Part shown: positions 1-64,000 of the stretch, in pieces
Layout of the letters: the number at the start of each line of letters is the position of its first letter
How positions within the stretch are numbered: position 1 is the first letter of the stretch
Assembly (NCBI GenBank): GCA_010093995.1
Contig: ML992502.1
Span: 2,172,541 to 2,236,540 of the forward strand
DNA from: Elsinoe ampelina
Lineage: Eukaryota
Direction: 5' to 3'
DNA: 64,000 nucleotides
Translations under genes and position numbers: made by a program
The notes under the pieces: model-generated
Seen by the model: only the letters and a program-made list of their open reading frames with translations
Told to the model about the DNA's origin: nothing
The model's database searches: none

Positions 1-2645
1 TTATAAGCCCGGTATAACTACCCCTGCACAAGCATATCACTTAGTTGCTTAGCTACTCTATTTATTAGTTAATTCTCTATTATCTCGCATTTTAAGCATT
101 AGAATCTGTTAAGAACTGCCTTAATTATAACTATAGGATTTAGGTGTTAATAAAGGGATAAATAACTATAGATACTAACACCTTAATAGCTAGAACACCT
201 ATCATTCTTACTATATTAGCTGAATAGGCTAGCTAGCTATATATTATTAAGATAAGAGCTTTAAACACTAAGATATAGGACCTTATTAATCCCTAGAAGA
301 CTATTAAGCTAGAGAGTCTCCCTAAGCCTTAGAGACTAGAAGTAGTAAATGTTAACTTCTTAGCACTCTTCTAGATATATAAGGAGGAACAAGCATAACA
401 TAATAAATAGTATAAGGCCTTAGCTAATTTAGCTAGCCTTATTTAGTTATTAATTATACTACAAGTTCTTACTATTATTTAGCTAGAAGAGGATCCTTAT
501 CTATAGGCTATCCTTCGAGCCTTAAAGAACAGATTTGCTCTATCTAATGTAGCTATATAGCTTAAGGTTAAAGCACTCTAGAGGAAATAACTCTCTAGTT
601 CTTCTCTATAGAATATAGACTATTAGCTTTAGTAATAGGAAGAGGTTATAGATAAGGCTAGGAACTATAATCTACTAGAAGCTTAAGGCTTAAGGCTATA
701 AAGAGACTTCTTGCTCTCTATCTCTAAGACTAAACTAGCATTTACTAATAAGTACCTTATTAATCTAGATTTACTAACTCTACTAACTATACTTAAACTA
801 ATTACTAAATTTAGACAGTTCTATAAACTTTATAAGCTATACAACAACATAAAGACTAGTAAGGGGGCTATAGCCTTCTCTATAGCTACTAAGGATATTC
901 TTTATAAGAAACCTAGTCCTATTAGAGAGCCTAAATATATATATTAAGGCTAGCATAAGTAGAGTAAGTGCTATTACTTGAATAAGTATATAAGGCTAGA
1001 TAGATAGATACTAAACTAGTAGACTATAAAGGAGGTTAGATAGAGGCTAAATAATAAGACTCTTAAAGAGAGAATTAATACTATCCTTACTAAGGAAGTA
1101 TAATATTAGAAGGGGTTAACTCTACTAGTACTAATTAATATAGCTATAACTATTAGATTATACTTAGTATTTATCTTAGCTACTACCAATATCTTAAGCT
1201 TATAGATACTAGATTCTAGAGTAACTAATTATATCTATAATTACACTATAAAGGATAGATATAAGATTACTAGAATTATAGAACCTTATAAGAAGCTATT
1301 CTATAGTAATACCTTACTTAGTATTAAGAGTTAGAGAACTATTAATATTATAGCTCTTTATAAAGGAAAGCCTATAACTATCTATCTTATAAAGGTAGCC
1401 TATATACTATTAATTATAACTAATCTAGTTAGCCTTAGGAGGTTTGTTAATAGTAGAGTCTATTAGAACACTTAAACTATAGAAATTAGCTATAAAGGAA
1501 GAGTACTCTTCTTAGTTATACTAAAGTATAACTAATATATACTAGAGAATAACTCTAAAGCTCTCTATGTTACTATTACATTAAGGGAAGATAATCCTTA
1601 ACTATTAGCCTTTACTATAGTTACTATAAGGACTAATTAATCTTAGTATAAGGTTATAGACTATCTAAGCCTAGAATCTGTTAATTACCTTCTAACTACT
1701 ATAGTTAGTAGTGAACTAACTCTAACTAAGCCTAGTTTAGTAGCTTAACTAATTTATCTTAGGTCTCTATATTAGACTTATAAGCTATTAAATACTTAGC
1801 AGATTATATTAAGGAGCTCTAACACTAAACTTGCTATATTAAAGCTATTTAAGAGAACTACCTTTAATATTATTATTAATAGATTCACTAGCTATAATAA
1901 GGTAAGATATATAAGCTACTTTACTTATAGGACTACTAACTATTAACTAGTTGCTACCTATGCTTATAGATATAAGATTAATAAAATCTATATTAAGATA
2001 ATTACTTATATTAAAAGTAATCTTAGCTTTAAAATTAGATTCCTTAGGAGTAATAATAAAAGGGCCTTTAGCCTTAAATTCACTATCTTCCTAGATAGTA
2101 AAGAAATCTATTATAAGCTATCTACTCCCTATACTTAAGCTTAGAATAGTTACAATAAAAGGATAGGAGCTATACTATTAAGGAGAGTAAGAGTAATTGC
2201 TATATTTACTAATCTACTAAGAGAATTATACTCTAAATTGTATAGATTAGTAGCCTATCTAATTAATAGAATACCTCTTAAGAAGCTAGACTAGAAGACT
2301 CCTTTTAAGCTAGTTTATAGATGCTCTCTATTAGTTGCTTATCTTAGGCTACTTAGATATAAAGCTTATACTTTAGATAAGCTTATTATAAGTAGTAACA
2401 AGCTTATACTAAGAGCTTATATTAGCTATCTAGTTAGCTATAACTTAACTAACATCTTTAGGATCTTTATACTAGCCTCTAAGAAGGTTATTAGAATAAG
2501 AGATGTTAGATTTAATAAAACTTAGTTCTATAAGCTAGAGGAATAACCTTAGCTAAAACTAATTAGATTACTTAATCTACTAAGGCTCCTATAGAAGGTT
2601 AATAAATCTAAAGGGGTGCATAAAGTAGAGGGAACAACTAAACTA

Positions 2646-2753
2646 AATCTAGTTTAGTATCTAGTTTAGAATCTAGTTTAGAATCTAGTTTAGAATCTAG
2701 TTTAGCATCTAGTTTAGTATCTAGTTTAGAATCTAGTTTAGAATCTAGTTTAG
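2646..2753 (+). repeat. 9 x 12-bp tandem repeat (HATCTAGTTTAG) in the copia IN-RT linker
   Basis: Directly visible; in-frame unit, de-RIP reading approx. (N/H)PVQ. Confidence 0.9.
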
Positions 2754-4905
2754 TAGCCGAACTAGATACTATCTTAGACTCTAAGTTAGAGTAATCTAGA
2801 TTAAGGGCTAAGCCTACCTTAGTAGCTAGATAAGAGTTACTCTATTACACTAGATTAGTTACTACCTCTATTAGACTAATTAGATAAGGCTATTCTAGAT
2901 CTAAACCTAGCTTAGATCTAGGAATCTTTACTAAATAAATAGTTCTTTAATACTCTAGCCTTACTACTATCTATAGTAGTATAGCTATCTCCTCTACTAC
3001 TAGGAGGAGATAAAACTAAAGGAGATAAAATAGAAGTTTAGACTAAAGAGGTAGTTAAAGCTTAGCCTAAGTAACCCCCTTAAAGAATTGCTATAAGGTT
3101 AGCTAATCTTCTTCCTAAATATATCCTTATAATAAGAAGAATAAGAAAACTAAGAAGGTAAGCATATATTACTACCCTTGTATAAACTAATAAGGCCCCT
3201 AGATATTACTAAGCCTTTAATGCTTATCTATTAATAACACTAACTTAGCCTAAGCTAGAATTAAGAGACAATCTTCTACTACTACTAGCTAATATTAAAG
3301 AACTTAAGGCTTATTCTTATAAGAAGTAATTTTAAGAGGCTATAAAGGTTAAATTACTTACTTTACACTTAAAACATATATAGACTATTATACTAGTAGC
3401 TTAAGCTACTAGTAAGCCTATCTCTTTAATATAGGTATTTACCTATAAAGTTAATAATAAGGGAGAGATTATAAAGCATAAAGTAAGAGTCTATATAAGG
3501 AGTAATCTCTAATTAATAGAATCTAAGACTTATATAGCAACTCTAGTAGCTAAGATCTTTAGAATACTTATAGCTCTACTTGCTTATAAAGATATAGAGG
3601 CTATCTAGATAGATGTTATTAATACCTATATTAATAGTCCTATTAATAAGACTACCTACTATACTATCCCTACTAGATTTAAGCTAGTAGTAGAGGATCT
3701 TATAAAGGACTATTCTAGTATTACTCTATTAGATGTAATTCTCTTGCTTAATAAGGCCTTATATAGTCTTAAACAAGCTCTAGTACTCTAGTATACTAAA
3801 TTTACTACTACTCTAAAGAATATTAGATTCACTTAAGCCCCTAAGGCTCTATACCTCTAGATAATACCTAAAGTAATAATCTTCTTCTTTATAGATAACA
3901 TTACTATTATATATCTTAAGAAGTATAAGGAGAAAGCTAATACTATTATTATAGCCCTCTATACTAAATATAAGATAAAGGTACTTAGAGATCTAAGCTA
4001 GTTTCTAGCTATCTAAGTTATAAGAGATAGACTAATAAAGAGACTCTAGCTTAGCTAAGCCTAGTATATATAATAGATATATAGTAAGTTTATTATAGAA
4101 CTAACAAGGCTAGTGTTAATACTACTACTAATTAAGATACTCTAACCTTATAAAGGCTAAGTATTACTATAAGAGATCTACCTATACTAGTAGAAGATTA
4201 GATCTATTAACTTTGTAGCTGTTATTATAAGGCCTAATATTGCCTTTGCTGCTTCTAGACTATTAGAGCACTTAACTAATCTATTACTAACTTACTAGAG
4301 GCTAGTAAATAGAGTAATCTAGTATCTCTATAAAACTAGAGATCTAGCTCTTACCTTTAATAGCTTAATACTACCTCTAATCTTCTAAGCCTTATTAGAT
4401 ACTAGCTTTAGTAGTTACCCTTTAAGGAAGAGCCTAAGGCTATCTATTTAAGATGTTCTAAGGCTTAATTAACTAGAAGGCTACTAAGTAGCTAATAGTT
4501 ATAACCTTAAGTATAGAAGCTAAATTACTTACTCTTATAGAGACTACTAAGTAAGCTATATAGTAGAGGAGGCTAATAGCCTCTATCTATCCCCTTAAAC
4601 ATATTAGTATTTAGTGTAATAATTAGTAAACTATTAGTCTTATTACTACTCTAATTAAGAAGCTAAATACATATCTTTACTATGTTAATATTTATTATTA
4701 TTAGCTAAAACAAGAGATTAATTAAGCTAGAGATCTATCTAGCCCTATCTTAGTGATATAGATACTATTAGTAGACACCTTAGCTAATAGATTAACTAAG
4801 TTATTACTACCTAGAAGGTATAAGGCCTTCTTATAATAGCTATCCCTCGAGTTAGTAGTCTACTAACTAGCTATAACAGCCTTATAGCTATTTAGTAAAG
4901 GGGTG

Positions 4906-5164
4906 TGTCAACCGAGGTATAAGCTAGAGCGCTAAGAAAGACCCTGATTCAGTTCACCTATAGTTAAACTTAGTTAGTATCTACTATAACCTTAATTCAT
5001 AATCAATTTAGATCATTCTAGTGTTAGTTTAAAGCTATTAAGGAGTTTACTTGATTTATCTAACTTATAGTGCACCAAGTTGAGTATTTATGTAGTTACA
5101 ACCTACCAAACTTTGGTGGGGCAGGCAGTAATCAATCCTTTTTCCTCCCCCACACAAGTCAACA
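4906..5164 (+). repeat. 3' LTR of copia copy 1 (259 bp, TGTCAAC...GTCAACA)
   Basis: TG...CA ends, preceded by a purine tract, aligns end to end with 32471-32729. Confidence 0.93.
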
Positions 5165-5174
5165 CCTGAATGGA

Positions 5175-5182
5175 GTCACGTG
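5175..5182 (+). promoter_or_regulatory. GTCACGTG E-box (Cbf1/CDEI-type bHLH site) in the YRA1 promoter
   Basis: Exact RTCACRTG match, 10 bp from the LTR end and ~320 bp upstream of the ATG; binding is inferred. Confidence 0.55.
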
Positions 5183-5501
5183 AAAGAGCTAAAATGCCAA
5201 GGCCCCAACCTCCTGCCTCCTAAACTTTCTGCGCAGCTGCCTCTTCTTTCAGCTCCCATCACTTCAACACCCAAAGAGGCCGATTCAACTCCATTTCATC
5301 AAGCGCATCCATTTCACAAACCTTCCAACGACCACTTCTCCGACAACAATTAATTATTCAATTCACGAGTCGCACGACTTTGACTCGAAGGACTAGCGCC
5401 CTTCACGACTTCCTCGCAAGCACTTCACAGCAACACTCGTCGCGTCACTTCACGCGCATTTCTTCTCCAGCAGTACATTCAGTCACATCGCTCATATCGC
5501 A

Positions 5502-7232
5502 ATGTCTTCCAAGCTCGATCAAAGCCTTGAGGAGATCGCCGGTGGCCGTCGATCCACGCGCCCGAATGCCCGCCGCAACAGGAAGTCCGGAACAGTTGCG
5601 CCTGTTGGAGGTGTCGCGAAGAAGACTGCGCCAAAGCCCGCAAAGGCCATACCAACGGGCCCGAGAGCTCCAGCTGTAGTGCCATCGAAGGGACCAAGCA
5701 AGATCATCGTGAGCAACTTGGTGAGTTTATCCGCCCATTATCCATCGCATCATCGCTGACATATTCCAGCCCGATGATGTTACAGAGCAGCAAATCAAGG
5801 TACGTTGACCGAGAGCGTCAACAACTCGACCTTTCTTCGACTGCATTTATGCGAATTCTGTTTGAGCTCCAATGAGCATGGTCGCCTGCAATGTGCACCA
5901 TATCCTGTGGTCATGAACCGTCTCCTCGGCCAATCGTGTCACGCCTTCACAAGCGACGCAAAGAGCTTAATAAAGAGTCGAGACAAAAGGTTCTGGAATG
6001 AGCGACAAGCCCTGCGCATGCGCGGACTGTACGCGCGAGCGACGCCAAAGTGGTACCTCACATTCCTCACCCAGGCAAACAAAGGCATTCATAATCTCAA
6101 CCGTACTCAGGACAGGTCGTCAGTGAGCATGCGATTGTATCGGCGAATACGGATCAACAATCTCTACTGGAACTGTCGCACAGGGGAAGAATGATCTTTG
6201 GACCACTTTCGTCACTCCTGGCTGCCCATGGATGGCAAGTTTCCGGTTTCTCCCATATGGCGCGACAGACGTCTGCCCATTTCCAGGCTCTCATGATTCA
6301 CGTTGCTTCCGACACTGCCACGCTCGCTTTCACGTGGCTACGCGATGCTTCAAATTGGACACCGAGCACTGAATTTAATGCCTTGATGAGAACGACGTTC
6401 AAGCAAAAGACAGTACTTCTCGTCCATCGCCCTCGAATATACCTTTGCTGCTCACTGATGACCCAACTGATGTCACTGGCTGCGACTTGAACGACTTTGA
6501 TCGGCATTCGATTTTCTGGGTCCGCGCCGTCCTCTTTCTTCAACGCACGCCGCGAACGGAGTTGATGAACGTCCGAATCCTCTTCTAACATTGCATCATA
6601 GGAATACTTCTCATCCACCGTCGGACCCGTCAGGAGCGCGCTCATCAACTACACAAAGACTGGCAAGAGCACTGGAGTCGCCACCATTGTCTTCCAAAAG
6701 TCCAACAGCGCCGCCGAAGCCGCCAAGGCATACAACGGTGTCAAGGTCGATAACCGTCCTATGAGGGTAAGTCTTGCCAGGATCCATAATGTCGAGCTTA
6801 TCTAAAGGTCTATCAGATCGAGGTCATCGTTGATGCCGGATCCGTAGCTGCGCCGCCTGCGCCAAAGGGTCTTAAGGACCGCATCGCGTAAGTTCCTGTG
6901 CCAAATCACATACCTTCAACCACTCTGACGCTTTTAGCGCTCCCAAGAGCGCGGCCCCGAAGAACGCTGCTGCAGCGAAGCCCAAGGCTGCTGGTGGTAA
7001 GCCCGTCAACGGTGCTGCACCGGCCGGTGACCAGAACGGCCGCCGCGCGAAGAAGCCCAGGAACGCTCGCCCCAAGAAGAAGACTGCCGAGGAGCTCGAT
7101 GCTGACATGGCCGATTACTTCGAGCCGGGTACTGCTGGTGCCGCGCCTGCCGCTTCTACGAACGGAGCCGCACCAGCCGCAGCCGCCGCGCCCTCTGGAG
7201 GCGAGGCTGCCATGGAGGACGAGATTATGTGA
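5502..7232 (+). CDS. YRA1: mRNA export adaptor Yra1/Mlo3/ALYREF; exons 5502-5720, 5770-5799, 6602-6766, 6817-6887, 6938-7232
   Basis: N-box MSSKLDQSLEEI; RRM (KIIVSNLPDDVTEQQIKEYFSSTVGPV...GKSTGVATIVF...YNGVKVDNRPMRIEVIV); C-box KKTAEELDADMADYF; GT-AG introns keep the frame. Confidence 0.95.
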
Positions 7233-7771
7233 AGATTTGGCGAGGGGCACGAACACAATCGACTACAACGACGATTATCAGACTGGCATACCTAGCACGG
7301 AGCAGTACAGCGCAGCTGGCACCGACTGCTTTTTCTTTCAGCTTCTGTTTTTGTACAACACCTTGAACTTCTGGCAGATCGGAAAGGAGCAGAATAGCTA
7401 GTACCAATGATCAGGCTCACCTCCTTTTTTCCCACCTCGCTTCAAAAAGACTACTGCATACCGACAAACCATTGCTTCACCAGCTTTGAACACAAGTTCA
7501 GTATTCATCTTCAGCGGCATGCGATGGATACTTGGCTTTAGTGAGACATGCACTCGACATGGAAGCTCATACAGCAAGATGGCGCTCATCAGAAGACATG
7601 CGTTCATGGCTATCATACGCCCACACTAATGCAATGCTGGGACCCAACATATCATACACCCTCTTAATCAACCCCCGGTCCACCTTCCCACCATGCACCC
7701 AACTACTTGCCCTCCCTCGCGCTCCCACATCATTCCTCACCCGCAGTAATCCTCCCTTGTGCCCGAAGGAT

Positions 7772-9255
7772 TTAGAGGAAATACTCGCCCGCCCTCCCCC
7801 TCCCCGCCGGCACCGCACGTCTATGATCCGGCACAGCCGAGAATATCGTGAAATCCGGCTCGAGGTCCTCGCCCAAGGTCATGATGGAAGCCACGTTGCC
7901 GCACCTGTAGCAGTAGTTTGGCGCGGACCACACGGTCACCACGTCTTGGTTTTTGAAGTGGTATTTGTAGCCCTCGTTGACGAGCTGGTGGGCGCGGGCG
8001 ATGAGGGTGAGGTTGTTGACGTGGTTGAACTGGGGACATGTAAGCGTTGGGGAAAGGAGAGGGGGGATCAAGAGGAAGAGAAAGGGTAAGGGAGGGCAAG
8101 GGAGGGAAAGGGAGGGAAACGGGGCCAGGGAGGGAAACGGGTTAAGGGACGTACCTCTGTGGCCACTTTGTCCCCGAACAACCATCCTGCTCCGCGAGGA
8201 GAGACGGCCCACGTGTCTACCTCTTCGGGGTCGCTCCAGACGAGATCGCAGAAGGCGCCTTCGTGCGGGATTTCTTGCGCGCGAGCTACCACGCGGATCT
8301 GGTCTAGTGTTCTGATCTCCGGGCTGAGGCCACCGTGCACGCAGAGGACTTTACCGTCTACGATGGCTGCTAGGGCGAGGAAGTCGAAGACCTGGCAGCA
8401 GCTCTTCCATACGCTTGCGTTGCCATATTTGGTCTGGCATTCTTCGTAGAAACCGTATACTTGGGTGATTTGTCGTGATTCGTGGTTGCCTCGTACTAAA
8501 GTCACGCGGTCCGGGTATTTGGCTTTGAGGCACATGAGGAGGGTGAAGGTTTCGAGGGAGAAGTAGCCGCGGTCGACGAAGTCGCCGAGGAAGACAAAGT
8601 TTTGCTTGCCGTTGTTGAGGTGTGTCTTCTTCCGTTGCGTGGCTGAAGGCGAACGAACGTCTTCTATTCCGCTGTCAGAGTCGGTGGGGGTATCGCTGCC
8701 GCTGGGGCCGCGGTCTGCGGTGCCTGTTGAGCGGGACCGGACGCGACCGCGGATCTCTTCCTCCTCTTCCTCCAGGTCATCGGCGTCTTCGCTAGCGTTG
8801 GAGGCTGAGGAGGTGTATGCGCTGTCGTGCTGGAATCGCCGCTTCATCTTCTTCTTGACTCGAGGGTCGGTGATCTGAGAAGGGGGTTCGAGTGCCGAGG
8901 CTTTGATGGCCGCTGCTGCGGTACTGCTAGGACTACCAGCTGTGGCAGAGACGCCGGCCGTGGATGTGAGGTCTTCATCGCCGGGCATGCCGCCAGCTAC
9001 GTTGAAGAGTTCGAGAAGATCATAGAATTGGCCGTGAATGTCGCCGCAAACCGTTACGGGTGTCCGGACAGGCTGTATATTTGACTCTTCCATGAGACAC
9101 TCTTTTACTATTTCGCAAAGCTTTTTCATATCTGCTTCTGGGAGGTACCTGCATAGACGTGCTTGGGCCAACCACTCGTCCGGACCGGCGTTTGAGGGGA
9201 GGACAGCGGGGCCCGGCTGTGGGACATCAGAGTCGCGCGCCATTTTGGAGCTCAT
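7772..9255 (-). CDS. SIT4: PP6/Sit4 Ser/Thr phosphatase catalytic subunit; intron 8030-8154
   Basis: GPDEWL...[46 protein letters not shown] and C-terminal YFL. N-terminus matches the Sit4/Ppe1 subfamily. Confidence 0.93.
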
Positions 9256-9765
9256 GGCTGGGCTTTATGGTATCGTGGGAAATGAGGTATAAATGTTGAA
9301 GTCGCAGGACCGCTATATTGCAGTCTGACGCCCAGCAGCAGGCCGGATCTCTAAGCAGTGTTTCCAGTATGGCTTCGGCGGCGGCGACGAGAGATAGCAA
9401 TGCGGTACGGGTCGTCTATCCTTACATCTCCTAGCTCTCCAGCTTGGCGTGAATGTTGCGCAAGCCGCGAATATGTGAAATATTGTCGAGAGATGGTCGT
9501 GTGATCGAGAGGGGCAGTCGAAGATGAGGGTCGATGTTGACCGCCGGCAGGAAATCGAGGCCGAAGTCGAGCCCTTGCAGCAGCTTTCAAAGGTTGCGGC
9601 TTTTGCCCCACGCTCGCCCGTTTGAGGTGCAGATGGGTCATGACTCGTGTTGCGGCTCTAATCGCACTCCATCCCAAGCTTCTATTGCCATCCTCTCCTT
9701 TCACAAGTGCTATTACACATCGCTAGACTGGTTTAGATAACAGAGAAGAGACACGACGCTGTAAG

Positions 9766-11398
9766 ATGCCGCCAAAATCGGCGAGCAACGCAAATGCGTC
9801 TGCACCGACTCCAGCTGGCATCATAAATGTGAACCCCACCACTTTACAGCCGGCACAAGCCAAATCAGCACGTCTCAAGGTCGTCGTGCGTCGCCTACCT
9901 CCTGGCTTGACGAGGGAGGAGTTTGAGACGTCTTTTGGCGAAGAATGGAAGATTGGAGGAGGCAAGATTGACTGGATCGAGTACAGGACGGGCAAGATCA
10001 GAAGGTCTCTTCAACATTCCTATGTCTAGTCCAGCACGCTGACTTCGCAGTCCCGGAAAGCATCCGGAGCAGTCACGCGCATATTTGCACCTCACCAGCG
10101 AATCTCATGTCAAGCCGTTCGAAAACAAATTTCTGGCAATCACCTTCCACGATGCAAAGGGAACACACCGCCACCCGGATCTCAAGTACTTACCACCTAC
10201 GCTGGAATTCGCATCTTTACAACGTGTCCCGACAGGTAAACCTCGTTTTGACTCTCGTCAAGGCCTGATCGACCAAGATCCAGAGTATATGGCATTCCTG
10301 GAGGGAGAGACTATGGCCATTCCCAAGGCACCGGCAATCGACTCCAATTTGACCGAGAGAACAAAGGAGCATGTCACCTCAACGCCGTTGATCGAAGCTC
10401 TACGCGAGAAGAAGGCCGCCAAAGCAAAGGCTCTCGCTGCAAAAGCAGCAAAGCAGGCACCCAAAGCAGAGGAGCAGGCTAGTCCTGAGAAAGCCAAGAC
10501 TGTCAAGGGGAGGAAGGGCAGAGATGAGGCGAAACCTGTGGTGAAGGATGTCAAGAATAAGGAGCTTACCAAGACCTCCAACAAAGAAAGTAGGCCCGCG
10601 CCAGATGCACAGGCCCCGGCGGCGGCAACAGCCTCGCCACCACTAGCACGCCGCCGCGAACGCGCACCTGCAAACATCAAGTCAATGCTGCAGCGCGATC
10701 TTGGTCTGGCTCCTTCACCTCGCAAAAGCAACAAGGATACTCCACAGGCAGAACTGACCCCCTCACCGGACAAAAAAGGACAGTTGCAACCTACCGAACC
10801 TCTTGCCGCGTCCTCTAGAAATGCTCGCCTGAAGAAGGACGGTCAAACAGCGGCGAAAGCTGCGCCGACAGAAGCAGGCAAAGGCCATGTTAATGCACAG
10901 GCCCCGCCACGTGCTCCTAAGAGCGGACAGGGCGCTTCTGTACCAACTCCCGCAAACCCCACAGCCTTGACGCCACAATCTGGCAATCAGACGACTCGTC
11001 CACCAAAAGCGCCAGCCAAGCCATCTCCTGGGGCAACCAAGGCCTACCTGAAGCACGCAAACGCATCTCAAGGCGTCACTGAAGAGCTCCTCAGGACAGC
11101 GCTGGCGACATTTGGCGAAATCCTGTCTCTGGAAATTGATAAAAGGAAGGGTACGGCTCTCGCAGAATTCAAGACGACAGAAAGCCTGGCCGCGGCTATG
11201 GCTAAGCGCTCTGTACCAGTCGCTCAGGGCGCAGTGGAGGTCTTAGAATATAAGGAAAAGCCTGCAGGTACGGCCAGAGGTGTAGGAAGCGGTCGTGGAA
11301 CCAATCGTGGTCATCGAGGACGAGGTGGAAGCAGAGGCGCAAGTGGCGGTACTCCACCAGTGGCCGCAGCTACGGCAGCAACGGCGAATCCTGGCTGA
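9766..11398 (+). CDS. UPF3: Nonsense-mediated decay factor Upf3 (Smg4/UPF3 domain plus C-terminal RRM-like region); intron 10005-10050
   Basis: RLKVVVRRLPPGLTREEF...SRAYLHL...PPTLEFA...DSRQGLIDQDPEYMAFLE. A 46-nt GT-AG intron with GCTGAC branch site joins the two ORFs in frame. Confidence 0.9.
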
Positions 11399-12044
11399 AC
11401 GATGCGTGGGATGTCCCTGCTAGTGGACAGGCAAGCACCAACCAAGATCACACTTACTGCCACGATGCGACCATCCACAGGCTCCTGAGGTGCAATAGCG
11501 GACGGCAAGACAACTGCGACGTCCAGTGTCGCCCGCTTGGCAGATTCACAATGCCTTTGTTCGAGCACCTCTAGACTGGCACGAAGATTGGCACAGCATC
11601 GCTTTGCTTACCGGCTGGTCGCTGAGCACTCTGACCTGGCTGCATTATCCTGCCCGCAGAGACTGCGACAGGGGTCTTGTCCCGTAGAGACAAGATAGAA
11701 AGAAATGAAGAGTGATGTATCCCTGGTTCTTTGTTCATTTACTTGTTTCCTGAGTCGTCATCATCTTGATCAAAGAACGTGGTCGACTTTCTCCTTGTCT
11801 CCTTGTCCACTTCCACTGTCTTTTCTTTGTTGTTTGACTCGGAAGTTGCGAACAGAAATGGCTTCCGTGTCTCATTGTTGGTATATCTAAGTCTGCAATC
11901 GCCCATCCACTAGAGACTCACCATCCCATCTTATTCTCACGACACCGCATCCCAACTCGTACCTACAGGCCCTGGTGGTCTGTTTGGTCTCTCTCTTTCC
12001 CGGTAAGTCACCGTCCCCGACTTGCTAACACAAATCTAGCCACC

Positions 12045-14831
12045 ATGTCGTGGAACACTTCCAACTTTCGCGTCAACGTCTTCCCTCGCCCGAGCGTGTG
12101 GCCTCCTCGTCGCAATGCCGGTCAACAGATCCCCAACTTTTATGTTCCTCCTCCCCGTCCCCGACCTCGCCGTCCGGCGCTGCACAGGACCCGTCAGCCT
12201 CTCCGATCGGCCATGAACAAGGACCCCAGCACATGCCGTGTCATCCCATTCGGCGGCAACCACCCAGATACTGTCTACGCCAATGAGTTCAGTGAGCGTC
12301 TTCCTGGTGAGGACAAGGTACGCTTCCTTGCCTCGCAGGTTGACGCTGAAGGTCCCGTTCGTCCCGGTGAAGAACCACCCCAGCGTGTATGCAAAGTCTG
12401 GCCCGGATCGCCTCACTGGCGTGGTCTGAGCCATGAGTGGCCCTTGGACGAGGAATTTCCCATCGTCAACGAAGACTGGAATGACTACTGGATCAAGAAG
12501 CCTCGCTCTGAGGAAAATCCTCATAAGGGCTATCAGATCCCTGCCATCTACGACAACGTGAAGGAGTGGAGCGACATGCCCGAGGGCTTTCATTTTCCGA
12601 AAGGCGTGTACCAACGTGACCTCCTCGGTAGAACTTTGGAGGAACCAATTGTGCCCAATGCCCACGGCATCAAGCGTAAGCGTACAGCCAATGATGTTCT
12701 GCCTCACCCGCCTCTTTCAGTGGACAACTGCTTCTGCGACTCTCACGACCTCAAGGAGTATGTAGGTCTGCCCTGCAAGAAGGCTCGTCATTTCTACGAG
12801 CTCCCTGGTCACAACTGGATCGCCAAGTACGCGTTTCCGCCAAACCCGAGCGCTACACCATATGTCCACAAGACTCCAGAGGAGATCGACATGCGCGTAC
12901 ATTTCGTGGACAAGATGCCGGAATTCGCGCCACTACCCCCGCCGATGTACATCTTCGGTCACGTCCCCGGTGCTTTCCATGACTCTGATGAGGAGATGGA
13001 CGACGAGCACAACGACAACGCTTCGGAGTCAAAAAACTCTGAAGCCCAGGCCAGCACCGGCGCCACTGAGATCCTCGGTGGGTTGACCCTGGGCGCCAGT
13101 ATTAACACCGCCATGTCTGCTCCGTTTGGTACACTCGCTTTTGCAGCTGCGAACGACAACCTCAGTGAGGCGATTGAGAAGTTACTGCAAGCTGAGTATC
13201 GCGAGTCGTATGCTAAGATCGCGAAGGAAGCTGCTGACAAGGTCAGAAACAAGAAGCCTGTGGTCGCCAGGAGTGTGGAAGATGCTGCGGCCGAGAAGAC
13301 CTCAGAGGACAAGGAGATGGACATGTTCAAGCTCTATCGTCACCACATTCGCAGGATCGAGGCTGATGCCGAGGTTGGTGCAGTCGACGACGGTGTGAAG
13401 AGCGCGCAGGTCCCGCGCCCTTTCTTGGGCTCTGAGTCTTCTGGCTCCCACAAGACCTATGTCACGTCAAAGCCCTTCCGTCACTACGTCCGCCGCCGCC
13501 CTATCCACCTCCGCGGCAAGACATACAGTCCCGTCACATCGGATATATCTGAGAAGTATGCGACTGCGTCCGAGGGAAAGACACAGGAACTACGCTACTT
13601 CCACAATTTTGACTTTGAGGATGTGCCTCTCGATCCTCTTGCAAGGGCACGGGCACAACAGACTAGCGTTTATTCTGAGGATCCGTTTCAGTCTCTGTCC
13701 CCTCCGCAATTGCCCTTTGCGCTGGCCCCTCCACAGTCGCCCTTTGCTCTGTCGCCTCCACCCTCACCATCTCCTCTCCCGCGCGGGACGCTCCGCCGCC
13801 GTTCCGACAGCTGCAAGGAAGAGCCCATCGACGAAGACGCAACGCCACCGGAGCAAGAAGCCTACGTTCGCCAGGTCGATCAGAACCGCCTCGCCCATCT
13901 CCGCCGCTCAGTCCTCCTCAGGGGTCTACCACGTATCAAGACCACATTCGGTCCCGCCCCCGAGCCGTTCGAAGCCCAAGACCAAGACGGCGCTTCCCAA
14001 GACGCACCCAAGCAGGACGCCCGCGACACCTCCAACAACACCGCCACCAACCCCGGCCGTGACCCGCAGGCCCCCCCTCCGGGTCCACGCACCCACCGCG
14101 CAACCCCTCTCCCCTCTCCCCTCCCCTCCTCCTCCACCTCCTCTTCCAGCAACTCCTCCAACCCCATCCCCTCCCCCATCACCTCCCCCACCCCCTCCCT
14201 CCGCCTCCTCCAAGACACCCTCTGGCAAACCGAGCACGACGCCCGGCACCTCGCCCTCGCCCACGCCTCCACCCAACAACGCACCGACCCCGCCCTCTTC
14301 GCCCGCACCACCCTCCTGTCCGCCCACCTCGGCCTCGAAGCCCAGCAACGCTCCATCGTCGCCCAAGCAGGGCATCACAACCTGCGCATGAGCCGCGGCG
14401 ACATCCCCTCCTTGGCGCTGGGGATGACGGTCGACGGGGGCGCGCCGGATGATTGGTACGTCACGCAGGGGGGGTTGAGGTTGGAGGAGCACTACGCGAG
14501 GGAGGCGAGGAGGGGGAAGGTGGAGCGGTTGAGGGAGGAGAGGGAGAGGGGAGTGAGGGAGATGGTGAGGGGGGGCAGGGGGTGGGTGGGGGTTACGCGG
14601 GGGCCGATGGTTCTCCGGGAGGGGGCGAGGGTGAATCGGTTGTATAATCGTGGCGAGGATAGGGAGGTTCAGGTGGAGCTAGGGGGAGGACGGGAGCAGG
14701 TGCAGAGAGATGATGACCCCCCTGAGGATGTCATGATTGAGACGGGGAGTTTCAGCGATGATGGAGAGGTAGGGATGAGGATGTTGAGGCTGCAGGATCA
14801 TGATGCTGATGCTGATGATGAGGCGGAGTAG
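12045..14831 (+). CDS. Hypothetical 928-aa protein, Pro/Ser-rich, family not recognised
   Basis: Long uninterrupted ORF with GCCACCATG context; candidate 5'-UTR intron at 12003-12039. Confidence 0.75.
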   Translation: MSWNTSNFRVNVFPRPSVWPPRRNAGQQIPNFYVPPPRPRPRRPALHRTRQPLRSAMNKDPSTCRVIPFGGNHPDTVYANEFSERLPGEDKVRFLASQVDAEGPVRPGEEPPQRVCKVWPGSPHWRGLSHEWPLDEEFPIVNEDWNDYWIKKPRSEENPHKGYQIPAIYDNVKEWSDMPEGFHFPKGVYQRDLLGRTLEEPIVPNAHGIKRKRTANDVLPHPPLSVDNCFCDSHDLKEYVGLPCKKARHFYELPGHNWIAKYAFPPNPSATPYVHKTPEEIDMRVHFVDKMPEFAPLPPPMYIFGHVPGAFHDSDEEMDDEHNDNASESKNSEAQASTGATEILGGLTLGASINTAMSAPFGTLAFAAANDNLSEAIEKLLQAEYRESYAKIAKEAADKVRNKKPVVARSVEDAAAEKTSEDKEMDMFKLYRHHIRRIEADAEVGAVDDGVKSAQVPRPFLGSESSGSHKTYVTSKPFRHYVRRRPIHLRGKTYSPVTSDISEKYATASEGKTQELRYFHNFDFEDVPLDPLARARAQQTSVYSEDPFQSLSPPQLPFALAPPQSPFALSPPPSPSPLPRGTLRRRSDSCKEEPIDEDATPPEQEAYVRQVDQNRLAHLRRSVLLRGLPRIKTTFGPAPEPFEAQDQDGASQDAPKQDARDTSNNTATNPGRDPQAPPPGPRTHRATPLPSPLPSSSTSSSSNSSNPIPSPITSPTPSLRLLQDTLWQTEHDARHLALAHASTQQRTDPALFARTTLLSAHLGLEAQQRSIVAQAGHHNLRMSRGDIPSLALGMTVDGGAPDDWYVTQGGLRLEEHYAREARRGKVERLREERERGVREMVRGGRGWVGVTRGPMVLREGARVNRLYNRGEDREVQVELGGGREQVQRDDDPPEDVMIETGSFSDDGEVGMRMLRLQDHDADADDEAE

Positions 14832-15296
14832 GTAGGTCGTTTTTCCCATCGTGCATGTGGCGTCGATTGAGACGAGCGAGGTGGGTTTTTTCTACGACTG
14901 ACACTAGGTTTTGTCTCGTCTGGCGCTGGCGTCATGGCTTTGAGTGGTGGAATAGGTTTGTGTGTATTCATGGTAAGTAGTAGCTTAGCGTGGACTGGTT
15001 GTGTCGAGTGGGATGGCCCCTCGAGCTGGCTTGGCTAGCTGTTTCCTTTGTTGACTAGGCATTTTCCAGGCCTCGGAAGTCTTTGATACTTGCTGACAAT
15101 ATGAATGCTCAAACACATAGTGCTCTCATTGGTAGTGAAAAGTGACTTGATCATGTAACTTCTTGTATTGAAAAGCGTTTCGATATCGTACACCCGTTCC
15201 TTCATCGCACTCATCCATGACAGCCTATCTAATAAGCGTCTTCTCGTCAATAAGTATACACAGCAAGAATCGAAATCAGAGCGAATATGCTCCGGC

Positions 15297-18200
15297 TCAA
15301 GTGACGTGCTTGGGCTTCAGGATGCCGAGCTCTTTCAACCTCTCCCAGGCCTGGTCCCTCTTCATTATCACCGCCCTGTCCATGTGAACACCGTCCAGAA
15401 CCTTCAAACCATGGCAACTGCTTGCAATGAGAATCTCATGCACTCGTTTCCGGATTCTGGTATCTCCATCCATGAGCTTCCTGTGCGCAGAGTCCTTATC
15501 ATCGGCGATGTCAGGCAACACATAGCGCGCCTCCTTTGCCCGCTGAACCTCTGTCATGCAGATGGATTGACCTTGCTTCGGTTGCGGTAGAGCAACAGCC
15601 TTGACGATTTGCATCTCCTGATCGGCAGTCCCAAGAGCCGGATAGAAGCCGAGGTTGATGGGATTATCCCGCACATCGACGTTCACTAGTGTAGGAAGGT
15701 GAGCTAGTGTTTCAACGCATTTTCGGAGTCTTCCGAGCCGATTGCCTGCCAAGTGTACATATTGCAGTGGCTGAATATTGAGTAGTGGCCGAATGTCCTT
15801 GAGCGCATTGAAGTTGAGGTTGAGGTAGGACAAATTCGGGAAGTGTAGACCAAAGTCTTTCGGCAGACCAAGTAAACCACATGAAGCAAGTTCCAAGTGG
15901 GCTACAGTGTTTTGCGTGGCATGCACTTCCAGCTCGCTTGGAAGCCCATTTCCGGAGAGATGTACCGAGCGAGCGTGAATCGCAGTGGAGAAGACTGTTC
16001 GCCACAAGGATTCGTCGCCATTGCCTTGTCTACGCAGGGAGATCGTATCAATGCTTTTGAGCGCATGTAGACCGGGTAGGGAGGAGATTGCGTTGTCATC
16101 CAGATCAAGGTAACGCAGAGATGGCAAGAGTGTGAGGTCCAGAGTGCTTAGCTCGTTGCTACCGGCGGATAAGTAACGAAGAGTTGACGGCGTAGAGACG
16201 TCTGCTGTGAGGCATAATTGGGACAACTTGTTGTCACCGATACTGAGCCTCTTCAAGGCGGTCAAACGCTCGATTCTGGAGCATTGTCGAAGTCTGTTTG
16301 AGCTCAGATCAAGCGTCTCCAGCTGGTCCCTATTCATAGTTAGCATCGAGCGATCTCGAGTGTGTGAGTCGACTTACCAATGACAAGGACCAAAGTCGAC
16401 AGTCTCGATTTCATTATTGGAAACGTCCAGCTTCAGAAGACCTTCAACATCCATCAAACCGTCCAGTGAAGTGATCTGGTTATGGCTTGCCTTCAGTTCT
16501 CGTAGATGGATCAAGCATCCAAGACCATCTAGATCAGTGATCCCATTGTGCGAAATGTCGAGGTACTGTAGGTGTATCAAGCGATTCCACGCGGTCAGGC
16601 TAGAAAGCGCATTGTGGCTAGCATTGAGCCATCGGATAGCCAGGGGAGCACCATCCAGCTGAGACACTGCGTTTCCAGAGATGTCAAGCTGTTGCAGGCG
16701 AGTACAGAACTCTTCGAGACCATGAAGGGTATCAAGTCCTTGCTTGCTGAGGCTGAGCTGCTTGATATCCTCCCAGAATGGCTCATCCCCTTTGACGTCA
16801 GTGAGAGTCTTGACCAATTGCTGCACAGCAAGGGCATAACGATCCCCTTCTATTTCAAGACCGTGGCGAGCCACAGTTCCTGACAAAACCTGTTCCGTTG
16901 GTCCAGGCTGCTGATCAATTTCTGCTACCGTGAAATCTGGCAAATCGCTCAGGATCATGGAAGGTGAGCCATGTTGTGGTAGACTGAGCTGTTGGTCGTG
17001 GGTCTCGATCGGCCGGGAGACTGCGAAAGAAACACTGACGAGGCGCTTGTCAGGTAGCTCAGCAACCATCGACAACTCGCTTTGGTCAACATCGGGCCCG
17101 AACCGTCGTTGGCGGAATGTTTGAGCGTGGAAGGACACTTTCCTGTTGAGACCTTGTGGTTCTTGTCGTGGAGGGAGCTCTTCAACGTCTGATTCGTGCT
17201 CCCACTTTGAAGCAGTCTCATTGCTGAAGGCCCGCAGATCGGCCGGAACGTGCGCATAACGCCTCGGTGAAGGAGTGCTTTCCAATTCGAAAGGTTCGGA
17301 AATCTCGGACTGCTCGTATAGTGGCTCGTTGTGTTGCTGCTTCGGGCCATGCTCGGTACTCCAAGATGTCGCTCTCGTCTCAACCTGATGTTGACTAGAA
17401 TCCAGCATCGATCGACCCTTCATGATACTAGATTTGAGAGCACTATGCTGCTGGTCATTTCCAGTATGCGGCCTTGCGAAGGTAGTGTCATCCTGTGAGC
17501 TGAAGCGAGCATGACCTCGGTCCGGGTTCGTCTTCGCTGTCGCCTGCTTCGACGATTGACTGGACTTGACTTGTTCCATCTCGTGTAGCTCATCCACTGT
17601 CAGATCGGGAATGTTTCCGAAAGGATCATCATCGCTTGTCAAGTTGCTGTGCGCGTAATGACTCAGCTTCTCCAAGCTTCGCTGTTGCTTCGGCTGCTTC
17701 TCCTTGACCCATCTGTTCAGAGTTCTGTCGAATGTCATCCCAGCGACTTGCTCTGGAATGAGATGTGCAACTGCATCTGGCGCCAGTGTAGCAACATTGT
17801 CAGACTTTCGGCTGGAAGCCGAGTGTTGAGTGCGTCCTGTGGAGAAACCAGCCGACTGATCTGATCCACCGGTTGGCATATCATCGACATCCTCCTCTCT
17901 TTGAAGTGGTCCAGTAATTCTGATCTCGGCCCTTGAGCCATCCTGAAGCTCAAAATACTCTTCCTCCTCCTCCATTAGACCGCGAAGTTTGAGCGATTGG
18001 ATTGTCGTCTCTATGATATCGATATCATCTTTCTCCTGGAACTTGCGTAGTTGGCTAGCCACTCGAGAGTCTTGCTGAGGGAGGAACCTTGGGCGCCAAC
18101 CTGGAGCCGTCCCTTCGCGCGAAGGCGGTCTCGATACTCTGAGCACTGACGATCCTCGTTCGATCGTGGCGTCAGGCTCGTCATCTTGCTCAACGGCACT

Positions 18201-20536
18201 GTGCTCATTATCCTCTTCCACGCTACCCAGACCACTCGTGGGTCGCCCTCTGGCCCGGATGAGCGACATGATATGCATCGCTTCATCGAGGAAATCCTGC
18301 GTTGTTATCGATCGTTTCCTCTCCCCAGCGTCGCTGTTCCTGGCAACATTCAGAGTGAATGTAGCAAGATCATTGGCGACTGCTTTGGTCTGGCTCACAA
18401 GCTTCATCGACCCCGGTAGACTAGACTCGGCGATTTTCTCCCTGATGGCTTGCATTTGTGGAGAACTTGTCAAAGGCTCGACCTCTTCCTCGTCTGCTTC
18501 TGACCATCTCTGCTGATTTGGTGTTGGATTTCGTGGGCGGGGCTGTGTCACGACATGTAAGCTGGCATCCGGACTGTCGCCATAGATCTCGATGGACGGT
18601 ATAGGATTCTCTTCCAGTCGGGACTGATCCTGATTTTGATGGTTCAACTGAAGCCCTTCCATTTCGAGATCCAAGGCATGCAAAGTCCTTTGACGTTTGG
18701 GCGTGGGAGCTTTGACGGGGGAGTCTCGCAAGCGCTTACCCTCATCATTGGCTGAATTTCTTCGAGTGGTGCCATTCATGCCCGTTGGTGCTTGAGACCG
18801 TCCCGATTTCGCTGTGCTGCGATCTGACAGTTTCCGTTTGACACCAAACGTCTCCTGGGTCGCCTCGCTTTCCTCTAAATGAAACATGAAAGGAGATCTG
18901 GCGCCTGGGGGAAGTGCATCAGGTTCGGGAGAACCTTCGGAGGTTACTTCTGGAGAACCTTCGGGTGATTGCTCTCGTGCCTCCTGAGACCCAACACTGG
19001 GAAAAGAGATGTTGGCCTCGAAGTCATACTCGTCCAGTTCGTGCTCGCCGAAGTTGCTCAATTTTGAGCGTGCATTCGACTCAGCTTCTCCAGGTATTCG
19101 CAGCGATGCATTCGATAGGTCCTGTGAAGACTTGTGCTGATGTTTCGCAGATCGTATTGACTGGGTCTGAGCTGCCTCACCCGTACCTTCGAGTTGACTG
19201 AGCCTACGCAGGAGCTTTCCATTGGTGAACGTATCATATGCTCCAAACAGCTTCAGCGGACTCTTAGTCGACTTTGGAGTCGGCAGATCTGGCACTGTGG
19301 AGACAGCGTCGCGCTTCGGTGTTTGAGGTTCTGCGTAGCTGTTCTCTTCTCCTGGCATTGCCTCAGACGCAAAGTCCCTTGACTCAATTGTTTGCATCAC
19401 CATAGACGGCTGTTGGTTGGTTGAGGCGGAAGGACTCAGTGGTCTCGTCTTGAATGAGCCATAGTTCGATAGACCACCGCGCTTAGTGTTTACGAAGCTC
19501 CCTAGCCTTGTCATGGGGGGTGTATTCTCGATAACGTTGTCTGGGACGAGCGAGCTTTCGATCAATGGGATGCTTTCTTCTAGGTTGTCGTTTGAATGTT
19601 CCTCCTGATAGATTGCGGTGATTGGATTGCTTGGCACTTCTGTTCGTGAAGTCGCCACACTACTATTGTGGAAGGCTTGGATAGACTCTGCATCCGCTGG
19701 CTTGTAGATAACCTGACCATCCATGATGTGCTTTCCCATGATAACAGGACTGAATGTCTCGTCTCCAGCATCGGTCTGACCGCTGATCTTTCGGTCGACA
19801 GCGGTAATTCTGTCGCTGCGGAAGGAGATGTCGTTCATGTTGGCATTTTCCAGAGTTTGGTGTTCGAGGTCCTCGGCTGGTATTGGGGTTCCTTCTCTTT
19901 GCTGGTCATCTTCCGCCATCAACTCCTCGCTGGGGTCAGAAAGAGACGGAAAGCTGAAGCTGCTATCTTGCTTTTTGAACATGGATGGCGGTAATGAAGG
20001 TGGACTTGATGGCGGTGCTTGGCAGCGCTGCAGTCTGCTTGGTGTCTTTGTTGCGGAGCTAGGAGGTTTGGTTGGAGAGAAGATGTTTTCCAGCGCAGAA
20101 GGTCCGAACAAATCTGTTTGGTCCCCATATCCAAGATCACCATCAACCAATCTCTTTCTCCATGTCAAAGGGGCGCCGTTCTTGTTTGGTGAAGATTGTC
20201 TTTCGACAGTATCGTATCGAACAACCGAATCCACAGAATTTACTGTGCCTGTCTTGTCGCAGTCTCGAAACGTCACTGATGCAGTGCGAGCATTCTGAGC
20301 GTTGTCGCCGAGCTGAGAAAGCCCTTTGCGGACAGAATTGGCTGAGGTGTTGTCGTTCTGTGTACGTGGTTTCGAGCTCGCGACGGAGGAGATGCTACCA
20401 CTCCTCCGTGGGATCTTGCACGCGCTGGACAGTGTCAGTCTGACCACCTGTCAGAGCTTACCGATACATACACTGCTTGTTGTGGAATCCATTCGTCTGG
20501 GAGGTCGGCCAACCATGGCTGACTAGCTCCTGGCAT
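15297..20536 (-). CDS. NUD1: SIN/MEN spindle-pole-body scaffold Nud1/Cdc11/SepK-like LRR protein; introns 20425-20471 and 16330-16377
   Basis: N-terminal MPGASQPWLADLPDEW, DLFGPSALENIF and RKRSITTQDFLDEAMHIM motifs, long disordered middle, C-terminal LRR array. Both introns canonical and frame-preserving. Confidence 0.85.
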
Positions 20537-21008
20537 CTTGCTCGAGGGGAATGTTTGTTGCAAGAGTTGGGCGCGTCGATCGCGGGGCTTAGAAGAATCG
20601 GATCCAGTGAAGCATCATATTTGCTTGATACTATCCGACTTGTGTGACGGAAAATAAATGTTGAGCGGCTCTTCGCTGGCAGCTTGAACGGTCGGCTTCT
20701 CAAGATCTTTCACATGCGGTAGTCTGGTTAGAGGTTAGCTGCAGTTGGACGCGGGAGTGTTTTCACCCGCGGGTGTTGCACCGAGAGATGCCCGATGAGG
20801 CTTAGCTTCAGTCCCACATTTGCCGACTTCATGCCACGACGACAGGCGGCAACCTTGATAACCGGACTAGCATTACAAATTTCAATATCCCTGGTAGTCA
20901 TCTTGTCGACTCCTTCAATCCTGGATCACTGGTCTCGACGGTTGTGCGGGCGTCGCTGTCTCGGCATAGCAAATGTTCAACAATATGTGAGATTTTCACA
21001 AAAGTGGC

Positions 21009-23915
21009 GTGAATTCGACCATGAAGAAACATAGATGGCTTTGGCCGGCATCGCATTCGCTCTTCCTACAAAACGGATTGTACACAGATGTCGATCTGAA
21101 TGGTGCTAGGGCATATAGCGATGACTTGCTGGTTCCTGGCTCTGACGACGAGCTTGACAAGGAACAACGCCAGACCAAGCGAAAACGAATCAATAGCCTG
21201 GCCAACAACTTTTTAGCCGGTCAAGGACTCATCATACCCTCTGCTTCTCTACGGGGACCTTTTGGTGAAACAAATGATGACAATTACCCTCCCAGCGAGG
21301 TGGGCATACTTCCCGAGCCTGAGGAGCTGGACACGCTGAATGATGCTATGCGGTGTGCTGAGCCAACGGAGCCAGCAGTGGTACCTGCGGACATCATCAC
21401 TAGCACAATGCATGACCACTCTTATCGAGAGAGCGCTTCAGCTCGAAAGCGGAGGTTCCGTGGCGTGGAGATGGTTCCTCCAGGAATGCAAACTCCTTCA
21501 CGAACCCCTTCATCTTCGCCGCCATCTGCGATCGAGGATCTTCTGGCGGCTATCGACGAGGGTGGTGAGGATGCCGTTGGAGAGAGAGAACCATCTGAGG
21601 CATCTCCGAGCATGCTGGATGGAATCATGAATGCCAAGATGCTCAGCTTTTCTGCAATCGATGCCGCTGATGTTGCGGCCGGGATTGACGAGGCAAAGCG
21701 CCTCAGTCAGGCTGCAATCGAGCTGCCTCACAGTTCACATACCCTCAGCACTCAATCACAAGACGTACACACCGGAACTCCCGCCGATCCCCACCACGCG
21801 CACAAATCACGCAGCAGGCCTGCGCCGAATAAGGGAGCCCCGAATGCATCGTCGCCATTCATGTTCCGGTACAAGAAAGGTCGGAAGAGTCGCAATCGTA
21901 CTGCAACACCACCGGCTTCTGATCCCGCAGTGGCTCTACAAACAAACAAACCATCTCCGGCTCAAGCACGCGACATCTTTGACGTGCCAGTCGACGATGA
22001 CCAGGATTTTGTCGAGCGGCACACCAACAAGCGGCTCAGGAGTTCCGGTCGAAGCGATTCAGGGCGAAGTCATTTGAAAGGCAAATTGCGGAAGTTGATG
22101 CGCAACTCAGGCGCTACTTTTGAGTATGACGCCGCAGCACCACCCACACCGAGTCGACGTCCATCCGCTGTTCAGGCCATGGAGGAGCCAAGCAAGCCCA
22201 TCGTGCACAATGATGAGATATCGCAAGCTGAGAAACCAGGGCTAGCTGGCTCGATCAAGAATGATCGTCAAGAAACTGCAAGCAGTCCAATGGAGCCGGC
22301 AATGCAAATCTCGACCCAAGCAGCTCTTCGGGAAGCACATCGCGATCTGCTGAAGTCATCCCCGGTTGCAAGCCTTCTCTCACCCACCAAAGTGGAGCGA
22401 CGGCCTGCATCAGCGGATGCATCGCAGTCACCTCCTCCAGCAGTGACACCTTTTGCCAAATTTCACCGGCGGTTCGCAGTCAACGAGCATGATACACACG
22501 AGCCAGCAATCAGCACGCAGGCAATCTTCGATGCATTTTCGCCATTCCAGATATCTCCTGTAAAGCAGTCAGCCAAGCAGAACCAAGTCCGATCGCCACT
22601 ACAGCCATCACCCGTCATCAACGTGTCGAGCTTCACACCCATCAATAAGCCGGACAAAAAGTCGCAGGAGCATCTGAAAGAAGACCAACCGGAGCAACTG
22701 GAGCAGCAGAGTGTCGCCGTGATGGGTCAGGACCTCAGCACAGCCCCCGCCATCGATGCGGGCTGGTCTTTCGCTGCTTTGGATGCCTCTCCTCAGGCTG
22801 AGAAGCCCGAGGAAGAGCCCAGAGGCGTGCGTCCAGTCATGCAGCCGCGTCCCAACAAAGGCTTGAAGTCGATGGGATTCAAGGTCACCAAGGCATCATC
22901 ACAGTCGCAGTCTCAGGACTCAACCCGATCGAACAAATCTCGAACAAAGCGAAAGCCTGAGTTCGTAGAACAAGAGTCTAACGCGGGAGGAGTCGTTCCG
23001 ACAACTGCGTCAAGTGACCACGGAAATGACCCTGACATTGGTACGGCACCAAATGAAGTGTATCCCAAGGTCGTATCGCAAGTTGGGAGCTCTGTCAAGG
23101 TCACACAGCCACCGCCCACGACGGAGCTTTCGTCTACCAATCCCATATCGACCGGTCCCAGTCTGTCTCAGTCCAAGATAACGAAGAGGCGTCGTCGCAA
23201 ATCACTTCCTGCCAATGGTACGCAAATAAAAGCGTCTCAATTGCCTCCATCTATGTCACAGCCGAGTCGATCCAGGCCCGCCATCAACAAGAGCGACATT
23301 AATCGTTCCTTCACACCGTCCCGTCCGCAGTCTTTCGCGCTCTCCGACATTATCGCGGACTTCTCCTCGTCTCATCCCTATGTCGACTTCCGCAACGTCC
23401 TTTCTCAGACATCGATAAACTCGCTCAATTCTGGTCGGCACTCACTTCCCGCTCAAAAGCGTGGCTCGGTTATGGACTGGGATGCGGAAAGCGAAGCAGG
23501 TGATAATGTCCCTTCGCAAGCAGATGCTCCCGCAGATCAGCCGGAACCTAGCAATGTCAGCCGTGTCGTCGACCCGATGGCTGTCACCGATCATCCACCT
23601 CCGCTAGCATCGACGGGCAGCTTCACCAAGCCATCTCTCCCTGCATCAAGAGTCCGATTAAGTTTCGATTCCCAATCGCCTCGCAAGACTGGCTTGAGTG
23701 CAGTCGCGGAGGAGAGCTCCGCCACCATCCGTAGCAGCAGGAAGGGCGGTCTGAAGAGCTCGCTGAAGAAGGCAAGTAGGGAGAGCTTTCAGGATGCTCA
23801 GAAGGAGACGACGATGGACATGGACACGGACTTTGATATCGACGCGAGCTTGAACGACCTGAAGAATGACGTGCTGGGAGGATGGGATGTGGAAGAGGAG
23901 GCGAGAGCGCTATGA
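21009..23915 (+). CDS. Hypothetical ~968-aa intrinsically disordered protein (true start uncertain: ATG 21021 or a small upstream exon from 20973)
   Basis: Long ORF; short conserved-looking motifs (SASLRGPF, ISTQAAL, STQAIFDAFSPF, LGGWDVE). Confidence 0.8.
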   Translation: MNSTMKKHRWLWPASHSLFLQNGLYTDVDLNGARAYSDDLLVPGSDDELDKEQRQTKRKRINSLANNFLAGQGLIIPSASLRGPFGETNDDNYPPSEVGILPEPEELDTLNDAMRCAEPTEPAVVPADIITSTMHDHSYRESASARKRRFRGVEMVPPGMQTPSRTPSSSPPSAIEDLLAAIDEGGEDAVGEREPSEASPSMLDGIMNAKMLSFSAIDAADVAAGIDEAKRLSQAAIELPHSSHTLSTQSQDVHTGTPADPHHAHKSRSRPAPNKGAPNASSPFMFRYKKGRKSRNRTATPPASDPAVALQTNKPSPAQARDIFDVPVDDDQDFVERHTNKRLRSSGRSDSGRSHLKGKLRKLMRNSGATFEYDAAAPPTPSRRPSAVQAMEEPSKPIVHNDEISQAEKPGLAGSIKNDRQETASSPMEPAMQISTQAALREAHRDLLKSSPVASLLSPTKVERRPASADASQSPPPAVTPFAKFHRRFAVNEHDTHEPAISTQAIFDAFSPFQISPVKQSAKQNQVRSPLQPSPVINVSSFTPINKPDKKSQEHLKEDQPEQLEQQSVAVMGQDLSTAPAIDAGWSFAALDASPQAEKPEEEPRGVRPVMQPRPNKGLKSMGFKVTKASSQSQSQDSTRSNKSRTKRKPEFVEQESNAGGVVPTTASSDHGNDPDIGTAPNEVYPKVVSQVGSSVKVTQPPPTTELSSTNPISTGPSLSQSKITKRRRRKSLPANGTQIKASQLPPSMSQPSRSRPAINKSDINRSFTPSRPQSFALSDIIADFSSSHPYVDFRNVLSQTSINSLNSGRHSLPAQKRGSVMDWDAESEAGDNVPSQADAPADQPEPSNVSRVVDPMAVTDHPPPLASTGSFTKPSLPASRVRLSFDSQSPRKTGLSAVAEESSATIRSSRKGGLKSSLKKASRESFQDAQKETTMDMDTDFDIDASLNDLKNDVLGGWDVEEEARAL

Positions 23916-24123
23916 AGTAGAGATTACAGGCGTTGGACAAGTATGCGTTTGCTCTTTGCTTCCTTTCGAGCTAGATACCCAAGCGCTTATGATGATATTT
24001 GTATCAATACCACACCTTGCACCACCATCCTCTTCCGGCCGTGCCTTTGCAACTGCATCGCCACCGCTCATCCCTCCTCCCACCCCTCCCACTTCACCCC
24101 CAACATCCACTCCTCCGCAGCCT

Positions 24124-25047
24124 CTACTGCTGGAAATTCATACTATACCCCCCACTCCTCTCATCCTTGACAAAATTAAAATTCTCCGTGCTCAACCCAA
24201 ACGGCTTCAGCAAACTATTCCCCAACCCCTTCAGCGTCCCCATCATCTCGGCCATCTCCCTCTGCCTCGCGTCGTCCAGCCTCGGCCCCAGCGCCGCCAA
24301 CGCACCCTGCACGGTGTTGCGATCTGTAGGGGACAAGCCGGGTGCGCGGAGCAGGAAGCGGTAGTCTTCTTCCGCGCCCTGCAGGTGTGACCAGGTGGCG
24401 AGTTCGGTGCGGGCTTTGGCGCGGCGGAGGAGGATTTTGGAGCGGAGTTTTTGGACTTCGGCGAGGGTGTGGCCGCTTTGGTGCAGCTTGTCGAGAGCTT
24501 GTTCGGTCTCGTCGGTGGCTTCTTCTGCTCGGCCGTCGACCTGGAGGTCCTTGTTGGTATTGCCTGTCGTGACATCTGCTTTCCCGTTCGTCCCGTGTCC
24601 TGCCTCCTTCTTGCTGCCCGCCGTTCGTGACTCAGTGACGTCTACCCCGTCCAGACTTCGTAGATTGTCCACCGCTTTGTCCGCGCTTTCGATGGCTTCC
24701 TTCCATTCTGCGAGCTTGATGTGGCAGGCCGCTATGTTACTCCGCAACACTGCGATCTCATAGTCGAGGTAGTTGGGTACTGAGGCGAGGGCGCGGTCAT
24801 AGGTAGAGATGGCTTGAGAGAAGGAAGAGCGAGCGAAAAGAGCGTTGCCTTCTGATTTGAGATCGGTGGAGGTGGAGAGGAGGGAGGCTTCTTCAGTGGG
24901 GGAGAAGCGGTCCTCGCGCGGGGTTGGTCGAGGGAGAGAGGGATTGGTGGCAGCGGTCGGGGGCTGAGAGGAGGGTGACGGTGAGGGAGAGCGAGAGCGG
25001 GTGGAGTGGAAGGTCGCTGTTGAGGACGCGGGCGACGAGGGGCGCAT
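24124..25047 (-). CDS. TPR protein, TTC1-like
   Basis: LKSEGNALF...AISTYDRAL...SNIAACHIKL TPRs; TTC1-type C-terminus LKGLGNSLLKPFGLSTENFNFVKD...GGYSMNF. Confidence 0.9.
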   Translation of the reverse strand: MRPSSPASSTATFHSTRSRSPSPSPSSQPPTAATNPSLPRPTPREDRFSPTEEASLLSTSTDLKSEGNALFARSSFSQAISTYDRALASVPNYLDYEIAVLRSNIAACHIKLAEWKEAIESADKAVDNLRSLDGVDVTESRTAGSKKEAGHGTNGKADVTTGNTNKDLQVDGRAEEATDETEQALDKLHQSGHTLAEVQKLRSKILLRRAKARTELATWSHLQGAEEDYRFLLRAPGLSPTDRNTVQGALAALGPRLDDARQREMAEMMGTLKGLGNSLLKPFGLSTENFNFVKDERSGGYSMNFQQ

Positions 25048-25251
25048 CTTGATTGTGGTGGGGGAGGTGGGTGGTGGGCAGTGAGGTCAGGCATATGGCG
25101 GAAGGAAATTTACGGTGAGCGAGATGTATGTATGTGAAGAAACTACAGTGAGCCAGATTTTGTTCAGCGAAGCCTCTCAGACCTGTCCTTGTGTTGTATC
25201 GGACATGCCAAAGTCTTCCTGACATCAATAGTGATTGATTCGGTATCAGCC

Positions 25252-26409
25252 ATGGCGTCCGATTCAGGGAATAGCACGCCGAATTCAAGGTTCAAGACGT
25301 CAGATATGGCGGCTGAAGAGCAGCTAAAGTCTCAGACTGTTGGCTTGGTCCATCTATCAGATTTTCGCAAACGAAGAGCAGAAGCACTTGACACGGATGG
25401 TGCCTCATCAGGCACGACGACGCCTACAGAGAGGTATGATCATTTCCCCTGACGAGTGACGCAGAGCTGAGTTCTCAAGCGCAGGGAAGGAGTGAAGTTC
25501 GCCACCAAGAGACGCAAAGCTCCTAAACAGAAGGGCGGCTTGTCCTTCGGCGGCGACGATGACGGGACCGAATCATCCCAAGCCGTATCTGCAAAGACGA
25601 CACCTCGATCAAAAACACCCGTGTCTCGACAATCTCCTTTCGATGACCAAGTCCAGCCCAAAGGTCTAGCTGCAAACGCAGGCGTCAACTTCGTGGCCAA
25701 GTCAAAGACGAAATCCGCGTTAGCACGTGAAGCGGAGATTAAAGATGGCCTCCGCAAGGAATTCTTGGCCGTACAGCAGCGGGTCCGAGCGACTGAGTTT
25801 CTGGTGCCTTTCGTCTTTTACGACGGAGCGGATGCTCCGGGCGGCATGTGCAGAATGCGAAAGGGCGATCAGATATGGCGTTTTCTAGATCGGGCGCGAA
25901 AGGTCGGTGCGGGACGTGAGGGTGGCATGAAGCAGTGGGGACGGGTGAGTGTGGATGATCTGATGGTTGTCAAGGATGGGTTGATCATCCCACATGTGAG
26001 TACAATTCAGCTGTGAGGGGTATCGTACTGACGGTCGAAGCATCTGGACTTTTACTCGTTCATGTTGAACAAGGTGAAGGGCTACAATGGTGTAGAGATG
26101 TTTCCATACTCGGCAGAGCCTAGTAAGGCGACTCCTGAGACGGTCGCGGACACGGCTTCTACTGGTGGGCTGAATGTTCCGGGCCAAAAGCCTTTGGTCG
26201 AGAGGAAACCCGACAGTGCGTTCGCTGATGCTGAGCTGGAAGGGTACAATGACGATCCGGCTCTTACCAAAGTGGTGGATCGTCGATGGTACGAGAAGCA
26301 CAAGCACATTTTTCCTGCAAGTATCTGGCAGGGTTTCGATTCGGGGAAAGATTACTCTACGCTCGTGAGGAAGGATGCTTCTGGGAATGTCTACCACGCA
26401 AGTGGATGA
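25252..26409 (+). CDS. XAP5: XAP5/FAM50 family nuclear protein; introns 25434-25484 and 25996-26040
   Basis: LKSQTVGLVHLSDFRKRR, PFVFYDG, VSVDDLMVVKDGLIIPHH-DFY, KVVDRRWYEKHKHIFPASIW. Confidence 0.92.
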
Positions 26410-28203
26410 AAGGTGTGGTGCCTGGATGCGATGTGCAGCGCGCTATTGAAACCTGAAGTGGATTCGAGCATCTTGGACGATGGAAGCAAGTGTAGACGGA
26501 GCGGCTGGCCTTGGTGGAGTGTGGACAGATTGTCAAAGGATCTGGCAGGGTTAATACGTTGATGAACGGCACCGGCATGTGTACCGAGACAGATGTCTAG
26601 GCGGTAATATGTTTGGTGGCGTCCCCGAAAGATGGTAAAAAGCGTGCTAAAGCATGCTTGCTTGTTTCTTGGATCGACCACAACCAGCACCTTGGAAAGT
26701 CCAGGCGATATTAGGCGAATGTGCATGCCATCTCCTCGGAGGACCCGAGGCTGCACGTGGGGGCGACTGCTTGGTAGTGAACCAGTACTCTGCGCTTTCT
26801 GAAGAGTTACTTTGCTCAACTGCGCTTCCACTTGTGCGAGATATGGATCTACTGCTGCGGCACTTTACATACAGTCGTCGCTTCAGCCAAGTCGGCACGT
26901 AGCTGCAGCCCTTGTTGGACCGTGACAAGCTGATGACTGGTACTCCCGACCAGGCAAACTATGTGGTACAAAGGCTGCATGCGGTGCTAGCCAATCTGTC
27001 CATTCTTGACGGGAAGAAAGATCACCCTCTTTCTAGATCAGCCGCAATATGTGAGTACCAACTACACGGGTGCAGGGATCTCAACAAAAAGGTACCCACA
27101 AAGGCTAAATAGGCGCATTAGCTGGAGAAATAGATGAACGTCATGCCCGCCAAGGGCAATAGTTCATGTTCACGAGCCCAAAGAGTCGGGTGGCGTCAAG
27201 CTCTAGGAAATCACAAGGCGGGGTCACTCATCTTCTTCGACTCTTCCACCTCCGATCTCATCGTCCTCTGGACAACTCTTGAGCCGCATCTCAATCTCGC
27301 TTTTCTCGGCTGATGTATCTCATCTAACCTGCATGACTTCTTTTGGACGTTGTAAGACATCTTGTTCTGTTGGTATATGCAGTCCACGTAGCGAACGTAC
27401 TACCTTATTTCACTTAGTCTGTCGTGGCACCAACGGAGAAATTCCTCGACCTATCATTCTGCCCTGGCATGTCGCTGGTCCCGACTGGTAGTTCGCTCGA
27501 TATTGCTCGATTTCCAAAGGGCCCGTGTTAGACTCCAAATCCGTTCTTGACCACTTCTGATCCAGAGTGCTGGATCTCGATGCGGCTCTTGCCTGTTCAA
27601 GTGATGTCGCTATACCGGCATCATCCGTCGAGTAAGGAGAACATCCTGATTTTCACTCATGCGATGCTGATCATGCACAGTGTTCTCCTGGTGACGAGAA
27701 CGAAGGCTCGTGTCCGCCCGAACCAGGCCGACGCCATGTACAGCGGTGAATCTCGTCCGGGTCAAATCATCGTGAGATGCTCTCGCTCAGTCACGACATC
27801 ATACCGTACAAGCGACGCTACTATCGGCCTGCATTCGGTAGCTTCGAGCTTCAATATCGACCTGCAGCCGCGCATTGCGGCCGTCTCCTCCTGCCAGCAT
27901 TGCAAGTTATCGTCCATGGTGGGCGATTCTGTTCGACGCCAGAGCTAAGAGCTACCCGCAGATAGTCACCCTCCATGAACAGTACTCATGTCGAGCCATG
28001 AGTTTGGATCGGACGGACGAGAACAGTGATGACTGGTCCCGGCTGAACTATGCCTCCCTCTTGTTGGACCAAGGTAAGATGTAGGTATAAGTACTGACCT
28101 GACATCTCTCCTCGAACCAAGAGTACGCTGGCATCTCTCGTTGAAGCCTGCTGTCCGTATTTTTGCTCCTTCTCTTGCCAACCACCCTTGTTCCTCCTTC
28201 ATC

Positions 28204-30711
28204 ATGCATCTCACCAACATCATCTTGGCCTTGATGGCCACATCGGCCTTGGCCCGTCACGTCCCTCGCCGGGCCAATGCTGTGGCTTATGCTCAGTACG
28301 ACGGCTACCCGGAGTCGAGCAAGGAGCCAGAATACCCCACCACGACAAAGAAGGAGGACGAATATCCATCTACGACAAAGAAGGACGAATATCCGTCGAC
28401 GACTAATAAAGATGAATATCCTTCGACTACTAGGTGAGTGATCGCACAGATCGGCCCTCATTTGGCAGACTTTTTATCTCAAGTCGGTGCACACACTCTG
28501 ACAGCAGTGATAGCAAGTCTAAGGAGCCCGAGCCCACTACAGGGCCGCCAAAGGAAAGCACAACGTTCGTGGATCGATGTCTGGCTGGACGGAAAACATG
28601 AGGACTGACGCTTGGCCGCAGCAAGTCTGAACCGCCAAAGGAGACAACCTCGTATACTTAGACGTGCCCAAACACAGTGAACAGCCTTGCTAATGCTCCT
28701 GCAGCAAATCTGAACCCCCTAAAGAGTCTACAACGTATGTATTCATGCTCACTTTACGCCTTGACACCTCGCTCTCAAAACTGCCTGAAGCACTGTGGTT
28801 ACCTGTTCAGCTCGACTGTTGACATTATAGATTACTACACAGGCTAACAGTCCGACAGGAAGAAAGAAGAGACGACGTGTGTCCCTCATCGTGTACTCAA
28901 TTCCATCCGCTAACTCGCGAAGCACTAAGAAGCCTGAATCCACGTCAGTAGTTGTGGCTCGTTGTAAGCCTTGAAGATCACTAACCAGGCCACAGAACAA
29001 AGAAAGAGGAAGAATCGACCAAGCCACCTCCTCCTTCGACAACTCCTGAGAAATCTTCCAGCACGTATGGCTACTTGGATATTGTGGCACCACAGGTCAC
29101 TCACGATCTTGCAGAACAAAGAAGGAAGAGCCAAGCACAAAGCCGCCGCCCCCATCTACAACTCCTGATAAAACAACATCCACGTAAGTTAGCGCATCCT
29201 TTGCATGGTCATTACTGACAATCTCTCAGCACCAAAGAGACCACGAGGCCTCCTCCAGAAACCACAAAGCCCGCAACCAGTACGAGCAGCGACAAGCAGA
29301 GTACCACGAGCGCCACGTCCAAGATAGAGACCTCGAGCACGTAAGTCACGCCATCTCATTTTGAATCAACCCAGGATTTGGGTATGTGACTATATATGCC
29401 TTGCATGCTTGGATCCCAGGTCAGGAACTCGAATCGTTGTAGCCCTTGGCTCAACTCATTTGCTGCCCTCTCCGAAGTCTTTGCTCCTTCAATGCGCATG
29501 ATCAAAGTTGTGTCGAGGATCACTGATTATTCTTTAGCGTAAAGCCTCCGGTCACAACCTCCAAATCCAAAGAAGAGAGGTAAGTAGAACTTTTATTTCT
29601 TCAATACTGCATGGTCATGATCATACCTAGATCATTGCATGATATCTCAGGCAAGGTTGCGGTATTGGCCGATTCTAATCTGACACCATTCACCATTCCC
29701 TCAGCGCTGCTGTCCAAGTTTGCACGCTAATCATGACTAGTACACCGGCACCTACTACCACAGAGGTAAAAACTACTACAAGGTCCGTGGCAAACTATGG
29801 TTTCCGATCCGAATATACATTTCTGATACATGATGCAGCGACAAGGTCACGACAACGACTAAAAAGATTGAGAGTACAACCAGGTGAGTGTTCGATATCT
29901 GTCCTGCTGGCTGGTAATCTTCTCTCGGACCTTGCTCAGGAGTAGCATGTTCCAATGGGATCATGCCTCAACCTCTTTCACAGAACTATGCTTGGTTTCC
30001 TCCCGCATGATATCAATTCATTACACGAGGAGATCTGGCCCTATCTCTTGTAGAATTGGACTACCTTGCTGACTCAAACCTTAGTGAAAAACCAACGAGC
30101 AAGGTCACGACTACTACGTGAGTCACATCTTCTTCCCTTCATCAGTCAAGCGTGTTCCTGCCCGGTTTATCGCACACATATCTTCCTTAAGCGGGTCTTT
30201 CGTCAGGCATGGTCCCCTCTCTGAGGTCCTTTACGGAATGCTTTCGTGTCGTGGATATAGGCGATAGTTCCCCCAGCGCTGATAGATCGACAGCAAGAAA
30301 GAATCCACACCAGCTCCTACGAAAACCCCCAAGGTCACCACCACACCAGTGAAGACTACAACCCGCCCTCCAATCACCGTCACCCGATCAGTTTCGACCG
30401 AACCCGACAAATCCTCCTCTACCAAAACTTCCGAGAGCAAATCCGAGAGCAAGACGACTCCTGTGAAAACCACAGAGAGCAAAACGAAGAGCGAATCAAA
30501 AACGGTCCCCACCCCAAGCACTACCCCCAAGGTCACCACCTCCCCGTCTCCTAAGCCAACTACCACAGACGAGAAGCCAAAGACAACCTGCAAGACCCTC
30601 ACGGAGACAAAGGTCGAGTACACCAGCACCGTCACGACGGTCACTTACCCGACATATGTGACCAAGACACACGTGGCGACCGTCTGTCTCCCGACGTACT
30701 ACAAGATGTGA
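28204..30711 (+). CDS. Secreted Thr/Lys/Pro/Glu/Ser-rich mucin-like protein (~402 aa), 14 exons
   Basis: Signal peptide MHLTNIILALMATSALA. Exons 28204-28433, 28514-28564, 28622-28651, 28705-28734, 28859-28876, 28923-28943, 28996-29064, 29115-29183, 29230-29340, 29538-29579, 29741-29782, 29839-29883, 30085-30117, 30294-30711; total 1209 nt, open frame, GT-AG introns with CTRAY-like branch sites. Confidence 0.85.
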
Positions 30712-31078
30712 GGTGCCGGATCAGTGTTCCGCTTGACAAGCGGTCGAGGGGGTTGAGAAGGATTGAGCAGGTGGGACATGGTTGGGGGCGGAGGGAGGGT
30801 GGGTGACGGTACTACCAGTGGCAGGGGGGGGTTTCTTTTGCGTGTTGAGAGGTCATGGTGCATGGGATACGGTCTTTGATAGAGTTACGCCTGTGCGAAG
30901 CAGGGGAGAGTGTATTCACGGCTGATACTTTTGTAGCGATTGATGTGATGGGATGTGGTAACAAGGGATATTCAGTTCGAGCATCTGGTGTATTTCCCTT
31001 GATAGTGGCAATGTGGCGTGATGTAAAGACTTTTATGATTGATCTCCTATCTACAATTATTCTCCTAGGCTGAGTCGA

Positions 31079-32146
31079 TCACCACCCCACAGCGGCCTTG
31101 ATCGCTTGTGCCAATACCGGCGCCTCGGCAGCATGCGTCGCCGCATTTGGGTGGTAATCGCAACCAACATCACTCCCCTGCGATGGCCAGTCCACAAAGT
31201 ACGCCTTCGTTCCATTAAGCTTCGAGATGGCATCCTTGAGTGCGTTGACCTGTGTCGTATGCTGAGCGTCTTCGACACTCGGGTACCCGTCGCTCAACAT
31301 CGGCGAGCTGAGCAAGAAGAACGACGCCTTCTTATACTTTGCCGAGATCGTGCCGATGAAGTCCACGAATGCCTGAGTGTAAGTGGGGATGTCAAGGCGT
31401 TCGCGCACGTTGAGGTAGCCGAAGTCGTTGGTGCCGAGGTTGATGACGACCGCGGATGGGTTCCAGGAGGATGGGAAGGGGTAGTTGCCTGTGGCGTCGT
31501 TGGCGCCGTAGCGCGTCCAGAGCTCGGGCATGAGGGGCGACGTGTCGACTTGGCCTGAGCCATAGTTGCGGACGATGCCCTTCCCTGACCAGGCGATGAC
31601 GTGGTAGTCTGCCTTGAGGGAGGTGGCGGCGAGTGCGGCGTATGTGCGCGGGTTGTCGGTGACGGCTGCGTCGTTGACGCAGGGGAGAACGCCGTCCAGA
31701 CCGTAGCCTACGGTGATCGAGTCGCCGATGAATTCGATCTGACGTTTCTCGGCTGTAGTGGCGGAGGTGGGACCGTCGGCGGTGATGTCGCCTATGCTGA
31801 CGGTTCCAAGGGCTGTCTCTGAGCGGCGACGCAGGGTGACGGTATGCTCACCCTTGAGGAGTTGGGGTGTGGAGATGGACGTGGTGTTGACCTTGCGGAT
31901 GATGGTGGGGGCAGCATTGTCGACGAGCAGCTCGAAGCTGTTATCTCCGTTGATGGCGGTCAGACCGATGGTCGCCTTGGTGCCCTTGAACTTGAACTGT
32001 ACGCCGGTGCCAGGCCATGTGAGCTCCCTTGTCGCTGGGTTTACGCGGCCCAACCACCTGAACTTCTGAGCACGTTCATCAGTCTCGACAGGAACAGAGA
32101 GAGCGCTGGTGAAGAGCAGTGACGCCAGCAGAGATTGATAGAGCAT
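31079..32146 (-). CDS. Secreted SGNH/GDSL esterase, carbohydrate esterase family 2-like
   Basis: Signal peptide; N-terminal WPGTG beta domain; IEFIGDSITVGYG, AWSGKG, INLGTND, CDYHPN. Confidence 0.9.
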   Translation of the reverse strand: MLYQSLLASLLFTSALSVPVETDERAQKFRWLGRVNPATRELTWPGTGVQFKFKGTKATIGLTAINGDNSFELLVDNAAPTIIRKVNTTSISTPQLLKGEHTVTLRRRSETALGTVSIGDITADGPTSATTAEKRQIEFIGDSITVGYGLDGVLPCVNDAAVTDNPRTYAALAATSLKADYHVIAWSGKGIVRNYGSGQVDTSPLMPELWTRYGANDATGNYPFPSSWNPSAVVINLGTNDFGYLNVRERLDIPTYTQAFVDFIGTISAKYKKASFFLLSSPMLSDGYPSVEDAQHTTQVNALKDAISKLNGTKAYFVDWPSQGSDVGCDYHPNAATHAAEAPVLAQAIKAAVGW

Positions 32147-32452
32147 CTTGAAACAGCCGGTCGATTGGTAGATCAGGGAAAAGACTCAAGCATTTCCCAT
32201 CAAGGCTTCTTCTGGCCTACCTTTATACTTGTCTGCATGTGGCGGATCACGGTGCCGGTAGTCACGTAGCGTGTGAAACCTTCCATCCCCGCACCATGAC
32301 TTCCGCGCCGAATGGACGAACGGAAAGTCTTTATACATTTACCATAGTGGACGTGGGTGAAGGAAATTGAAGGTCCAGTTTTGCGGACCGCGAGATCGTC
32401 GTTTCTCCGTGCCCAAAGAGGAAGCCACGACAAGCTTTCGGCCCGGGGACTG

Positions 32453-32460
32453 CACGTGAC
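32453..32460 (-). promoter_or_regulatory. GTCACGTG E-box upstream of the CE2 esterase gene
   Basis: Exact motif on the minus strand, 10 bp from the copia LTR start. Confidence 0.5.
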
Positions 32461-32470
32461 CGTCGTGTCA

Positions 32471-33947
32471 TGTCAACCGAGGCATAAGCTGGAGCGCCAA
32501 GAAGACCCTGATTCAGTTCATCCCAAGGTTGAACTAAACACTATCTTACTATTTTACTAATCCATGATCAAATTGGATAATTATTGTCTTAATCTACTAC
32601 TATTAAGGAGTTCTTTTAATTTAGCTATCTTTTAGTATACTAGGTTAAGTATTTATATAGTTATAATCTATCTTATTTTAGTAGTTTAGGTAGTAATTAA
32701 TCCTTTTTCCTCCCCTACATAAGTTAATAGTTATAAGCCTAGTATAACTACCCCTATATAAGTACATTACTTAGTTGCTTTCCTACTCTATTTATTAGTT
32801 AATTCTCTACTATCTTGCTTTTTAAACATTAGAATCTATTAAGAACTGCCTTAACTATAACTATAGAATTTAGGTGTTAATAAAGGGATAAATAACTATA
32901 GATACTAACACCTTAATAGCTAGAACACCTATTATTCTTGCTATATTAGCTAAATAGGCTAGCTAGCTATATATTATTAAGATAAGAGCATTAAACACTA
33001 AGATATAGAACCTTATTAATCTCTAGAAGGCTAGTAAGCTAGAAGAGCTCTCTAAGCCTTAGAGGCTAGAGGTAGTAAATACTAACTTCTTAGTACTCTT
33101 CTAGATATATAAGGAGGAATAAGCATAATATAATAAATAGTATAAGGCCTTAGCTGATTTAGCTAGCCTTATTTAGTTATTAATTATACTATAAGTTCTT
33201 ACTATTATCTAACTAGAAGAGGATTCTTATTTATAGACTATCTTTAGAGCATTAAAGAACAGATTTGCTCTATCTAATATAGCTATTTAGCTCGAGGTTA
33301 AAGCACTTTAGAGGAAGTAGCTATCTAGCTCTTCCTTATAGAATATAGACTATTAGCTTTAGTAATAGAAAGAGGTTATAGATAAGGCTAGGAACTATAA
33401 TCTACTAGAAGCTTAAGGCTTAAGGCTATAGAGAGACTTCTTACTCTCTATCTTAAAGACTAAACTAGCATTTACTAATAAGTACCTTACTAATCTAGAT
33501 TTACTAACTCTACTAACTATACTTAAACCAATTACTAAGTTTAGACAGTTTTATAAACTCTATAAGCTATATAGCACTATAAAGGCTAGTAAGGGAGCTA
33601 CAGCCTTCTCTATAGCTACTAAGAATATTCTTTATAAGAAACCTAGTCTCTCTAGAGAGCCTAAATATATATACTAAGGCCGGTATAAGTAGATTAAGTA
33701 CTATTACTTAAATAAGCATCTAAGGCTAGAAGGATAGATACTAAACTAGTAGACTATAAAGGAAGTTAAACAAAGGCTAAATAATAAGACTCTTAAAAAG
33801 AGAATTAAGACTTCTATTACTAAGGAAGTATAACATTAGAAGGAGTTAACTCTACTAGTGTTAATTAATATAGCTATTACTATTAGATTATACTTAGTAT
33901 TTATTTTAGCTACTAGTAATATCTCTAACTTATAGATACTAGATTCT
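32471..33947 (+). mobile_element. Ty1/copia copy 2: 5' LTR (32471-32729), PBS and gag, interrupted in the protease codons by gypsy A
   Basis: LTR homologous to 4906-5164; 32731-33947 is collinear with 1-1217. Confidence 0.93.
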
Positions 33948-36900
33948 TATAACAAAGGTAGAATATTAGAGCTAGAAAGACAAGTATATAGGAGTAGAAT
34001 AGGTGTTATACTAGTGTACCCTCGATTGTTATAAGACTAATCTCTACTCTATCTATTCTATAGATAAGGAGTATTTTATTCTTCTACGGAGAATAGTATC
34101 TCTAGGGTAAGCTAGTATAGTATACTTACTATATTAGTTCTTATAATTATTCTTCCCCTTCGAGAGGCACACTCTTACGCCTATAAGCCTTAATAAAACC
34201 TAGAAAACCTAGTATAGGAGAAAACTAGGAAAGAGTGTCTCGCTAGTGTCTCTTAGGCATAGTATACTCTTTATATATATAGCGCGCCTATAATAGCCTA
34301 TAATATTCTTTATATACTAGATGTAGTAATAATAGTATAATTCTTTATATATAAAATATAGCGCTCTTATGTTATTATCTTTATATATAAGAATCTATCT
34401 ATTATTATATACTACTACTTATTATTCTCCGGATTAGTCTTAGCTTAGAGTTAGATATATATTCTTCTCTTCTTCTTCTCTTCTTCTTTTCTTCTTTATA
34501 ATACTTCCTTCGTATAAGTATTCTACTTAATACTAGCTCTATACTTATATAGGTCTAATACTATACTAGTAACCTATTTTAGGTACTATATAGTATAGAC
34601 TAGGTCTTACTAGCCTAAGGGCTAGTAGGGGAGGCTTAGCGTATATACTAAGCCTATACTACTATAGATCTAGCTATCGGGCTTATCTATTTAGTTGTTT
34701 GTTTACTAACCTAGTATAGCACCTACGTAGTAATTTTTTTTCTCTTTATTATTCTAGCTCTACGCTAGCTTACCTCCTATACGCTTATATACTTTAATAA
34801 CTATAGCCCCTAAAGTTCCTAAGGAGTAAGTATTATATATAGCACTTACGCTATACCGGCGCTAACCCTTTATAGACCTTATAAGAGCAATTTTACTAAC
34901 TAGGACTAGTACTCTATACTATACTTACGCTACGCTATTACTATTAATAAGTACCTTTAGCTTAAAGACAGTATACTCTCTATTAAGGATTCTCTCTACT
35001 AGATTACTAAGGCTAAGGCTACCCACTATAATTGTTATAGTTATAGTAATAAATACTACTACTAGGTATACTCTACACCTACACTATATCTACTTTATAC
35101 TAACCTTAGTAGCTTACTAAGCTTAACTCTAAGGATTAAGTTACTACTAAGAAGCTCTAGGACAAATACTTCGCTATATATATACTACTTTATAATAACG
35201 CTACTACTTCTAAAAAGGACATTATTCTCCTAAAGCGCTAGATTACTACCTATACTAACTATGTATATAAGAAGGCTAGCGCTAAGCGTATATAGAGTAA
35301 GTCTAATACTAAGGGCAAGGGCAAGGTAGTTGATAAGAGTAATAGTAATAGTATAACTTCTTTATGCTATAATAGCGCTATTACTACGCCCTCTACTCCT
35401 AAAGTTAATACTAAGTAGCTAGTAAAGGCGCTATGCCTAGGTATAATTAGTAACACTAGCTTTATACTTAAGGCTTTAGTTAATTATATAAGTCTAGAAG
35501 TGCGCCCCTATAATGCCTAAGCTATACTAACTTTCTTATAGATAGTTACTAAGAACAAGTAAGCCGCTACTATATAGGCGATTAATAATGCTATAAGGGC
35601 GCTAACTAGGTATATTAATAGTATTAAGGAGAATAATAAGAATAAGACTAAGGTAGATAATGTAGATAGTTAAGGTAGAGAGAGCTAGAGCACTATACCT
35701 ATACTATGCCCTCTTTACTTCGGTATAATTCTATAGTTTTCGCTACGCTAGCGTTCTCTCTATATAAGTTAATAATACTCTAAGCTAACCTAGCGCTACG
35801 CCTAGGTGCTCTTTACTTTAAAATTTGTACCTTTAACTTATTAATCCTAAGTATATCTAGAGTATTTAGCTAGTACTATACTTACGCTAAGCTACCTCGT
35901 ATTTATATAGTAATTCCTTAGCGTTTATAAGGTTTTTTACTAGCTCCTATATACTTTCTTCTATAGGGTAACTCTACTACTTTACTAGGTAGTATAGTGC
36001 CTTTAGAGTACTAGTATAGCTCTTACCGAGGATATATTTAATAATGTATTCTTCTTACTCTTCTACCTCTAGAGGTAGTAGGTATATACTCTTACTACGC
36101 CTATATAGCTCTAGTAGTGTAATATTAAAGACATTATAGATTAGCTTTATTTTGTCTAGTAAGTGTAGCTTATACACCTATATACTAATTTGTTATATAA
36201 TTATAAATAGGCTAATATACTTAGCTAATAGCTTATAGCTAGGTCTAGCGCTACGAAGGTTCTTAGTACTAAGTATAACCTTATTACTATTATAGAAGAC
36301 TTTTGCTTGTTAATCTCTATTATAGGCTAGTACTTAGTCTTTCTATACTTTATATAGGTGTTAGGTAAGCTCTACACGCGTTTTAGTAATAGATTATACT
36401 TAGTTATTAACTAATAGGTTATACGCTAGCGTATAGCTAGGTAGCGCTAGCGCCTTAATGTTATTAAGTAGGTATATCTCCTACGTAAATAAGAACTATA
36501 CTAGCGTAGCGTATAGTAACACTTAATACGTGTTATTATATACGAATTATGCCTACTTAACCTAGTATAGCTAGTCCGTCTAGTAATAGTTAATAAAGTA
36601 GCGTAGGTACTACTCTAGCGTCTAGTTTTGCCTTTCGGTTTAGCTATCTATCTATAGATAGAAACTAGTACTAAGCTTACATTACACCTTCTAGCGCTAG
36701 TATAGCACACTCTAGAATTTACTTATAAAGATAGACTCTCTATCTAAGACTAGTGTCTTTAGCGTTCCGAATAATATTATAATATCTATTTTAAATAGAT
36801 TAGTAAAGTTCCTTATATTAAGCTTAGTCGATATTAGTATATAGATACTAAACTTAGATAAGTAATAGATATATACAATAATCGTATCTATAACAATACT

Positions 36901-39900
36901 AGGCTAGAGCTCTACTAAAGGTAAGCTAGTAATAAAATTAAGCAACTAGTGTTATAAGGCCTTAAGTATAGGCAGGATTAGTAAGAGTTATAGAAGGCTA
37001 TAAGGCTTATACTATATTGCCTTATACCTTTAGTAGCTATTATAGCGCTTAATATACACTTTCGTAGCGACGGATATACCTAGCTACTAGTACTTCCTCC
37101 TTATATTAAGGTAGGTCTTTATATAGCTAAAGTAACTCCCTAAGGGATTATTATAATTATACTATATAAGCTTTACTCTTAAGGTAGTTTCTTCTAGGAT
37201 ATATACTCTATCTCCGTTCCGGAGTAAGCTATTACTAGATAGGCTCTACTTAGGGGTAGTACTATTACTAGTCGAGGTTCTCTCTTTTAGAAGTTTCTAT
37301 TTCTTACTATAAGTAAAGGTATCTCTTTACTATACTACGTAGATAAGGTCCCGGAGTAATATAGGAGTAGAAGAAATATATATAGTCTTATCCGCTAGTA
37401 CTTACGTAGTATAGAGGTATATAATCTACTAACTTTAGTCTAAAATTATAACGGGCTTCCTACTAGAGGTGTCCTAGAGTTACGTAGGTGTTATACTATC
37501 TTTATGCCCTTAGCTCTCTATTATTTTCTAGGCGAGTAGTAGTACGTCCTAGGATACTAGAGTAGGTATATATCGTCCTAATTTAACGTTACTAGTTAGG
37601 CTTAGAGGGAGATTTACGTAAGTACTCTCTAGGCACTACTCTTCTTACTCTAGAGGCTCTAACTCTTCTTAGTATAGCTATAGCGCTTCTAAGGTAATAG
37701 GTAGACTTATAGGTACTATTCTAGAGATATACTAGAATTATATAAGCGCGTTATATTAGGGAGTAGTTTAAGGTATATAAGCTATACTAGCTTTATTACT
37801 ATCTTCCTAGGCTCTACTAGCCTTAGGTTTCTTATCTATAATAGATATAGGTATAACTCCTTTGCTTCGTATTTATAACGCTTACTCTAAAAAGGGAACT
37901 AATATATAGCACTCTTCTTATATATCTTCTTTGTACTTATAGTAGTTAGGCCTACGTAATAGGCTATTAGCTAGGTTAGTCTTTCTACTATAGTGCTAGA
38001 TAACAATGTTAAACTACGCTAGTACCTTAGCGTAGTAGGCCTAGCGTTATAAAAGCTTCTTAGTAGTTAGGAAATACCTAAGGTTATTATAGTTAGAGAG
38101 AACTTTAATTAAGGTAGTAGCGCTAAGTAGGTACTAGTACTAGTACTACGCTACTTCTACGATAGTAAGAAGCTCTTTATTATAGGTAGTATAGTTTAGT
38201 TCTATACCTTATAGCTTCTAGGACTAGAACGCTATAGAGTACTAGTGTTATATAGGGGTATTATCTTTATTTTACTAGGAGATTACTCTAGAGAGTATAA
38301 AATCTAAAGTGTTAGTCTCGAGCTAGAGAGACTTACCTAATAAAAAGTAGTATAGTATAGGCACTTACGTAAAGGTAGCTTTAAGCCTATTAAAGGCCTA
38401 TACTATATTATTACTCTATAGAAATAGGCCTACTTACTTCCCTTAGACTAACTCTTATATAAGTATAGTTAGTAGTAGCGCTACGTAAGAGAAGCTCTTA
38501 ATAAATTAATAATAGAAATTAGTAAATCCGAGAAAGGTTTATAACTCCTTAAGGCTAGTAGAGGTAGGCTAGTTAGTAACGGCTTATACCTAGGGCTACT
38601 CTATTACGACACTATCGCTACTAACGACATAGCTTAGAAATACTACCTATATTACCTTAAAGATATACTTCTTTAGTTTTATATAGAGGCTATTCTTACG
38701 TAGGTAGTCTAGTACGCTTCTAATAGCCTAGCGATACTCTTACTTATCGCTAGTGTAGATTAGAATGTCGTCTAGGTATATAATATAGTAGTAGTCTACT
38801 AAGCTACTTAAGTACTAATATATATAAGTCTAGAACGTAGCTAGAGTATTAGTAAGGCTAAAAGGTATAATAGTATATTTAAAGTAGCTATAGTAATAGC
38901 GGAATACTATCTTCTATTTATTACTATACTAGATATATACTCTATAGTAGACATCTATAAGGTCTAGCTTACTAAATAAGTATACGCTCTTAATATAATT
39001 AAGCATCTCGGCAATTAGAGGCAAGAGGTAATAGTTCTTAATAGTAATATTGTTTAGCCTATAATAGTTAATATATAGACGTAGTAAACTATTCTTCTTT
39101 AGAACAAATAGGATAGAAGACTCTATAGGGCTAGTACTATACTAGAGTTAACTCGTTACTAAGCTATTATCTATATACTCTTAAAGTACCTAAAGCTCCT
39201 TTTTACTAAGGGGATAGATAGGTCCTTAGAGTAGCTATTTCTTCTCTTTAATATTAATAGAGTAAGTAAAATTATTACTTAGTAGTACTATTACTACGCT
39301 CTTATTAAAAACATCTATATAGTTATTAAGCTAGTATAGTAGAGTTAGGGCGCTAGGTTTGTCCCGGCATATATATACTAGATAGAGCTAGGCGTTAGGC
39401 TAATTTAGCTCCTAGGAGAAGGAGAGTATATCTAGAATTAACACCTATATAGCGCTAGTGTAATACCTCTATATACTAGCGCTCTACTAAATCTTAGAGT
39501 TGTAGGATAATAGCTATAGTAGGTCTAATATAAGATTATAACTAGTTACATTAACGCTTTTAAACTACTAGTGTAACGCCTACGTTATTTCTTCGCTGTC
39601 CTTAATAGTAAAGGCTAACTTAGTATATCTATAGGTAGTTAATTCGTATTTGTCTAAGCTATATACTTAGTATACTACTAGGGGGTCGATAGTAATATAA
39701 TAGTATATAGCAAAATACTAGCTAATAAAGTTACTATCGGCGCTACTATCTATTAGAGCTACCCCTTTAATAGGGCCTTTAGGTAGGTTAACTATAACAT
39801 CGGCGCAAATTTAGTATATATTCTATGTTATACTAGGGCTACTTAGGATTAGTAAACGTAAGGACACTATCTATTTCGAAGAGTTCTTCTAGAGATAGTT

Positions 39901-41239
39901 TAGCGCCTAATAGTCTAGGCTCTTATAGATGTTATAAGAGTAAGTAGCGCTAGGTTAGAGAGCTATAGGGGTAGCGTTAGCGCTACTCTACTAGTTCTTT
40001 TAGCCCTTATAGTTTTCGTTATAGTAAGGCCTTTTAGTAAAAGTATTAGTCTTCTCTCTAGTATTATACTTATACTACCCCTATATAGGGTTAGAGTAGC
40101 CCGGTAGGTTCTACTCTAAACAGGATAGATGTACTAGAAGTTCTGCCTTAATTAGGGGTAGGTTCCCCTAATAGAGTACTTCCGAGCGTAGCTCTAGCGT
40201 AGTATAGGTAATAAGCTATATATAGTAGACGTTGTTCGGGAGCGGCGCTATCTTAATATAGAACTTACAACTATTAAGAAACGTATAGAAATTAGTAATT
40301 AACTATTCTCTATACTAGCGTAACGTAAAGAACTTTACTATATAGCTATTACTATAGTTTTTAGAACTCTAGGCTTAGTCCTAAAGCTAGGACTATATTA
40401 GGCTCTATAAGGGTATAACGCTAGTGCTCTTAGTATATAAGTTCTAATTGTAGCTAAGCTAACCTTTTAAGTAGCTAGTAGCTATATAGCACTAAGTAAC
40501 TTCTTTAAAGTAGATATTCGGCACTATCTTAAAGATATTATTATATATATGTATAAATTCCTTAACTCTTGCTATAATAGTAGACTCTAAGGCCTCGGGG
40601 TAGTATAAGTTTAGTATATACTCTTTTACAATTTATAGGTTTATTAGGCAAATATCGTTAAGTTATATATTATTAAAACAACTACGTAGCACTAGCGCTA
40701 TAACTAGAAAGCGACTACTAAGTATATTCTTAAGCTAAGTAATATAAGTAAGAAGCGCTTTATATATAGTATTATTTCCCGTGTTAGCTATACTTCCTAT
40801 AGGAGCTATATTAGCGCAGTATAGTCTTAGCACTAGCTCTTCCCTAGCCTAGTAATCTTTAATAGGAGTTATCTCTAGAGTTATAGCTAATTCGGTAAAT
40901 GTCTTGCTAATAGCTAAGCTATTAGAGAGTTATCTATACTAGTACTACTCTAGTAGTAGTTAGTCGTTTCGCTAGCGCTAAGTATAGAGTGCTATCTTAT
41001 CTATATAGCTCTATCTAATAGAATATAAAAGAGATTAGAATTATAACAAAGATAGAATATTAAAGCTAGAAAGACAAGTGTATAGGAGTAGAATAGGTAT
41101 TATACTAGTATACCCTCGATTATTGTAAGACTAATCTCTACTCTATCTATTCTATAGGCGAGAAGTGTTTTATTTTTCTACGGAGAATAGTATCTCTAGA
41201 GTAAGCTAGCGTAGCGTACTTACTACGTTAGTCCTTATA
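33948..41239 (-). mobile_element. Ty3/gypsy chromovirus family A, copy A1 (RIP'd; 198-bp LTRs 33948-34145 and 41042-41239; flanks do not form a TSD)
   Basis: Reverse complement of 45787-53080; PPT complement at ~34150-34160; flanks ATTCT / CTTAC. Confidence 0.92.
34803..35673 (+). pseudogene. RIP'd antisense accessory gene of gypsy A (3 exons, ~257 aa, Cys-rich N-terminus, KGKGK, acidic tail)
   Basis: Exons 34803-34825, 34876-35065, 35113-35673; introns GTAAGT..GCTAAC..TAG and GTATAC..TACTAAC..TAG. Internal stops are all TAA/TAG, i.e. RIP-compatible. Confidence 0.7.
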
Positions 41240-44200
41240 CTTACTTACTTACTATAGCGAATAAAACCTCTATAGAGAAGAATAGGAAAGTTACTTAGGA
41301 ACTATAAAACGTTATAATTAAAATCGAAATATACATAGAAAAACGATTAATTAATATAGTAGATATATAGTATAATATAGTACTTAGTATAGACTAGCTT
41401 TAATAATATAATCTAGACATAGACTAGATTAAAGAAACACTTAAATTTCCTAAGTATAATTATAGGACGTAGGGAGTATAATTAGCTCTATAGATACTAA
41501 CTGCAAAGATAGTATAGGTATAACTAATAGTTAGAGCTATTACTAGCGTAAGTAATTAAGTACTTCTACTAGAATATAAAGACTTTAAGGATTTGTTCGA
41601 AGAAAGATAAGGTATTATAGCCTTACTCTAATATAAACTATAGAATTATAAAATACTCTTTAAAGAGAGTAAATCCCTAATATACTATTAAGGTCTTATA
41701 CTACTATTAAAACAAGAGAAGAACGTCCTTAAGAACTATATCGATAAGTACCTACTTAAAGGATTTATATAACTATTAAAATTACCTATTACGTACGGAG
41801 TGCTTTTTATACCTAAAAAGAATAGAATATTACAAATATATATTAATTACTAAAAACTTAATATACTTACTAGGAAGAATTACTATCCCCTACTAAGAAT
41901 TAACGAACTTTAAGACTAACTACTTAGAGCTAAATAGTTTACTATAATTAATATTAGAGATGCTTATTATTAAGTATAAATAAAGGAGAGCGAAGAGTAG
42001 AAAATAGCTTTTAGAACGTAATAGAGTCTATATAAGTACCTCGTTATACTCTTTAGGTTAACTAATACTCCTATAACCTTCTAAGAGTTAATTAATAATA
42101 CTCTATAAGAATACCTTAACAACTTTATCTTAGTATATTTAGACAATATTATTATCTTCTTAAAGATATATAACAAATATATAAGACATATTTATAAGGT
42201 GCTATAGAAACTAAAAGAAAAAGACTTACTAGTAAAGCTCTTTAAGTATAAGTTTTATAAACATAAGATACAATTTCTAAGCTATGTTATATCTACTAAT
42301 AGCATTAAACCTAATCCGAAGAAGATTAAGTTAGTAAATAACTAGCTAGAACCTACTATAGTTAAGGAGGTTTAAGCACTACTAGGATTCTTTAACTACT
42401 ATTATAAGTTTGTTAAAGGATTCTCTAAGGTAGCTATACTAATATCTAACTTTATAAAGAAAGAAACTAGCTTTGTCTTTAACAAAAAGTATAGGTAGGC
42501 CTTTAAGGAGCTAAAGCTTAGGCTTATAATAGTACCTATCTTAGCACTCTTCGACCTAGACTAGTAAGCGCTACTAGAAATAGATGCCTTAGACTTTATA
42601 ATAGAAGTATATCTAGCATAGAAGAACGTAGAAGAATAATACTACCTAATTATATACTACTTACGAAAAATAACTAGACCTAAACTTAACTACGATATAT
42701 ACGATAAGGAGTTACTTATAATTATAGAAGTATTCTGCGAGTAGAGAGTATATCTAGAAGAAACAACCTTACCTATATAAGTTTATACTAACTATAAGAA
42801 CCTATTATATTAGACAACAACTAAGGTTCTTAATAGATAATAGGTTTAATAGTTAGAAACACTTATAAGCTATAACTTTTAGATCTACTATATTAAGGGA
42901 TTAAAGAATAGTAAAGTAGATGCTCTTAGCTAATAACTAAATTACTTAAAGAATATAACAATAATAAAGGCCTCTATACTAAAGTAGTAAGATAGCGCTC
43001 TAGTCTATAAGTACCCGAAGGTAAAGCAGTTATATAGCCTTACCTAGGAGCTTACGTAAGAACAGAAGAAAGAAGTTATTTAAATATACTATAACGACCT
43101 AATAGTGGAATATAGCAGAATCAATAAGACTATTAAACTTATTATATAAAACTACCTATAGAAAGAACTCTAAAACAATATTAAGATATATATCGCTATA
43201 TATAATATATACTATAAGTCTAAGCACTTACGACATAAGCTATATAGGCTATTATAACTCTTACTACTACTAGATAAACTATAGTAATTAGTTATAATAG
43301 ACTTTATAGGACCTCTACTACTATTAGAAGAACCTCTTATAGGTGTAAAGTATAATAGTATCCTAGTCCTAGTAGATAGATTTATAAAATATTACTACTT
43401 TATACTATATAAGATAATAGCAACTACCAAGGATATAGCCTTTACCTTTCTCTAAACAATTGTTTCGCGATATAGAGTACTATAAGACTTAATAACTAAT
43501 AGGGATAAGCTATTTACATTATAATTCTAGTAATTATTTATAGACCTACTAGGAGTTAAATATAAGCTATTAACCTTCTTTTATTTATAAATAGATAGAT
43601 AAACTAAATAGGCAAATTAAGTACTAGAGTAGTACCTATACTACTACCTAAACTATAAGTAAGACTTATAGGTAATACTATTACTACTCGCGGAGCTCGC
43701 TATTAATAATAGAAAGTTAGCTAATAGAATTTTACTATTTTACACGAACTATAGAATATACTTAGATCTATACTATAACACACTCGGAATTAAGCTAATA
43801 TCTAAGGATACTAATATACTAGTAGCTAACATTAAGAAACTATATAACTAGCTATACTACGATATAGTATTTATATTATAAAGAATAGTAGAGTTTACTA
43901 ACTAGAAGAGAATTACAGGACTAATTCTATAGGAGGGGGAGAAAGTTTACCTCCTTAGTAGAAATATTAAAACGAAATAACTAAGTAAGAAACTTAACTA
44001 CACTAAACTAGGACTCTTTAAGATCCTAGAAAAGAAAAACAAGAACGTATATAAACTAGAACTACTAAGACATATAAGGATCTATCTAGTCTTTTATATA
44101 TTACTACTAGAGAAAGTACTATAGAATACTATACCTAGACCTATTAAACTAGATAAAGAAACATAGGAGCTATAGTATAAGATTAAAAGAGTTTTACATT

Positions 44201-45487
44201 ATAAATCTATAAGGGGAAAGCGTTACTATCTTATCCACTAGAAAGAACATTAGTATAGTAAGGTAATATAGGAACTAGAGAAACACCTTACCTCGTAAGT
44301 AATTCTAGATTACTAGACTAAAAACCTATCCTAAGTAAACTAACTAGGTAGGCCTAACGCTACTAATACTAAACAAAAATAAGAATACCTAAGAAAGACT
44401 ACTTAGCTAATAGAAGTACTCTAATTGTTGCTAAATAAGGAACTCTAATCGGAGTTAGATATAAATAATTACTAGTCCTATAGTAGGATAGGATCTACTA
44501 ATAATAGTATTTCCTCCTACTCTAAGATTTAAATATAAGTCTCCTCTAGAGAGATTACTTTCTCTACCTTGTCCTTTAACTTTTATATCTCTTTATATAG
44601 GCAAAGCTTATTGCCTATAGCTCTTTAATAAGCCTCTTTTACCTTTTTATAAGCTTCTTTAGCTTTCTTTTTAGCGGCCTTAGCTATAACTAATTCCTTT
44701 TATAAATAAATATACTTAGACTAGAGACGCTACTATTCTAATTTTATTACTTAAATATTATAACTTAAGTAGTTACTTACGATATACTAGCTATAAATAC
44801 CCGACCGAATATAGACTTTATAGTCTAGCCCTTTTAACTTATAATAAGAGTAAGCTTATAGCATATTAGTTCTAAATAACTTAATAAACTCTAAGAGGTT
44901 CTTTTATATAGATATACTAGATTTACTATACCTTTAACGACTAGGAGGCATATTTAGTATATAGCGTAGAAGAATAAGAAAGAATACTTACTTATTAGAA
45001 CAACTCGATTAAAAGAGGAGAGTAATATTATAAACTAGTAGAACAGCTAGAGCGTAGAGACGTTAGGACTAATTAAACTACTAAGGTTATTACGTAACTT
45101 AGCTCGACATTTACTTAATTCTCTATTGTCTCTAGCGGCTCTACCCTAGAGACTATAGAGCGTATAGGTTACTAGTGGATATATACTCTATATTACTCCT
45201 AACTCTCGCTATAGAGTATATAGAGTATATAGAGTATATAGTAAAGAATACATATATATAGAAATAGTCCTTACCTTATATAAGTACTATAGTTAACCTT
45301 GTCTAGATAGCGAACACTAGTATTACTAAGGCTAGCCTTTATAATACTATCTAATTATACTTTATTATCTATAAGACATACCTTCTCTAACTCTTACCTT
45401 AGTACTATACTACTATAGAAGTAGAACTACCTCGTTCTTAGCTTAGCTTAGACTACTAACGTAGGCTATATTAGATAGTTCGTAATA
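41240..45487 (+). mobile_element. Ty3/gypsy chromovirus family B, 5'-truncated (part of PR, RT, RH, IN, chromodomain, PPT, 462-bp 3' LTR 45026-45487)
   Basis: Degenerate YPLPRIDEL (~41881), KTAFRT, YLDDI (~42135), chromodomain ~44170-44290, PPT 45011-45022, LTR ends tattataaac...gttcgtaata. Confidence 0.9.
44403..44951 (-). pseudogene. RIP'd antisense accessory gene of gypsy B: Zn(II)2Cys6-like motif followed by a coiled coil (~182 aa; stop uncertain)
   Basis: Intact ATG at 44951; TAY codons (RIP'd TGY) at codons 34, 37, 44, 53, 56 and 64; E/K/A-rich helical segment follows. Confidence 0.65.
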
Positions 45488-45786
45488 CTACGCTATACCT
45501 CCTTTACTTCGGTATAATTCTATAGTTTTTACTACGCCGGCGTTCTTTCTATATAAGCTAATAATACCTCGAGCTAGTCTAGTACTACGCCTAGGTACTC
45601 TTTACTTTAAAATTTATACCTTTAACTTATTAATCCTAAGTATGTCTAGAGTGTTTAGCTAGTACTATACTTACGCTAAGCTACCTTATATTTATATAGT
45701 AATTCCTTAGCGTTTATAAGGTTTTTTACTAGCTCCTATATACTTTCTTCTATAGAGTAACTCTACTACTTTACTAGGTAGTGTAG

Positions 45787-48700
45787 TATAAGGACTAACG
45801 TAGTAAGTACGCTATACTAGCTTACCCTAGAGATACTATTCTCCGTAGAAGAATAAAACACTCCTCGCCTATAGAATAGATAGAGTAGAGATTAGTCTTA
45901 CGATAATTAAGAGTATACTAGTATAACACCTATTCTACTCCTATATACTTATCTTCCTAGCTCTAATATTCTACCTTTGTTATAATTCTAATCTCTCTTA
46001 TATCCTATCGGATAGAGCTATATAGACAAGATAGCACTCTATACTTAGCGCTAGCGAAACGACTAACTACTACTAGAGTAGCACTAGTATAGATAACTCT
46101 CTAATAGCTTAGCTATTAGTAAGACATTTACCGAATTAGCTATAACTCTAGAGATAACTTCTATTAAAGATCGCTAGGCTAGGGAAGAGCTAGCGCTAAG
46201 ACTATACTACGCTAATATAGCTCCTATAGAAAGTATAGCCGACACGGGAAATAATGCTATATATAAAGTACTTCTTGCTTATATTACTTAGCTTAAGAAT
46301 ATACTTAGTAGTTGCTTTCTAGTTATAGCGCTAGTACTACGTAGTTGTTTTAATAATATATAACTTAACGATATTTGTCTAATAAACCTACAAATTATAA
46401 GAGAGTATATACTAAACTTATACTACCTCGAGGCCTTAGAGTCTACTATTATAGCAAGAGTTAAGGAATTTATATATATATATAATAACATCTTTAAGAT
46501 AGTACTAAATATCTACTTTAAAGAAGTTACTTAGTGCTATATAGCTACTAGCTACTTAAAAGGTTAGCTTAGCTATAATTAAAACTCGTATACTAAGAGC
46601 GCTAGCGTTATACCCTTATAAAGCCTAATATAGTTCTAGCTTTAGGACTAAGCCTAGAGTCCTAAAAACTATAGTAATAGCTACGTAGTAAAGTTCTTTA
46701 CATCGCGCTAGTGTAGAGAATAGTTAATTACTAATTTCTATACGTTCCTTAATAGTTATAAGTTCTATATTAAGATAGTGCCGCTCCTAGATAATGTCTA
46801 CTATATATAGCTTATTACCTATACTACGCCGGAGCTACGCTTAGAAGTACTCTATTAAGGGAACCTACCTCTAATTAAGGTAGAACTTCTAGTATATCTA
46901 TTCTATTTAGAGTAGAACCTACCGGGCTACTTTAACTCTATATAGGAGTAGTATAAGTATAATGCCGGAGAGAAGACTAATACTTTTACTAAAAGGCCTT
47001 ACTATAATAAAGACTATAAGGGCTAAAAGGACTAGTAGAGTAGCGCTAACGCTACCTCTATAGCTCCCCGACCTAGTGCTACTTACTCTTATAATATCTA
47101 TAAGAGCCTAGACTATTAGGTGCTAAACTATCTCTAGAAGGACTTTTCGAAACGGATAGTGTTCTTACGTTTACTAATCCTAAGTAACTCTAGCGCGATA
47201 TAGGATATATACTAAATTTGTACTAACGTTATAGTTAACCTACCTAAAGGCCCTATCGAAGGGGTAGCTCTAATAGATAGTAGCGCCGATAGTAACTTTA
47301 TTAGCTAGCATTTTGCTATATGCTATTATATCGCTATCGACCCTCTAGTAGTATACTAAGTACGTAGCTTAGACAAATACGAATTAACTACCTATAGATA
47401 TATCGAGTTAGTCTTTACTATTAAGGATAGTAAAGAAACAACGTAGGCGTTACGCTAGCGGTTTAAAAGTGTTAATATAACTAGTTATAATCTTATATTA
47501 GGCCTACTATAGCTATTGTCCTATAACTCTAAGATTTAGTAGAGCGCTAGTATATAGAGGCATTATACTAGCGCTATATAGGTGTTAATCCTAGATGTAC
47601 TCTTCTTCTCCTAGGAGCTAAATTAGTCTAACGCTTAGCTCTATCTAGTATATATATACTAGGACAAACCCGGCGCCCTAACTCTACTATACTAGCTTAA
47701 TAACTATATAGATGTTTTTAATAAGAGTATAGTAATAGTACTACTAGGTAATAATTTTACTTACTCTATTAATATTAAAGAGAGAGAATAGCTACCCTAG
47801 GGACCTATCTACTCCCTTAGTAAGAAGGAGCTTTAGGTACTTTAAAAGTATATAGATAATAGCTTAGTAATAGGTTAACTCTAGTATAGTACTAGCTCTA
47901 CGAGGTCTTCTATTCTATTTATTCTAAAGAAGGATAGTTCGCTATGCCTATATATTAACTATTATAGGCTAAATAATGTTACTATTAAGAACTATTACCT
48001 CTTACCTCTAATTGCTAAGATGCTTAATTATATTAAGAATATATACTTATTTAGTAAGCTAGACCTTATAGATGTCTACTATAGGGTATATATCTAGTAT
48101 AGCGATAAATAGAAGATAGTATTCTATTATTACTATAGCTACTTTAAATATACTATTATACCTTTTAGCCTTACTAATGCCCTAGCTACGTTCTAGACTT
48201 ATATATATTAGTACTTAAGTAGCTTAGTAGACTACTACTATATTATATACCTAGATAATATTCTAATCTACGCTAGTAACAAGTAAGAGTATTACTAGGC
48301 TATTAGAAGCGTACTAAACTACCTACGTAAGAATAGCCTCTATATAAAACTAAAGAAGTATATCTTCGAGGTAATATAGGTAGTATTCCTAAGCTACGTT
48401 ATTAGTAGTAATAGCGTTATAATAGAGTAGCTCTAGGTATAAGCCGTCGCTAACTAGCCTACCTCTACTAGCCTTAAGGAGTTATAAACCTTTCTTGGAT
48501 TTGCTAATTTCTACTATTAATTTATTAAGAGCTTCTCCTATGTAGTACTACTACTAACTATACTTACGCGAGAGTTAGTCTAAGAGAAGTAAGTAGGCCT
48601 ATTTCTATAGAGTAACGATATAGTATAAGCCTTCGATAGGCTTAAAGCTACCTTTATATAAGCGCCTATACTATGCTACTTTTTATTAAGTAAGCCTCTC

Positions 48701-51700
48701 TAGCTCGAGACTAACGCTTTAGATTTTATACTTTCTAGAGTAATCTCCTAGTAAAATAAAGATAATACTCCTACGTAACACTAGTACTCTATAGCGTTCT
48801 AGTCCTAGAAGCTATAAGGTATAGAACTAAACTATACTACCTATAACAAAGAGCTTCTCGCTATTATAGAAGTAATATAGTACTAGCGCTAGTACTTACT
48901 TAGTACTACTACTCTAATTAAAGTCCTCTTTAACTATAATAACCTTAAGTATTTCCTAACTACTAAGAAGCTTTTATAATACTAGGCCTACTACGCTAAG
49001 GTACTAGCATAGTTTAATATTATTATCTAGTACTATAGTAGAAAGACTAACCTAGCTAATAGCCTATTATGTAGGCCTAACTACTATAAGCATAAAGAAG
49101 ATATATAGGAAGAGTACTATATATTAGTTTCTCTCTTAAAGTAAGTATTATAAACGTAAAGTAAAGAAGTTATACCTATATCTATTATAGACAAGGAACC
49201 TAAGGCTAGTAAGGCCCGAGAAGATAGTAATAAAGCTAGTATAGCTTATATGCCTTAAACTACTCTCTAACGTAATACGCTTATATAATTCTAGCGTACC
49301 TCTAGAATAGCGCCTATAAGTCTACCTATTACCTTAGAAGCGCTATAGCTATACTAAGAAGAGTTAGAGCCTCTAGAGTAAGAAGAGTAGTACTTAGAAA
49401 GCACTTACGTAAATCTCTCTCTAAGCCTAACTAATAATGTTAAATTAGAACAATATATATCTACTTTAGTATCCTAGGACATGCTACTACTTACCTAGGA
49501 AATAATAGAGAGCTAAGGGCATAAAGATAATATAACGCCTATATAACTCCGGGATACCTTTAGTAGAAAGCCCGCTATAATTTTAGACTAGAGTTAGTAG
49601 ATTATATACCTCTATACTATATAAGTACTAGCGGATAAGACTATATATATCTCTTCTACTCCTATATTACTCCGGGACCTTATCTACGTAATATAGTAAA
49701 GAGATACTTTTACTTATAGTAAGAAATAGAAACTTCTAAAAGAGAAAACTTTAACTAGTAATAGTACTACCTCTAAGTAGAGCCTATCTAGTAATAGCTT
49801 ACTCTAGAATAGAGATAGAGTATATATCCTAGAAGAAACTACCTTAAGAGTAGAGCTTATATAGTATAATTATAATAACTCCTTAGGGAGTTACTTTAGC
49901 TATATAAAGACTTACTTTAATATAAGGAGGAAGTACTAGTAGCTAGGTATATCTATCGCTACGAAAGTGTATATTAAGCGCTATAATAGCTACTAAAGGC
50001 ATAAGGCAATATAGTATAAGCCTTATAGCCTCCTATAACTCTTACTAATTCTACTTATACTTAAGGCCTTATAATACTAGTCGCTCGATTTTATTACTAG
50101 CTTACCCTTAGTAGAGCTTTAGCCTAGTATTATTATAGATACAATTATTATATATGTCTATTACTTATCTAAGTTTAGTATCTATACGCCGACGTTAACT
50201 AAGCTTCATACTAGGGACTTTACTAATCTATTTAAAATAGATATTATAACGTTATTTAGAACGCTAAAGATACTAGTCTTAGATAGAGAGTCTATCTTTA
50301 TAAGCAAATTCTAAAGTGCGCTATACTAGCGCTAGAAGGCGTAATATAAGCTTAGTACTATTTTCTATCTATAGATAGATAGCTAAACTAAAAGGCAAAA
50401 CTAGACGCTAGAGTAGTACCTACGCTACTTTATCGACTATTACTAGATAGACTAGCTATACTAGGTTAAGTAGGCGCAATTCGTATATAATAATACATAT
50501 TAAGTATTACTATATACTACGCTAGTGTAGTTCTTATTTACGTAGGAGATATACCTACCTAATAATATTAAGGCGCTAGTGCTACCTAGCTATACGCTAG
50601 TATATAACCTATTAGTTAATAACTAAGTATAATCTATTACCGAAACGCGCGTAGAGCTTGCCCGACACCTACGTAAAGTATAGAAAGACTAAGCGCTAGC
50701 CTATAATAGAGGTTAATAAGTAAAAGTCTTTTATAATAGCGACAAGGTTATACTTAGCACTAAGAACCTTTGTAGCGCTAGACCTAGCTATAAGCTATTA
50801 GCTAAGTATATTAGCCCGTTTATAATTGTATAACGAATTAGTATATAGGTGTATAAGCTACGCTTACTAGATAAAATAAAGCTAATCTATAACGTCTTTA
50901 ACGTTACGCTACTAGAGCTATATAGGCGTAGTAAGGGTATACACCTACTACCCCTAGAGGTAGAAGAGTAGGAAAAATATATTATTAAATATATTTTTAG
51001 TAAGAGCTATACTAGTACCTCGAAGGCGCTATACTACCTAGTAAAGTAGTAGAGTTACTCTATAGAAGAAAGTATATAGAAGCTAGTAAAAAACCTTATA
51101 AATGCTAAGGAATTGCTATACAAATATAAGGTAGCTTAGTATAAGTATAGCGCTAGCTAAACACTCTAGACACACTTAGGATTAATAAGTTAAAGGCACA
51201 AATTTTAAAGTAAAGAGTACCTAGGCGTAGCGCTAGATTAGCTCGGAGTATTATTAGCTTATATAGGGAGAACGCTAGCGTAGCAAAAACTATAGAATTA
51301 TACTAAAGCGAAAAGGGTATAGCATAGGTATAGCACTCTAGCTCTCTCTACCTTAACTATCTATATTATCTACTTTAGTCTTATTCTTATTATTCTCCTT
51401 AACACTATTAATATGCCTAGTTAGTGCCCTTATAGCATTATTAATCGCCTACGTAGTAGTAACTTACTTATTCTTAGTAACTACCTATAAGAAAGTTAGT
51501 ATAGCTTAGGCGTTATAGAGGCGCACTTCTAGACTTATATAATTAACTAAAGTCTTAAGCATAAAGCTAGTATTACTAATTATACCTAGGCGTAGCGCCT
51601 TTACTAGCTGCTTAGTATTAACTTTAGGGGCGGAGAGCGTAGTAATAGCGCTATTATAGCGTAAAGAAGTTATACTATTACTATTACTCTTATTAACTAC

Positions 51701-53080
51701 CTTACTCTTACCTTTAGCGTTAGACTTGCTCTATATATGCTTAGCGCTAGTCTTCTCGTATATATAGTTAGTATAGGTAGTAATCTAGCGCTTTAGAAGA
51801 ATAATGTCCTTCTTAGAAGTAATAGCGTCGTTATAGAGTAGTATATATATAGTAAAGTATTTGTCCTAGAGCTTCTTAGTAGTAACTTAATCCTTAGAGT
51901 TAAGCTTAGTAGGCTACTAAAGTTAGTATAAAGTAGACATAGCGTAGGCGTAGAGTATACCTAGTAGTAGTGTTTATTACTATAACTATAACAATTATAG
52001 TAGGTAGCCTTAGCCTTAGTAATCTAGTAGAGAGGATCTTTAATAGGGAGTATACTATCTTTAAGCTAGAGGTACTTATTAATAGCAATAGCGTAGCGTA
52101 AGCATAGTATAGAGTACTAGTCCTAGTTAGTAAAATTGCTCTTATAAGGTCTATAAAGAGTTAGCGCCGGCGTAGCGTAAGTACTATATATAATACTTAC
52201 TCCTTAGGAACTTTAGAGGCTATAGTTGTTAAAGTATATAAGCGTATAGAAGGTAAGCTAGCGTAGAGCTAGAATAATAAAGAGAAAAAAAAATTTACTA
52301 TATAGGTACTACGCTAGGTTAGTAAATAAACAACTAAATAGATAAGCCCGATAGCTAGATCTATAGTAGCGTAGGCTTAGTATATACACTAAGTCTCCCC
52401 TACTAGCCCTTAGGCTAGTAAGACCTAGTCTATACTATATAGCACCTAAAATAGGTTACTAGTATAGTGTTAGACCTACGTAAGTATAGAGCTAGCGTTA
52501 AGTAGAATACTTATATAAAGGAAGTATTATAAAGGAGAAAAGAAGAAGAGAAGGAAAAGAGAAAGATATATATCTAGCTCTAAGCTAAGACTAATCCGGA
52601 GAATAATAGGTAGTAGTATATAATAATAAATAGATTCTTATATATAAAAATAACAACGTAAGAGCGCTATATTCTATATATAAAGAATTATACTATTATT
52701 ACTATATCTAGTATACAAAGAATGTTATAGGCTACTATAGGTGTACTATATATACGAAAAGTACGCTACGCCTAAGAGGCGCTAGTAAGATGCTCTTTCC
52801 TAGTTTTCTCCTATACTAGGTTTTCTAGGTTTTATTAAGGCTTATAGACGTAAGAGCGTGCCTCTTAAAGGGGAAGAATAATTATAAGAACTAACGTAGT
52901 AAGTACGCTACGCTAGCTTACTCTAGAGATACTATTCTCTATAGAAGAATAAAACACTCCTTACCTATAGAATAGATAGAGTAGAGATTAGTCTTATAAT
53001 AATCGAGAGTATACTAGTATAACGCCTATTCTACTTCTATACACTTGTCTTCCTAGCTCTAATATTCTACCTTCGTTATA
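45787..53080 (+). mobile_element. Gypsy family A copy A3, full length (LTRs 45787-45984 and 52883-53080; TSD TGTAG/TATAG)
   Basis: Degenerate ALxDSGA (~47265), YLDDILIY (~48247), LETDAS (~48704), integrase, chromodomain ~50970-51120; PPT at ~52867-52878; 5-bp TSD with one RIP-type change. Confidence 0.93.
51353..52223 (-). pseudogene. Second copy of the gypsy A antisense intron-containing gene
   Basis: Same 871-bp span and splice signals as 34803-35673; retains TGC at the first Cys of the CxxC. Confidence 0.7.
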
Positions 53081-56000
53081 TATAGCGCCTTTAGAGTACT
53101 AGTATAGCCCTTACCGAGGATATGTTTAATAATATATTCTTGTTGCCCTTCTACCTCTAGAGGTAGTAGGTATATACCCTTACTACGCCTATATAGCTCT
53201 AGTAGTGTAATATTAAAGACGTTATAGATTAGCTTTATTTTATCTAGTAAGTATAGCTTATATACCTACGTACTAATTTGTTATATAATTATAAACGGGC
53301 TAATATACTTAGCTAATAGCTTATAGCTAGGTCTAGTGCTACGAAGGTTCTTAGTGCTAAGTATAACCTTGTCGCTATTATAGAAGACTTTTACTTATTA
53401 ATCTTTATTATAGACTAGCGCTTAGTCTTTCTATGCTTTATATAGGTGTTAGGCAAGCTCTATATACGTTTCGGTAATAGATTATACTTGGTTATTAACT
53501 AATAGGTTATACGCTAGCGTATAGCTAGGTAGCGCTAGTGCCTTAATATTATTAGGTAGGTGTATCTTCTATATAAATAAGAACTACGCTAGCGTAGTAT
53601 ATAGTAACGCTTAATACGTATTATTATATACAAATTACACCTACTTAACCTAGTATAGCTAGTCCGTCTAGTAATAGTTAATAAAGTAGCATAGATACTA
53701 CTCTAGCGTCTAGTTTTACCTTTTAGTTTAGCTATCTATCTATAGATAGAAACTAGTACTAAGCTTATATTATGCCTTCTAGCGCTAGTATAGCGCACTC
53801 TAGAATTTGCTTATAAAGATAGACTCTCTATCTAAGACTAGTATCTTTAGCGTTCTAAACAACGTTATAATATCTATTTTAAATAGATTAGTAAAGTCCC
53901 TAGCGTTAAGCTTAGTTAATATTAGTATATAGATACTAAACTTAGAAAAGCAATAGACATATATAATAATTATATCTATAATAACGCTAGGCCGGAGCTC
54001 TATCGAGGGTAAGCTAGTAATAAAATTAAGCGACTAGTATTATAAGGCCTCGAGTATAGGTAGGATTAGTAAGAGTTATAGAAGGCTATAAGGCTTATAC
54101 TACGTTGCCTTATACCTTTAGTAGCTGTTATAGCGCTTAATATATACTTTCGTAGCGACAGATATACCTAGCTACTAGTACTTCTTTCTTATATTAAGGT
54201 AGGTCTTTATATAGCTAAAGTAACTCCCTAAGGAGTTATTATAATTATGCTATATAAGCTCTACTCTTAAGGTAATTTCTTCTAGAATATATACCCTATC
54301 TCCGTTCCGGAGTAAGCTATTACTAGATAGGCTCTACTTAGGGATAGTACTATTACTAGTTAAGGTTCTCTCTTTTAGAAGTTTCTATTTCTTACTATAA
54401 GTAAAAGTATCTCTTTACTATACTATATAGATAAGGTCCCGGAGTAATATAGGAGTAGAAGAGATATATATAGTCTTATCTACTAGTACTTATATAGTAT
54501 AGAGGTATATAATCTACTAACTCTAGTCTAAAATTATAGCGGGCTTCTTACTAGAGGTGTTCTAGAGTTACGTAGGTGTTATACTATCTTTATGCTCTTA
54601 GCTCTCTATTATTTCCTAGGTAAGTAGTAGCACGTCCTAGGATACTAAAGTAGATATATATCGTTCTAATTTAACGTTACTAGTTAGGCTTAGAGAGAGA
54701 TTTACGTAAGTACTCTCTAAGCGCTACTCTTCTTACTCTAGAGACTCTAACTCTTCTTAGTATAGCTATAGCACTCCTAAGGTAATAGGTAGACTTATAA
54801 GTGCTATTCTAGAGACATACTAGAATTATATAAGCGCGTTATATTAGAGAGTAGTTTAAGGCATATAAGCTATACTAGCTTTATTACTGTCTTCCTAGGC
54901 CCTACTAGCCTTAGGTTTCTTATCTATAATAGATATAGGTATAACTCCTTTACTTCGTATTTATAATACTTACTCTAAGAGAGAGACTAACGTATAGCGC
55001 TTTTCTTATATATCTTCTTTATACTTATAGTAGTTAGGCCTACGTAATAGACTATTAGCTAGGTTAGTCTTCCTACTATAGTACTAGATAACAATGTTAA
55101 ACTACGCTAGTACCTCGGCGTAGTAGGCCTAGCGTTATAAAAGCTTCTTAGTAGTTAGGAAATACCTAAGGTTATTATAGTTAGAGAGGACTTTAATTAG
55201 AGTAGTAGCGCTAAGTAGGTACTAGCGCTAGTACTACGCTGCTTCTATAATAGTAAGAAGCTCTTTGTTATAGGTAGTGTAGTTTAGTTCTACACCTTAT
55301 AGCTTCTAGAACTAGAACGCTATAGAGTACTAGTATTACGTAGGAGTATTACTTTTGTTTTACTAGGAGATTACTCCGGAGAGTATAAAATCTAAAGTAT
55401 TAGTCTTAAGCTAAAGAGGCTTACCTAATAAAAAGTAGTATAGTATAGGCACTTACGTAAAGGTAGCTTTAAGTCTATTAAAGGCCTATACTATATTATT
55501 ACTCTATAGAAATAGGCCTACTTACTTCTCTTAGACTAACTCTTATATAAGTATAGTTAGTAGTAGCGCTACGTAGGAGAAGTCCTTAATAAATTAATAG
55601 TAGAAATTAGTAAATCTAAGAAAGATTTATAACTCCTTAAGGCTAGTAGAAGTAAGCTAGTTAGTAACAGCTTATACCTAGAGCTACTCTATTATAACGC
55701 TATTACTACTAACGATATAGCTTAGAAATACTACCTATATTGCCTCGAAGATATACTTCTTTAGTTTTATATAGAGGCTATTCTTATATAGGTAGTCTAG
55801 TATACTTCTAATAGCCTAGTAATACTCTTACTTATCGCTAGCGTAGATTAGAATGTTATTTAGGTATATAATATAGTAGTAGTCTACTAAGCTACTTAAG
55901 CACTAATATATATAAGTCTAGAACGTAGCTAGGGTATTAGTAAGGCTAAAAGGTATAATAGTATATTTAAAGTAGCTATAGTAATAGCGGAATACTGTCT

Positions 56001-56582
56001 TCTATTTATCGCTATGCTAGATATATATCCTATAGTAGGTATCTATAAGGTCTAGCTTACTAAATAAGTATATACCCTTAATATAATTAAGTATCTTAGC
56101 AATTAGGGGTAAGGGGTAATAGTTCTTAATAGTAACATTATTTAGCCTATAATAGTTAATATATAGACGTAGCGAACTATCCTTCTTAGGAACGAATAGG
56201 ATAGAAGACTCTATAGAGCTAGTACTATACTAGAGTTAACTTATTACTAAGCTATTATCTATATACTCTTAAAGTACCTAAAGCTCCTTCTTACCGAGGG
56301 AGTAGATAGGTCTCTAGAGTAGCTATTTTCTCTCTTTAATATTAATAGAGTAAGTAAAATTGTTACCTAGTAGTACTATTACTATACTCTTATTAAAAAC
56401 ATCTATGTAGTTATTAAGCTAGTATAGTAGAGTTAGAGCGCTAGGTTTATCCTAGTATACATATACTAGATAGAGCTAAGTATTAGGCTAATTTAGCTCC
56501 TAGAAGAAGAAGAGTACATCTAGGATTAACACCTATATAGCGCTAGTATAATGCCTTTATATACTAGCGCTCTACTAAATCT

Positions 56583-59500
56583 TAATTACGACTAGTAAGA
56601 TAAGAGAGTTAATTACGTCTATTCGTTAAGATATCGAGACTTAGAAGAAGAAGAAGAAAAGCTAGTATATAAAGCACATATAATATTAAGGGCGAAGTAG
56701 CTAGAAGCCTAAGCTATAATACCGAGATTATATAACTAATCTAAACTATATCCTAACTAAATCTAGTTCGTATCTATCTTATATTACTACCTTCTCTCTT
56801 AAGCACGTTTACCCTTAAACACTATTATATATTATTTATTAATCTATTTCGGCCTTAGCTTATCCGTGTAAGAGTCTAGATAGTTACGTAGCACGTTAGC
56901 TACTCCTTTAAGATTATTAATTAGCTACTAGATAAGATTCTCTAGATAGCTCTTCTAGCTTATATAAGTAACTAGTTTACTATGTAGTATATATATATTA
57001 ACTACGTCGTCTACCTTATATTTCTCTTTACTATTAACTTCTATTAGAGGTAGTTCCTTAAAGGCTTAGCCTAGTAGAGGGTTGTTTAGATACTTAGTAA
57101 GTAGATTAGTATAAAACATAGAGTGGATTTGTTATAGCGCAGCTAGTAGATCTAGCTTATATACTAATAGTAACTACTTCTTAAGGATCTTATATAGACT
57201 AACGTGTTTTAGTAGTAGCTTTAGATTGCTATATAGCTAGAGGTTCTTTGTTAATAACTATACTAAATCGCCTACCTCGAACTCTATTAGCTAGCGGTGC
57301 TTATTAGCTTATTCTACTATACGTAATTAGGCAATAGTAAGGTTAGCTTTAGCAATAGCTAGCGCTTCTTCTAGTTGTTTAGCAAGTGCGTAGATGTCGA
57401 CCTTATTTAGCTTAGCTCTTGTTAATAGTGCGTCGAAAGAGAGTTAAAAGCTTAGCCTTAGCTTATATTCTCTAGTAACCTCGAATAGTAATAGCTTAGT
57501 ACTCTCTAATAGGTTAATATTAGCGGAGAACTCTACTACTAGTAGAATAAGAGTCTAATTACTAAAGTGTGTAGCGTATAAATAGATAACTCGCTTAAAC
57601 TTGCAATTTATAACCTCTAATTAGCTGTCTATCTATAGATGCCCTATAGTAGATAGTTTAATAGTAATCTTTAGGATCTAGTAGAGTCTCTTCTATACGT
57701 CGCTAACGAACTAAGGGCCGCAATCCGAGGTGATACTATCTAGTAGGCTATATAGTTTCTACATATAGAAGAATAATAGCTTAGCTATCTTAAATATAGA
57801 GGTTTCTTCTTCTCCCTAGAAGTAAGAGATTAAGTGTCGTTCCTTAGATAAGCAATCGATAACATATAGTACTACGTTATAGCTATCTACTAGAGGTAGG
57901 CTAGTAACGAAGTCTATAGTAATATATTACTAGGGCCTAACTAGAATAGGCAATAGCGATAGAGAGCCGGCTAGTAAGCTATAGTAAGCCTTTAAGCGCT
58001 TATAGTTATAATAGTTAGTAACGAACCTCTTAACGTTAGAATCGCACTTAGGGATATAGAAAGTAGACTTAATTATAGTAGCTATCTTAGTGGCCCCTTC
58101 GTGTGTGTAATTCTTTAATATATAAACTCCTTAGATAACTTTTGTAGCTATAGAGAAAGGCATAATTAATCGGCTAGCGGCGTATAGTATTTCCTTCTCG
58201 ATTATAACATTAGTCGACAGTAACTATTTCCTCTTTAGGAAGGCTTCTATTATATAGTAGACGCCGCGAACTGTCTCGAAGTTAAAGTCTTATAAGTTAG
58301 CTTTAGCTACTTCGTTAAAAAGGAGTAAAGGCTCTTCTACGGCAGAGATAGGTACTATATAGGTACCTAGCTCGCGAGCCGAAATAGGCGGCGAAATAGG
58401 TAGCGAAATAGGTGCTAAACTAGATCTTAGTTTAGCTTAGATTAGTAATCTAGCTTAGATACGACCTAGATTTAGTTTGTTAATAATGCGCTAATCTAGC
58501 ACTTTATATAGTAATAGTGTCTAGCGTAGATTAGAGTCTTCCTTCGAACGTAGTACATCTCTATTCCTCCTTATAAGTGCGTCGGCCTTACTATTAGTAG
58601 CGCTAGGCCTATATATAATCTTAAAGTTAAACTACGTAAGGTAGAGAGCCTAGCGTACTTAGTAGCGTAATAGCTTCTAAGTCTTTATAAAATACATTAA
58701 GGATTAGTAGTTAGTAAGGATATAAATAGCCTTATCGGATTAAGTACTTATAAGCTTAGGGGCCTATTCCTTAAAGGCTTAGACAATTACTAATAGCTCC
58801 TTATTATAGATTATATAGTTACGTTCGGCTTTGCTTATAGATTTACTAAAGAAGGCAACGGGCTAGAGAATGTTAGAATTGTTATATTACGATAGAATCC
58901 TAGTAGTAGTAGTATTAGAGGCGTTAGTCTCGATAACTACTTACTTCGAGCAATCGAAGTGCGCTAAGATAGAGACACTTATAATAGTATACTTTATATA
59001 GTTAAACGTAGTAGTGCACTTATTATTCTATAGCGTAGCGTCCCTCTTAAGTAGGTTATTTAATAGCTTAGCGATAGTGCTAAATCCCTTAATAAAGCAG
59101 TAATAGTAGCTATAGAAACTAATAAAGCTTCTTACCTAAGTAGTATTACTAGAGGCTAGTTATTTCTAGGCTTATATAGCTTTAACCTTCTTTAGATCTA
59201 TCTTAACTCTATCTCGACTAATAATAATACTAAGATACTTTACTTCTATTAGGTAGAACTTACTCTTCTTAATATTAGCGTTTAGGCCTAAATCGTAGAG
59301 ATGTTAGAGTACTAGCTTAATATACTTAGCGTGCTCTTAGCAAGTGTCGTTAGTATAGATAAGAATGTTATTAAGATAGATTAATACGAAGTGCTTAAGT
59401 ATGTTAACGAAGTTGTAATTTATAAATCTCTACTATACTACGGAGGCGTTAGTAAGGCTAAATAGTATTACTAACTACTTAAAGTTACCTATGTATATAG

Positions 59501-62500
59501 AGAATATAGTAAGGTCTTTACTATCGACAGAGTTATAGAGGCAGTAGAAGGCTTAATAGATATTAATCTTACTAAAATATTTAGCTTTACTTACGCGCGT
59601 AAGTGTTTCTTTAATAAGAGGCAAAGGATAGACGTTTTACTTAGTTACCTTGTTAAGGCCGTAGTAATCGACGCAAAGGTAGAGTCTACTACTAGGCTTA
59701 TAAACAAAGAGAATAGGCAAGGAATAGCTAGCTAAGCTTAGCGTAATAAAGCCTTTATTAAGGTACTTACGGATAAATAGCTCTACTATATTAAGCTTCT
59801 CTAGTAATAGGCGGCGAAGGAGTTTAGTACGTAGTAGTTTAGCTCTATCCTTAAGTATAATTCGATTGTTAAAATCTAGCCGATATAGAGGAAGCATATT
59901 AGATTACTCTTTAGAGAAGATATTAGTAAACTTCTATAGCTCTTCTAGGAGAACTACTATAGAGTCTAGTTCTAGCTTAGAAGCTATCTAGTAGTAGTCC
60001 TTAATATTCTTTACTAAGATTATAAACACCTTATTCTTTTAGTATTTAGCTACTAATACAAAGGCAGCGGCGCTAATAAAAGTAATAGTTAGCTCTTCTT
60101 ACTTAGTGTTACTTACGTAGGTAAGTACGTAGGAGAACTTATATATTAGCTAAGTGCTATAAGAGATTAGCTTAAACTCTTCCTAATTTAGCTTAAAGTT
60201 CGACCTAAGAGCTAGTAGTCGATATAGTCTAGTTTGTCCTATCTTAGTAGCCGAGCTAGAACCTAGTTCGCGAGTTAAATTAGAACTAAACTAGTTCTAA
60301 ACTAGAGTAGTAGCTTTACTAAGCTAGATTCCTAGATCTAAGCCGGGCTTAGATCTAGATTCTAGCCTTTTAATTAGCTATAGTAGCTCCTACTTAACGA
60401 CCGTTAGTAAAAACTCTTCTTTGTATATAACTTAGCTATGCTTATAGTCGATAGTAGCCCTGTTAGCCTTAAGCCATCCGAGGCTAAGAATAATATTAAA
60501 TCGGCTAATATCTATAATACGGAAGGTAGTAAGGTTATTTAGCTTACTAGAAATAGTAGTAGTAAAAGGGACACTATTAGTGACTTATTCTATCGGAACA
60601 CTATTGTAAGCCTAAAGCTAAATAGAGCTAGCTAGTGCCACTAGATAGCTAAAACTCTTTAGCTTATTAAGAATGTTATAGTTAACTATAGCGCTAATAA
60701 GCGCGCTAGTGTTAATAAAGGCTTAAAGTGTAATAGTGTAAGAGTAGTTATAGGGCTCGTAAATAGTAATAGGAGTTATAATAGCGGGGATATAGTAGCT
60801 AACGACGCTATTTAATAACTATATACCTCCGGATCTATCTCGAATTACTCTTGTTTTACTAGAGAATAGAACTTGTCCTCTAGCTACTTATTTCTCTAGC
60901 TAGATAGGTCGGTAGACTTATAATCTATTTCGGGGTTGAACTAAGGCTAAACTAGATCTAGTTTATAAGCCGAACTAGTATCGACTTAGTTACTTAATTC
61001 GGCTAAGCGATCCTAGAGCTATTATATCTCTTTTATAGCGCTAATACATACGGGATATATAGTAGCGTAAGCGGCCTTCTCTAAGGCACTAGCTATACAC
61101 TTAGTAGAGATATAGCTAAGCTTACCGTATATGTAACAGGTAAGTATTAGAGCTAGACAAAAGAGCTATAGAGCTTCTTCGGTAATAGAGTAAAAGGTAG
61201 CTAGGGCAGTAGGCGCGGAAGTAGAATAAGGTACATAGATTAGTACTATAGTAGCGCGGCTTATAGCTAGGCTAGAGCGTAAGGCCTAAGTGTGCTTAGT
61301 AATAAAGTTACTCTATTAGATATTATAGTTAGTAGCGTAGGCCTTTATAATAAAAGTAAAGAGGTTATTAGTGTCGAAGTTAATAAGGGCGACGTGTAGT
61401 TTATTAGATACCTTCTAACGTAACTAGTAGAGCTATTTGTCCTTAGCAATCTTAGCGCAAAGGGCATACTTATTAAATTCGCTAATAAAGAAGTTAAAAG
61501 AGATATTACGCTAGAAGAGGCTAGCGAACTAGGCGCGCGTAGTAGCCTTATAGTTAGAGTCTTTAAAGCGCTAGGCTAAGATACTAAGGGCGGCTTTAAC
61601 GTTAAGAGTATTATTACTAGCGAAGTCTATAATAAGAGTATATACTTCGCTAGAAAGGCGTAAGTAGAGATAGATAAACTAGGTTACCTTAGTAGAGAAA
61701 TAGTTAGTATTAGCGTGTATCTTGTTCTTTATCTAGTACTTAAAAACCTCGAACTGTTCTAGAGTGCTACTAGAGAAGATAGTAGGGTCTAGTATCTTTT
61801 CGAATAACGTAGTACTACGTATAGAGAGAGCTAGTATAGTACGTTCTATCTCGGCTCTTAGCTAGGCTAGTTCGGCCTTAAGTTTGCTAATATCTATAAG
61901 GTAGCGCGTAGTTTAGACAGTAAGATTGTTAGTAGTGCTATTAGTAGTATTTAGTTCTATTAGAGCGTTATCTAACTAGTTACGTAGGTCGAGAGCGTCG
62001 GTATATACTAAGTTATATATAGTAACCTATTTGTTATAGGTGGACTTAATAAAGGCAAAGGCCTTACGTAGAGTAGTTATCTTATCTATCTCTTATAGCC
62101 TCTTCTTAAGGTTAGTATCGCTAAGGCGGATAAGGTCGTAATAGGCTAACTAGACTAGTTTATTATTGTTATTAGCGAGGAATAGAGGGATCTTACTTAC
62201 GTAGTAATTATCTTTACTATAGTTAGAGTAAGCTATACTCGGGGTAGTTAGTTATAAATAAAACAGTGTAAAAAGTTAACGTATAACAAAGGGAATATTA
62301 AAAATTTTTAGCCGGTAGCCTACTTCCTTTAAGAGTCGTCTATAACTCGACTTATTACCTTTTTCTTATATCTTTAAGGTTTATAGTATTAACTTACATA
62401 GTAGTAGCGAGGATCTATTATAGTGTACGTAGGAACTATAGTTATAATAGCTTCTTCTTCGATTCTTTAATTCTTCGTAAGTAATAGTTAGTAGTTACGT

Positions 62501-62774
62501 AAGTAGTAGAATAACTAGATAATTTAATAGCTCCGTCGCTTAGTTATAGTTATTCGAAGTCTCGATATAGTAATTACAACTAGTAAGATAAGAGAGTTAA
62601 TTACGTCTATTCGTTAAGATATTAAGACTTAAAAGAAGAAGAAGAAAAGCTAGTATATAAAGCATATATAATATCGAGGGCGGAGTAGCTAGAAGCCCGG
62701 GCTACGATGCTAAGATTACATAACTAATCTAAACTATATCCTAACTAAATCTAGTTCGTATCTATCTCGTATTA
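56583..62774 (-). mobile_element. Ty3/gypsy chromovirus family C, full length (204-bp LTRs 56583-56786 and 62571-62774; TSD AATCT)
   Basis: Perfect TSD 56578-56582 / 62775-62779; RT remnant YSLPILFVYKPSSRLYLCVDYYGLNKVTK in the ORF track (59637-59897); chromodomain ~56880-57030; PPT complement after 56786. Confidence 0.92.
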
Positions 62775-64000
62775 AATCTCGGAGTTATAGGACAATAGCT
62801 ATAGTAGGCCTAATACAAGATTGTAACTAGTTATATTAACGCTTTTAAACCGCTAGTATAACGCCTATATTGTTCCTTTACTGTCCTTAATAGTAAAGGC
62901 TAACTTAGTATATCTATAGGTAGTTAATTTATGTTTGTCTAAGCTATATACTTAGTATACTACTAGGGGGTTAATAGCAATATAATAGCGTATAGCAAAA
63001 TACTAGCTAATAAAGTTACTATTAGCGCTACTATCTATTAGAGCTACCCCTTCGATAGAGCCTTTAGGTAGGTTAACTACAACGTTAGTACGAATTTAGT
63101 ACATATTCTATATTACGCTAGAGCTGCTTAGAATTAGTAAACGTAAGGATACTATCTATTTTAAAGAGTTCTTCTAAGGACAGTTCGACGCCTAATAGTC
63201 TAGGCTCTTATAGATATTATAAGAGTAAGTAGCGCTAGGTCGGGGAGCTATAGGGGTAGCATTAGCGCTACTCTACTAGTCCTTTTAGCCCTTATAGTCT
63301 TCGTTATAGTAAGGCCTTTTAGTAAAAGTATTAGTCTTCTCTCTAGCGTTGCACTTATACTACCTCTATATAGGGTTAGAGTAGCCCGGTAGGTTCTACT
63401 CTAAATAAGATAGATATACTAGAAGTTCTATCTTAATTAGGGGTAGGTTTCCCTAATAGAGTACTTTCGAGCGTAGCTCCGGTATAGTATAGGTAATAAG
63501 CTATATATAGCAGGCGTTGTCCGGGAGTAGTACTATCTTAATATAGAACTCGTAACTATCGAGGAACGTATAGAAATTAGTAATTGACTATTCTCTATAC
63601 TAGCGTAATATAAAGAACTTTACTACGTAGCTATTACTACGGTTTTTAAGACTCTAGGCTTAGTCCTAAAGCTAGAACTATATTAGGCTCTACGAGGGTA
63701 TAATACTAGCGCTTTTAGCATATAAGTCCTAATTATAGCTAAGCTAACCTTTTAAGTAGCTAGTAGCTATATAGCACTAAGTAACTTCTTTAAAGTAGAT
63801 ATTTAGCACTATCTTAAAGACGTTATTATACATGCGTATAAATTCCTTAACTCTTACTATAATAGTAGACTCTAAGGCCTTAGGGTAGTATAAGTTTAGC
63901 ATATACTCTCTTACGATTTGTAGGTTTGTTAGGTAAATGTCGTTAAGTTATACATTATCGAAACAACTACGTAGCACTAGCGCTACAACTAGAGAGCAAC

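Follow-up and report, generated by a model that had tools for sequence, protein, structure and literature searches.

The same E-box lies 10 bp from two copia retrotransposon copies bordering a gene island of Elsinoe ampelina

The window, by which we mean the whole 64 kb stretch of DNA analysed here, contains a 27.3 kb GC-rich gene island bordered by two copies of a copia retrotransposon (Table 1). Both junctions between element and island are sharp AT/GC borders, at which the GC content changes from ~0.30 to ~0.50 within one bin. The gene directed away from copy 1 encodes a product that we take to be Yra1/ALYREF-like. Its intron at 5720–5768 is spliced out (joint 5719>5769, GT..AG) in all three of the runs X9–X11, whose contigs over this gene begin at 5265–5308. 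At the other border, the gene directed away from copy 2 encodes a secreted esterase; its match to a protein that NCBI names from Elsinoe ampelina is 100% identical and spans 93% of the query. A scan of 5100–5560 for bacterial-type promoters and terminators was set aside as meaningless in a fungus. The idea that the island is a mobile unit bounded by inverted ends was also considered and rejected, given that housekeeping genes lie inside it and that its ends are alike only in a single 8-mer.

Table 1. Coordinates of the two copia copies, the adjoining E-boxes and the flanking genes in the 64 kb window.
Feature	Position	Strand	Remarks
Internal region of copy 1	1..4905	+	Strongly RIP-degraded; 5' LTR lies before the window start
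3' LTR of copy 1	4906..5164	+	259 nt; TG...CA tips; purine tract AAAGGGG just upstream of 4906
Spacer of copy 1, CCTGAATGGA	5165..5174	+	Target-site duplication presumed in the first 5 bp, its partner beyond the window
E-box GTCACGTG of copy 1	5175..5182	+	With the next base, TCACGTGA, a full palindrome
First exon of the gene directed away from copy 1	5502..5719	+	Product begins MSSKLDQSLEEIAGGRR
Secreted CE2/SGNH esterase gene, directed away from copy 2	31079..32146	-	ORF of 355 aa; PF17996, PF13472, PF00657
E-box GTCACGTG of copy 2	32453..32460	-	
Spacer of copy 2, TGACACGACG read outward	32461..32470	-	LTR-adjoining 5 bp (TGTCA on +) are the presumed target-site duplication
5' LTR of copy 2	32471..32730	+	260 nt; RIP mutation heavier than in the copy 1 LTR
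Internal fragment of copy 2	32731..33947	+	Breaks off at 33947, where a nested Ty3/gypsy element intervenes

The two elements belong to one abundant Ty1/copia family, and both are RIP-degraded. In frame 3 of copy 1, with stops read as X, an RVT_2 domain was found at residues 1136–1363 (E 1.5e-12), and upstream of it an SH3_retrovirus integrase C-terminal domain at 779–843 (E 9.4e-5, weaker than Pfam's cut-off); an integrase domain ahead of RVT_2 is the copia-type order. The internal GC content of copy 1 is 0.26–0.31, and frame 1 carries 224 stops, the integrase reading frame having been wrecked by RIP. Positions 1–1217 of copy 1 and 32731–33947 of copy 2 share 91% identity. Over their full lengths (259/260 nt) the two LTRs align at 76% identity, or 90% with transitions ignored; they start TGTCAACC and end GTCAACA, an end that RIP has altered to GTTAATA in copy 2. 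This end-to-end alignment, the TG...CA tips and the purine tract together make the LTR boundaries sound; neither copy has both LTRs within the window. No further LTR copy was found in the window by blastn, and a transition-collapsed search of the same window returned, besides the two LTRs, short spurious matches only. A protein search with the RIP-damaged RT segment gave no intact relative at E <= 1e-5 among 796 candidates, and the family is therefore not tied to one. One metagenome match to the 20-nt LTR 5' tip pattern (L001) was dismissed as chance: it is GC-rich, looks bacterial and is LTR-like only in those 20 bases.

The abundance of the family is evident from the short-read run X1, in which 3,927 contigs match copy 1. 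The summed word depth is 30,068–89,991 in bins wholly inside the element (1–4,991) versus 153 in single-copy flank, figures that are not a copy number. The X1 contigs break within the repeated LTR. Because the family is so abundant, its presence at both borders of the island is unsurprising in itself. Most of its copies probably lie in transposon nests, and copy 2 is itself interrupted by nested gypsy elements, with a gypsy family at 33948–41243.

At copy 1, the LTR tip ...AAGTCAACA is followed by the 10-bp spacer and then by GTCACGTG on the + strand; at copy 2, reading outward on the minus strand from the 5' tip of the LTR, a 10-bp spacer is again followed by GTCACGTG. An identical motif, polarity and spacer length at both junctions had been claimed in a sequence-only reading, and the claim holds to the single base. 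That reading also had opposite LTR ends facing the motifs, as is indeed the case with both elements on the + strand (3' LTR of copy 1, 5' LTR of copy 2), and placed the LTR tips 338 and 325 bp from the ATG of genes that point away, distances that we recover with start codons at 5502 and 32146. The 5-bp flanks differ as it described, being CCTGA at copy 1 and TGTCA at copy 2. Outside the 8-mer, the aligned flanks match only at scattered single bases, and the 10-bp spacers are unrelated. The E-box as a piece of the LTR was rejected, as what precedes the 3' LTR of copy 1 is a purine tract without the motif.

GTCACGTG occurs exactly twice in the window, at the two junction sites. Whole-window shuffles contain it 0.30 times on average, and at least twice in 4 of 100 shuffles. 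A word of this type is no arbitrary 8-mer and is a textbook fungal transcription-factor site. The consensus of the Cbf1 site is RTCACRTG, and both junction sites fit it, making each a candidate Cbf1-type site by sequence match; CACGTG is bound by other bHLH or bZIP factors too. No Cbf1 orthologue was found within the 64 kb window. Within the gene island, CACGTG is present at 8 sites (~1 per 3.4 kb), and the 6 that lie outside the two junctions carry no insertion.

The chance level was estimated by simulation with random flank pairs drawn from the island. Within 40 nt, the two flanks shared a run of at least 8 bases at an equal offset in 547 of 1,000,000 simulated pairs (5.5e-4). Allowing the same 8-mer within +-3 offsets raised this to 1,057/300,000 (3.5e-3), and allowing it at any offset to 5,473/300,000 (1.8e-2). 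The pattern is thus real, and improbable at 5.5e-4 for one pre-specified comparison; but with n=2, a post hoc observation and a very large scan behind it, the figure cannot tell targeting from coincidence.

Two further flanks of the family were recovered from contigs of run X10. In one, the LTR 3' tip is followed by GAATGCGGCCCCCTCCGGAGCAATCGATTT, and in the other ...GAAGCGAGTGCTGGCTTCCCTGCAATCTTC stands ahead of the LTR 5' tip; CACGTG is absent across the 30 flank bases of each. The motif is hence found in 2 of 4 family flanks overall and in 0 of the 2 additional ones, which came from the 12 of 115 loose contig ends listed. Both are single contigs of low depth (2.98 and 3.8) from an apparent RNA run, and they make a biased and fragile sample. 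X1 contig ends at 4906 and 5164 are absent among the 12 of 115 loose ends listed.

The reading that we favour, with a probability of roughly 0.55, is that of ordinary independent insertions at promoter edges, the motif being coincidental. The island is enclosed by two AT-rich, RIP-degraded transposon blocks, and the inner border of each would be an old, independent insertion of one abundant Ty1/copia family. Each would have inserted, or persisted, at the upstream margin of a Pol II promoter, ~330 bp from a gene directed away from it, and each promoter would hold an ordinary E-box, so that the identical GTCACGTG at 10 bp would be coincidence and no demonstrated targeting signal. We infer independence from the differing flanks, the target-site duplications being only presumed, and we likewise infer that the motif match is due to chance. 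Consistent with this are the two extra flanks without the motif, the eight island sites that make the core CACGTG no rarity, and the post hoc discovery in a scan spanning very many windows, with looser and equally reportable criteria lifting the expectation to 3.5e-3–1.8e-2 per flank pair. Against it, the exact combination of 8-mer, offset and polarity is seldom reached in simulation (547/1,000,000), the shared word is a known regulatory site, and the only two copies of GTCACGTG in the window sit at the junctions while the remaining CACGTG sites of the island are free of insertions. The counter-examples are also the two fragile X10 contigs, and Tf1, the best-studied promoter-targeting element, likewise keeps a fixed offset of ~10 bp to a bound protein's motif (PMC5741268). 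The leading alternative is guided integration, by which a Ty1/copia element of a filamentous plant-pathogenic ascomycete might read an E-box-bound Cbf1-type bHLH factor and cut ~10 bp outside it in Pol II promoters, with partial penetrance as in Tf1–Sap1. By analogy, the intasome could be tethered directly through the integrase C-terminus, or be drawn indirectly to a nucleosome-free or fork-stalling site made by the bound factor; its 5-bp staggered cut would then lie 6–10 bp beyond the motif, irrespective of the side or of how the element is oriented. The agreement of motif, spacing and polarity between otherwise unrelated flanks (P = 5.5e-4) is what such guidance would produce, the opposite LTR ends facing the motif are the expectation for a two-fold symmetric intasome, and each site is upstream of a Pol II gene; at copy 1, transcript contigs start at least 83 bp downstream of the motif, although contigs cannot define the transcript start. 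Precedents exist in the Tf1–Sap1 offsets, the Ty1 integrase targeting domain and LTR insertions in a Pyrenophora teres promoter, yet the clustering of the last is accounted for by fungicide selection (bioRxiv 10.1101/798991). With CACGTG in neither further flank, two post hoc cases, and an abundant family whose copies within transposon nests fit poorly with strict E-box dependence, we regard guided integration as a tentative proposal that is probably incorrect.

The two other accounts that we weighed are less probable still. Were insertion broad and persistence restricted to positions just outside the outermost essential promoter element, nested insertions could accumulate behind each survivor until the block border came up against the footprint of an E-box factor that binds strongly and may also keep RIP or heterochromatin from spreading into the gene. 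The abrupt AT/GC change at both junctions, the genes directed away from the blocks and the position of copy 2 as the innermost member of its nest would all be expected. Such survivorship does not predict an identical 10-bp spacing with the same polarity, however, and it requires GTCACGTG to be the outermost element of both promoters when the word is nowhere else in the island, other promoters included; we consider it improbable. Finally, the junctions might not be independent, being either derived from a single ancestral junction by copying or the opposite sides of a single insertion that rearrangement or misassembly has parted. The elements do share their orientation and 91% identity of their internal parts, and the first base of the window coincides with the LTR/internal boundary of copy 1, which hints at an assembly break in a repeat. 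But neither the spacers nor the sequences past the 8-mer are related, and an independent X1 short-read contig (27,150 nt) runs from 28 nt inside the copy 1 LTR into the island. The two-sides version was rejected outright because the 5-bp flanks differ, and non-independence as a whole is close to refuted.

Should the motif match be due to chance, what remains is an ordinary gene island with RIP-degraded transposon nests on either side. Were guided integration true, it would be, as far as literature searches show, the first nucleotide-precise, transcription-factor-guided integration for copia and for the Pezizomycotina, and a convergent counterpart of Tf1–Sap1. A real E-box link would explain how, in a fungal genome that is compact and RIP-active, a retrotransposon reaches safe sites at promoter edges, and would add a new pair of host factor and element to the few known tethering systems. 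It would also help to explain where AT-rich transposon blocks nucleate beside genes, as well as the repeated occurrence of LTR insertions in plant-pathogen promoters, of which fungicide resistance offers an example (bioRxiv 10.1101/798991). Among the full-text matches listed, we found no description of E-box-targeted retrotransposon integration, and among the matches listed no transposon study of Elsinoe ampelina.

Several known systems bear comparison with these junctions. In budding yeast, the Cbf1 site, CDEI, is bound by the Cbf1 complex, and Cbf1 sites lie inside 24.2% of Ty5 LTRs (bioRxiv 10.1101/2025.04.25.647736); there, the sites are cargo of the element and not its target, whereas the candidate E-boxes described here stand outside the LTR. 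In Pyrenophora teres f. maculata, five independent Ty1/copia solo-LTR insertions were placed at -46 to -90 in the Cyp51A promoter, all within 45 bp of promoter, a clustering explained by fungicide selection (bioRxiv 10.1101/798991). That family is likewise a Dothideomycete Ty1/copia one, of ~5.3 kb and with 5-bp duplications such as are presumed here, but differs in that the accessible text reports no fixed-distance motif (bioRxiv 10.1101/798991). The Ty1 integrase of Saccharomyces cerevisiae has a short targeting domain whose binding to a host protein determines where insertion takes place (PMC7459421). This interaction with AC40 of RNA polymerases I/III concerns an element of the same Ty1/copia superfamily, but Ty1 targets Pol III genes and no sequence motif at a constant distance is involved, while E-box-bearing Pol II promoters are the sites here and tRNA genes play no part in the claim. 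In relation to Tf1 of Schizosaccharomyces pombe, the present element is a Ty1/copia (RVT_2) and Tf1 a Ty3/gypsy, Sap1 is not a bHLH protein and has a 21-bp motif in place of an E-box, and the Tf1 pattern comes from very many mapped insertions, ours from 2 of 4 flanks. Tf1–Sap1 is nevertheless an LTR retrotransposon system in which Pol II promoters are entered at fixed, single-nucleotide offsets from the motif of a DNA-binding protein (PMC5741268; PMC5371812). The Tf1 insertion positions are -9 and +19 relative to the Sap1 motif (PMC5741268), and such an offset is about equal to the 10 bp that separate both copia copies from their E-boxes.

Both copia insertions that border the gene island meet it in the same arrangement. 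At copy 1, the LTR tip at 5164 is followed by the spacer CCTGAATGGA and then by the E-box 8-mer GTCACGTG at 5175-5182; reading outward from copy 2, the LTR tip at 32471 is followed by the spacer TGACACGACG and by the same GTCACGTG at 32460-32453. The sequence-only reading had placed both insertions exactly 10 bp from an E-box of identical sequence, with opposite LTR ends facing the motif, and both statements proved exact when the junctions and motif positions were read in the window. The distances it gave to the ATGs of the neighbouring genes, which are directed away from the LTRs, also agree (338 bp for copy 1 and 325 bp for copy 2, measured from the LTR tip). On alignment, the spacers and all sequence past the shared 8-mer are unrelated between the two flanks. 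Within the 64 kb, GTCACGTG occurs only at these two junctions, and the core CACGTG occurs at eight sites, all of them in the island. The match of the esterase encoded at 31079-32146 to a protein named from Elsinoe ampelina (see table) makes that Dothideomycete, or a very near relative, the most likely source of the window.

Features of the gene island and its flanking transposon blocks
Feature	Position	Strand or orientation	Remarks
Left AT-rich block	1-5000		GC 0.26-0.31
Copy 1 internal sequence	1-4905		In left block
Copy 1 LTR	4906-5164		259 nt
Gene island	5165-32470		27.3 kb, GC-rich; GC 0.48-0.64 per kb
CE2/SGNH esterase gene	31079-32146		Product 100% identical over 93% of query to NCBI protein named Elsinoe ampelina
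Copy 2 LTR	32471-32730	as copy 1	76% identical to copy 1 LTR
Copy 2 internal part	32731-33947		91% identical to window 1-1217
Right AT-rich block	33001-64000		GC 0.26-0.38
Ty3/gypsy element	33948-41243	-	7.3 kb; RVT_1, RNase H, SH3_Tf2-1; 203-nt LTRs of its own (33947-34149; 41041-41243)
Different gypsy fragment	41244-45784	+	
Inverted gypsy copy	45785-53080		91% identical to 33948-41241
Third gypsy copy, split	53081-56584 and 62770-64000		

At 32466-32475, the 5 bp adjoining the copy 2 LTR (TGTCA) are the same as the first 5 bp of that LTR (TGTCAACC...), yielding TGTCATGTCA. This repeat may have arisen by chance, at about 1 in 1,000, or may point either to a cDNA end of an unusual kind or to microhomology-assisted insertion; if the TGTCA belonged to the element, the E-box spacing at copy 2 would be 5 bp, not 10. 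A near-E-box, GTCACGTAG, lies at 32258-32266, about 200 bp closer to the esterase gene than the perfect E-box. A 27,150-nt island contig of sequencing run X1 begins at 5137 and, by arithmetic from its length, would end near this site at about 32286; X1 contigs break within the repeated LTR. On the left side, contigs of runs X9-X11, at least 99% alike to the window, have the intron at 5720-5768 (GT..AG) spliced out. These contigs start at 5265-5308, so the region they cover begins downstream of the left E-box; a contig end does not mark where a transcript begins.

The two elements themselves are ordinary: each is a Ty1/copia copy degraded by RIP, bordering an AT-rich block and missing its partner end. 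Frame 3 of copy 1, with stops written as X, matches the copia-type reverse transcriptase RVT_2 (E 1.5e-12) downstream of a retroviral-integrase SH3-like domain, the order typical of Ty1/copia; 224 stop codons fall in one frame. Between these two parts, at 2646-2753, lies a 12-nt tandem repeat (AATCTAGTTTAG, nine copies, 94% matches). Identity between the two LTRs rises from 76% to 90% once transitions are disregarded, as would be expected of RIP. The LTR pair is far less similar than the internal parts. The last ~60 nt of the copy 1 LTR, beside the island, appear almost without RIP changes; the copy 2 LTR is mutated right to its tip (GTCAACA to GTTAATA). The left block is a single element within the part covered by the window, and position 1 is the first internal base after the expected 5′ LTR, which suggests that the underlying contig or the window breaks at an LTR boundary. 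Copy 2 ends at 33947, where a Ty3/gypsy element and then further gypsy copies follow; 33948-64000 is a nest of such elements (RVT_1, RNase H, SH3_Tf2-1).

The copia family is clearly abundant: 3,927 X1 contigs match copy 1, and summed X1 word depth, which is not a copy number, is 30,068-89,991 in bins wholly inside copy 1 (1-4,991) against 153 on unique flank. Among 12 of 115 loose contig ends, two gave informative further flanks, each a single low-depth contig of run X10 whose 30 flanking letters were assumed to adjoin the LTR tip. In one, the 3′ tip is followed by GAATGCGGCCCCCTCCGGAGCAATCGATTT; in the other, the 5′ tip is preceded by ...GAAGCGAGTGCTGGCTTCCCTGCAATCTTC. CACGTG is absent from these 30 letters in both (0/2), so that the motif is found at two of the four known flanks. 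The low-depth contigs of X10, a run resembling RNA, fall at 4906-4954 and 5079-5164 and link family LTR tips to GC-rich unique sequence; some family LTRs thus appear to be located within transcribed regions or to drive them. The sole metagenome match to the LTR tip pattern looks bacterial and was rejected as chance.

Chance agreement was estimated from random flank pairs drawn from the island itself. A shared run of at least 8 bases at the same offset within 40 nt arose in 547 of 1,000,000 pairs (5.5e-4), and a shared 6-mer at the same offset in 7,844 of 1,000,000 (7.8e-3); the same 8-mer appeared within ±3 offsets in 1,057 of 300,000 (3.5e-3) and at any offset in 5,473 of 300,000 (1.8e-2). 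These probabilities are no test, because the match was noticed post hoc in the course of a very large scan. Some weight is nevertheless due to the fact that the two flanks share a canonical fungal E-box and not just any 8-mer.

We took as low the prior probability that any one family targets its insertions to the nucleotide, and weighed it against the likelihood ratio of the pattern, which is large for the exact pattern and far smaller once reporting freedom and the two further flanks are counted. The favoured reading, at a probability of roughly 0.55, is that these would be ordinary insertions at promoter edges with a coincidental E-box match. Integration truly guided by the E-box is a tentative second candidate. 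Its strict form, a Ty3-type insertion rule, is ruled out by the two X10 counter-examples and by the nesting of the copies in transposon blocks; an incomplete preference, like that of Tf1 for Sap1 sites, is possible by analogy. A survivorship or barrier effect appears improbable, and non-independence of the two junctions, nearly excluded by the unrelated spacers and differing 5-bp flanks, far more so. The junction observation is confirmed, and its interpretation as E-box targeting is neither supported nor refuted.

Among the matches listed in a full-text literature search, none described retrotransposons that direct their integration to E-boxes or to Cbf1. The nearest mention, in bioRxiv 10.1101/2025.04.25.647736, concerns Cbf1 sites carried within yeast Ty5 LTRs, which is a different matter. 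Ty1, of the same superfamily as the copia element here, binds a host protein through a short integrase domain (PMC7459421). A single promoter of another Dothideomycete has received five independent Ty1/copia LTR insertions within a 45-bp stretch, though fungicide selection was acting there (bioRxiv 10.1101/798991). At Pol II promoters, Tf1 insertions gather at positions -9 and +19 relative to the Sap1 motif (PMC5741268), and Sap1 binding by itself is insufficient for Tf1 insertion (PMC5371812). The proposed E-box mechanism would act like Tf1-Sap1, but with another element superfamily, another class of DNA-binding protein and another fungal subphylum.

Follow-up and report, generated by a model that had tools for sequence, protein, structure and literature searches.

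A transcribed but unannotated gene of Elsinoe ampelina with twelve small same-phase internal exons, probably grown by duplication of an exon-plus-intron unit

Fungal Ser/Thr-rich secreted and wall proteins have a signal peptide, a disordered stalk rich in Ser, Thr and Pro and intragenic tandem repeats, and to our knowledge such wall-protein repeats are coded within single exons. Expansion of repeats that contain an intron is described for the Cryptococcus gene CNN00420 (PMC2395259), and same-gene intron duplications are reported from fungi, with the exon flanks duplicated in half of the cases, together with introner-like elements, the length of which is roughly double that of ordinary introns (PMC3609843); for Dothideomycetes, parallel intron gains within 15-bp windows are reported (PMC4457414). 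According to PMC6616335 and PMC4324775, splice sites of filamentous ascomycetes pair across introns, and in two species 93.4% and 91.56% of the alternative events were intron retentions; for Aspergillus niger, a 15-nt exon that can be skipped is recorded (PMC6616335). Functional microexons were undescribed in filamentous fungi before a paper of 2024, as its abstract states (PMC11121469). The micro-exon genes (MEGs) of schistosomes carry most of their coding sequence in very small exons, the majority of 15 bp, between introns of 0.1-5 kb; they are described as restricted to flatworms, and isoform pools were demonstrated (PMC4350168, bioRxiv 10.1101/2023.06.21.545858). Our literature search found no account of a comparable mini-exon gene in fungi and no paper joining Elsinoe, AT-rich regions and introns, and a review on Elsinoe ampelina (PMC8295512) gave no match when searched for mucilage and adhesion terms.

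The gene described here lies in a 64-kb window of E. ampelina DNA, which is the whole stretch that was analysed. The locus is a genuine nuclear gene that this filamentous ascomycete transcribes but for which an annotation is absent; it lies between genes for a CE2 esterase and for XAP5. The model rebuilt from the sequence places it on the + strand at 28204-30711 with 14 exons and 13 introns; all 13 introns are of the GT..AG type, and the spliced coding sequence of 1209 nt, free of internal stop codons, encodes a product of 402 aa. Transcript data were contigs of four public runs (X1-X4), presumably of RNA. The features are as follows; exons are those of the rebuilt model and introns are called by splice signals only, unless a contig or a comparison is named.

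28086-28091 (+): TATAAG motif, candidate core promoter, 113-118 nt 5' of the ATG
28120-28203 (+): pyrimidine tract (70%), 3' of the TATAAG motif
28204-28433 (+): exon 1, 230 nt, with ATG, predicted signal peptide and Tyr repeats
28204-28254 (+): predicted signal peptide, 17 aa, ends Ala-Leu-Ala (hydrophobic core, -3/-1 rule)
28434-28513 (+): intron 1, 80 nt, GTGAGT..TAG, CTGAC branch motif 12 nt before its end
28514-28564 (+): exon 2, 51 nt
28565-28621 (+): intron 2, 57 nt, GTTCGT..CAG, CTGAC
28622-28651 (+): exon 3, 30 nt, KSEPPKETT unit
28652-28704 (+): intron 3, 53 nt, GTATAC..CAG, CTAAT, poorest donor
28705-28734 (+): exon 4, 30 nt, forms a duplicate pair with exon 3 (exon comparison)
28735-28858 (+): intron 4, 124 nt, GTATGT..CAG, CTAAC
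28859-28876 (+): exon 5, 18 nt
28877-28922 (+): intron 5, 46 nt, GTGTGT..AAG, CTAAC
28923-28943 (+): exon 6, 21 nt
28944-28995 (+): intron 6, 52 nt, GTCAGT..CAG, CTAAC
28996-29064 (+): exon 7, 69 nt
29065-29114 (+): intron 7, 50 nt, GTATGG..CAG, CTCAC
29115-29183 (+): exon 8, 69 nt, forms a duplicate pair with exon 7 (exon comparison)
29184-29229 (+): intron 8, 46 nt, GTAAGT..CAG, CTGAC, last 23 nt within the X1 contig
29230-29340 (+): exon 9, 111 nt (X1 contig)
29341-29537 (+): intron 9, 197 nt, joint 29340/29538 in the X1 contig
29538-29579 (+): exon 10, 42 nt (X1 contig)
29580-29740 (+): intron 10, 161 nt, joint 29579/29741 in the X1 contig, GT..AG with the cut moved by +2
29741-29782 (+): exon 11, 42 nt (X1 contig)
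29783-29838 (+): intron 11, 56 nt, donor GTCCGT, joint 29782/29839 in the X1 contig
29839-29883 (+): exon 12, 45 nt (X1 contig)
29884-30084 (+): intron 12, 201 nt, joint 29883/30085 in the X1 contig
30085-30117 (+): exon 13, 33 nt, more weakly similar to exon 12 (X1 contig)
30118-30293 (+): intron 13, 176 nt, joint 30117/30294 in the X1 contig
30294-30711 (+): exon 14, 418 nt including the stop, about 95 aa of intron-less spacer, then the C-terminal module (X1 contig)
30580-30696 (+): C-terminal module, predicted beta-hairpin (single-sequence fold)
30712-30786 (+): 3' untranslated stretch (contig coverage)

Each of the 12 internal exons has a length divisible by 3 (range 18-111 nt, median 42 nt), and the lengths listed in an initial annotation of this DNA (51, 30, 30, 18, 21, 69, 69, 111, 42, 42, 45 and 33 nt) were reproduced exactly; together they hold 561 of the 1209 coding nucleotides (46%), five of the 12 having 36 nt or less. 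The statement that each intron interrupts a Thr or Ser codon behind its second base was likewise found true for 13/13 introns, which are in phase 2 throughout and cut 8 Thr and 5 Ser codons. Unit borders of the same Thr/Ser-then-Lys kind, free of introns, are present within exon 1 and exon 14. The introns measure 46-201 nt, and five of them (124-201 nt) are 2-4 times as long as the other eight. With 13 introns per 1.2 kb of coding sequence (10.8 per kb), in a neighbourhood whose frames are open for 1.1-4.1 kb and mostly lack introns, the architecture is extreme for a filamentous ascomycete, and the mini-exon layout is rare in moulds. Retention of any single intron leads to a stop or a frameshift.

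The exon-intron pattern exceeds chance. A blind scan for CT[AGC]A[CT] located 9-13 nt before an AG selected 14 of the 175 + strand AGs in the gene, 13 of which are the modelled acceptors, all 13 modelled introns having the branch motif at this distance; the same combination occurred at 4/172 AGs of the minus strand and at 91/3649 (2.5%) of the GC-island background. Expressed as density, the gene contains 13 intron-like signals per 2.5 kb, and island windows outside this gene contain no more than 4 (median 1). The T content amounts to 12.6% in exons versus 29.7% in introns, and in the 5' part to 10.4% in exons 2-8 versus 26.8% in introns 1-8. When 30 shuffled sequences were searched for spliced ORFs, none exceeded 3 introns or 516 nt, and the minus strand yielded 1 intron and 342 nt, versus the 1209 nt modelled. 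Five donors deviate from GT[AG][AT]GT and two from GTNNGT; the donor hexamers quoted before were correct when checked against the rebuilt introns. Ahead of the 13 donors, the exons end in AC (8), AG (4) or TC (1). The donor of intron 3 is poor, yet an in-frame TAG follows 9 nt downstream, so that read-through is excluded. An alternative chain with intron 2-6 donors at 28579, 28664, 28818, 28881 and 28948 keeps the frame open too, so frame logic alone leaves the donors unfixed; the chain was rejected because of its five non-consensus donors (GTCTGG, GTGCCC, GTTGAC, GTCCCT, GTAGTT), and further because 4/5 replacement introns have only 41-43 nt and the resulting peptide is uncharacteristic. We also rejected a further, 14th intron at 30532-30612, where the X1 contig is unbroken, and an upstream extension via the small frame 27998-28084, which, judged by eye, joins out of frame. 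Rfam gave no match over 27800-31100.

The X1 contig, 789 nt long, joins the exons across introns 9-13 exactly as modelled, without extra letters, and runs through to 30786, being continuous across 30294-30786. The junctions proposed earlier are, hence, used in transcripts at 5/13 joints (introns 9-13, one contig), and the other eight rest on sequence signals. All of exons 9-14 are included in this contig and none is skipped, contigs being able to drop rare variants; the non-consensus donor GTCCGT of intron 11 is used. The first 23 nt of the contig are the end of intron 8, which means that some molecules, at least, are unspliced at this intron. Contigs of X2 and X3 cover 30526-30766, the 3' end only, and stop at 30765/30766. 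X4 had no contig on the locus, and none of X1-X4 had one on 28000-29206, which is uninformative either way.

The N-terminus resembles a signal peptide in that its core is hydrophobic (mean KD 1.55) and it fits the -3/-1 rule for signal peptide cleavage, in line with the secreted product that the initial annotation had proposed. Its mucin-like composition is supported as well: Ser and Thr make up 41.8% of the mature chain (Thr 28.1%, Ser 13.8%) and Pro 13.8%, and the two features by which mucin-like proteins are judged, a signal peptide (here predicted) and a long low-complexity region rich in Pro, Thr and Ser, are both present. The 402-aa product has a pI of 9.37 and no N-glycosylation sequon. 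Exon 1 contains about 3 tandem copies of 27-30 nt with the motif EYP(S/T)TT(K/N)K, holding 7 of the 12 Tyr; TRF detected intra-exon repeats only at the locus. Tyr is confined to residues 29-72 and 373-400, and Cys363 and Cys395 are the only two cysteines, whereas the spacer is rich in Thr, Ser, Pro, Lys and Glu and lacks Tyr, Cys or any aromatic residue. A single-sequence prediction showed exon 14 to be disordered except for strands at 96-110 and 120-134 of the exon, that is, residues 360-374 and 384-398 of the protein, which form a hairpin predicted with modest confidence (strands pLDDT 61-75, mean pLDDT 59.3, pTM 0.24). Both Cys and 5 Tyr are located in the C-terminal module, and the strand limits suggest that Cys363 pairs with Cys395. 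A GPI-type hydrophobic tail is absent, the last 20 residues having a mean hydropathy of 0.05 and ending in Tyr-Tyr-Lys-Met. The product appears to be an intrinsically disordered, basic, mucin-like protein that is predicted to be secreted and glycosylated.

Homology searches were run with the two terminal exons, 1 and 14, as queries. Against longer proteins, zero of 2318 candidates were scored for exon 14 and zero of 925 for exon 1, and among 1.84 billion representatives the sole match of exon 14 (E 8.9e-4) was an unrelated bacterial repeat protein of 1647 aa. Pfam returned 0 families, the PDB sequences 0 matches and the ESM Atlas no usable match; 594 and 442 pattern matches in JGI metagenome contigs were obtained, none of which was confirmed. 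The protein collections lack the product but contain the protein of the adjacent gene, as an entry of 100% identity that NCBI labels Elsinoe ampelina; by a positive control, a match at E 1.9e-64 was to be expected if the collections contained the product. Since no relative was found, there is no outside support for conservation or function.

Similar exons of the array are adjacent in every case, with z scores of 10.5 for exons 7/8, 7.3 for exons 3/4 and 5.1 for exons 12/13. Exons 7 and 8 share 19/23 residues and 48/69 nt, their codons differing by 11 synonymous and 4 non-synonymous changes; exons 3 and 4 share 8/10 residues and 22/30 nt. Six predicted intron pairs compared after trimming of the splice signals gave p values of 0.48, 0.81, 0.036, 0.82, 0.096 and 0.60, none of them significant after correction for six tests, and blastn searches of introns against introns and of introns and exons against the 64-kb window gave chance matches only (best blastn-short matches 11-14 nt, E at least 0.023). 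Because introns beside duplicated exons are unlike each other, the duplication of whole units is deduced solely from exons, phase and context. The earlier idea of growth by exon-plus-intron duplication thus stands for the exon duplicates 3/4 and 7/8 but found no counterpart in the six intron pairs. Instead, an intron-less repeat array could have existed first and acquired its introns afterwards, in parallel and each time at the same spot, as introner-like elements, by another site-preferring gain or by conversion of repeats to introns. Such gains would explain why introns sit solely at Thr/Ser-then-Lys unit borders while exons 1 and 14 hold such borders without introns; the five long introns recall introner-like elements in their length (PMC3609843), and gains of this kind within 15-bp windows are reported for Dothideomycetes (PMC4457414). 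They are difficult to reconcile with introns that resemble neither each other nor anything else in the window and of which 0/13 exceed dinucleotide-shuffled sequences in folding stability (z -0.39 to +2.16), and the adjacency of similar exons is what tandem duplication predicts. Intron insertion sites typically have the context AG|GT, but AC is found at 8/13 exon ends. We regard parallel gain as a doubtful explanation, albeit the most serious one besides tandem duplication.

The array could also act as a cassette system like schistosome MEGs, in which skipped exon subsets give length variants of a host-facing coat protein. Free in-frame skipping, as claimed before, is borne out by the arithmetic: 4096/4096 subsets of internal exons are in frame and stop-free, with products of 215-402 aa. 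The donors off consensus, the 18 and 21 nt of exons 5 and 6, and a predicted signal peptide in a plant pathogen would all suit such a system, and given the 15-nt exon skipped in A. niger (PMC6616335), exons of 18 and 21 nt may be skipped here. However, no skipping joint was seen, the sole spliced contig, in which rare variants can be dropped, includes exons 10-13 and uses even the GTCCGT donor, and the splice-generated length variation that had been envisaged is therefore unsupported. In Pezizomycotina, moreover, splice sites pair across introns and retention dominates the alternative events; under intron definition a weak donor yields retention, which here means truncation or a frame shift, and the spacer exons are near-interchangeable, so that variants would mainly differ by length. 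Since the fungus splices by intron definition, diversification of the schistosome style is arithmetically possible yet unlikely, and we give equally little credence to infection or stress causing exon subsets to be skipped and graded lengths of coat protein to be secreted. More improbable still is that the locus is no working protein gene, either because the transcript is decaying or non-coding or because only exon 9 onward is real and the 5' exons arose by chance. This would fit the start of the X1 contig inside intron 8 and the lack of a homologue, a Pfam family and an entry in the protein collections, but in the blind scan the acceptors of introns 1-8 stand out no less cleanly than the acceptors of introns 9-13, whose joints are proven, exons 2-8 are depleted of T relative to introns 1-8, the changes between exons 7 and 8 are mostly synonymous, and the frame extends from an ATG with signal peptide to the stop over more than twice the length reached by shuffles.

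In sum, we favour, with a probability of roughly 60%, a mucin-like gene that is spliced constitutively and has grown through old duplications of an exon-plus-intron unit. Its protein would consist of four parts, a cleavable signal peptide, a Tyr-bearing head of the EYPSTT type, a long spacer, half of which is coded by the 12 small symmetric exons, and a tail of about 40 aa. In the secretory pathway the spacer would acquire dense O-mannosylation, and the tail would be a beta-hairpin stapled by the sole two cysteines; the Tyr-rich ends are likely attachment or cross-linking modules, the reach of which would be set by the spacer. Each short intron would be recognised singly by intron definition through its donor, a CTRAY branch site and the AG acceptor that follows 9-13 nt later, and all 13 introns would be removed constitutively, as we infer for introns 1-8. 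The joints would have inherited both their common phase 2 and their Thr/Ser-then-Lys context, the array having presumably grown by repeated tandem duplication of one such unit. These duplications would be old, so that synonymous sites and introns were randomised and the peptides kept under selection. The same-phase layout would allow the number of units to change in evolution with the frame intact, and would be a by-product of origin rather than a splicing device.

The locus is a transcribed gene with a predicted secreted product in a crop pathogen and is missing from public protein collections; since it is unannotated, genes of this class escape secretome and effector lists that derive from such annotations. 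It offers natural tests of whether intron-defined splicing can skip exons of 18-30 nt and of how introns multiply along with coding repeats. If the unlikely cassette system were true, it would be the first MEG-like diversity system outside flatworms.

Compared with known systems, the product shares with fungal Ser/Thr-rich secreted or wall proteins the signal peptide (predicted here), the disordered Ser/Thr/Pro stalk and intra-exon tandem repeats (exon 1), but its array is split over exons and it has neither a GPI-type tail nor a Pfam domain. The parallel to schistosome MEGs drawn in the initial annotation holds for the layout, as both have a signal peptide (predicted here), small symmetric exons between conventional first and last exons and internal exons that can each be dropped in frame; it does not extend to the concentration of most coding sequence in tiny exons, nor to long introns, the fungal gene having a median exon of 42 nt, introns of 46-201 nt and no sequence relation to MEGs. 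Isoform pools are shown for MEGs, whereas the fungal gene has one spliced contig, of exons 9-14, with none skipped. Tropoelastin resembles the array in having a single phase at all exon borders, so that modules of a repetitive matrix protein can be removed like cassettes, but its phase is 1:1 versus 2:2 here, and it is an animal gene without homology, spliced by exon definition and with extensive alternative splicing documented (PMC12554196). Introner-like elements are long, unusually stable and present as many near-identical copies in unrelated genes; here, 5/13 introns have 124-201 nt, 0/13 are unusually stable and none recurs within the 64-kb window. Introns of the CNN00420 type and of other same-gene duplications are identical or near-identical, unlike those of the array, the units of which are, in addition, heterogeneous (18-111 nt); copy number of the CNN00420 type varies between strains. 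In both, the two exon flanks are duplicated, as in exons 3/4, 7/8 and 12/13, and the repeat unit spans exon ends plus a whole intron, as we propose for the array of E. ampelina.

The gene was rebuilt by script at window positions 28204-30711 on the plus strand with 14 exons and 13 GT..AG introns, an ATG at 28204 and a TGA ending at 30711, and its spliced frame of 1209 nt encodes 402 amino acids. The internal exons of this mini-exon gene measure, in order, 51, 30, 30, 18, 21, 69, 69, 111, 42, 42, 45 and 33 nt, all of them multiples of 3, and all 13 introns lie after the second base of a codon, for Thr in 8 cases and for Ser in 5. Exons 7 and 8 agree at 19 of 23 residues, yet at only 48 of 69 nt; of their codon differences, 11 are synonymous and 4 non-synonymous. 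For exons 3 and 4, identity extends to 8 of 10 residues (22 of 30 nt), and the likeness between exons 12 and 13 is weaker (z 5.1). All 4096 subsets of internal exons are in frame and free of stops; retention of any of the 13 introns leads to a stop or a frameshift. Six-frame ORF lists contain mere fragments of the gene: one of 119 aa near exon 1 and one of 141 aa from exon 14. The factual statements of the initial annotation, that is exon sizes, the single intron phase with its split Thr/Ser codons, the duplicate pairs 3/4 and 7/8, the in-frame skipping of any subset and the fragmented ORF track, all check out.

Four public sequencing runs, none of them recorded as RNA, were aligned to window positions 28000-30900, and three (X1, X2 and X3) gave contigs there. 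Run X1 yielded one 789-nt contig with zero differing letters, which covers 29207-29340 and continues over five joints to 30786:

29340 to 29538, plus strand, joint at intron 9
29579 to 29741, plus strand, joint at intron 10
29782 to 29839, plus strand, joint at intron 11
29883 to 30085, plus strand, joint at intron 12
30117 to 30294, plus strand, joint at intron 13

All five predicted joints covered by the contig were correct and, therefore, X1 contains spliced RNA of the mini-exon gene. Intron 11 was removed despite its donor GTCCGT, which had been called weak. The contig starts 23 nt inside intron 8 (29207-29229) with all five downstream introns removed, as would be seen if intron 8 were retained, if the RNA were a partly spliced precursor or if transcription began internally. 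Contigs from X2 and X3 span 30526-30766.

The mini-exon pattern exceeds chance by four controls: branch-site scan, signal density, composition and spliced-ORF search. A blind acceptor scan for CT[AGC]A[CT] 9-13 nt upstream of each AG dinucleotide was positive at 14 of 175 AGs on the plus strand of the gene, and 13 of these are the exact predicted exon starts, the 14th lying within exon 14; the minus strand gave 4/172 and the background of the island, the GC-rich gene block which holds the gene, 91/3649. Intron-like signals amounted to 13 in the 2.5 kb of the gene versus a median of 1 (maximum 4) in island windows outside the gene. The T content was 12.6% in exons versus 29.7% in introns, and 10.4% versus 26.8% in the 5' part, whose joints are predicted. 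A spliced-ORF search which used GT, branch motif and AG and nothing else found 13-14 introns at the gene; the minus strand yielded one intron in a frame of 342 nt, and 30 shuffles reached no more than three introns and 516 nt. Frame logic by itself leaves the donors of introns 2-6 unfixed, and an alternative chain is also open; this chain depends on five donors off the consensus, its five replacement introns include four of only 41-43 nt and its peptide is out of character. The original model was kept.

How did such an array arise? Like exons adjoin (3/4, 7/8 and 12/13), all introns have one phase, the exon ends before the donor read AC in 8 of 13 cases and a Lys codon mostly comes first after the split codon. 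These features are as serial tandem duplication of one exon-plus-intron unit would predict, and the array may have grown in this way. In Cryptococcus, repeats of ~107 nt in CNN00420 are reported to take in exon ends and a whole intron, so that expansion adds introns (PMC2395259), and for 24 fungi 82 same-gene intron duplications are reported, half of them with duplicated exon flanks (PMC3609843). With splice signals trimmed, no likeness was found between introns in six predicted pairs (p 0.036-0.82), nor between the introns and the rest of the 64-kb window. Since 11 of the 19 conserved codons of exons 7/8 differ synonymously, neutral introns are expected to be randomised and, therefore, their lack of likeness is uninformative and not contrary to duplication; it does speak against a recent origin of the array. 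The rival explanation, that introns entered an already existing repeat array in parallel, has a precedent in gains by introner-like elements reported for Dothideomycetes (PMC4457414), but the stable folding typical of such elements was seen in 0/13 introns and no intron copies were found within the window. Most likely, the gene structure is a fossil of exon-intron unit duplication.

The N-terminal 17 residues of the protein are hydrophobic (mean hydropathy 1.55), end with Ala-Leu-Ala and are read as a predicted signal peptide by the -3/-1 rule. The mature chain has 28.1% Thr, 15.3% Lys, 13.8% Pro, 13.8% Ser and 10.4% Glu and a pI of 9.37, and neither an N-glycosylation sequon nor a hydrophobic C-terminus was found in it; its Thr/Ser/Pro content bears out the mucin-like composition proposed in the initial annotation, and the predicted signal peptide fits a secreted protein. 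Seven of the 12 Tyr are located in exon 1, in EYPSTT-type tandem repeats also detected by TRF, and five in the last 30 residues; exons 2-13 encode 187 residues without Tyr, Cys or any aromatic residue. The exon 1 repeats (28321-28427; period 27-30 nt, 2.2-2.9 copies, 80-84% matches) are younger and intron-less, and their unit borders have the same Thr-Thr/Lys context as the intron-bearing borders further downstream. AlphaFold2 predicted exon 14 alone to be disordered except for two long strands at peptide residues 96-110 and 120-134 (pLDDT 61-75). The only two Cys of the protein (99 and 131 of the exon-14 peptide, 363 and 395 of the protein) would lie opposite each other in this low-confidence single-sequence model if the strands pair end to end. 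We read the protein as an extended, probably glycosylated spacer with a Tyr-rich module at either end and, from its composition alone, as a putative matrix, coat or adhesion protein.

Pfam, PDB, the ESM Atlas and JGI metagenome contigs gave no relative to queries with the two terminal exons, which would miss relatives having the spacer alone in common. The sole match of exon 14 among 1.84 billion representatives was an unrelated bacterial protein (E 8.9e-4), and neither exon 14 nor exon 1 matched longer proteins. In a local control, with program and library size kept equal, the exon-14 query retrieved the spliced protein at E 1.9e-64; hence the blank result is not an artefact of low-complexity filtering. 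The gene appears to have been missed by public annotation, since the NCBI protein of its neighbour is in the searched collection. Literature searches, judged by title or start of abstract, found no micro-exon gene described in fungi, and a search on Thr-rich fungal genes with symmetric or duplicated exons found no published description.

The island (~4.5-32 kb, 52-57% GC) has AT-rich blocks on both sides (27-36% GC), an alternation which is the pattern of a filamentous-fungus genome with mutated repeats. The AT-rich blocks cover 1-4500 and 32300-64000, with the 27-kb island between them, and the mini-exon gene and an esterase gene come last in the island, next to the right-hand block. Other features of the island are:

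10043-11398, plus strand, Smg4/UPF3 plus RRM domain ORF, nonsense-mediated-decay factor (domain search)
11838-14831, plus strand, uninterrupted ORF of 997 aa, no Pfam family at E 0.001 or better
15297-20450, minus strand, pair of adjacent frames (358 and 1358 aa), leucine-rich repeats (LRR) at their junction
20991-23915, plus strand, uninterrupted ORF of 974 aa, no Pfam family at E 0.001 or better
31079-32185, minus strand, carbohydrate-esterase-2 (CE2)/GDSL protein gene, convergent neighbour of the mini-exon gene

The 358- and 1358-aa frames are probably parts of a single large LRR protein gene, divided by an intron or frame change. The CE2/GDSL protein matches an NCBI protein under the label Elsinoe ampelina at 100% identity (next match 83%, the rest at most 66%); the window is therefore taken to come from this species or one very close to it. 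Between the two converging genes lies an intergenic stretch at 30712-31078; contigs end at 30765-30786 on the mucin side and a separate X1 contig begins at 30848 on the esterase side, placing the 3' ends ~60-300 nt apart. The Smg4/UPF3 ORF is 17 kb away from the mini-exon gene, whose intron-retained forms all would have premature stops. Upstream of the mucin ORF, a small frame (plus strand; 28 codons from the ATG at 27998) is followed by a GTAAGA, CTGAC, AG arrangement that overlaps a TATAAG motif, frame and arrangement together spanning 27998-28121; as an N-terminal extension the frame was rejected, as splicing would join it out of frame.

Splice-made length variation, as proposed in the initial annotation, is arithmetically possible, but no observation bears it out. 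Splice sites of filamentous ascomycetes are reported to pair across short introns (PMC6616335), and the share of intron retention among alternative events is reported as 93.4% for Trichoderma longibrachiatum and 91.56% for Aspergillus oryzae (PMC4324775). Under such pairing, weak donors would lead to retention, which here would mean a stop or frameshift for any intron. A 15-nt exon is reported to be skipped in an Aspergillus niger transcript (PMC6616335) and, therefore, low-level skipping of the 18-30-nt exons is possible; a functional cassette system is improbable.

In sum, the observation is confirmed and its interpretation partly supported: a protein of an ordinary kind, read as a secreted mucin-like spacer, has a gene structure extraordinary for a mould. 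This structure is of moderate relevance to annotation and to the evolution of introns, and it could serve for testing whether exons are skipped under intron definition. The proposed parallel to schistosome micro-exon genes (MEGs) holds for the layout, with a predicted secreted product and small symmetric exons between conventional end exons, but two features that define MEGs are absent: just 46% of the CDS lies in small exons, and the gene is fungal and without sequence relation to any MEG family. The introns are also short. As to a third such feature, a pool of isoforms, the one spliced contig joins exons 9-14 with none skipped, though a contig would not show rare variants. The gene would work like a MEG in potential only. 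With tropoelastin it has in common the single-phase rule, which allows cassette removal. In proposed mechanism of origin, its nearest match is the Cryptococcus repeat-expansion gene CNN00420.

Follow-up and report, generated by a model that had tools for sequence, protein, structure and literature searches.

Organization of element A1 and of its 3'-terminal spacer

The analyzed stretch of Elsinoe ampelina DNA (hereafter, the window) spans 64 kb and contains a Ty3/gypsy-type element, A1, with pol on the minus strand. Its components are the following, in plus-strand order:

33948-41243, pol on minus: element A1, Ty3/gypsy-type
33947-34149, minus: 3' LTR of A1, a direct repeat with 41041-41243
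34150-34161, minus: polypurine tract adjoining the 3' LTR, plus-strand letters TTCTTCCCCTTC, from sequence reading
34150-35895, no strand: spacer from chromodomain to 3' LTR, 1746 nt
35674-35895, no strand: gap between convergent frames, 222 nt
35896-36048, minus: chromodomain at the end of A1 pol, a weak Pfam Chromo match after SH3_Tf2-1
36049-41040, minus: gag-pol of A1, RIP-damaged, with stops at 9% of codons
41041-41243, minus: 5' LTR of A1, direct-repeat partner of 33947-34149

The LTR pair shows 89% identity over 203 nt, and its termini were set by comparison with another copy of the same family, A3, whose ends adjoin a 5-bp target duplication. No such duplication was found at A1, and its flanks are therefore probably recombinant. 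The polypurine tract is presumably the plus-strand primer, as expected from general LTR-element biology. Pfam matches to RVT_1 (1.8e-9), RT_RNaseH_2 (9e-12), RT_RNaseH, and SH3_Tf2-1 (6e-7 to 9e-9) were obtained, and the reverse transcriptase (RT), RNase H, and integrase SH3 regions are all read in the minus-strand frame from 41241 only. The Chromo match in this RIP-damaged reading is below threshold (E=0.042, 14.2 bits vs the Pfam cut-off of 25.1); PF00385 is present in all nearest intact proteins to A1 pol. By the order of RT, RNase H, and integrase, the terminal, if weak, chromodomain, the LTRs, and the polypurine tract, A1 is a Ty3/gypsy chromovirus. Naming the family after the relatives of its pol was abandoned: the best matches (38-42% identity) are unnamed or generic Tf2-like proteins, and none bears a Boty label.

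The length of the spacer follows from the end of the chromodomain match at about 35896 and the position of the 3' LTR. The extra DNA of about 1.7 kb that the first-pass annotation had placed beyond the chromodomain is thus borne out, and the equivalent spacer of element B in the same window is only about 300 nt.

The antisense structure and its copies

On the strand opposite to gag-pol, this spacer contains the following features, the exons and introns of which had been proposed in the first-pass annotation:

34462-34497, plus: pyrimidine (CT) tract of 36 nt, 306 nt upstream of the proposed start and kept in A3
34803-34825, plus: proposed exon 1; its first codon, ATA, may once have been ATG, in a context of A at -3 and G at +4
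34826-34875, plus: proposed intron 1, 50 nt, GTAAGT..GCTAAC..TAG, identical signals in A3
34876-35065, plus: proposed exon 2, with many codons ambiguous between Tyr, His, and Cys
35066-35109, plus: proposed intron 2, 44 nt, GTATAC..TACTAAC..TAG
35110-35673, plus: exon 3, 187 codons and TAA, the best-supported former coding segment
51353-52223, minus: three-exon structure in A3, with layout and splice-like signals as in A1

The three plus-strand segments 34803-34825, 34876-35065, and 35110-35673 join into a single 259-codon frame. Two of the three family A copies in the window have this structure. Copy A3 (45787-53080) is inverted, inserted within copy A2, and flanked by its own 5-bp duplication (TGTAG/TATAG); A2 itself ends at the equivalent of 35704, where it is cut by a junction with another element. 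The earlier claim that the structure recurs in A3 agrees with this comparison: A1 and A3 carry the same layout and the same splice-like signals.

Family A has been inactivated by RIP: C-to-T and G-to-A mutation killed both readable copies, A1 and A3, on which the comparison of the antisense gene rests. The two copies differ by 620 transitions and 3 transversions, the sole internal indel being one of 2 nt in the spacer upstream of exon 1. The GC content of the RIP'd DNA is 31-33%, whereas that of neighboring genes is 50-60%. The joined antisense frame contains 16 and 15 in-frame TAA or TAG codons in A1 and A3, respectively; all 16 stops are TAG or TAA, and TGA does not occur among them. One of them, a TAG in A1, reads CAG in A3. 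DNA contigs from the same organism and from a second organism cover 30 of 30 bins of the region 33947-36400, with 441 variant places counted in the comparison; contig depth cannot count the copies of family A.

Coding signal of exon 3

To score reading frames in mutated DNA, we used (i) a codon model trained on A1 pol, (ii) an independent codon model trained only on the RIP-mutated elements B and X and a copia element, and (iii) the codon phase of TA dinucleotides. As a control for the independent model, 29 windows were scored in all six frames; the true pol frame ranked first in 25 of them, and its maximum was 15.1. With the same model, exon 3 scores +19.4 and its A3 twin +23.8, whereas the mirror frame of exon 3 scores -12.4 and the remaining frames -21 or lower; none of 2000 dinucleotide shuffles reached the exon 3 score. 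The A1-trained model gives +24.5 for exon 3, +6.0 for the mirror frame, and -19 or lower for the other frames, and its scores on the antisense windows of B, X, and the copia element are at most 18.6, compared with 25.4 here. Sliding windows select plus frame mod 2 across exon 2 and then plus frame mod 1 for 35050-35640; no frame is selected in 34150-34690 or beyond 35680.

The phase of TA dinucleotides gives a second line of evidence, which needs no codon model. RIP'd pol has an excess of TA with T at codon position 3 (390/293/292 for T at positions 3/1/2 in A1 and 390/248/274 in B). The same excess is found in exon 3 (72/21/27, p=4e-9). In the spacer flanks and the LTR the distribution is uniform (p=0.49-0.68), and the 222-nt gap between the convergent frames shows neither TA phase (p=0.49) nor a coding signal in any frame. 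Exon 3 thus shows, beyond chance, the behavior of a former plus-strand coding region, and the coding signal is limited to 34876-35673, inside the spacer between pol and the 3' LTR and opposite to gag-pol. The central claim of the first-pass annotation, a former coding unit carried by the element in antisense orientation to gag-pol, is supported by these statistics together with the change of frame and phase at intron 2 (see below) and the A3 twin with its own 5-bp duplication.

A frame of this kind could in principle be produced by composition and RIP, or could be the mirror of a sense frame, for instance of an extended pol or of a third ORF in sense orientation. TA periodicity is strand-symmetric, the pol frame when extended along the minus strand meets no more stops than exon 3 does (11 of 188 codons each), and the mirror frame scores positively with the A1-trained model. 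The sign of the mirror frame under the independent model, the failure of all shuffles, and the lower ceiling of the A1-trained model on other antisense windows speak against this explanation, as does the minus-strand reading itself, a Leu/Ile/Ser-rich string without a Pfam match. We regard the absence of any gene as very improbable.

Exons 1-2 and the putative introns

Upstream of exon 3, the evidence is of mixed strength. The TA phase of exon 2 is significant (T at codon position 3/1/2 = 22/17/4, p=0.0024), and the A1-trained model favors the proposed frame (+7.6 vs -9.6 and -11.1 in the other frames). With the independent model exon 2 scores +1.7, a value reached by 494 of 2000 shuffles and thus not significant. 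Exon 1, a very short segment, is weakly the best frame within its 60-nt block. A stop-free ORF of 84 codons (34866-35120) that overlaps this region was rejected as a by-product of the TA phase, with codon scores of -9.6 and -3.6.

Both gaps between the exons combine a GT donor, a CTAAC-type branch site, and a YAG acceptor, as sequence signals, and the frame is restored on their removal, in keeping with the spliceosomal introns of filamentous fungi, which measure about 45-70 nt. In 72.4 kb of RIP'd DNA, both strands included, intron-like motifs occur 10 times by the strict definition and 35 times by the relaxed one; two of the 10 strict motifs are intron 1 and its A3 twin. At the start of intron 2, between 35050 and 35065, the TA phase maximum shifts from coordinate mod 1 to mod 0, and the coding frame switches at the same intron, whose length of 44 nt belongs to the residue class that keeps the register. 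Intron 2 is bridged by two contigs of DNA from the second organism, and no DNA contig of either organism skips intron 1 or intron 2. Exons 1 and 2 and both introns, individually weak, are plausible as predicted from these signals. Of the earlier model of three exons joined in one frame through two introns of about 50 nt, the layout and exon 3 are retained, and the remaining parts are kept as candidates.

In a simpler model, exon 3 would be the only remnant of a real frame, the three-exon 5' end would be wrong, the intron signals would have arisen by chance in TA-rich DNA, and the region around 35060 would mark a frameshift or the true start. The score of exon 2 with the independent model and the frequency of intron-like motifs in RIP'd DNA fit this model, and alternative ATA codons are available upstream in the exon 2 frame. 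Plus frame mod 1 contains 9 stops in 29 codons just upstream of 35110, which marks a boundary of some kind there. A frameshift of one or two bases accounts for the switch of frame equally well as intron 2, and the exon 2 frame is fairly open upstream across the supposed intron 1, with a weak TA phase back to about 34720, so that the gene may have begun without an intron 1. However, the TA phase of exon 2 is significant, the A1-trained model prefers its proposed frame, removal of intron 2 places it in exact register with exon 3, and a complete set of donor, branch, and acceptor is present in both introns just where the frames change. On balance, we consider this simpler model unlikely.

Purine or pyrimidine runs of at least 30 nt number only three in the 64 kb, namely the CT tract, its A3 twin, and one within a GC-rich gene. 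Two roles are conceivable for the CT tract: that of a CT-box in a promoter and, when read on the sense strand, that of an additional polypurine tract. The TATA-like run noted earlier was rejected as a promoter sign: TATATA occurs 7.7 times per kb in RIP'd DNA and is so frequent that such a run carries little meaning. Of the two upstream features named in the first-pass annotation, the CT tract is thus real and rare, and the TATA-like run is not distinctive.

Predicted protein and search for homologs

The encoded protein had been read as Cys-rich and zinc-binding, with TAY codons taken for former Cys codons, and this reading is not upheld. Four TAY codons differ between the copies, and the other copy has TGC (Cys) for one of them and CAC or CAT (His) for three; where exon 3 of A1 has its two TGC codons, A3 reads CGC (Arg). 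That the TAY codons resolve mostly to His is the outcome that the first-pass annotation itself had set against its proposal. The excess of Tyr in exon 2 (12 of 63 codons vs 10% in pol) was discarded as a sign of a Cys/His cluster, its p-value being only 0.02 and some pol windows reaching 16 of 63. A Zn2Cys6 domain (CX2CX6CX5-12CX2CX6-8C, Zn_clus) was likewise rejected, with no Pfam family at E<=10 and a six-Cys pattern that does not fit. The likeness to Zn2Cys6 proteins amounts to one CxxC-like spacing, if Tyr codons are taken for former Cys, whereas the resolvable Tyr codons are Cys in one and His in three of four cases.

Searches for relatives of the antisense protein gave the following results. 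Pfam detected nothing at E<=10 in the exons or in the minus-strand spacer. An HMMER profile built from the two copies of exon 3 matched none of 1.84 billion representatives of public proteins at E<=0.001. A metagenome scan with the exon 3 alignment yielded 595 pattern matches and 0 confirmed ones, whereas a scan with the RT alignment yielded 62 related gypsy loci, mostly RIP-like (GC 0.16-0.45). None of these 62 loci matched exon 2 or 3 (best tblastn E 0.16), and none has an intact antisense ORF of at least 120 aa at the right place. In two of them, L005 and L020, the top codon-model window is antisense just past pol; both were rejected as low-complexity Glu/Pro/Thr-rich sequence, by which the codon model can be misled. 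An AlphaFold2 model of exon 3 in its as-is reading was unusable (mean pLDDT 38.3). Given how many mutations the query carries, these negative results have little weight.

The unit might also be a passenger, namely a host-gene fragment, introns included, that entered an ancestor of family A in reversed orientation and is roleless for the element. Introns are typical of host genes, and PMC11963269 considers transduction as a possible source of such regions in plants. An inverted copy of gag or pol was rejected as the source of the frame, given a best E of 0.13 against 120 chromoviral polyproteins, and this lack of similarity to gag and pol also suits a captured gene. A host homolog, however, was found neither within the 64-kb window nor among the 1.84 billion proteins; the unit has the look of a whole gene in its start context, its stop, and its distance from pol, lies at a position typical for antisense accessory ORFs, and is present in copies of two organisms. 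Capture of a roleless host fragment therefore appears decidedly unlikely.

Proposed reconstruction of an antisense transcription unit

Family A is a Ty3/gypsy chromovirus, about 7.3 kb long with LTRs of 203 bp, that RIP has inactivated. We consider it reasonably probable that, while still active, it had a further transcription unit on the strand opposite to gag-pol, within the 1.75 kb that separate its chromodomain from the 3' polypurine tract. This reconstruction builds on direct observations, namely the layout, the coding statistics of exon 3, the switch of frame and phase at intron 2, the second, separately integrated copy, and the death of both copies. What we infer from them is a promoter of its own, splicing, how the gene begins (exon 1 and intron 1), and any function. 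Transcription would begin downstream of the CT tract, still within the spacer; the antisense transcript would run towards pol and end about 220 nt before the pol stop; and the message would lose two short spliceosomal introns to encode a protein of about 258 residues. Since such introns lie opposite to the genomic RNA, they cannot be spliced out of it, and reverse transcription would copy them into each new insertion. The likeliest role, suggested by analogy with the antisense accessory genes known from other LTR elements rather than by direct sequence support, would be that of an element-specific regulator acting on the nucleic acid or chromatin of the element.

The host of family A is a Dothideomycete plant pathogen with RIP-degraded, repeat-rich regions. 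Every family A copy seen is dead, and hence the gene has no present function in the E. ampelina genome; the finding has no bearing on virulence. Two simple RIP-aware statistics, the TA codon phase and a codon model learned from other mutated elements, recovered the strand, the frame, and an exon boundary of a dead gene from two badly damaged copies, and both could serve as a general screen of RIP'd repeat families. In other fungi, related RIP'd elements likewise leave about 2 kb from pol to the 3' LTR, so that, if family A did carry an antisense regulator, such genes may be widespread and hidden by RIP.

Comparison with known antisense genes of retroelements

To our knowledge, antisense accessory genes of LTR retrotransposons are limited to a handful of plant families and one fungal family, and a function has been established for none. 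The brtn gene of the Botrytis element Boty was reportedly described in 2011 by Zhao et al. in Virology 417:248. Papers citing that study place brtn, as an antisense gene, between pol and the 3' LTR and describe Boty, like family A, as a fungal Ty3/gypsy element with a chromodomain and an extra opposite-strand gene at this position (PMC7264820, PMC8365987). A relative of BRTN is reported in a Monilinia transcript in PMC5987419. No similarity to BRTN emerged from the search with the exon 3 profile, a mutated query that retrieved no protein at E<=0.001. The hosts also differ, Botrytis for Boty and a Dothideomycete for family A, all observed copies of which are RIP-dead.

Plants, too, have antisense ORFs in the region from pol to the 3' LTR (aORF-3R), for which PMC7264820 and PMC11963269 list Grande ORF23, RIRE2, and Retand with its TRP28 domain and propose a regulatory or DNA-binding role, as yet unproven. 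They resemble family A in position, orientation, presence in copies of a family (for family A, in two of the three copies in the window), and a long stretch from pol to the 3' LTR (PMC7264820, PMC11963269). The word "intron" does not occur in the texts of these two papers (PMC7264820, PMC11963269). The plant elements, as far as they are described there, belong to non-chromovirus lineages with spacers of 2.9-6.6 kb, whereas family A is a fungal chromovirus with a spacer of 1.75 kb. The TRP28 domain of Retand is absent from the antisense frame of family A, as is any other Pfam domain.

Outside LTR retrotransposons, the retrovirus HTLV-1 has a spliced antisense gene, HBZ, whose transcription starts in the 3' LTR and whose product is a bZIP protein. 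HBZ shares with the family A proposal an antisense unit within a retroelement, a spliced message, and a proposed regulatory role; however, HBZ starts in the 3' LTR and encodes a bZIP, whereas the proposed start in family A lies inside the spacer and neither a bZIP nor another domain was seen in its frame. HBZ is mentioned in general terms in PMC11963269.

That the family A gene encodes a lineage-specific regulator, intron-bearing, antisense, and unrelated to brtn or to known proteins, is a possibility that we put forward tentatively. If true, antisense accessory genes arose repeatedly in fungal chromoviruses, and short introns on the antisense strand mark a self-promoted unit riding through reverse transcription. 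Most likely, the antisense gene of family A is a new, unrelated-looking case of a known arrangement, here in an element of a Dothideomycete, and a second, apparently unrelated fungal case would mean that this arrangement recurs in fungi.

Antisense structure in the pol-3' LTR spacer

The spacer between the chromodomain and the 3' LTR of element A1, a copy of gypsy family A with pol on the minus strand, carries a proposed three-exon structure on the opposite strand, and the same layout recurs in a second copy, A3.

Family A copies and the antisense structure
33948-41243: element A1, a 7.3-kb unit defined by self-comparison
33947-34149 and 41041-41243: A1 LTRs, 203-bp direct repeats, 89% identical
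about 45787-53080: copy A3, inverted, 91.4% identical to A1 over 7296 nt
34150-35895: spacer from chromodomain to 3' LTR, 1746 nt
34803-34825, plus strand: exon 1, beginning with ATA
50-nt gap, plus strand: intron 1 (GTAAGT, GCTAAC, TAG)
34876-35065, plus strand: exon 2
44-nt gap, plus strand: intron 2 (GTATAC, TACTAAC, TAG)
35110-35673, plus strand: exon 3, with a final TAA
51353-52223: A3 twin of the three-exon structure, same layout

The layout proposed in the first-pass annotation for an antisense Cys-rich gene matches the plus strand base for base, and its A3 twin was confirmed with identical signal motifs. The joined frame of 259 codons contains 16 stops in A1 (12 TAG, 4 TAA and no TGA) and 15 in A3. 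Among the proposed upstream features, the CT-rich tract is distinctive, its 36-nt pyrimidine tract (34462-34497) being one of three runs of its kind in 64 kb; the TATA-like run is not, as TATATA occurs 7.7 times per kb. The tract has a twin in A3 (52531-52566). Read on the sense strand of the element, it is a polypurine run of 36 nt lying about 310 nt inside the 3' LTR, which might serve as another site of plus-strand priming, instead of or besides acting as a promoter element. Intron-like motifs in 72.4 kb of RIP'd DNA (both strands counted) number 10 strict and 35 relaxed, and two of the strict ones are intron 1 and its A3 twin.

Mutation and nesting of the elements

A Pfam search of the six-frame translation, with stops read as X, found RVT_1, RT_RNaseH, RT_RNaseH_2 and SH3_Tf2-1 only in the minus-strand frame from 41241; the Chromo match, ending at about 35896, is weak (E=0.042, below the Pfam cut-off). 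The nearest intact proteins, fungal chromoviral polyproteins that are unnamed or generically named, share 38-42% identity with the mutated query. Between A1 and A3 there are 620 transitions and 3 transversions, and RIP is indicated because these differences are almost all transitions; the sole internal indel is of 2 nt, at about 34734. About half of the remaining transitions are at CpG rather than CpA (149 of 293 C/T and 156 of 327 G/A, 305 of 620 together): either both copies have by now been saturated at CpA, or the mutation preference is different in this fungus.

Copy A3 is bounded by a 5-bp duplication (TGTAG/TATAG) of its target in A2, the third family A copy, and therefore represents a true integration. 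A1 is without a target duplication (33943-33947, 41240-41244); a copia fragment borders it on the left and element X on the right, flanks that probably arose by recombination or deletion between repeats. Insertions are nested across 45488-64000, where A2 is split by A3 and by LTR element B, both lying inside it. The likeness of A2 to A1 ends at the equivalent of 35704, adjoining X. In B, only about 300 nt separate the integrase SH3 domain from the 3' LTR, versus the 1746-nt spacer in A1.

Neighboring features
41244-45487: element X, a 5'-truncated gypsy fragment
56583-62774: element B, a 6.2-kb gypsy with 204-bp LTRs
31079-32185: host ORF for a CE2/GDSL esterase, in the GC-rich gene island

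The gene island (approximately 5-32.5 kb, GC 0.48-0.64) lies between AT-rich flanks (GC 0.26-0.35). Its esterase ORF matches, at 100% identity across 89% of its length, an NCBI protein labelled Elsinoe ampelina, which makes this Dothideomycete or a close relative of it the most likely source. Its 8068-25086 part encodes a calcineurin-like phosphoesterase and a UPF3 homologue; a large leucine-rich-repeat protein is split over two ORFs (15297-20450, minus strand), and the long ORFs 11838-14831 and 20991-23915 have no Pfam matches. A copia-type element (RVT_2, retroviral SH3) occupies 1-4900. The repeat pairs 4906-5162/32471-32727 (76% identical) and 1-1217/32731-33947 (91%) suggest by their arrangement a second copia copy at the far edge of the island, LTR first, cut off by A1.

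Coding signal of the antisense frame

In RIP'd DNA each TAA or TAG may be a former CAA, CAG or TGG, so that nearly any frame is readable as open. For this reason, and because intron-like motifs are common, we used tests independent of reading stops away: (i) TA phase, a model-free count of TA by the codon position of its T (given in the order 3/1/2), (ii) a codon model trained on the mutated A1 pol frame versus all six frames (model 1), and (iii) a codon model trained on B, X and copia only (model 2).

TA with T at position 3 is in excess in the pol genes of A1 (390/293/292) and B (390/248/274), and the phase is less clear in X (223/169/233). In the proposed antisense frame, the counts are 72/21/27 for exon 3 (p=4e-9) and 22/17/4 for exon 2 (p=0.0024); the 5' spacer, 3' gap and LTR are uniform, with no TA phase (p=0.49-0.68). 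In sliding windows, TA is richest at coordinate mod 1 as far as 35050, then at mod 0 between 35065 and about 35640; therefore, the switch falls at the proposed intron 2, whose 44-nt gap belongs to the residue class keeping exons 2 and 3 in register.

Applied to all RIP'd DNA of the window, model 1 recovers the sense strands already known for A, B, X and copia. For exon 3 it gives +24.5 in the proposed frame, +6.0 in the mirror frame (the minus-strand frame paired with it) and -19 or lower in the others; exon 2 scores +7.6. The exon 3 window, at 25.4 (28.7 in A3), is on a par with real pol windows, and the antisense windows of B, X and copia peak at 18.6. Sliding windows favor plus frame mod 2 as far as about 34960, then plus frame mod 1 over 35050-35640, with nothing coherent in the remaining spacer. 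With model 2, the score of exon 3 is +19.4 (A3 twin +23.8) against -12.4 in the mirror frame, and no other frame exceeds -21. In a control on A1 pol, the true frame outscores the other five in 25 of 29 windows, with a maximum of 15.1. None of 2000 dinucleotide shuffles reaches the exon 3 score (null best-of-six -7.1, sd 4.1), as none of 500 does for each of four pol windows; the scores of two spacer stretches are reached in 18 and 45 of 500. Exon 2 fails this test with model 2, its score being reached in 494 of 2000 shuffles.

Exon 3 is thus firmly identified as the remnant of a dead reading frame opposite the pol strand. Exon 2 is supported as a second coding-like segment upstream in another frame, and the change of frame coincides with a complete intron signal; a frameshift instead of intron 2 would account for this change equally well. 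The 5' end of the model is tentative: exon 1 is too short for a coding test, and the frame of exon 2 may run back through the proposed intron 1, across which it is fairly open, with ATA codons as possible former starts. The structure itself is real, and the three-exon model is plausible but unproven.

Two stop-free 84-codon ORFs, 34866-35120 (plus) and 51906-52160 (minus), were rejected as genes, being by-products of TA phase with negative codon scores. Each shares sequence with exon 2, intron 2 and the initial 11 nt of exon 3, in a frame shifted by one base from that of exon 2.

Predicted protein

The Cys-rich reading, which takes Tyr codons as former Cys, mostly resolves otherwise where A1 and A3 differ: at codon 24, A3 has TGC (Cys); at codons 58, 68 and 239, one copy has CAC or CAT (His); and A3 has CGC (Arg) in place of both TGC codons in exon 3 of A1. 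Tyr makes up 12 of 63 residues in exon 2, mildly above the 10% of pol (p=0.02), and pol windows contain up to 16 of 63. The suggested zinc-binding protein likewise found no backing, with one Cys against three His at the differing Tyr codons and no Pfam match at E<=10. A search of 1.84 billion representatives with a HMMER profile built from both exon 3 readings retrieved no protein at E<=0.001, comparison with 120 chromoviral polyproteins showed no likeness (best E=0.13), and nothing in the rest of the window is similar to the antisense protein. The AlphaFold2 model of the as-is exon 3 reading is unusable (mean pLDDT 38.3). Because RIP converts codons for Glu, Asp, Gly and Ala to those for Lys, Asn, Ser and Thr, the apparent richness of the reading in Lys and Asn is untrustworthy.

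Distribution and related loci

DNA contigs from two organisms, 1838 pieces from the same organism and 231 from a second, leave none of the 30 bins of 33947-36400 uncovered, and their depth is unusable as copy number. The pieces of the second organism are more diverged, transversions included, and two of its contigs bridge intron 2; no DNA contig of either organism skips either intron. The 62 related metagenome gypsy loci, mostly RIP-like and themselves degraded, gave no exon match.

Spacers between pol and the 3' LTR in related metagenome gypsy loci
L005: 14745-16906
L020: 8625-10676
L021: 12766-15395
L051: 5159-7310

In these four loci, whose pol end and LTRs are placeable, the last pol match is approximately 2.0-2.6 kb from the 3' LTR; therefore, long spacers are common in the group. 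The L005 and L020 spacers are 85% alike. Their antisense signal of about 110 stop-free codons was discounted as low-complexity, Glu- and Pro/Thr/Ser-rich sequence.

Proposed role and comparison with known systems

The antisense structure is likeliest an accessory transcription unit of the element. Transcription would start inside the spacer, with the CT tract as a candidate promoter element, and would run convergently with pol, ending about 220 nt from the chromodomain. Being antisense to the genomic RNA, the introns would outlast retrotransposition; A3, a separate integration with the same structure, fits such survival. By analogy, the product may have been an element-specific regulator. Every copy seen is dead.

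Searches of the literature on intron-bearing antisense genes in fungal LTR elements, and on repeat analyses of Elsinoe ampelina, found no closer case. According to published work (PMC7264820, PMC11963269, PMC8365987, PMC4227169, PMC5987419), antisense ORFs between pol and the 3' LTR occur in the plant elements maize Grande, rice RIRE2, Retand (TRP28 domain) and PvRetro13; a fungal ORF in the same position is the gene brtn of Boty in Botrytis and Sclerotinia, and a nuclear or DNA-binding regulatory role has been proposed for some of these ORFs. The accessible text of two plant papers (PMC7264820, PMC11963269) does not mention introns, whereas the family A unit has two proposed introns. As described, the gene brtn resembles this unit in position and orientation. 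Antisense accessory genes lying between pol and the 3' LTR are thus already known as a kind, and family A is most likely a further case.

Follow-up and report, generated by a model that had tools for sequence, protein, structure and literature searches.

The minus-strand frame at positions 44403 to 44951 of the window (the whole 64,000-nucleotide stretch of DNA analyzed here) is most probably a RIP-killed pseudogene of a small accessory gene of chromovirus family B, a reading that we put at roughly 85%. The frame opens with an ATG at 44951, ends with a TAA at 44403–44405, comprises 183 codons, and was recognized as a RIP-inactivated copy of an antisense gene by its homologues and by a family HMM. 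It contains 19 in-frame stops, of which 10 are TAA, 9 are TAG, and none is TGA. Six TAY codons occupy the sites at which the homologues carry cysteine, spaced C-x2-C-x6-C-x8-C-x2-C-x7-C over 44760–44852 of the minus strand; a seventh TAY within this module aligns with a histidine of the homologues, and a TAG of the window frame aligns with their tryptophan. The module is followed on the same strand by an A/K/E-rich segment, with approximate limits of 44502 and 44744, that alignment, AlphaFold modeling, and the dimer model match to a long helix of the homologues (residues 75–156 of P0001). Since the six cysteine codons and the conserved histidine and tryptophan are mutated and 19 stops interrupt the frame, the window copy cannot work.

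Much of this arrangement had been read from the letters in a preliminary description, which proposed an antisense frame opened by an ATG about 60 bp from the polypurine tract (PPT), stops of TAA and TAG only, TAY codons at Zn(II)2Cys6 spacing derived from TGY by RIP, and an E/K/A-rich segment after the cysteine module. These points are borne out: the ATG (44951–44949) lies 59 nt from the purine tract, and the reconstruction, including the histidine of KVHIRSG, agrees with the intact homologues. The broader inference also proved right: family B has a small antisense gene that lies between pol and the PPT/3′ LTR and points away from the LTR.

Homology is what raises this frame above chance. A phmmer search with the frame, X standing at its stops, against 1.84 billion proteins gave six matches at E ≤ 1e-3, the best with an E value of 6.1e-12 and spanning query residues 10–149. 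The matched proteins are 175–211 amino acids long, compared with 183 codons in the window, and all six have cysteine at exactly the six TAY sites, the histidine in KVH[VI]RSG, and tryptophan at the window TAG. The family HMM, run against the window, scored 63 bits over 44936–44511 of the minus strand and found nothing else relevant there. In 78 of 95 columns of the homologue consensus, the window is identical or reachable by C>T/G>A changes alone; 2,000 column shuffles averaged 17.9 such columns and never exceeded 32. RIP explains 38 of the 55 columns that differ, and comparison of window codons with consensus columns found the six cysteines and the histidine of the module all to be RIP-reachable. 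There is only one family B copy in the window, and the ancestral TGY codons are deduced from the homologues rather than from sister copies. Among the 40 of 650 read-contig differences that were listed, 4 fall within the ORF (44459, 44528, 44671, and 44676) and none at the six cysteine codons. Taking TAY as cysteine or histidine and TAG as tryptophan thus made a gene readable through saturating RIP.

A 6-sequence profile retrieved 51 clusters of the protein family to which the frame belongs and a 50-sequence profile retrieved 234, a lower bound on its size in clusters at 90% identity. Nearly all clusters are unnamed; the few that are named come from Ascomycota, which is also the commonest phylum in the nearest ESM Atlas clusters (62–140 members). 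A precomputed Pfam domain is found in none of the 234 clusters, and two members bear the UniRef name "Zn(2)-C6 fungal-type domain-containing protein." Alignment of 50 sequences has one invariant cysteine among the six; the remaining five are shared by 90% of members or more, and basic residues lie between the second and third cysteines. In Hortaea werneckii, one family member occurs on 16 contigs.

Twenty-eight metagenome loci were retrieved for comparison of architecture. In intact relatives the gene has 152–213 codons and lies on the strand opposite gag-pol; 26 of the 28 loci have an uninterrupted ORF of 152–213 amino acids, and 26 match the pattern C-x2-C-x6/7-C-x8-C-x2-C-x6-8-C, the exceptions being L026, which is mutated, and L028, whose second spacer is longer. 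At 17 of the 28 loci, an ORF of 250 amino acids or more occupies the opposite strand, and its stop lies between 9 nt past the small ORF's 3′ end and 185 nt within it. All nine of these that were scanned encode PR-RT-RNaseH-integrase-chromodomain, all three upstream ORFs encode gag, and in metagenome contigs the antisense gene stands tail to tail with the stop of an intact chromovirus pol. The ATG lies 47–118 nt from the PPT/3′ LTR edge in intact relatives, with the PPT and a TGTTAC LTR start conserved directly upstream of it. Two observations in the relatives count against the gene's constancy in the elements. Identities of pol and small ORF are uncorrelated (Spearman 0.05, 9 full elements), which hints at module exchange, and one intact homologue (L006/L007) lacks a pol in the 10 kb to each side and may represent domestication in progress.

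Modeling and alignment divide the protein into an N-terminal helix, the six-cysteine module, a helix of about 80 residues, and a short conserved C-terminal motif, LSP.TW...FW. The full-length AlphaFold model has a mean pLDDT of 82.4; within it, the cysteine domain is predicted to form two short helices (residues 40–45 and 59–64, pLDDT 85–93), and the long helix spans residues 75–156 (pLDDT 96–98). In the Gal4-type binuclear cluster, a C-x2-C opens each of two short helices. Modeled by itself from 21 sequences, the cysteine domain reached a pLDDT of 64.8, and the full-length model was better. The family has the Gal4-type cysteine spacing, C-x2-C-x6-C-x5-12-C-x2-C-x6-8-C, and the best Foldseek matches of both models were all Zn2Cys6 DNA-binding domains (Pho7, Hap1, Gal4, Put3, Leu3, Cep3, Ppr1, AlcR, and Lac9 in the top rows), with E values of 0.27–8, none of them significant, and an rmsd of 2.4–4.6 Å over 29–42 columns for Pho7, Gal4, and Lac9. 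VIA Z scores were only 2.1–2.8 (Hap1 and Put3), a wide VIA-align search returned generic long coiled coils only (Z 7.0–7.6) and was uninformative, and the family profile matched PDB sequences with E values of 0.15 (Leu3) and 0.84 (Lac9). The HMM search with PF00172 (Zn_clus) that the preliminary description had called for fell short of the mark: at E ≤ 1 it picked up 11 of 50 members (best E 0.0071), no member reached the gathering score of 21 bits (P0004 scored 12.1 bits and P0005 11.2 bits), and the window frames had no PF00172 match.

The long helix is predicted to pair as a coiled coil, in keeping with the dimerization coil that had been suggested to follow the cysteine module. The dimer model had an ipSAE of 0.48, against 0.00 for the best of three controls, and the dimer runs had at least 87% of contacts in common at a pLDDT of at least 81. 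In calibration, the dimer mark was reached by 21 of 30 proteins whose structures were solved as a pair of one chain and by 0 of 23 whose structures were solved as a single chain, and in eukaryotes by 17 of 29 and 0 of 30, respectively. The model supports self-binding by the protein and is no proof of it. Its best contacts pair residue i with approximately residue 215-i, a modeled antiparallel arrangement that would set the two cysteine domains about 80 helical residues apart. Zn2Cys6 proteins bind two zinc ions and DNA, classically CGG triplets, and many members, though not all, dimerize through a parallel coiled coil after a short linker, as Gal4-type dimers do. The earlier designation of the module as Zn(II)2Cys6 holds in part: the spacing and the nearest solved folds favor it, whereas the missed PF00172 cut-off, the nonsignificant fold matches, and an antiparallel dimer model unlike Gal4 speak against it.

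We tentatively propose, at odds somewhat short of even, that the intact protein is a zinc-binding, dimeric, nucleic-acid-binding regulator that is made from an antisense transcript and acts on the LTR-proximal DNA of the element. The transcript would begin in or beside the 3′ LTR, and the protein would bind zinc, dimerize, and bind nucleic acid. Its target would be DNA close to the element's own LTR, a region in which a dyad-symmetric element adjoins the PPT, and it might modulate the element's transcription or weaken silencing by the host, by the same logic as HBZ of HTLV-1. A per-sequence stem search in the relatives located the dyad-symmetric element beside the PPT, with stems that are variable and are not CGG repeats. 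The 59-nt spacer between the PPT and the ATG of the window copy (44952–45010, minus strand) probably represents the antisense gene's core promoter and 5′ UTR, because the corresponding spacer in intact relatives has a conserved hairpin and, between hairpin and ATG, TATA-like motifs. The latter are only a hint of a putative antisense promoter belonging to the gene itself. None of the listed sequencing runs containing the stretch is recorded as RNA, and two presumed RNA runs each yielded a single short, dissimilar piece, which carries no weight as to expression. RNAalifold returned 0 pairs for the PPT-proximal hairpin, since loops of 3 and 4 nt shift the arms out of register. A bolder version, which we regard as doubtful, casts the protein as the Gal4-like antisense regulator of an ascomycete chromovirus lineage, expressed from the edge of the 3′ LTR. 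It would be an antiparallel, rod-like dimer, each end of which carries a DNA-binding head, and it would bind the PPT dyad element or both LTRs and thereby switch transcription or shield the element from heterochromatin and RIP-type silencing.

A serious contender, likewise at odds short of even, is that the antisense gene is real and conserved and its product is not a DNA-binding regulator. It would instead bind RNA, help particles to assemble, direct nuclear import, target integration, or act as a decoy for host silencing proteins. The missed Zn_clus threshold, the lack of significant fold matches, and a dimer model that departs from Gal4-type dimers would all suit such a role, as would the C-terminal LSP.TW...FW, which may resemble a short docking peptide; antisense ORFs at the same position are stated to have no known function in the relevant passages of one report (PMC7264820). 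However, the six-cysteine spacing and the basic residues between the second and third cysteines point to a Gal4-like head, as does the fact that both fold searches were topped by Zn2Cys6 DNA-binding domains only.

Whatever its function, the relatives establish a protein-coding gene under purifying selection that is a constant part of these elements. The small-ORF frame has no stops in any of 23 unique copies, and the other five frames contain 69–246 stops in total and are each open in at most one of the 23; dN/dS is 0.03–0.18 in all 18 pairs and is lowest in the small-ORF frame, among the frames, in 8 of 8 pairs. These data make it very improbable that the open frame is a shadow of a sense-strand coding region, for instance a third sense ORF or a pol extended at its C terminus. 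Many loci do have stop-free sense-strand stretches of 120–300 codons over the same region, and dN/dS in the mirror frame is fairly low (0.07–0.38), but the mirror frame is open in 1 of the 23 unique copies only, and pol ends before the small-ORF 3′ end or at most 185 nt inside it. The conserved Cys6 motif with its confident structure model likewise argues for the antisense frame as the coding one.

The host element in the window can be assigned to the chromoviruses, defined by PR-RT-RNase H-integrase-chromodomain, from Pfam matches together with an alignment to the pol of L004, a relative whose element carries the gene. Its pol (41248–44295, plus strand) is RIP-degraded and 5′ truncated, covers the RT, RNase H, integrase, SH3, and chromodomain region, matches RVT_1, RT_RNaseH, and SH3_Tf2-1, and is 46% identical over 1017 amino acids to residues 136–1151 of the 1165-residue L004 pol. 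The latter has its Chromo domain at 1112–1162; the Pfam Chromo model had no match on the RIP-mutated window pol. The 5′ truncation has removed gag and some 135 pol codons. Pol homology extends to 44295 and is followed by the antisense ORF (44951–44403), by the PPT (45011–45022, plus strand), which is kept together with the ensuing LTR start in relatives, and by the 3′ LTR (45026–45487, plus strand). The LTR start is well supported: read-derived contigs begin at 45026, the joint letters TGTTACG are 45026–45032 before RIP, and TGTTAC is common to the relatives and to less-mutated family B copies. The LTR end may be cut by a family A fragment, homology to family A starting at 45488. In organism A, family B reaches very high abundance (12,708 and 7,692 contig pieces), and most of its differences in these contigs are RIP-type transitions.

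Could the frame simply neighbor family B, as a host gene or a piece of some other element? The homologue without pol nearby and the family A insertions that flank family B on both sides might be taken to favor this explanation, yet we consider it hardly tenable. The order of pol, reversed small ORF, PPT, and LTR recurs in the metagenome loci, read depth over the antisense interval continues at pol level, and the PPT and LTR start of the window lie at their canonical places. The further suggestion of the preliminary description that a second chromovirus family in the window carries the same module was not upheld: the family HMM has no match in element C or in any of the three family A copies, and the only TAY/Cys pattern in family A is on the sense strand. 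RIP correction of family A from 2–3 window copies was tried and dropped because the copies share most mutations and the pol frame still has 8–15 stops per 500 nt in most bins.

Frame statistics and the TAY pattern, considered alone, show no excess over chance. In all six frames of 44403–44951, stops account for 10.4–12.1% of codons with no TGA and TAY for 7.1–10.4%; the Gal4 consensus with Y or C occurs five times in the 32-kb AT-rich block, and Markov simulations yield 1.1–1.7 such TAY patterns per 32 kb, with at least one in 64–80% of simulated sequences. A chance arrangement of TAY codons in a noncoding 3′ spacer of a RIP-mutated element would fit these figures, the absence of any Pfam match besides pol in six-frame read-throughs of the family B and family A intervals, and a word-indexed search that found no relative with the RIP-mutated query, but it is refuted, to the point of being scarcely credible, by full-length homologues with cysteine at all six sites, the 63-bit HMM match, and the count of identical or RIP-reachable columns, far above the shuffled maximum.

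In both the window and the relatives, the gene lies between the pol end and the PPT/3′ LTR on the opposite strand, which is the position of an aORF-3R, and its intact ORFs, dN/dS, and status as the sole open frame mark it as conserved in a manner akin to other element proteins. A fungal gene in the same place, brtn, was reportedly described by Zhao et al. in 2011 (Virology 417:248). In the sections of four reports that concern it, brtn belongs to the Boty-like Ty3/gypsy elements known from Botrytis cinerea and Sclerotinia, being an extra, antisense gene between pol and 3′ LTR of a fungal chromodomain-bearing gypsy element, and a zinc-cluster or coiled-coil nature is not mentioned there (PMC8365987, PMC7264820, PMC4227169, and PMC5987419). 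The likeness to brtn is one of position and strand, and neither a BRTN name nor a Botrytis origin appears among the 51 matches and the 120 of 234 that were listed. Plant elements, namely, Grande1, RIRE2, Retand, and PvRetro13, also have additional antisense ORFs between pol and 3′ LTR, at the same position and in the same orientation and conserved within families, according to part of one of these reports (PMC7264820); they differ in belonging to plant, mostly nonchromovirus lineages, and nothing suggests sequence similarity. Furthermore, some fungal elements are marked "additional ORF with unknown function" in part of another source (Novikova et al. 2010, PMC2864245). Antisense accessory genes were already known from plant LTR retrotransposons and from one fungal element, brtn of Boty, none with an assigned function in the relevant parts of these reports, and the literature searched here contains no account of a fungal retrotransposon with an antisense-encoded zinc-cluster protein.

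What is new for such genes is a protein family numbering 234 clusters or more, clear signs that it is under selection, a structural model of good confidence, a candidate cis element beside the gene start, and a concrete biochemical hypothesis, that of a predicted zinc-cluster head on a dimerizing rod. The role of retrotransposon antisense ORFs becomes testable in fungi with intact copies, such as H. werneckii. The family resembles Gal4, Put3, Hap1, Leu3, Pho7, and Ppr1 in its six-cysteine spacing, the basic residues between cysteines 2 and 3, and its fungal named members, as well as in a predicted dimerizing helix after the head, and their folds are the nearest solved ones, at nonsignificant scores. 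It differs from these Gal4-type proteins in scoring below the Pfam threshold, in its extra N-terminal helix and its roughly 80-residue helix modeled as antiparallel, in having no regulatory middle-homology region, and in being borne by a retrotransposon rather than being a host gene. HBZ of HTLV-1 is an antisense-strand bZIP protein whose transcript originates in the 3′ LTR. Like the fungal gene product, it is a retroelement-encoded, coiled-coil, transcription-factor-like protein, an antisense transcript from the element's 3′ end being a proposal in the fungal case, and the two differ in having unrelated folds and hosts. If the Gal4-like regulator model were true, the gene would be the fungal counterpart of HTLV-1 HBZ, and retrotransposons would carry the fungus-specific Zn2Cys6 fold and might even serve as its source or sink.

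On the evidence of sequence homology, the minus-strand frame at 44403..44951, lying between pol and the polypurine tract (PPT) of the gypsy chromovirus family B, is a copy of a real gene. Run exhaustively against 1.84 billion proteins (E ≤ 1e-3) with the stops of the frame entered as X, phmmer found six of 175 to 211 amino acids, the best at E 6.1e-12 with 33% identity over query residues 10-149; the alignment spans the initial Met-Pro almost to the end. All six carry Cys at exactly the six TAY positions expected of Cys codons after repeat-induced point mutation (RIP), a His at the window's seventh TAY (within C-K-V-H-[VI]-R-S-G), and, at a codon that is TAG in the window, an invariant Trp. 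Among the 95 consensus columns, defined as those shared by at least four of the six homologues, the window is identical at 40 and can be reached by C>T or G>A changes alone at 38 more, a total of 78; shuffling the window codons among columns gave 17.9 on average and never more than 32. Against the window, the family HMM has a single minus-strand match, 44936-44511 (63 bits). The antisense accessory gene proposed for family B in the preliminary description is thus confirmed through independent homologues, and its by-eye reversal of RIP was essentially correct, agreeing with the intact proteins at the six Cys and the His. The window's small gene is dead, as is the whole family B element.

The internal statistics of the frame, taken alone, did not support a gene. 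Its described features are present: an ATG at 44951, separated by 59 nt from a purine tract (45011-45022); TAY codons spaced C-x2-C-x6-C-x8-C-x2-C-x7-C (44852-44760), followed by an A/K/E-rich stretch; and stops confined to 10 TAA and 9 TAG, with no TGA, in 183 codons. This confinement is uninformative for the frame because TGA is absent from all six frames of the interval, in which stops make up 10.4-12.1% and TAY 7.1-10.4% of codons. With Y or C allowed at the Cys positions, the Gal4 consensus has five matches in the 32-kb AT-rich block, and Markov simulations yielded 1.1-1.7 such patterns, with at least one in 64-80% of simulations. Codon-position composition was weakly periodic in the frame (chi-square p 0.076) versus 0.001-0.02 in pol windows, and neither a Pfam scan nor a word-indexed protein search with the frame gave a match. 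A chance arrangement of TAY codons, which was our first reading, is overturned by homologues with Cys at all six sites.

A metagenome scan for the family gave 28 loci (L001-L028), 26 of which hold an uninterrupted small ORF of 152-213 amino acids that starts with Met-Pro or, in a few, Met-Ser. All frames were tested because in several loci the sense strand of the element is also free of stops over long parts of this region, as might be expected if the small ORF were only a shadow of sense-strand coding. The small-ORF frame was stop-free in 23/23 unique sequences, and the other five frames contained 69-246 stops in total and were each open in at most one of the 23. In the small-ORF frame, dN/dS was 0.03-0.18 in all 18 usable pairs (median, 0.106), and when all frames were compared it was lowest there in 8/8 pairs, with 0.07-0.38 in the mirror frame that shares third positions and 0.95-7.7 in the remainder. 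Unique openness and lowest dN/dS both speak against a shadow; the small ORF is a protein-coding gene under purifying selection.

The surroundings of the gene are similarly regular. Many loci lie on contigs of 5.3-7.3 kb with terminal repeats of 123-174 nt that are 99-100% identical, which look like circular assembly of one LTR plus internal region. Convergent with the small ORF, an opposite-strand ORF of 250 or more amino acids was detected by script in 17/28 loci, its stop falling between 9 nt beyond and 185 nt inside the 3' end of the small ORF; inspection revealed a convergent ORF in L010 and L024 also, and seven contigs were too short to judge. All nine opposite-strand ORFs scanned encode protease-RT-RNase H-integrase-SH3-chromodomain, and all three upstream ORFs scanned encode gag with a CCHC knuckle. 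At nearly every locus, the reverse complement of a purine tract and then the LTR start TGTTAC lie 5' of the small-ORF ATG. The order of gag-pol, reversed small gene, and PPT-LTR recurs across loci and is therefore a constant of the whole lineage. Family B is placed in this lineage by its pol, which is 46% identical over 1017 amino acids to that of L004 and 29-33% identical to those of other loci. Among nine elements with full pol and small ORF (within L004-L028), pairwise identities of the two were uncorrelated (Spearman 0.05; L018 versus L023, pol 50% and ORF 66%; L005 versus L027, pol 67% and ORF 36%), suggesting that lineages have swapped the 3' module or that rates are very uneven. An intact 175-amino-acid homologue, P0006 (L007:9965-10492 and L006:5087-5614), is present on five contigs, the longest of 1.1 Mb, and has no pol homology around it in 20.5 kb of L007 or 12.3 kb of L006. 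Its flanking stretches in L007 are AT-rich with RIP-like bias (TpA/ApT 2.25 and 1.79), its own 2-kb bin has a GC of 0.51, and the copy may have been retained or domesticated.

The window, which is fungal DNA, was mapped by comparing it with itself and by scanning its read-through frames with Pfam. Genes occupy a GC-rich block (about 5.2-32.4 kb; GC 0.49-0.58), on either side of which lie AT-rich blocks (GC 0.27-0.36) that bear strong RIP signatures; TpA/ApT is 1.87 in family B versus 0.57 in the gene block, and (CpA+TpG)/(ApC+GpT) is 0.17 versus 1.25. One copia element (RVT_2) occupies the left edge (1-5162), and another copy, represented by its 5' part (32471-33947), begins the right-hand AT block; their internal regions are 91% identical and their LTR pair (4906-5162 versus 32471-32727) only 76%. 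A minus-strand gene for a family 2 carbohydrate esterase (CE2_N, E 1.4e-15; about 31500-32400) abuts the border of the RIP-mutated block. From 33947 to 64000 lie minus-oriented family A copy 1 (33947-41243), plus-oriented family B (41244-45487), plus-oriented family A copy 2 (45787-53080), and family A copy 3 (45488-45787, 53081-56584, and 62770-64000), split by nested insertions of copy 2 and of minus-oriented gypsy element C (56583-62774; LTRs 56583-56786 and 62571-62774). Family A copies 1 and 2 are 91% identical, transitions making up 620/631 differences. Family B is a single, 5'-truncated copy in the window, its pol (41248-44295) aligning to residues 136-1151 of an intact relative's 1165. 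Its LTR starts at 45026, the base at which contigs of other copies begin; a joint in another copy reads TGTTACG there, and the window has the RIP-mutated equivalent. Joints that link 42155 or 42292 to 45033 suggest copies with internal deletions. Summed contig depth is about fivefold higher over the distal LTR (45220-45487; about 330,000 versus about 60,000), reflecting either solo LTRs that far outnumber full copies or a stretch common to another repeat.

A module shared by two families of the window, as the preliminary description suggested, is unsupported, since neither the three family A copies nor element C gave a hit with the family HMM and family A's only Y/C pattern is on the sense strand (51673-51765 in copy 2; 35353-35267 in copy 1). 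The family A interval from chromodomain to 3' LTR is unusually long, about 1.7 kb (51150-52883 in copy 2; 34149-35880 in copy 1), and Pfam scans of all its frames gave no match.

Profile searches expanded the protein family to 51 and later 234 clusters, almost all unnamed or "hypothetical"; named members come from Lithohypha guttulata, Aulographum hederae, Hortaea werneckii, Sporormia fimetaria, and Bathelium mastoideum, and UniRef labels two members "Zn(2)-C6 fungal-type domain-containing protein." The family's closest clusters in the ESM Atlas come from eukaryotes, most commonly Ascomycota, and have no common Pfam family. Automatic JGI names on members (P0081, P0084, P0087, P0126, P0138, P0143, and P0165 among those so named) include galactokinase, chromosome segregation ATPase, AcrA, and YdcH; these look like annotation errors, to which proteins of ~150-210 amino acids give no support. 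In a 50-sequence alignment, one of the six Cys is invariant and the other five are kept in at least 90%, alongside conserved V-H-x-R-S-G, V-T-x-x-E-[WF]-x-R-L, an acidic A-E-E-A-I-A-V-E-E stretch, and a C-terminal L-S-P-x-T-W...F-W. In the AlphaFold2 model built on this alignment (mean pLDDT 82.4), residues 17-31 form a helix, residues about 38-70 a Cys domain containing two short helices (pLDDT 85-93), and residues 75-156 a single helix (pLDDT 96-98), followed by a low-confidence tail. Zn2Cys6 DNA-binding domains ranked top in Foldseek against the PDB with full and domain-only models (E 0.27-8; Pho7, Hap1, Gal4, Put3, Leu3, Cep3, Ppr1, AlcR, and Lac9), VIA-align gave Z 2.1-2.8 for Hap1 and Put3, and the family profile touched Leu3 (E 0.15) and Lac9 (E 0.84) among PDB proteins. 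Pfam Zn_clus was touched at E ≤ 1 by 11/50 members, and none reached its cut-off. Of the Zn(II)2Cys6 identity originally proposed, the six-Cys spacing stands; since the Pfam threshold was missed and the fold matches are suggestive yet without significance, we label the predicted head "Zn2Cys6-like."

The small gene is a conserved, selected part of its elements, convergent with pol. Its promoter would lie in the spacer and adjoining LTR, since merely 47-118 nt separate LTR edge from ATG in relatives, and an antisense transcript would then start at the element's 3' end. Directly beside the PPT, 20-45 nt inside the LTR edge, relatives carry a conserved hairpin or dyad with a 5-9-bp stem and the loop TCC(T/C), beginning 21-26 nt past a TAACA motif in 19/21 unique sequences, with TATA-like motifs between it and the ATG. 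Its pairing is kept through many two-sided, compensatory changes (second pair from the loop: CG 12, TA 5, AT 2, GC 1, and TG 1). In the window copy, the equivalent would be at about 44975-45005 and is unrecognizable after RIP. The dyad may form a structure, in RNA or DNA, that is linked to use of the PPT, or it may be bound by a dimeric protein. The main rival to a regulatory role, a nontranscriptional protein that binds RNA or particles, directs targeting, or serves as a decoy against silencing, is only slightly less likely than that role. Our best guess, at a probability of about 0.4, is that the protein is a zinc-binding dimeric regulator that acts on DNA near the LTR of the element encoding it.

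Antisense accessory genes are already known from other LTR retrotransposons. In plants, additional ORFs lying antisense between pol and the 3' LTR have been reviewed (PMC7264820), and Zhao et al. 2011 is cited for a fungal case, brtn, carried by the Boty-like elements of Botrytis cinerea and Sclerotinia; passages citing that work (PMC8365987, PMC7264820, PMC4227169, and PMC5987419) give its position and orientation and call its function unknown. A figure legend in Novikova et al. 2010 (PMC2864245) marks an "additional ORF with unknown function" in fungal elements. Our literature search found no description of a zinc-cluster or coiled-coil protein encoded antisense in this way. It may be that brtn belongs to the same protein family. 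The family itself, its breadth, the Zn2Cys6-like head, and the dimer model appear to be new. A model of two copies with four zinc ions passed its controls, giving an ipSAE of 0.48 versus 0.00 for the best of three. Among proteins of solved structure, the mark was reached by 21/30 same-chain pairs and 0/23 single chains (17/29 and 0/30 in eukaryotes); runs shared at least 87% of contacts at a pLDDT of at least 81. Residue i pairs with about residue 215-i, so that the modeled coiled coil is antiparallel and would place the two heads far apart. Gal4-type dimers are unlike this arrangement, and it is in orientation that the small-ORF model, being antiparallel, differs from them.
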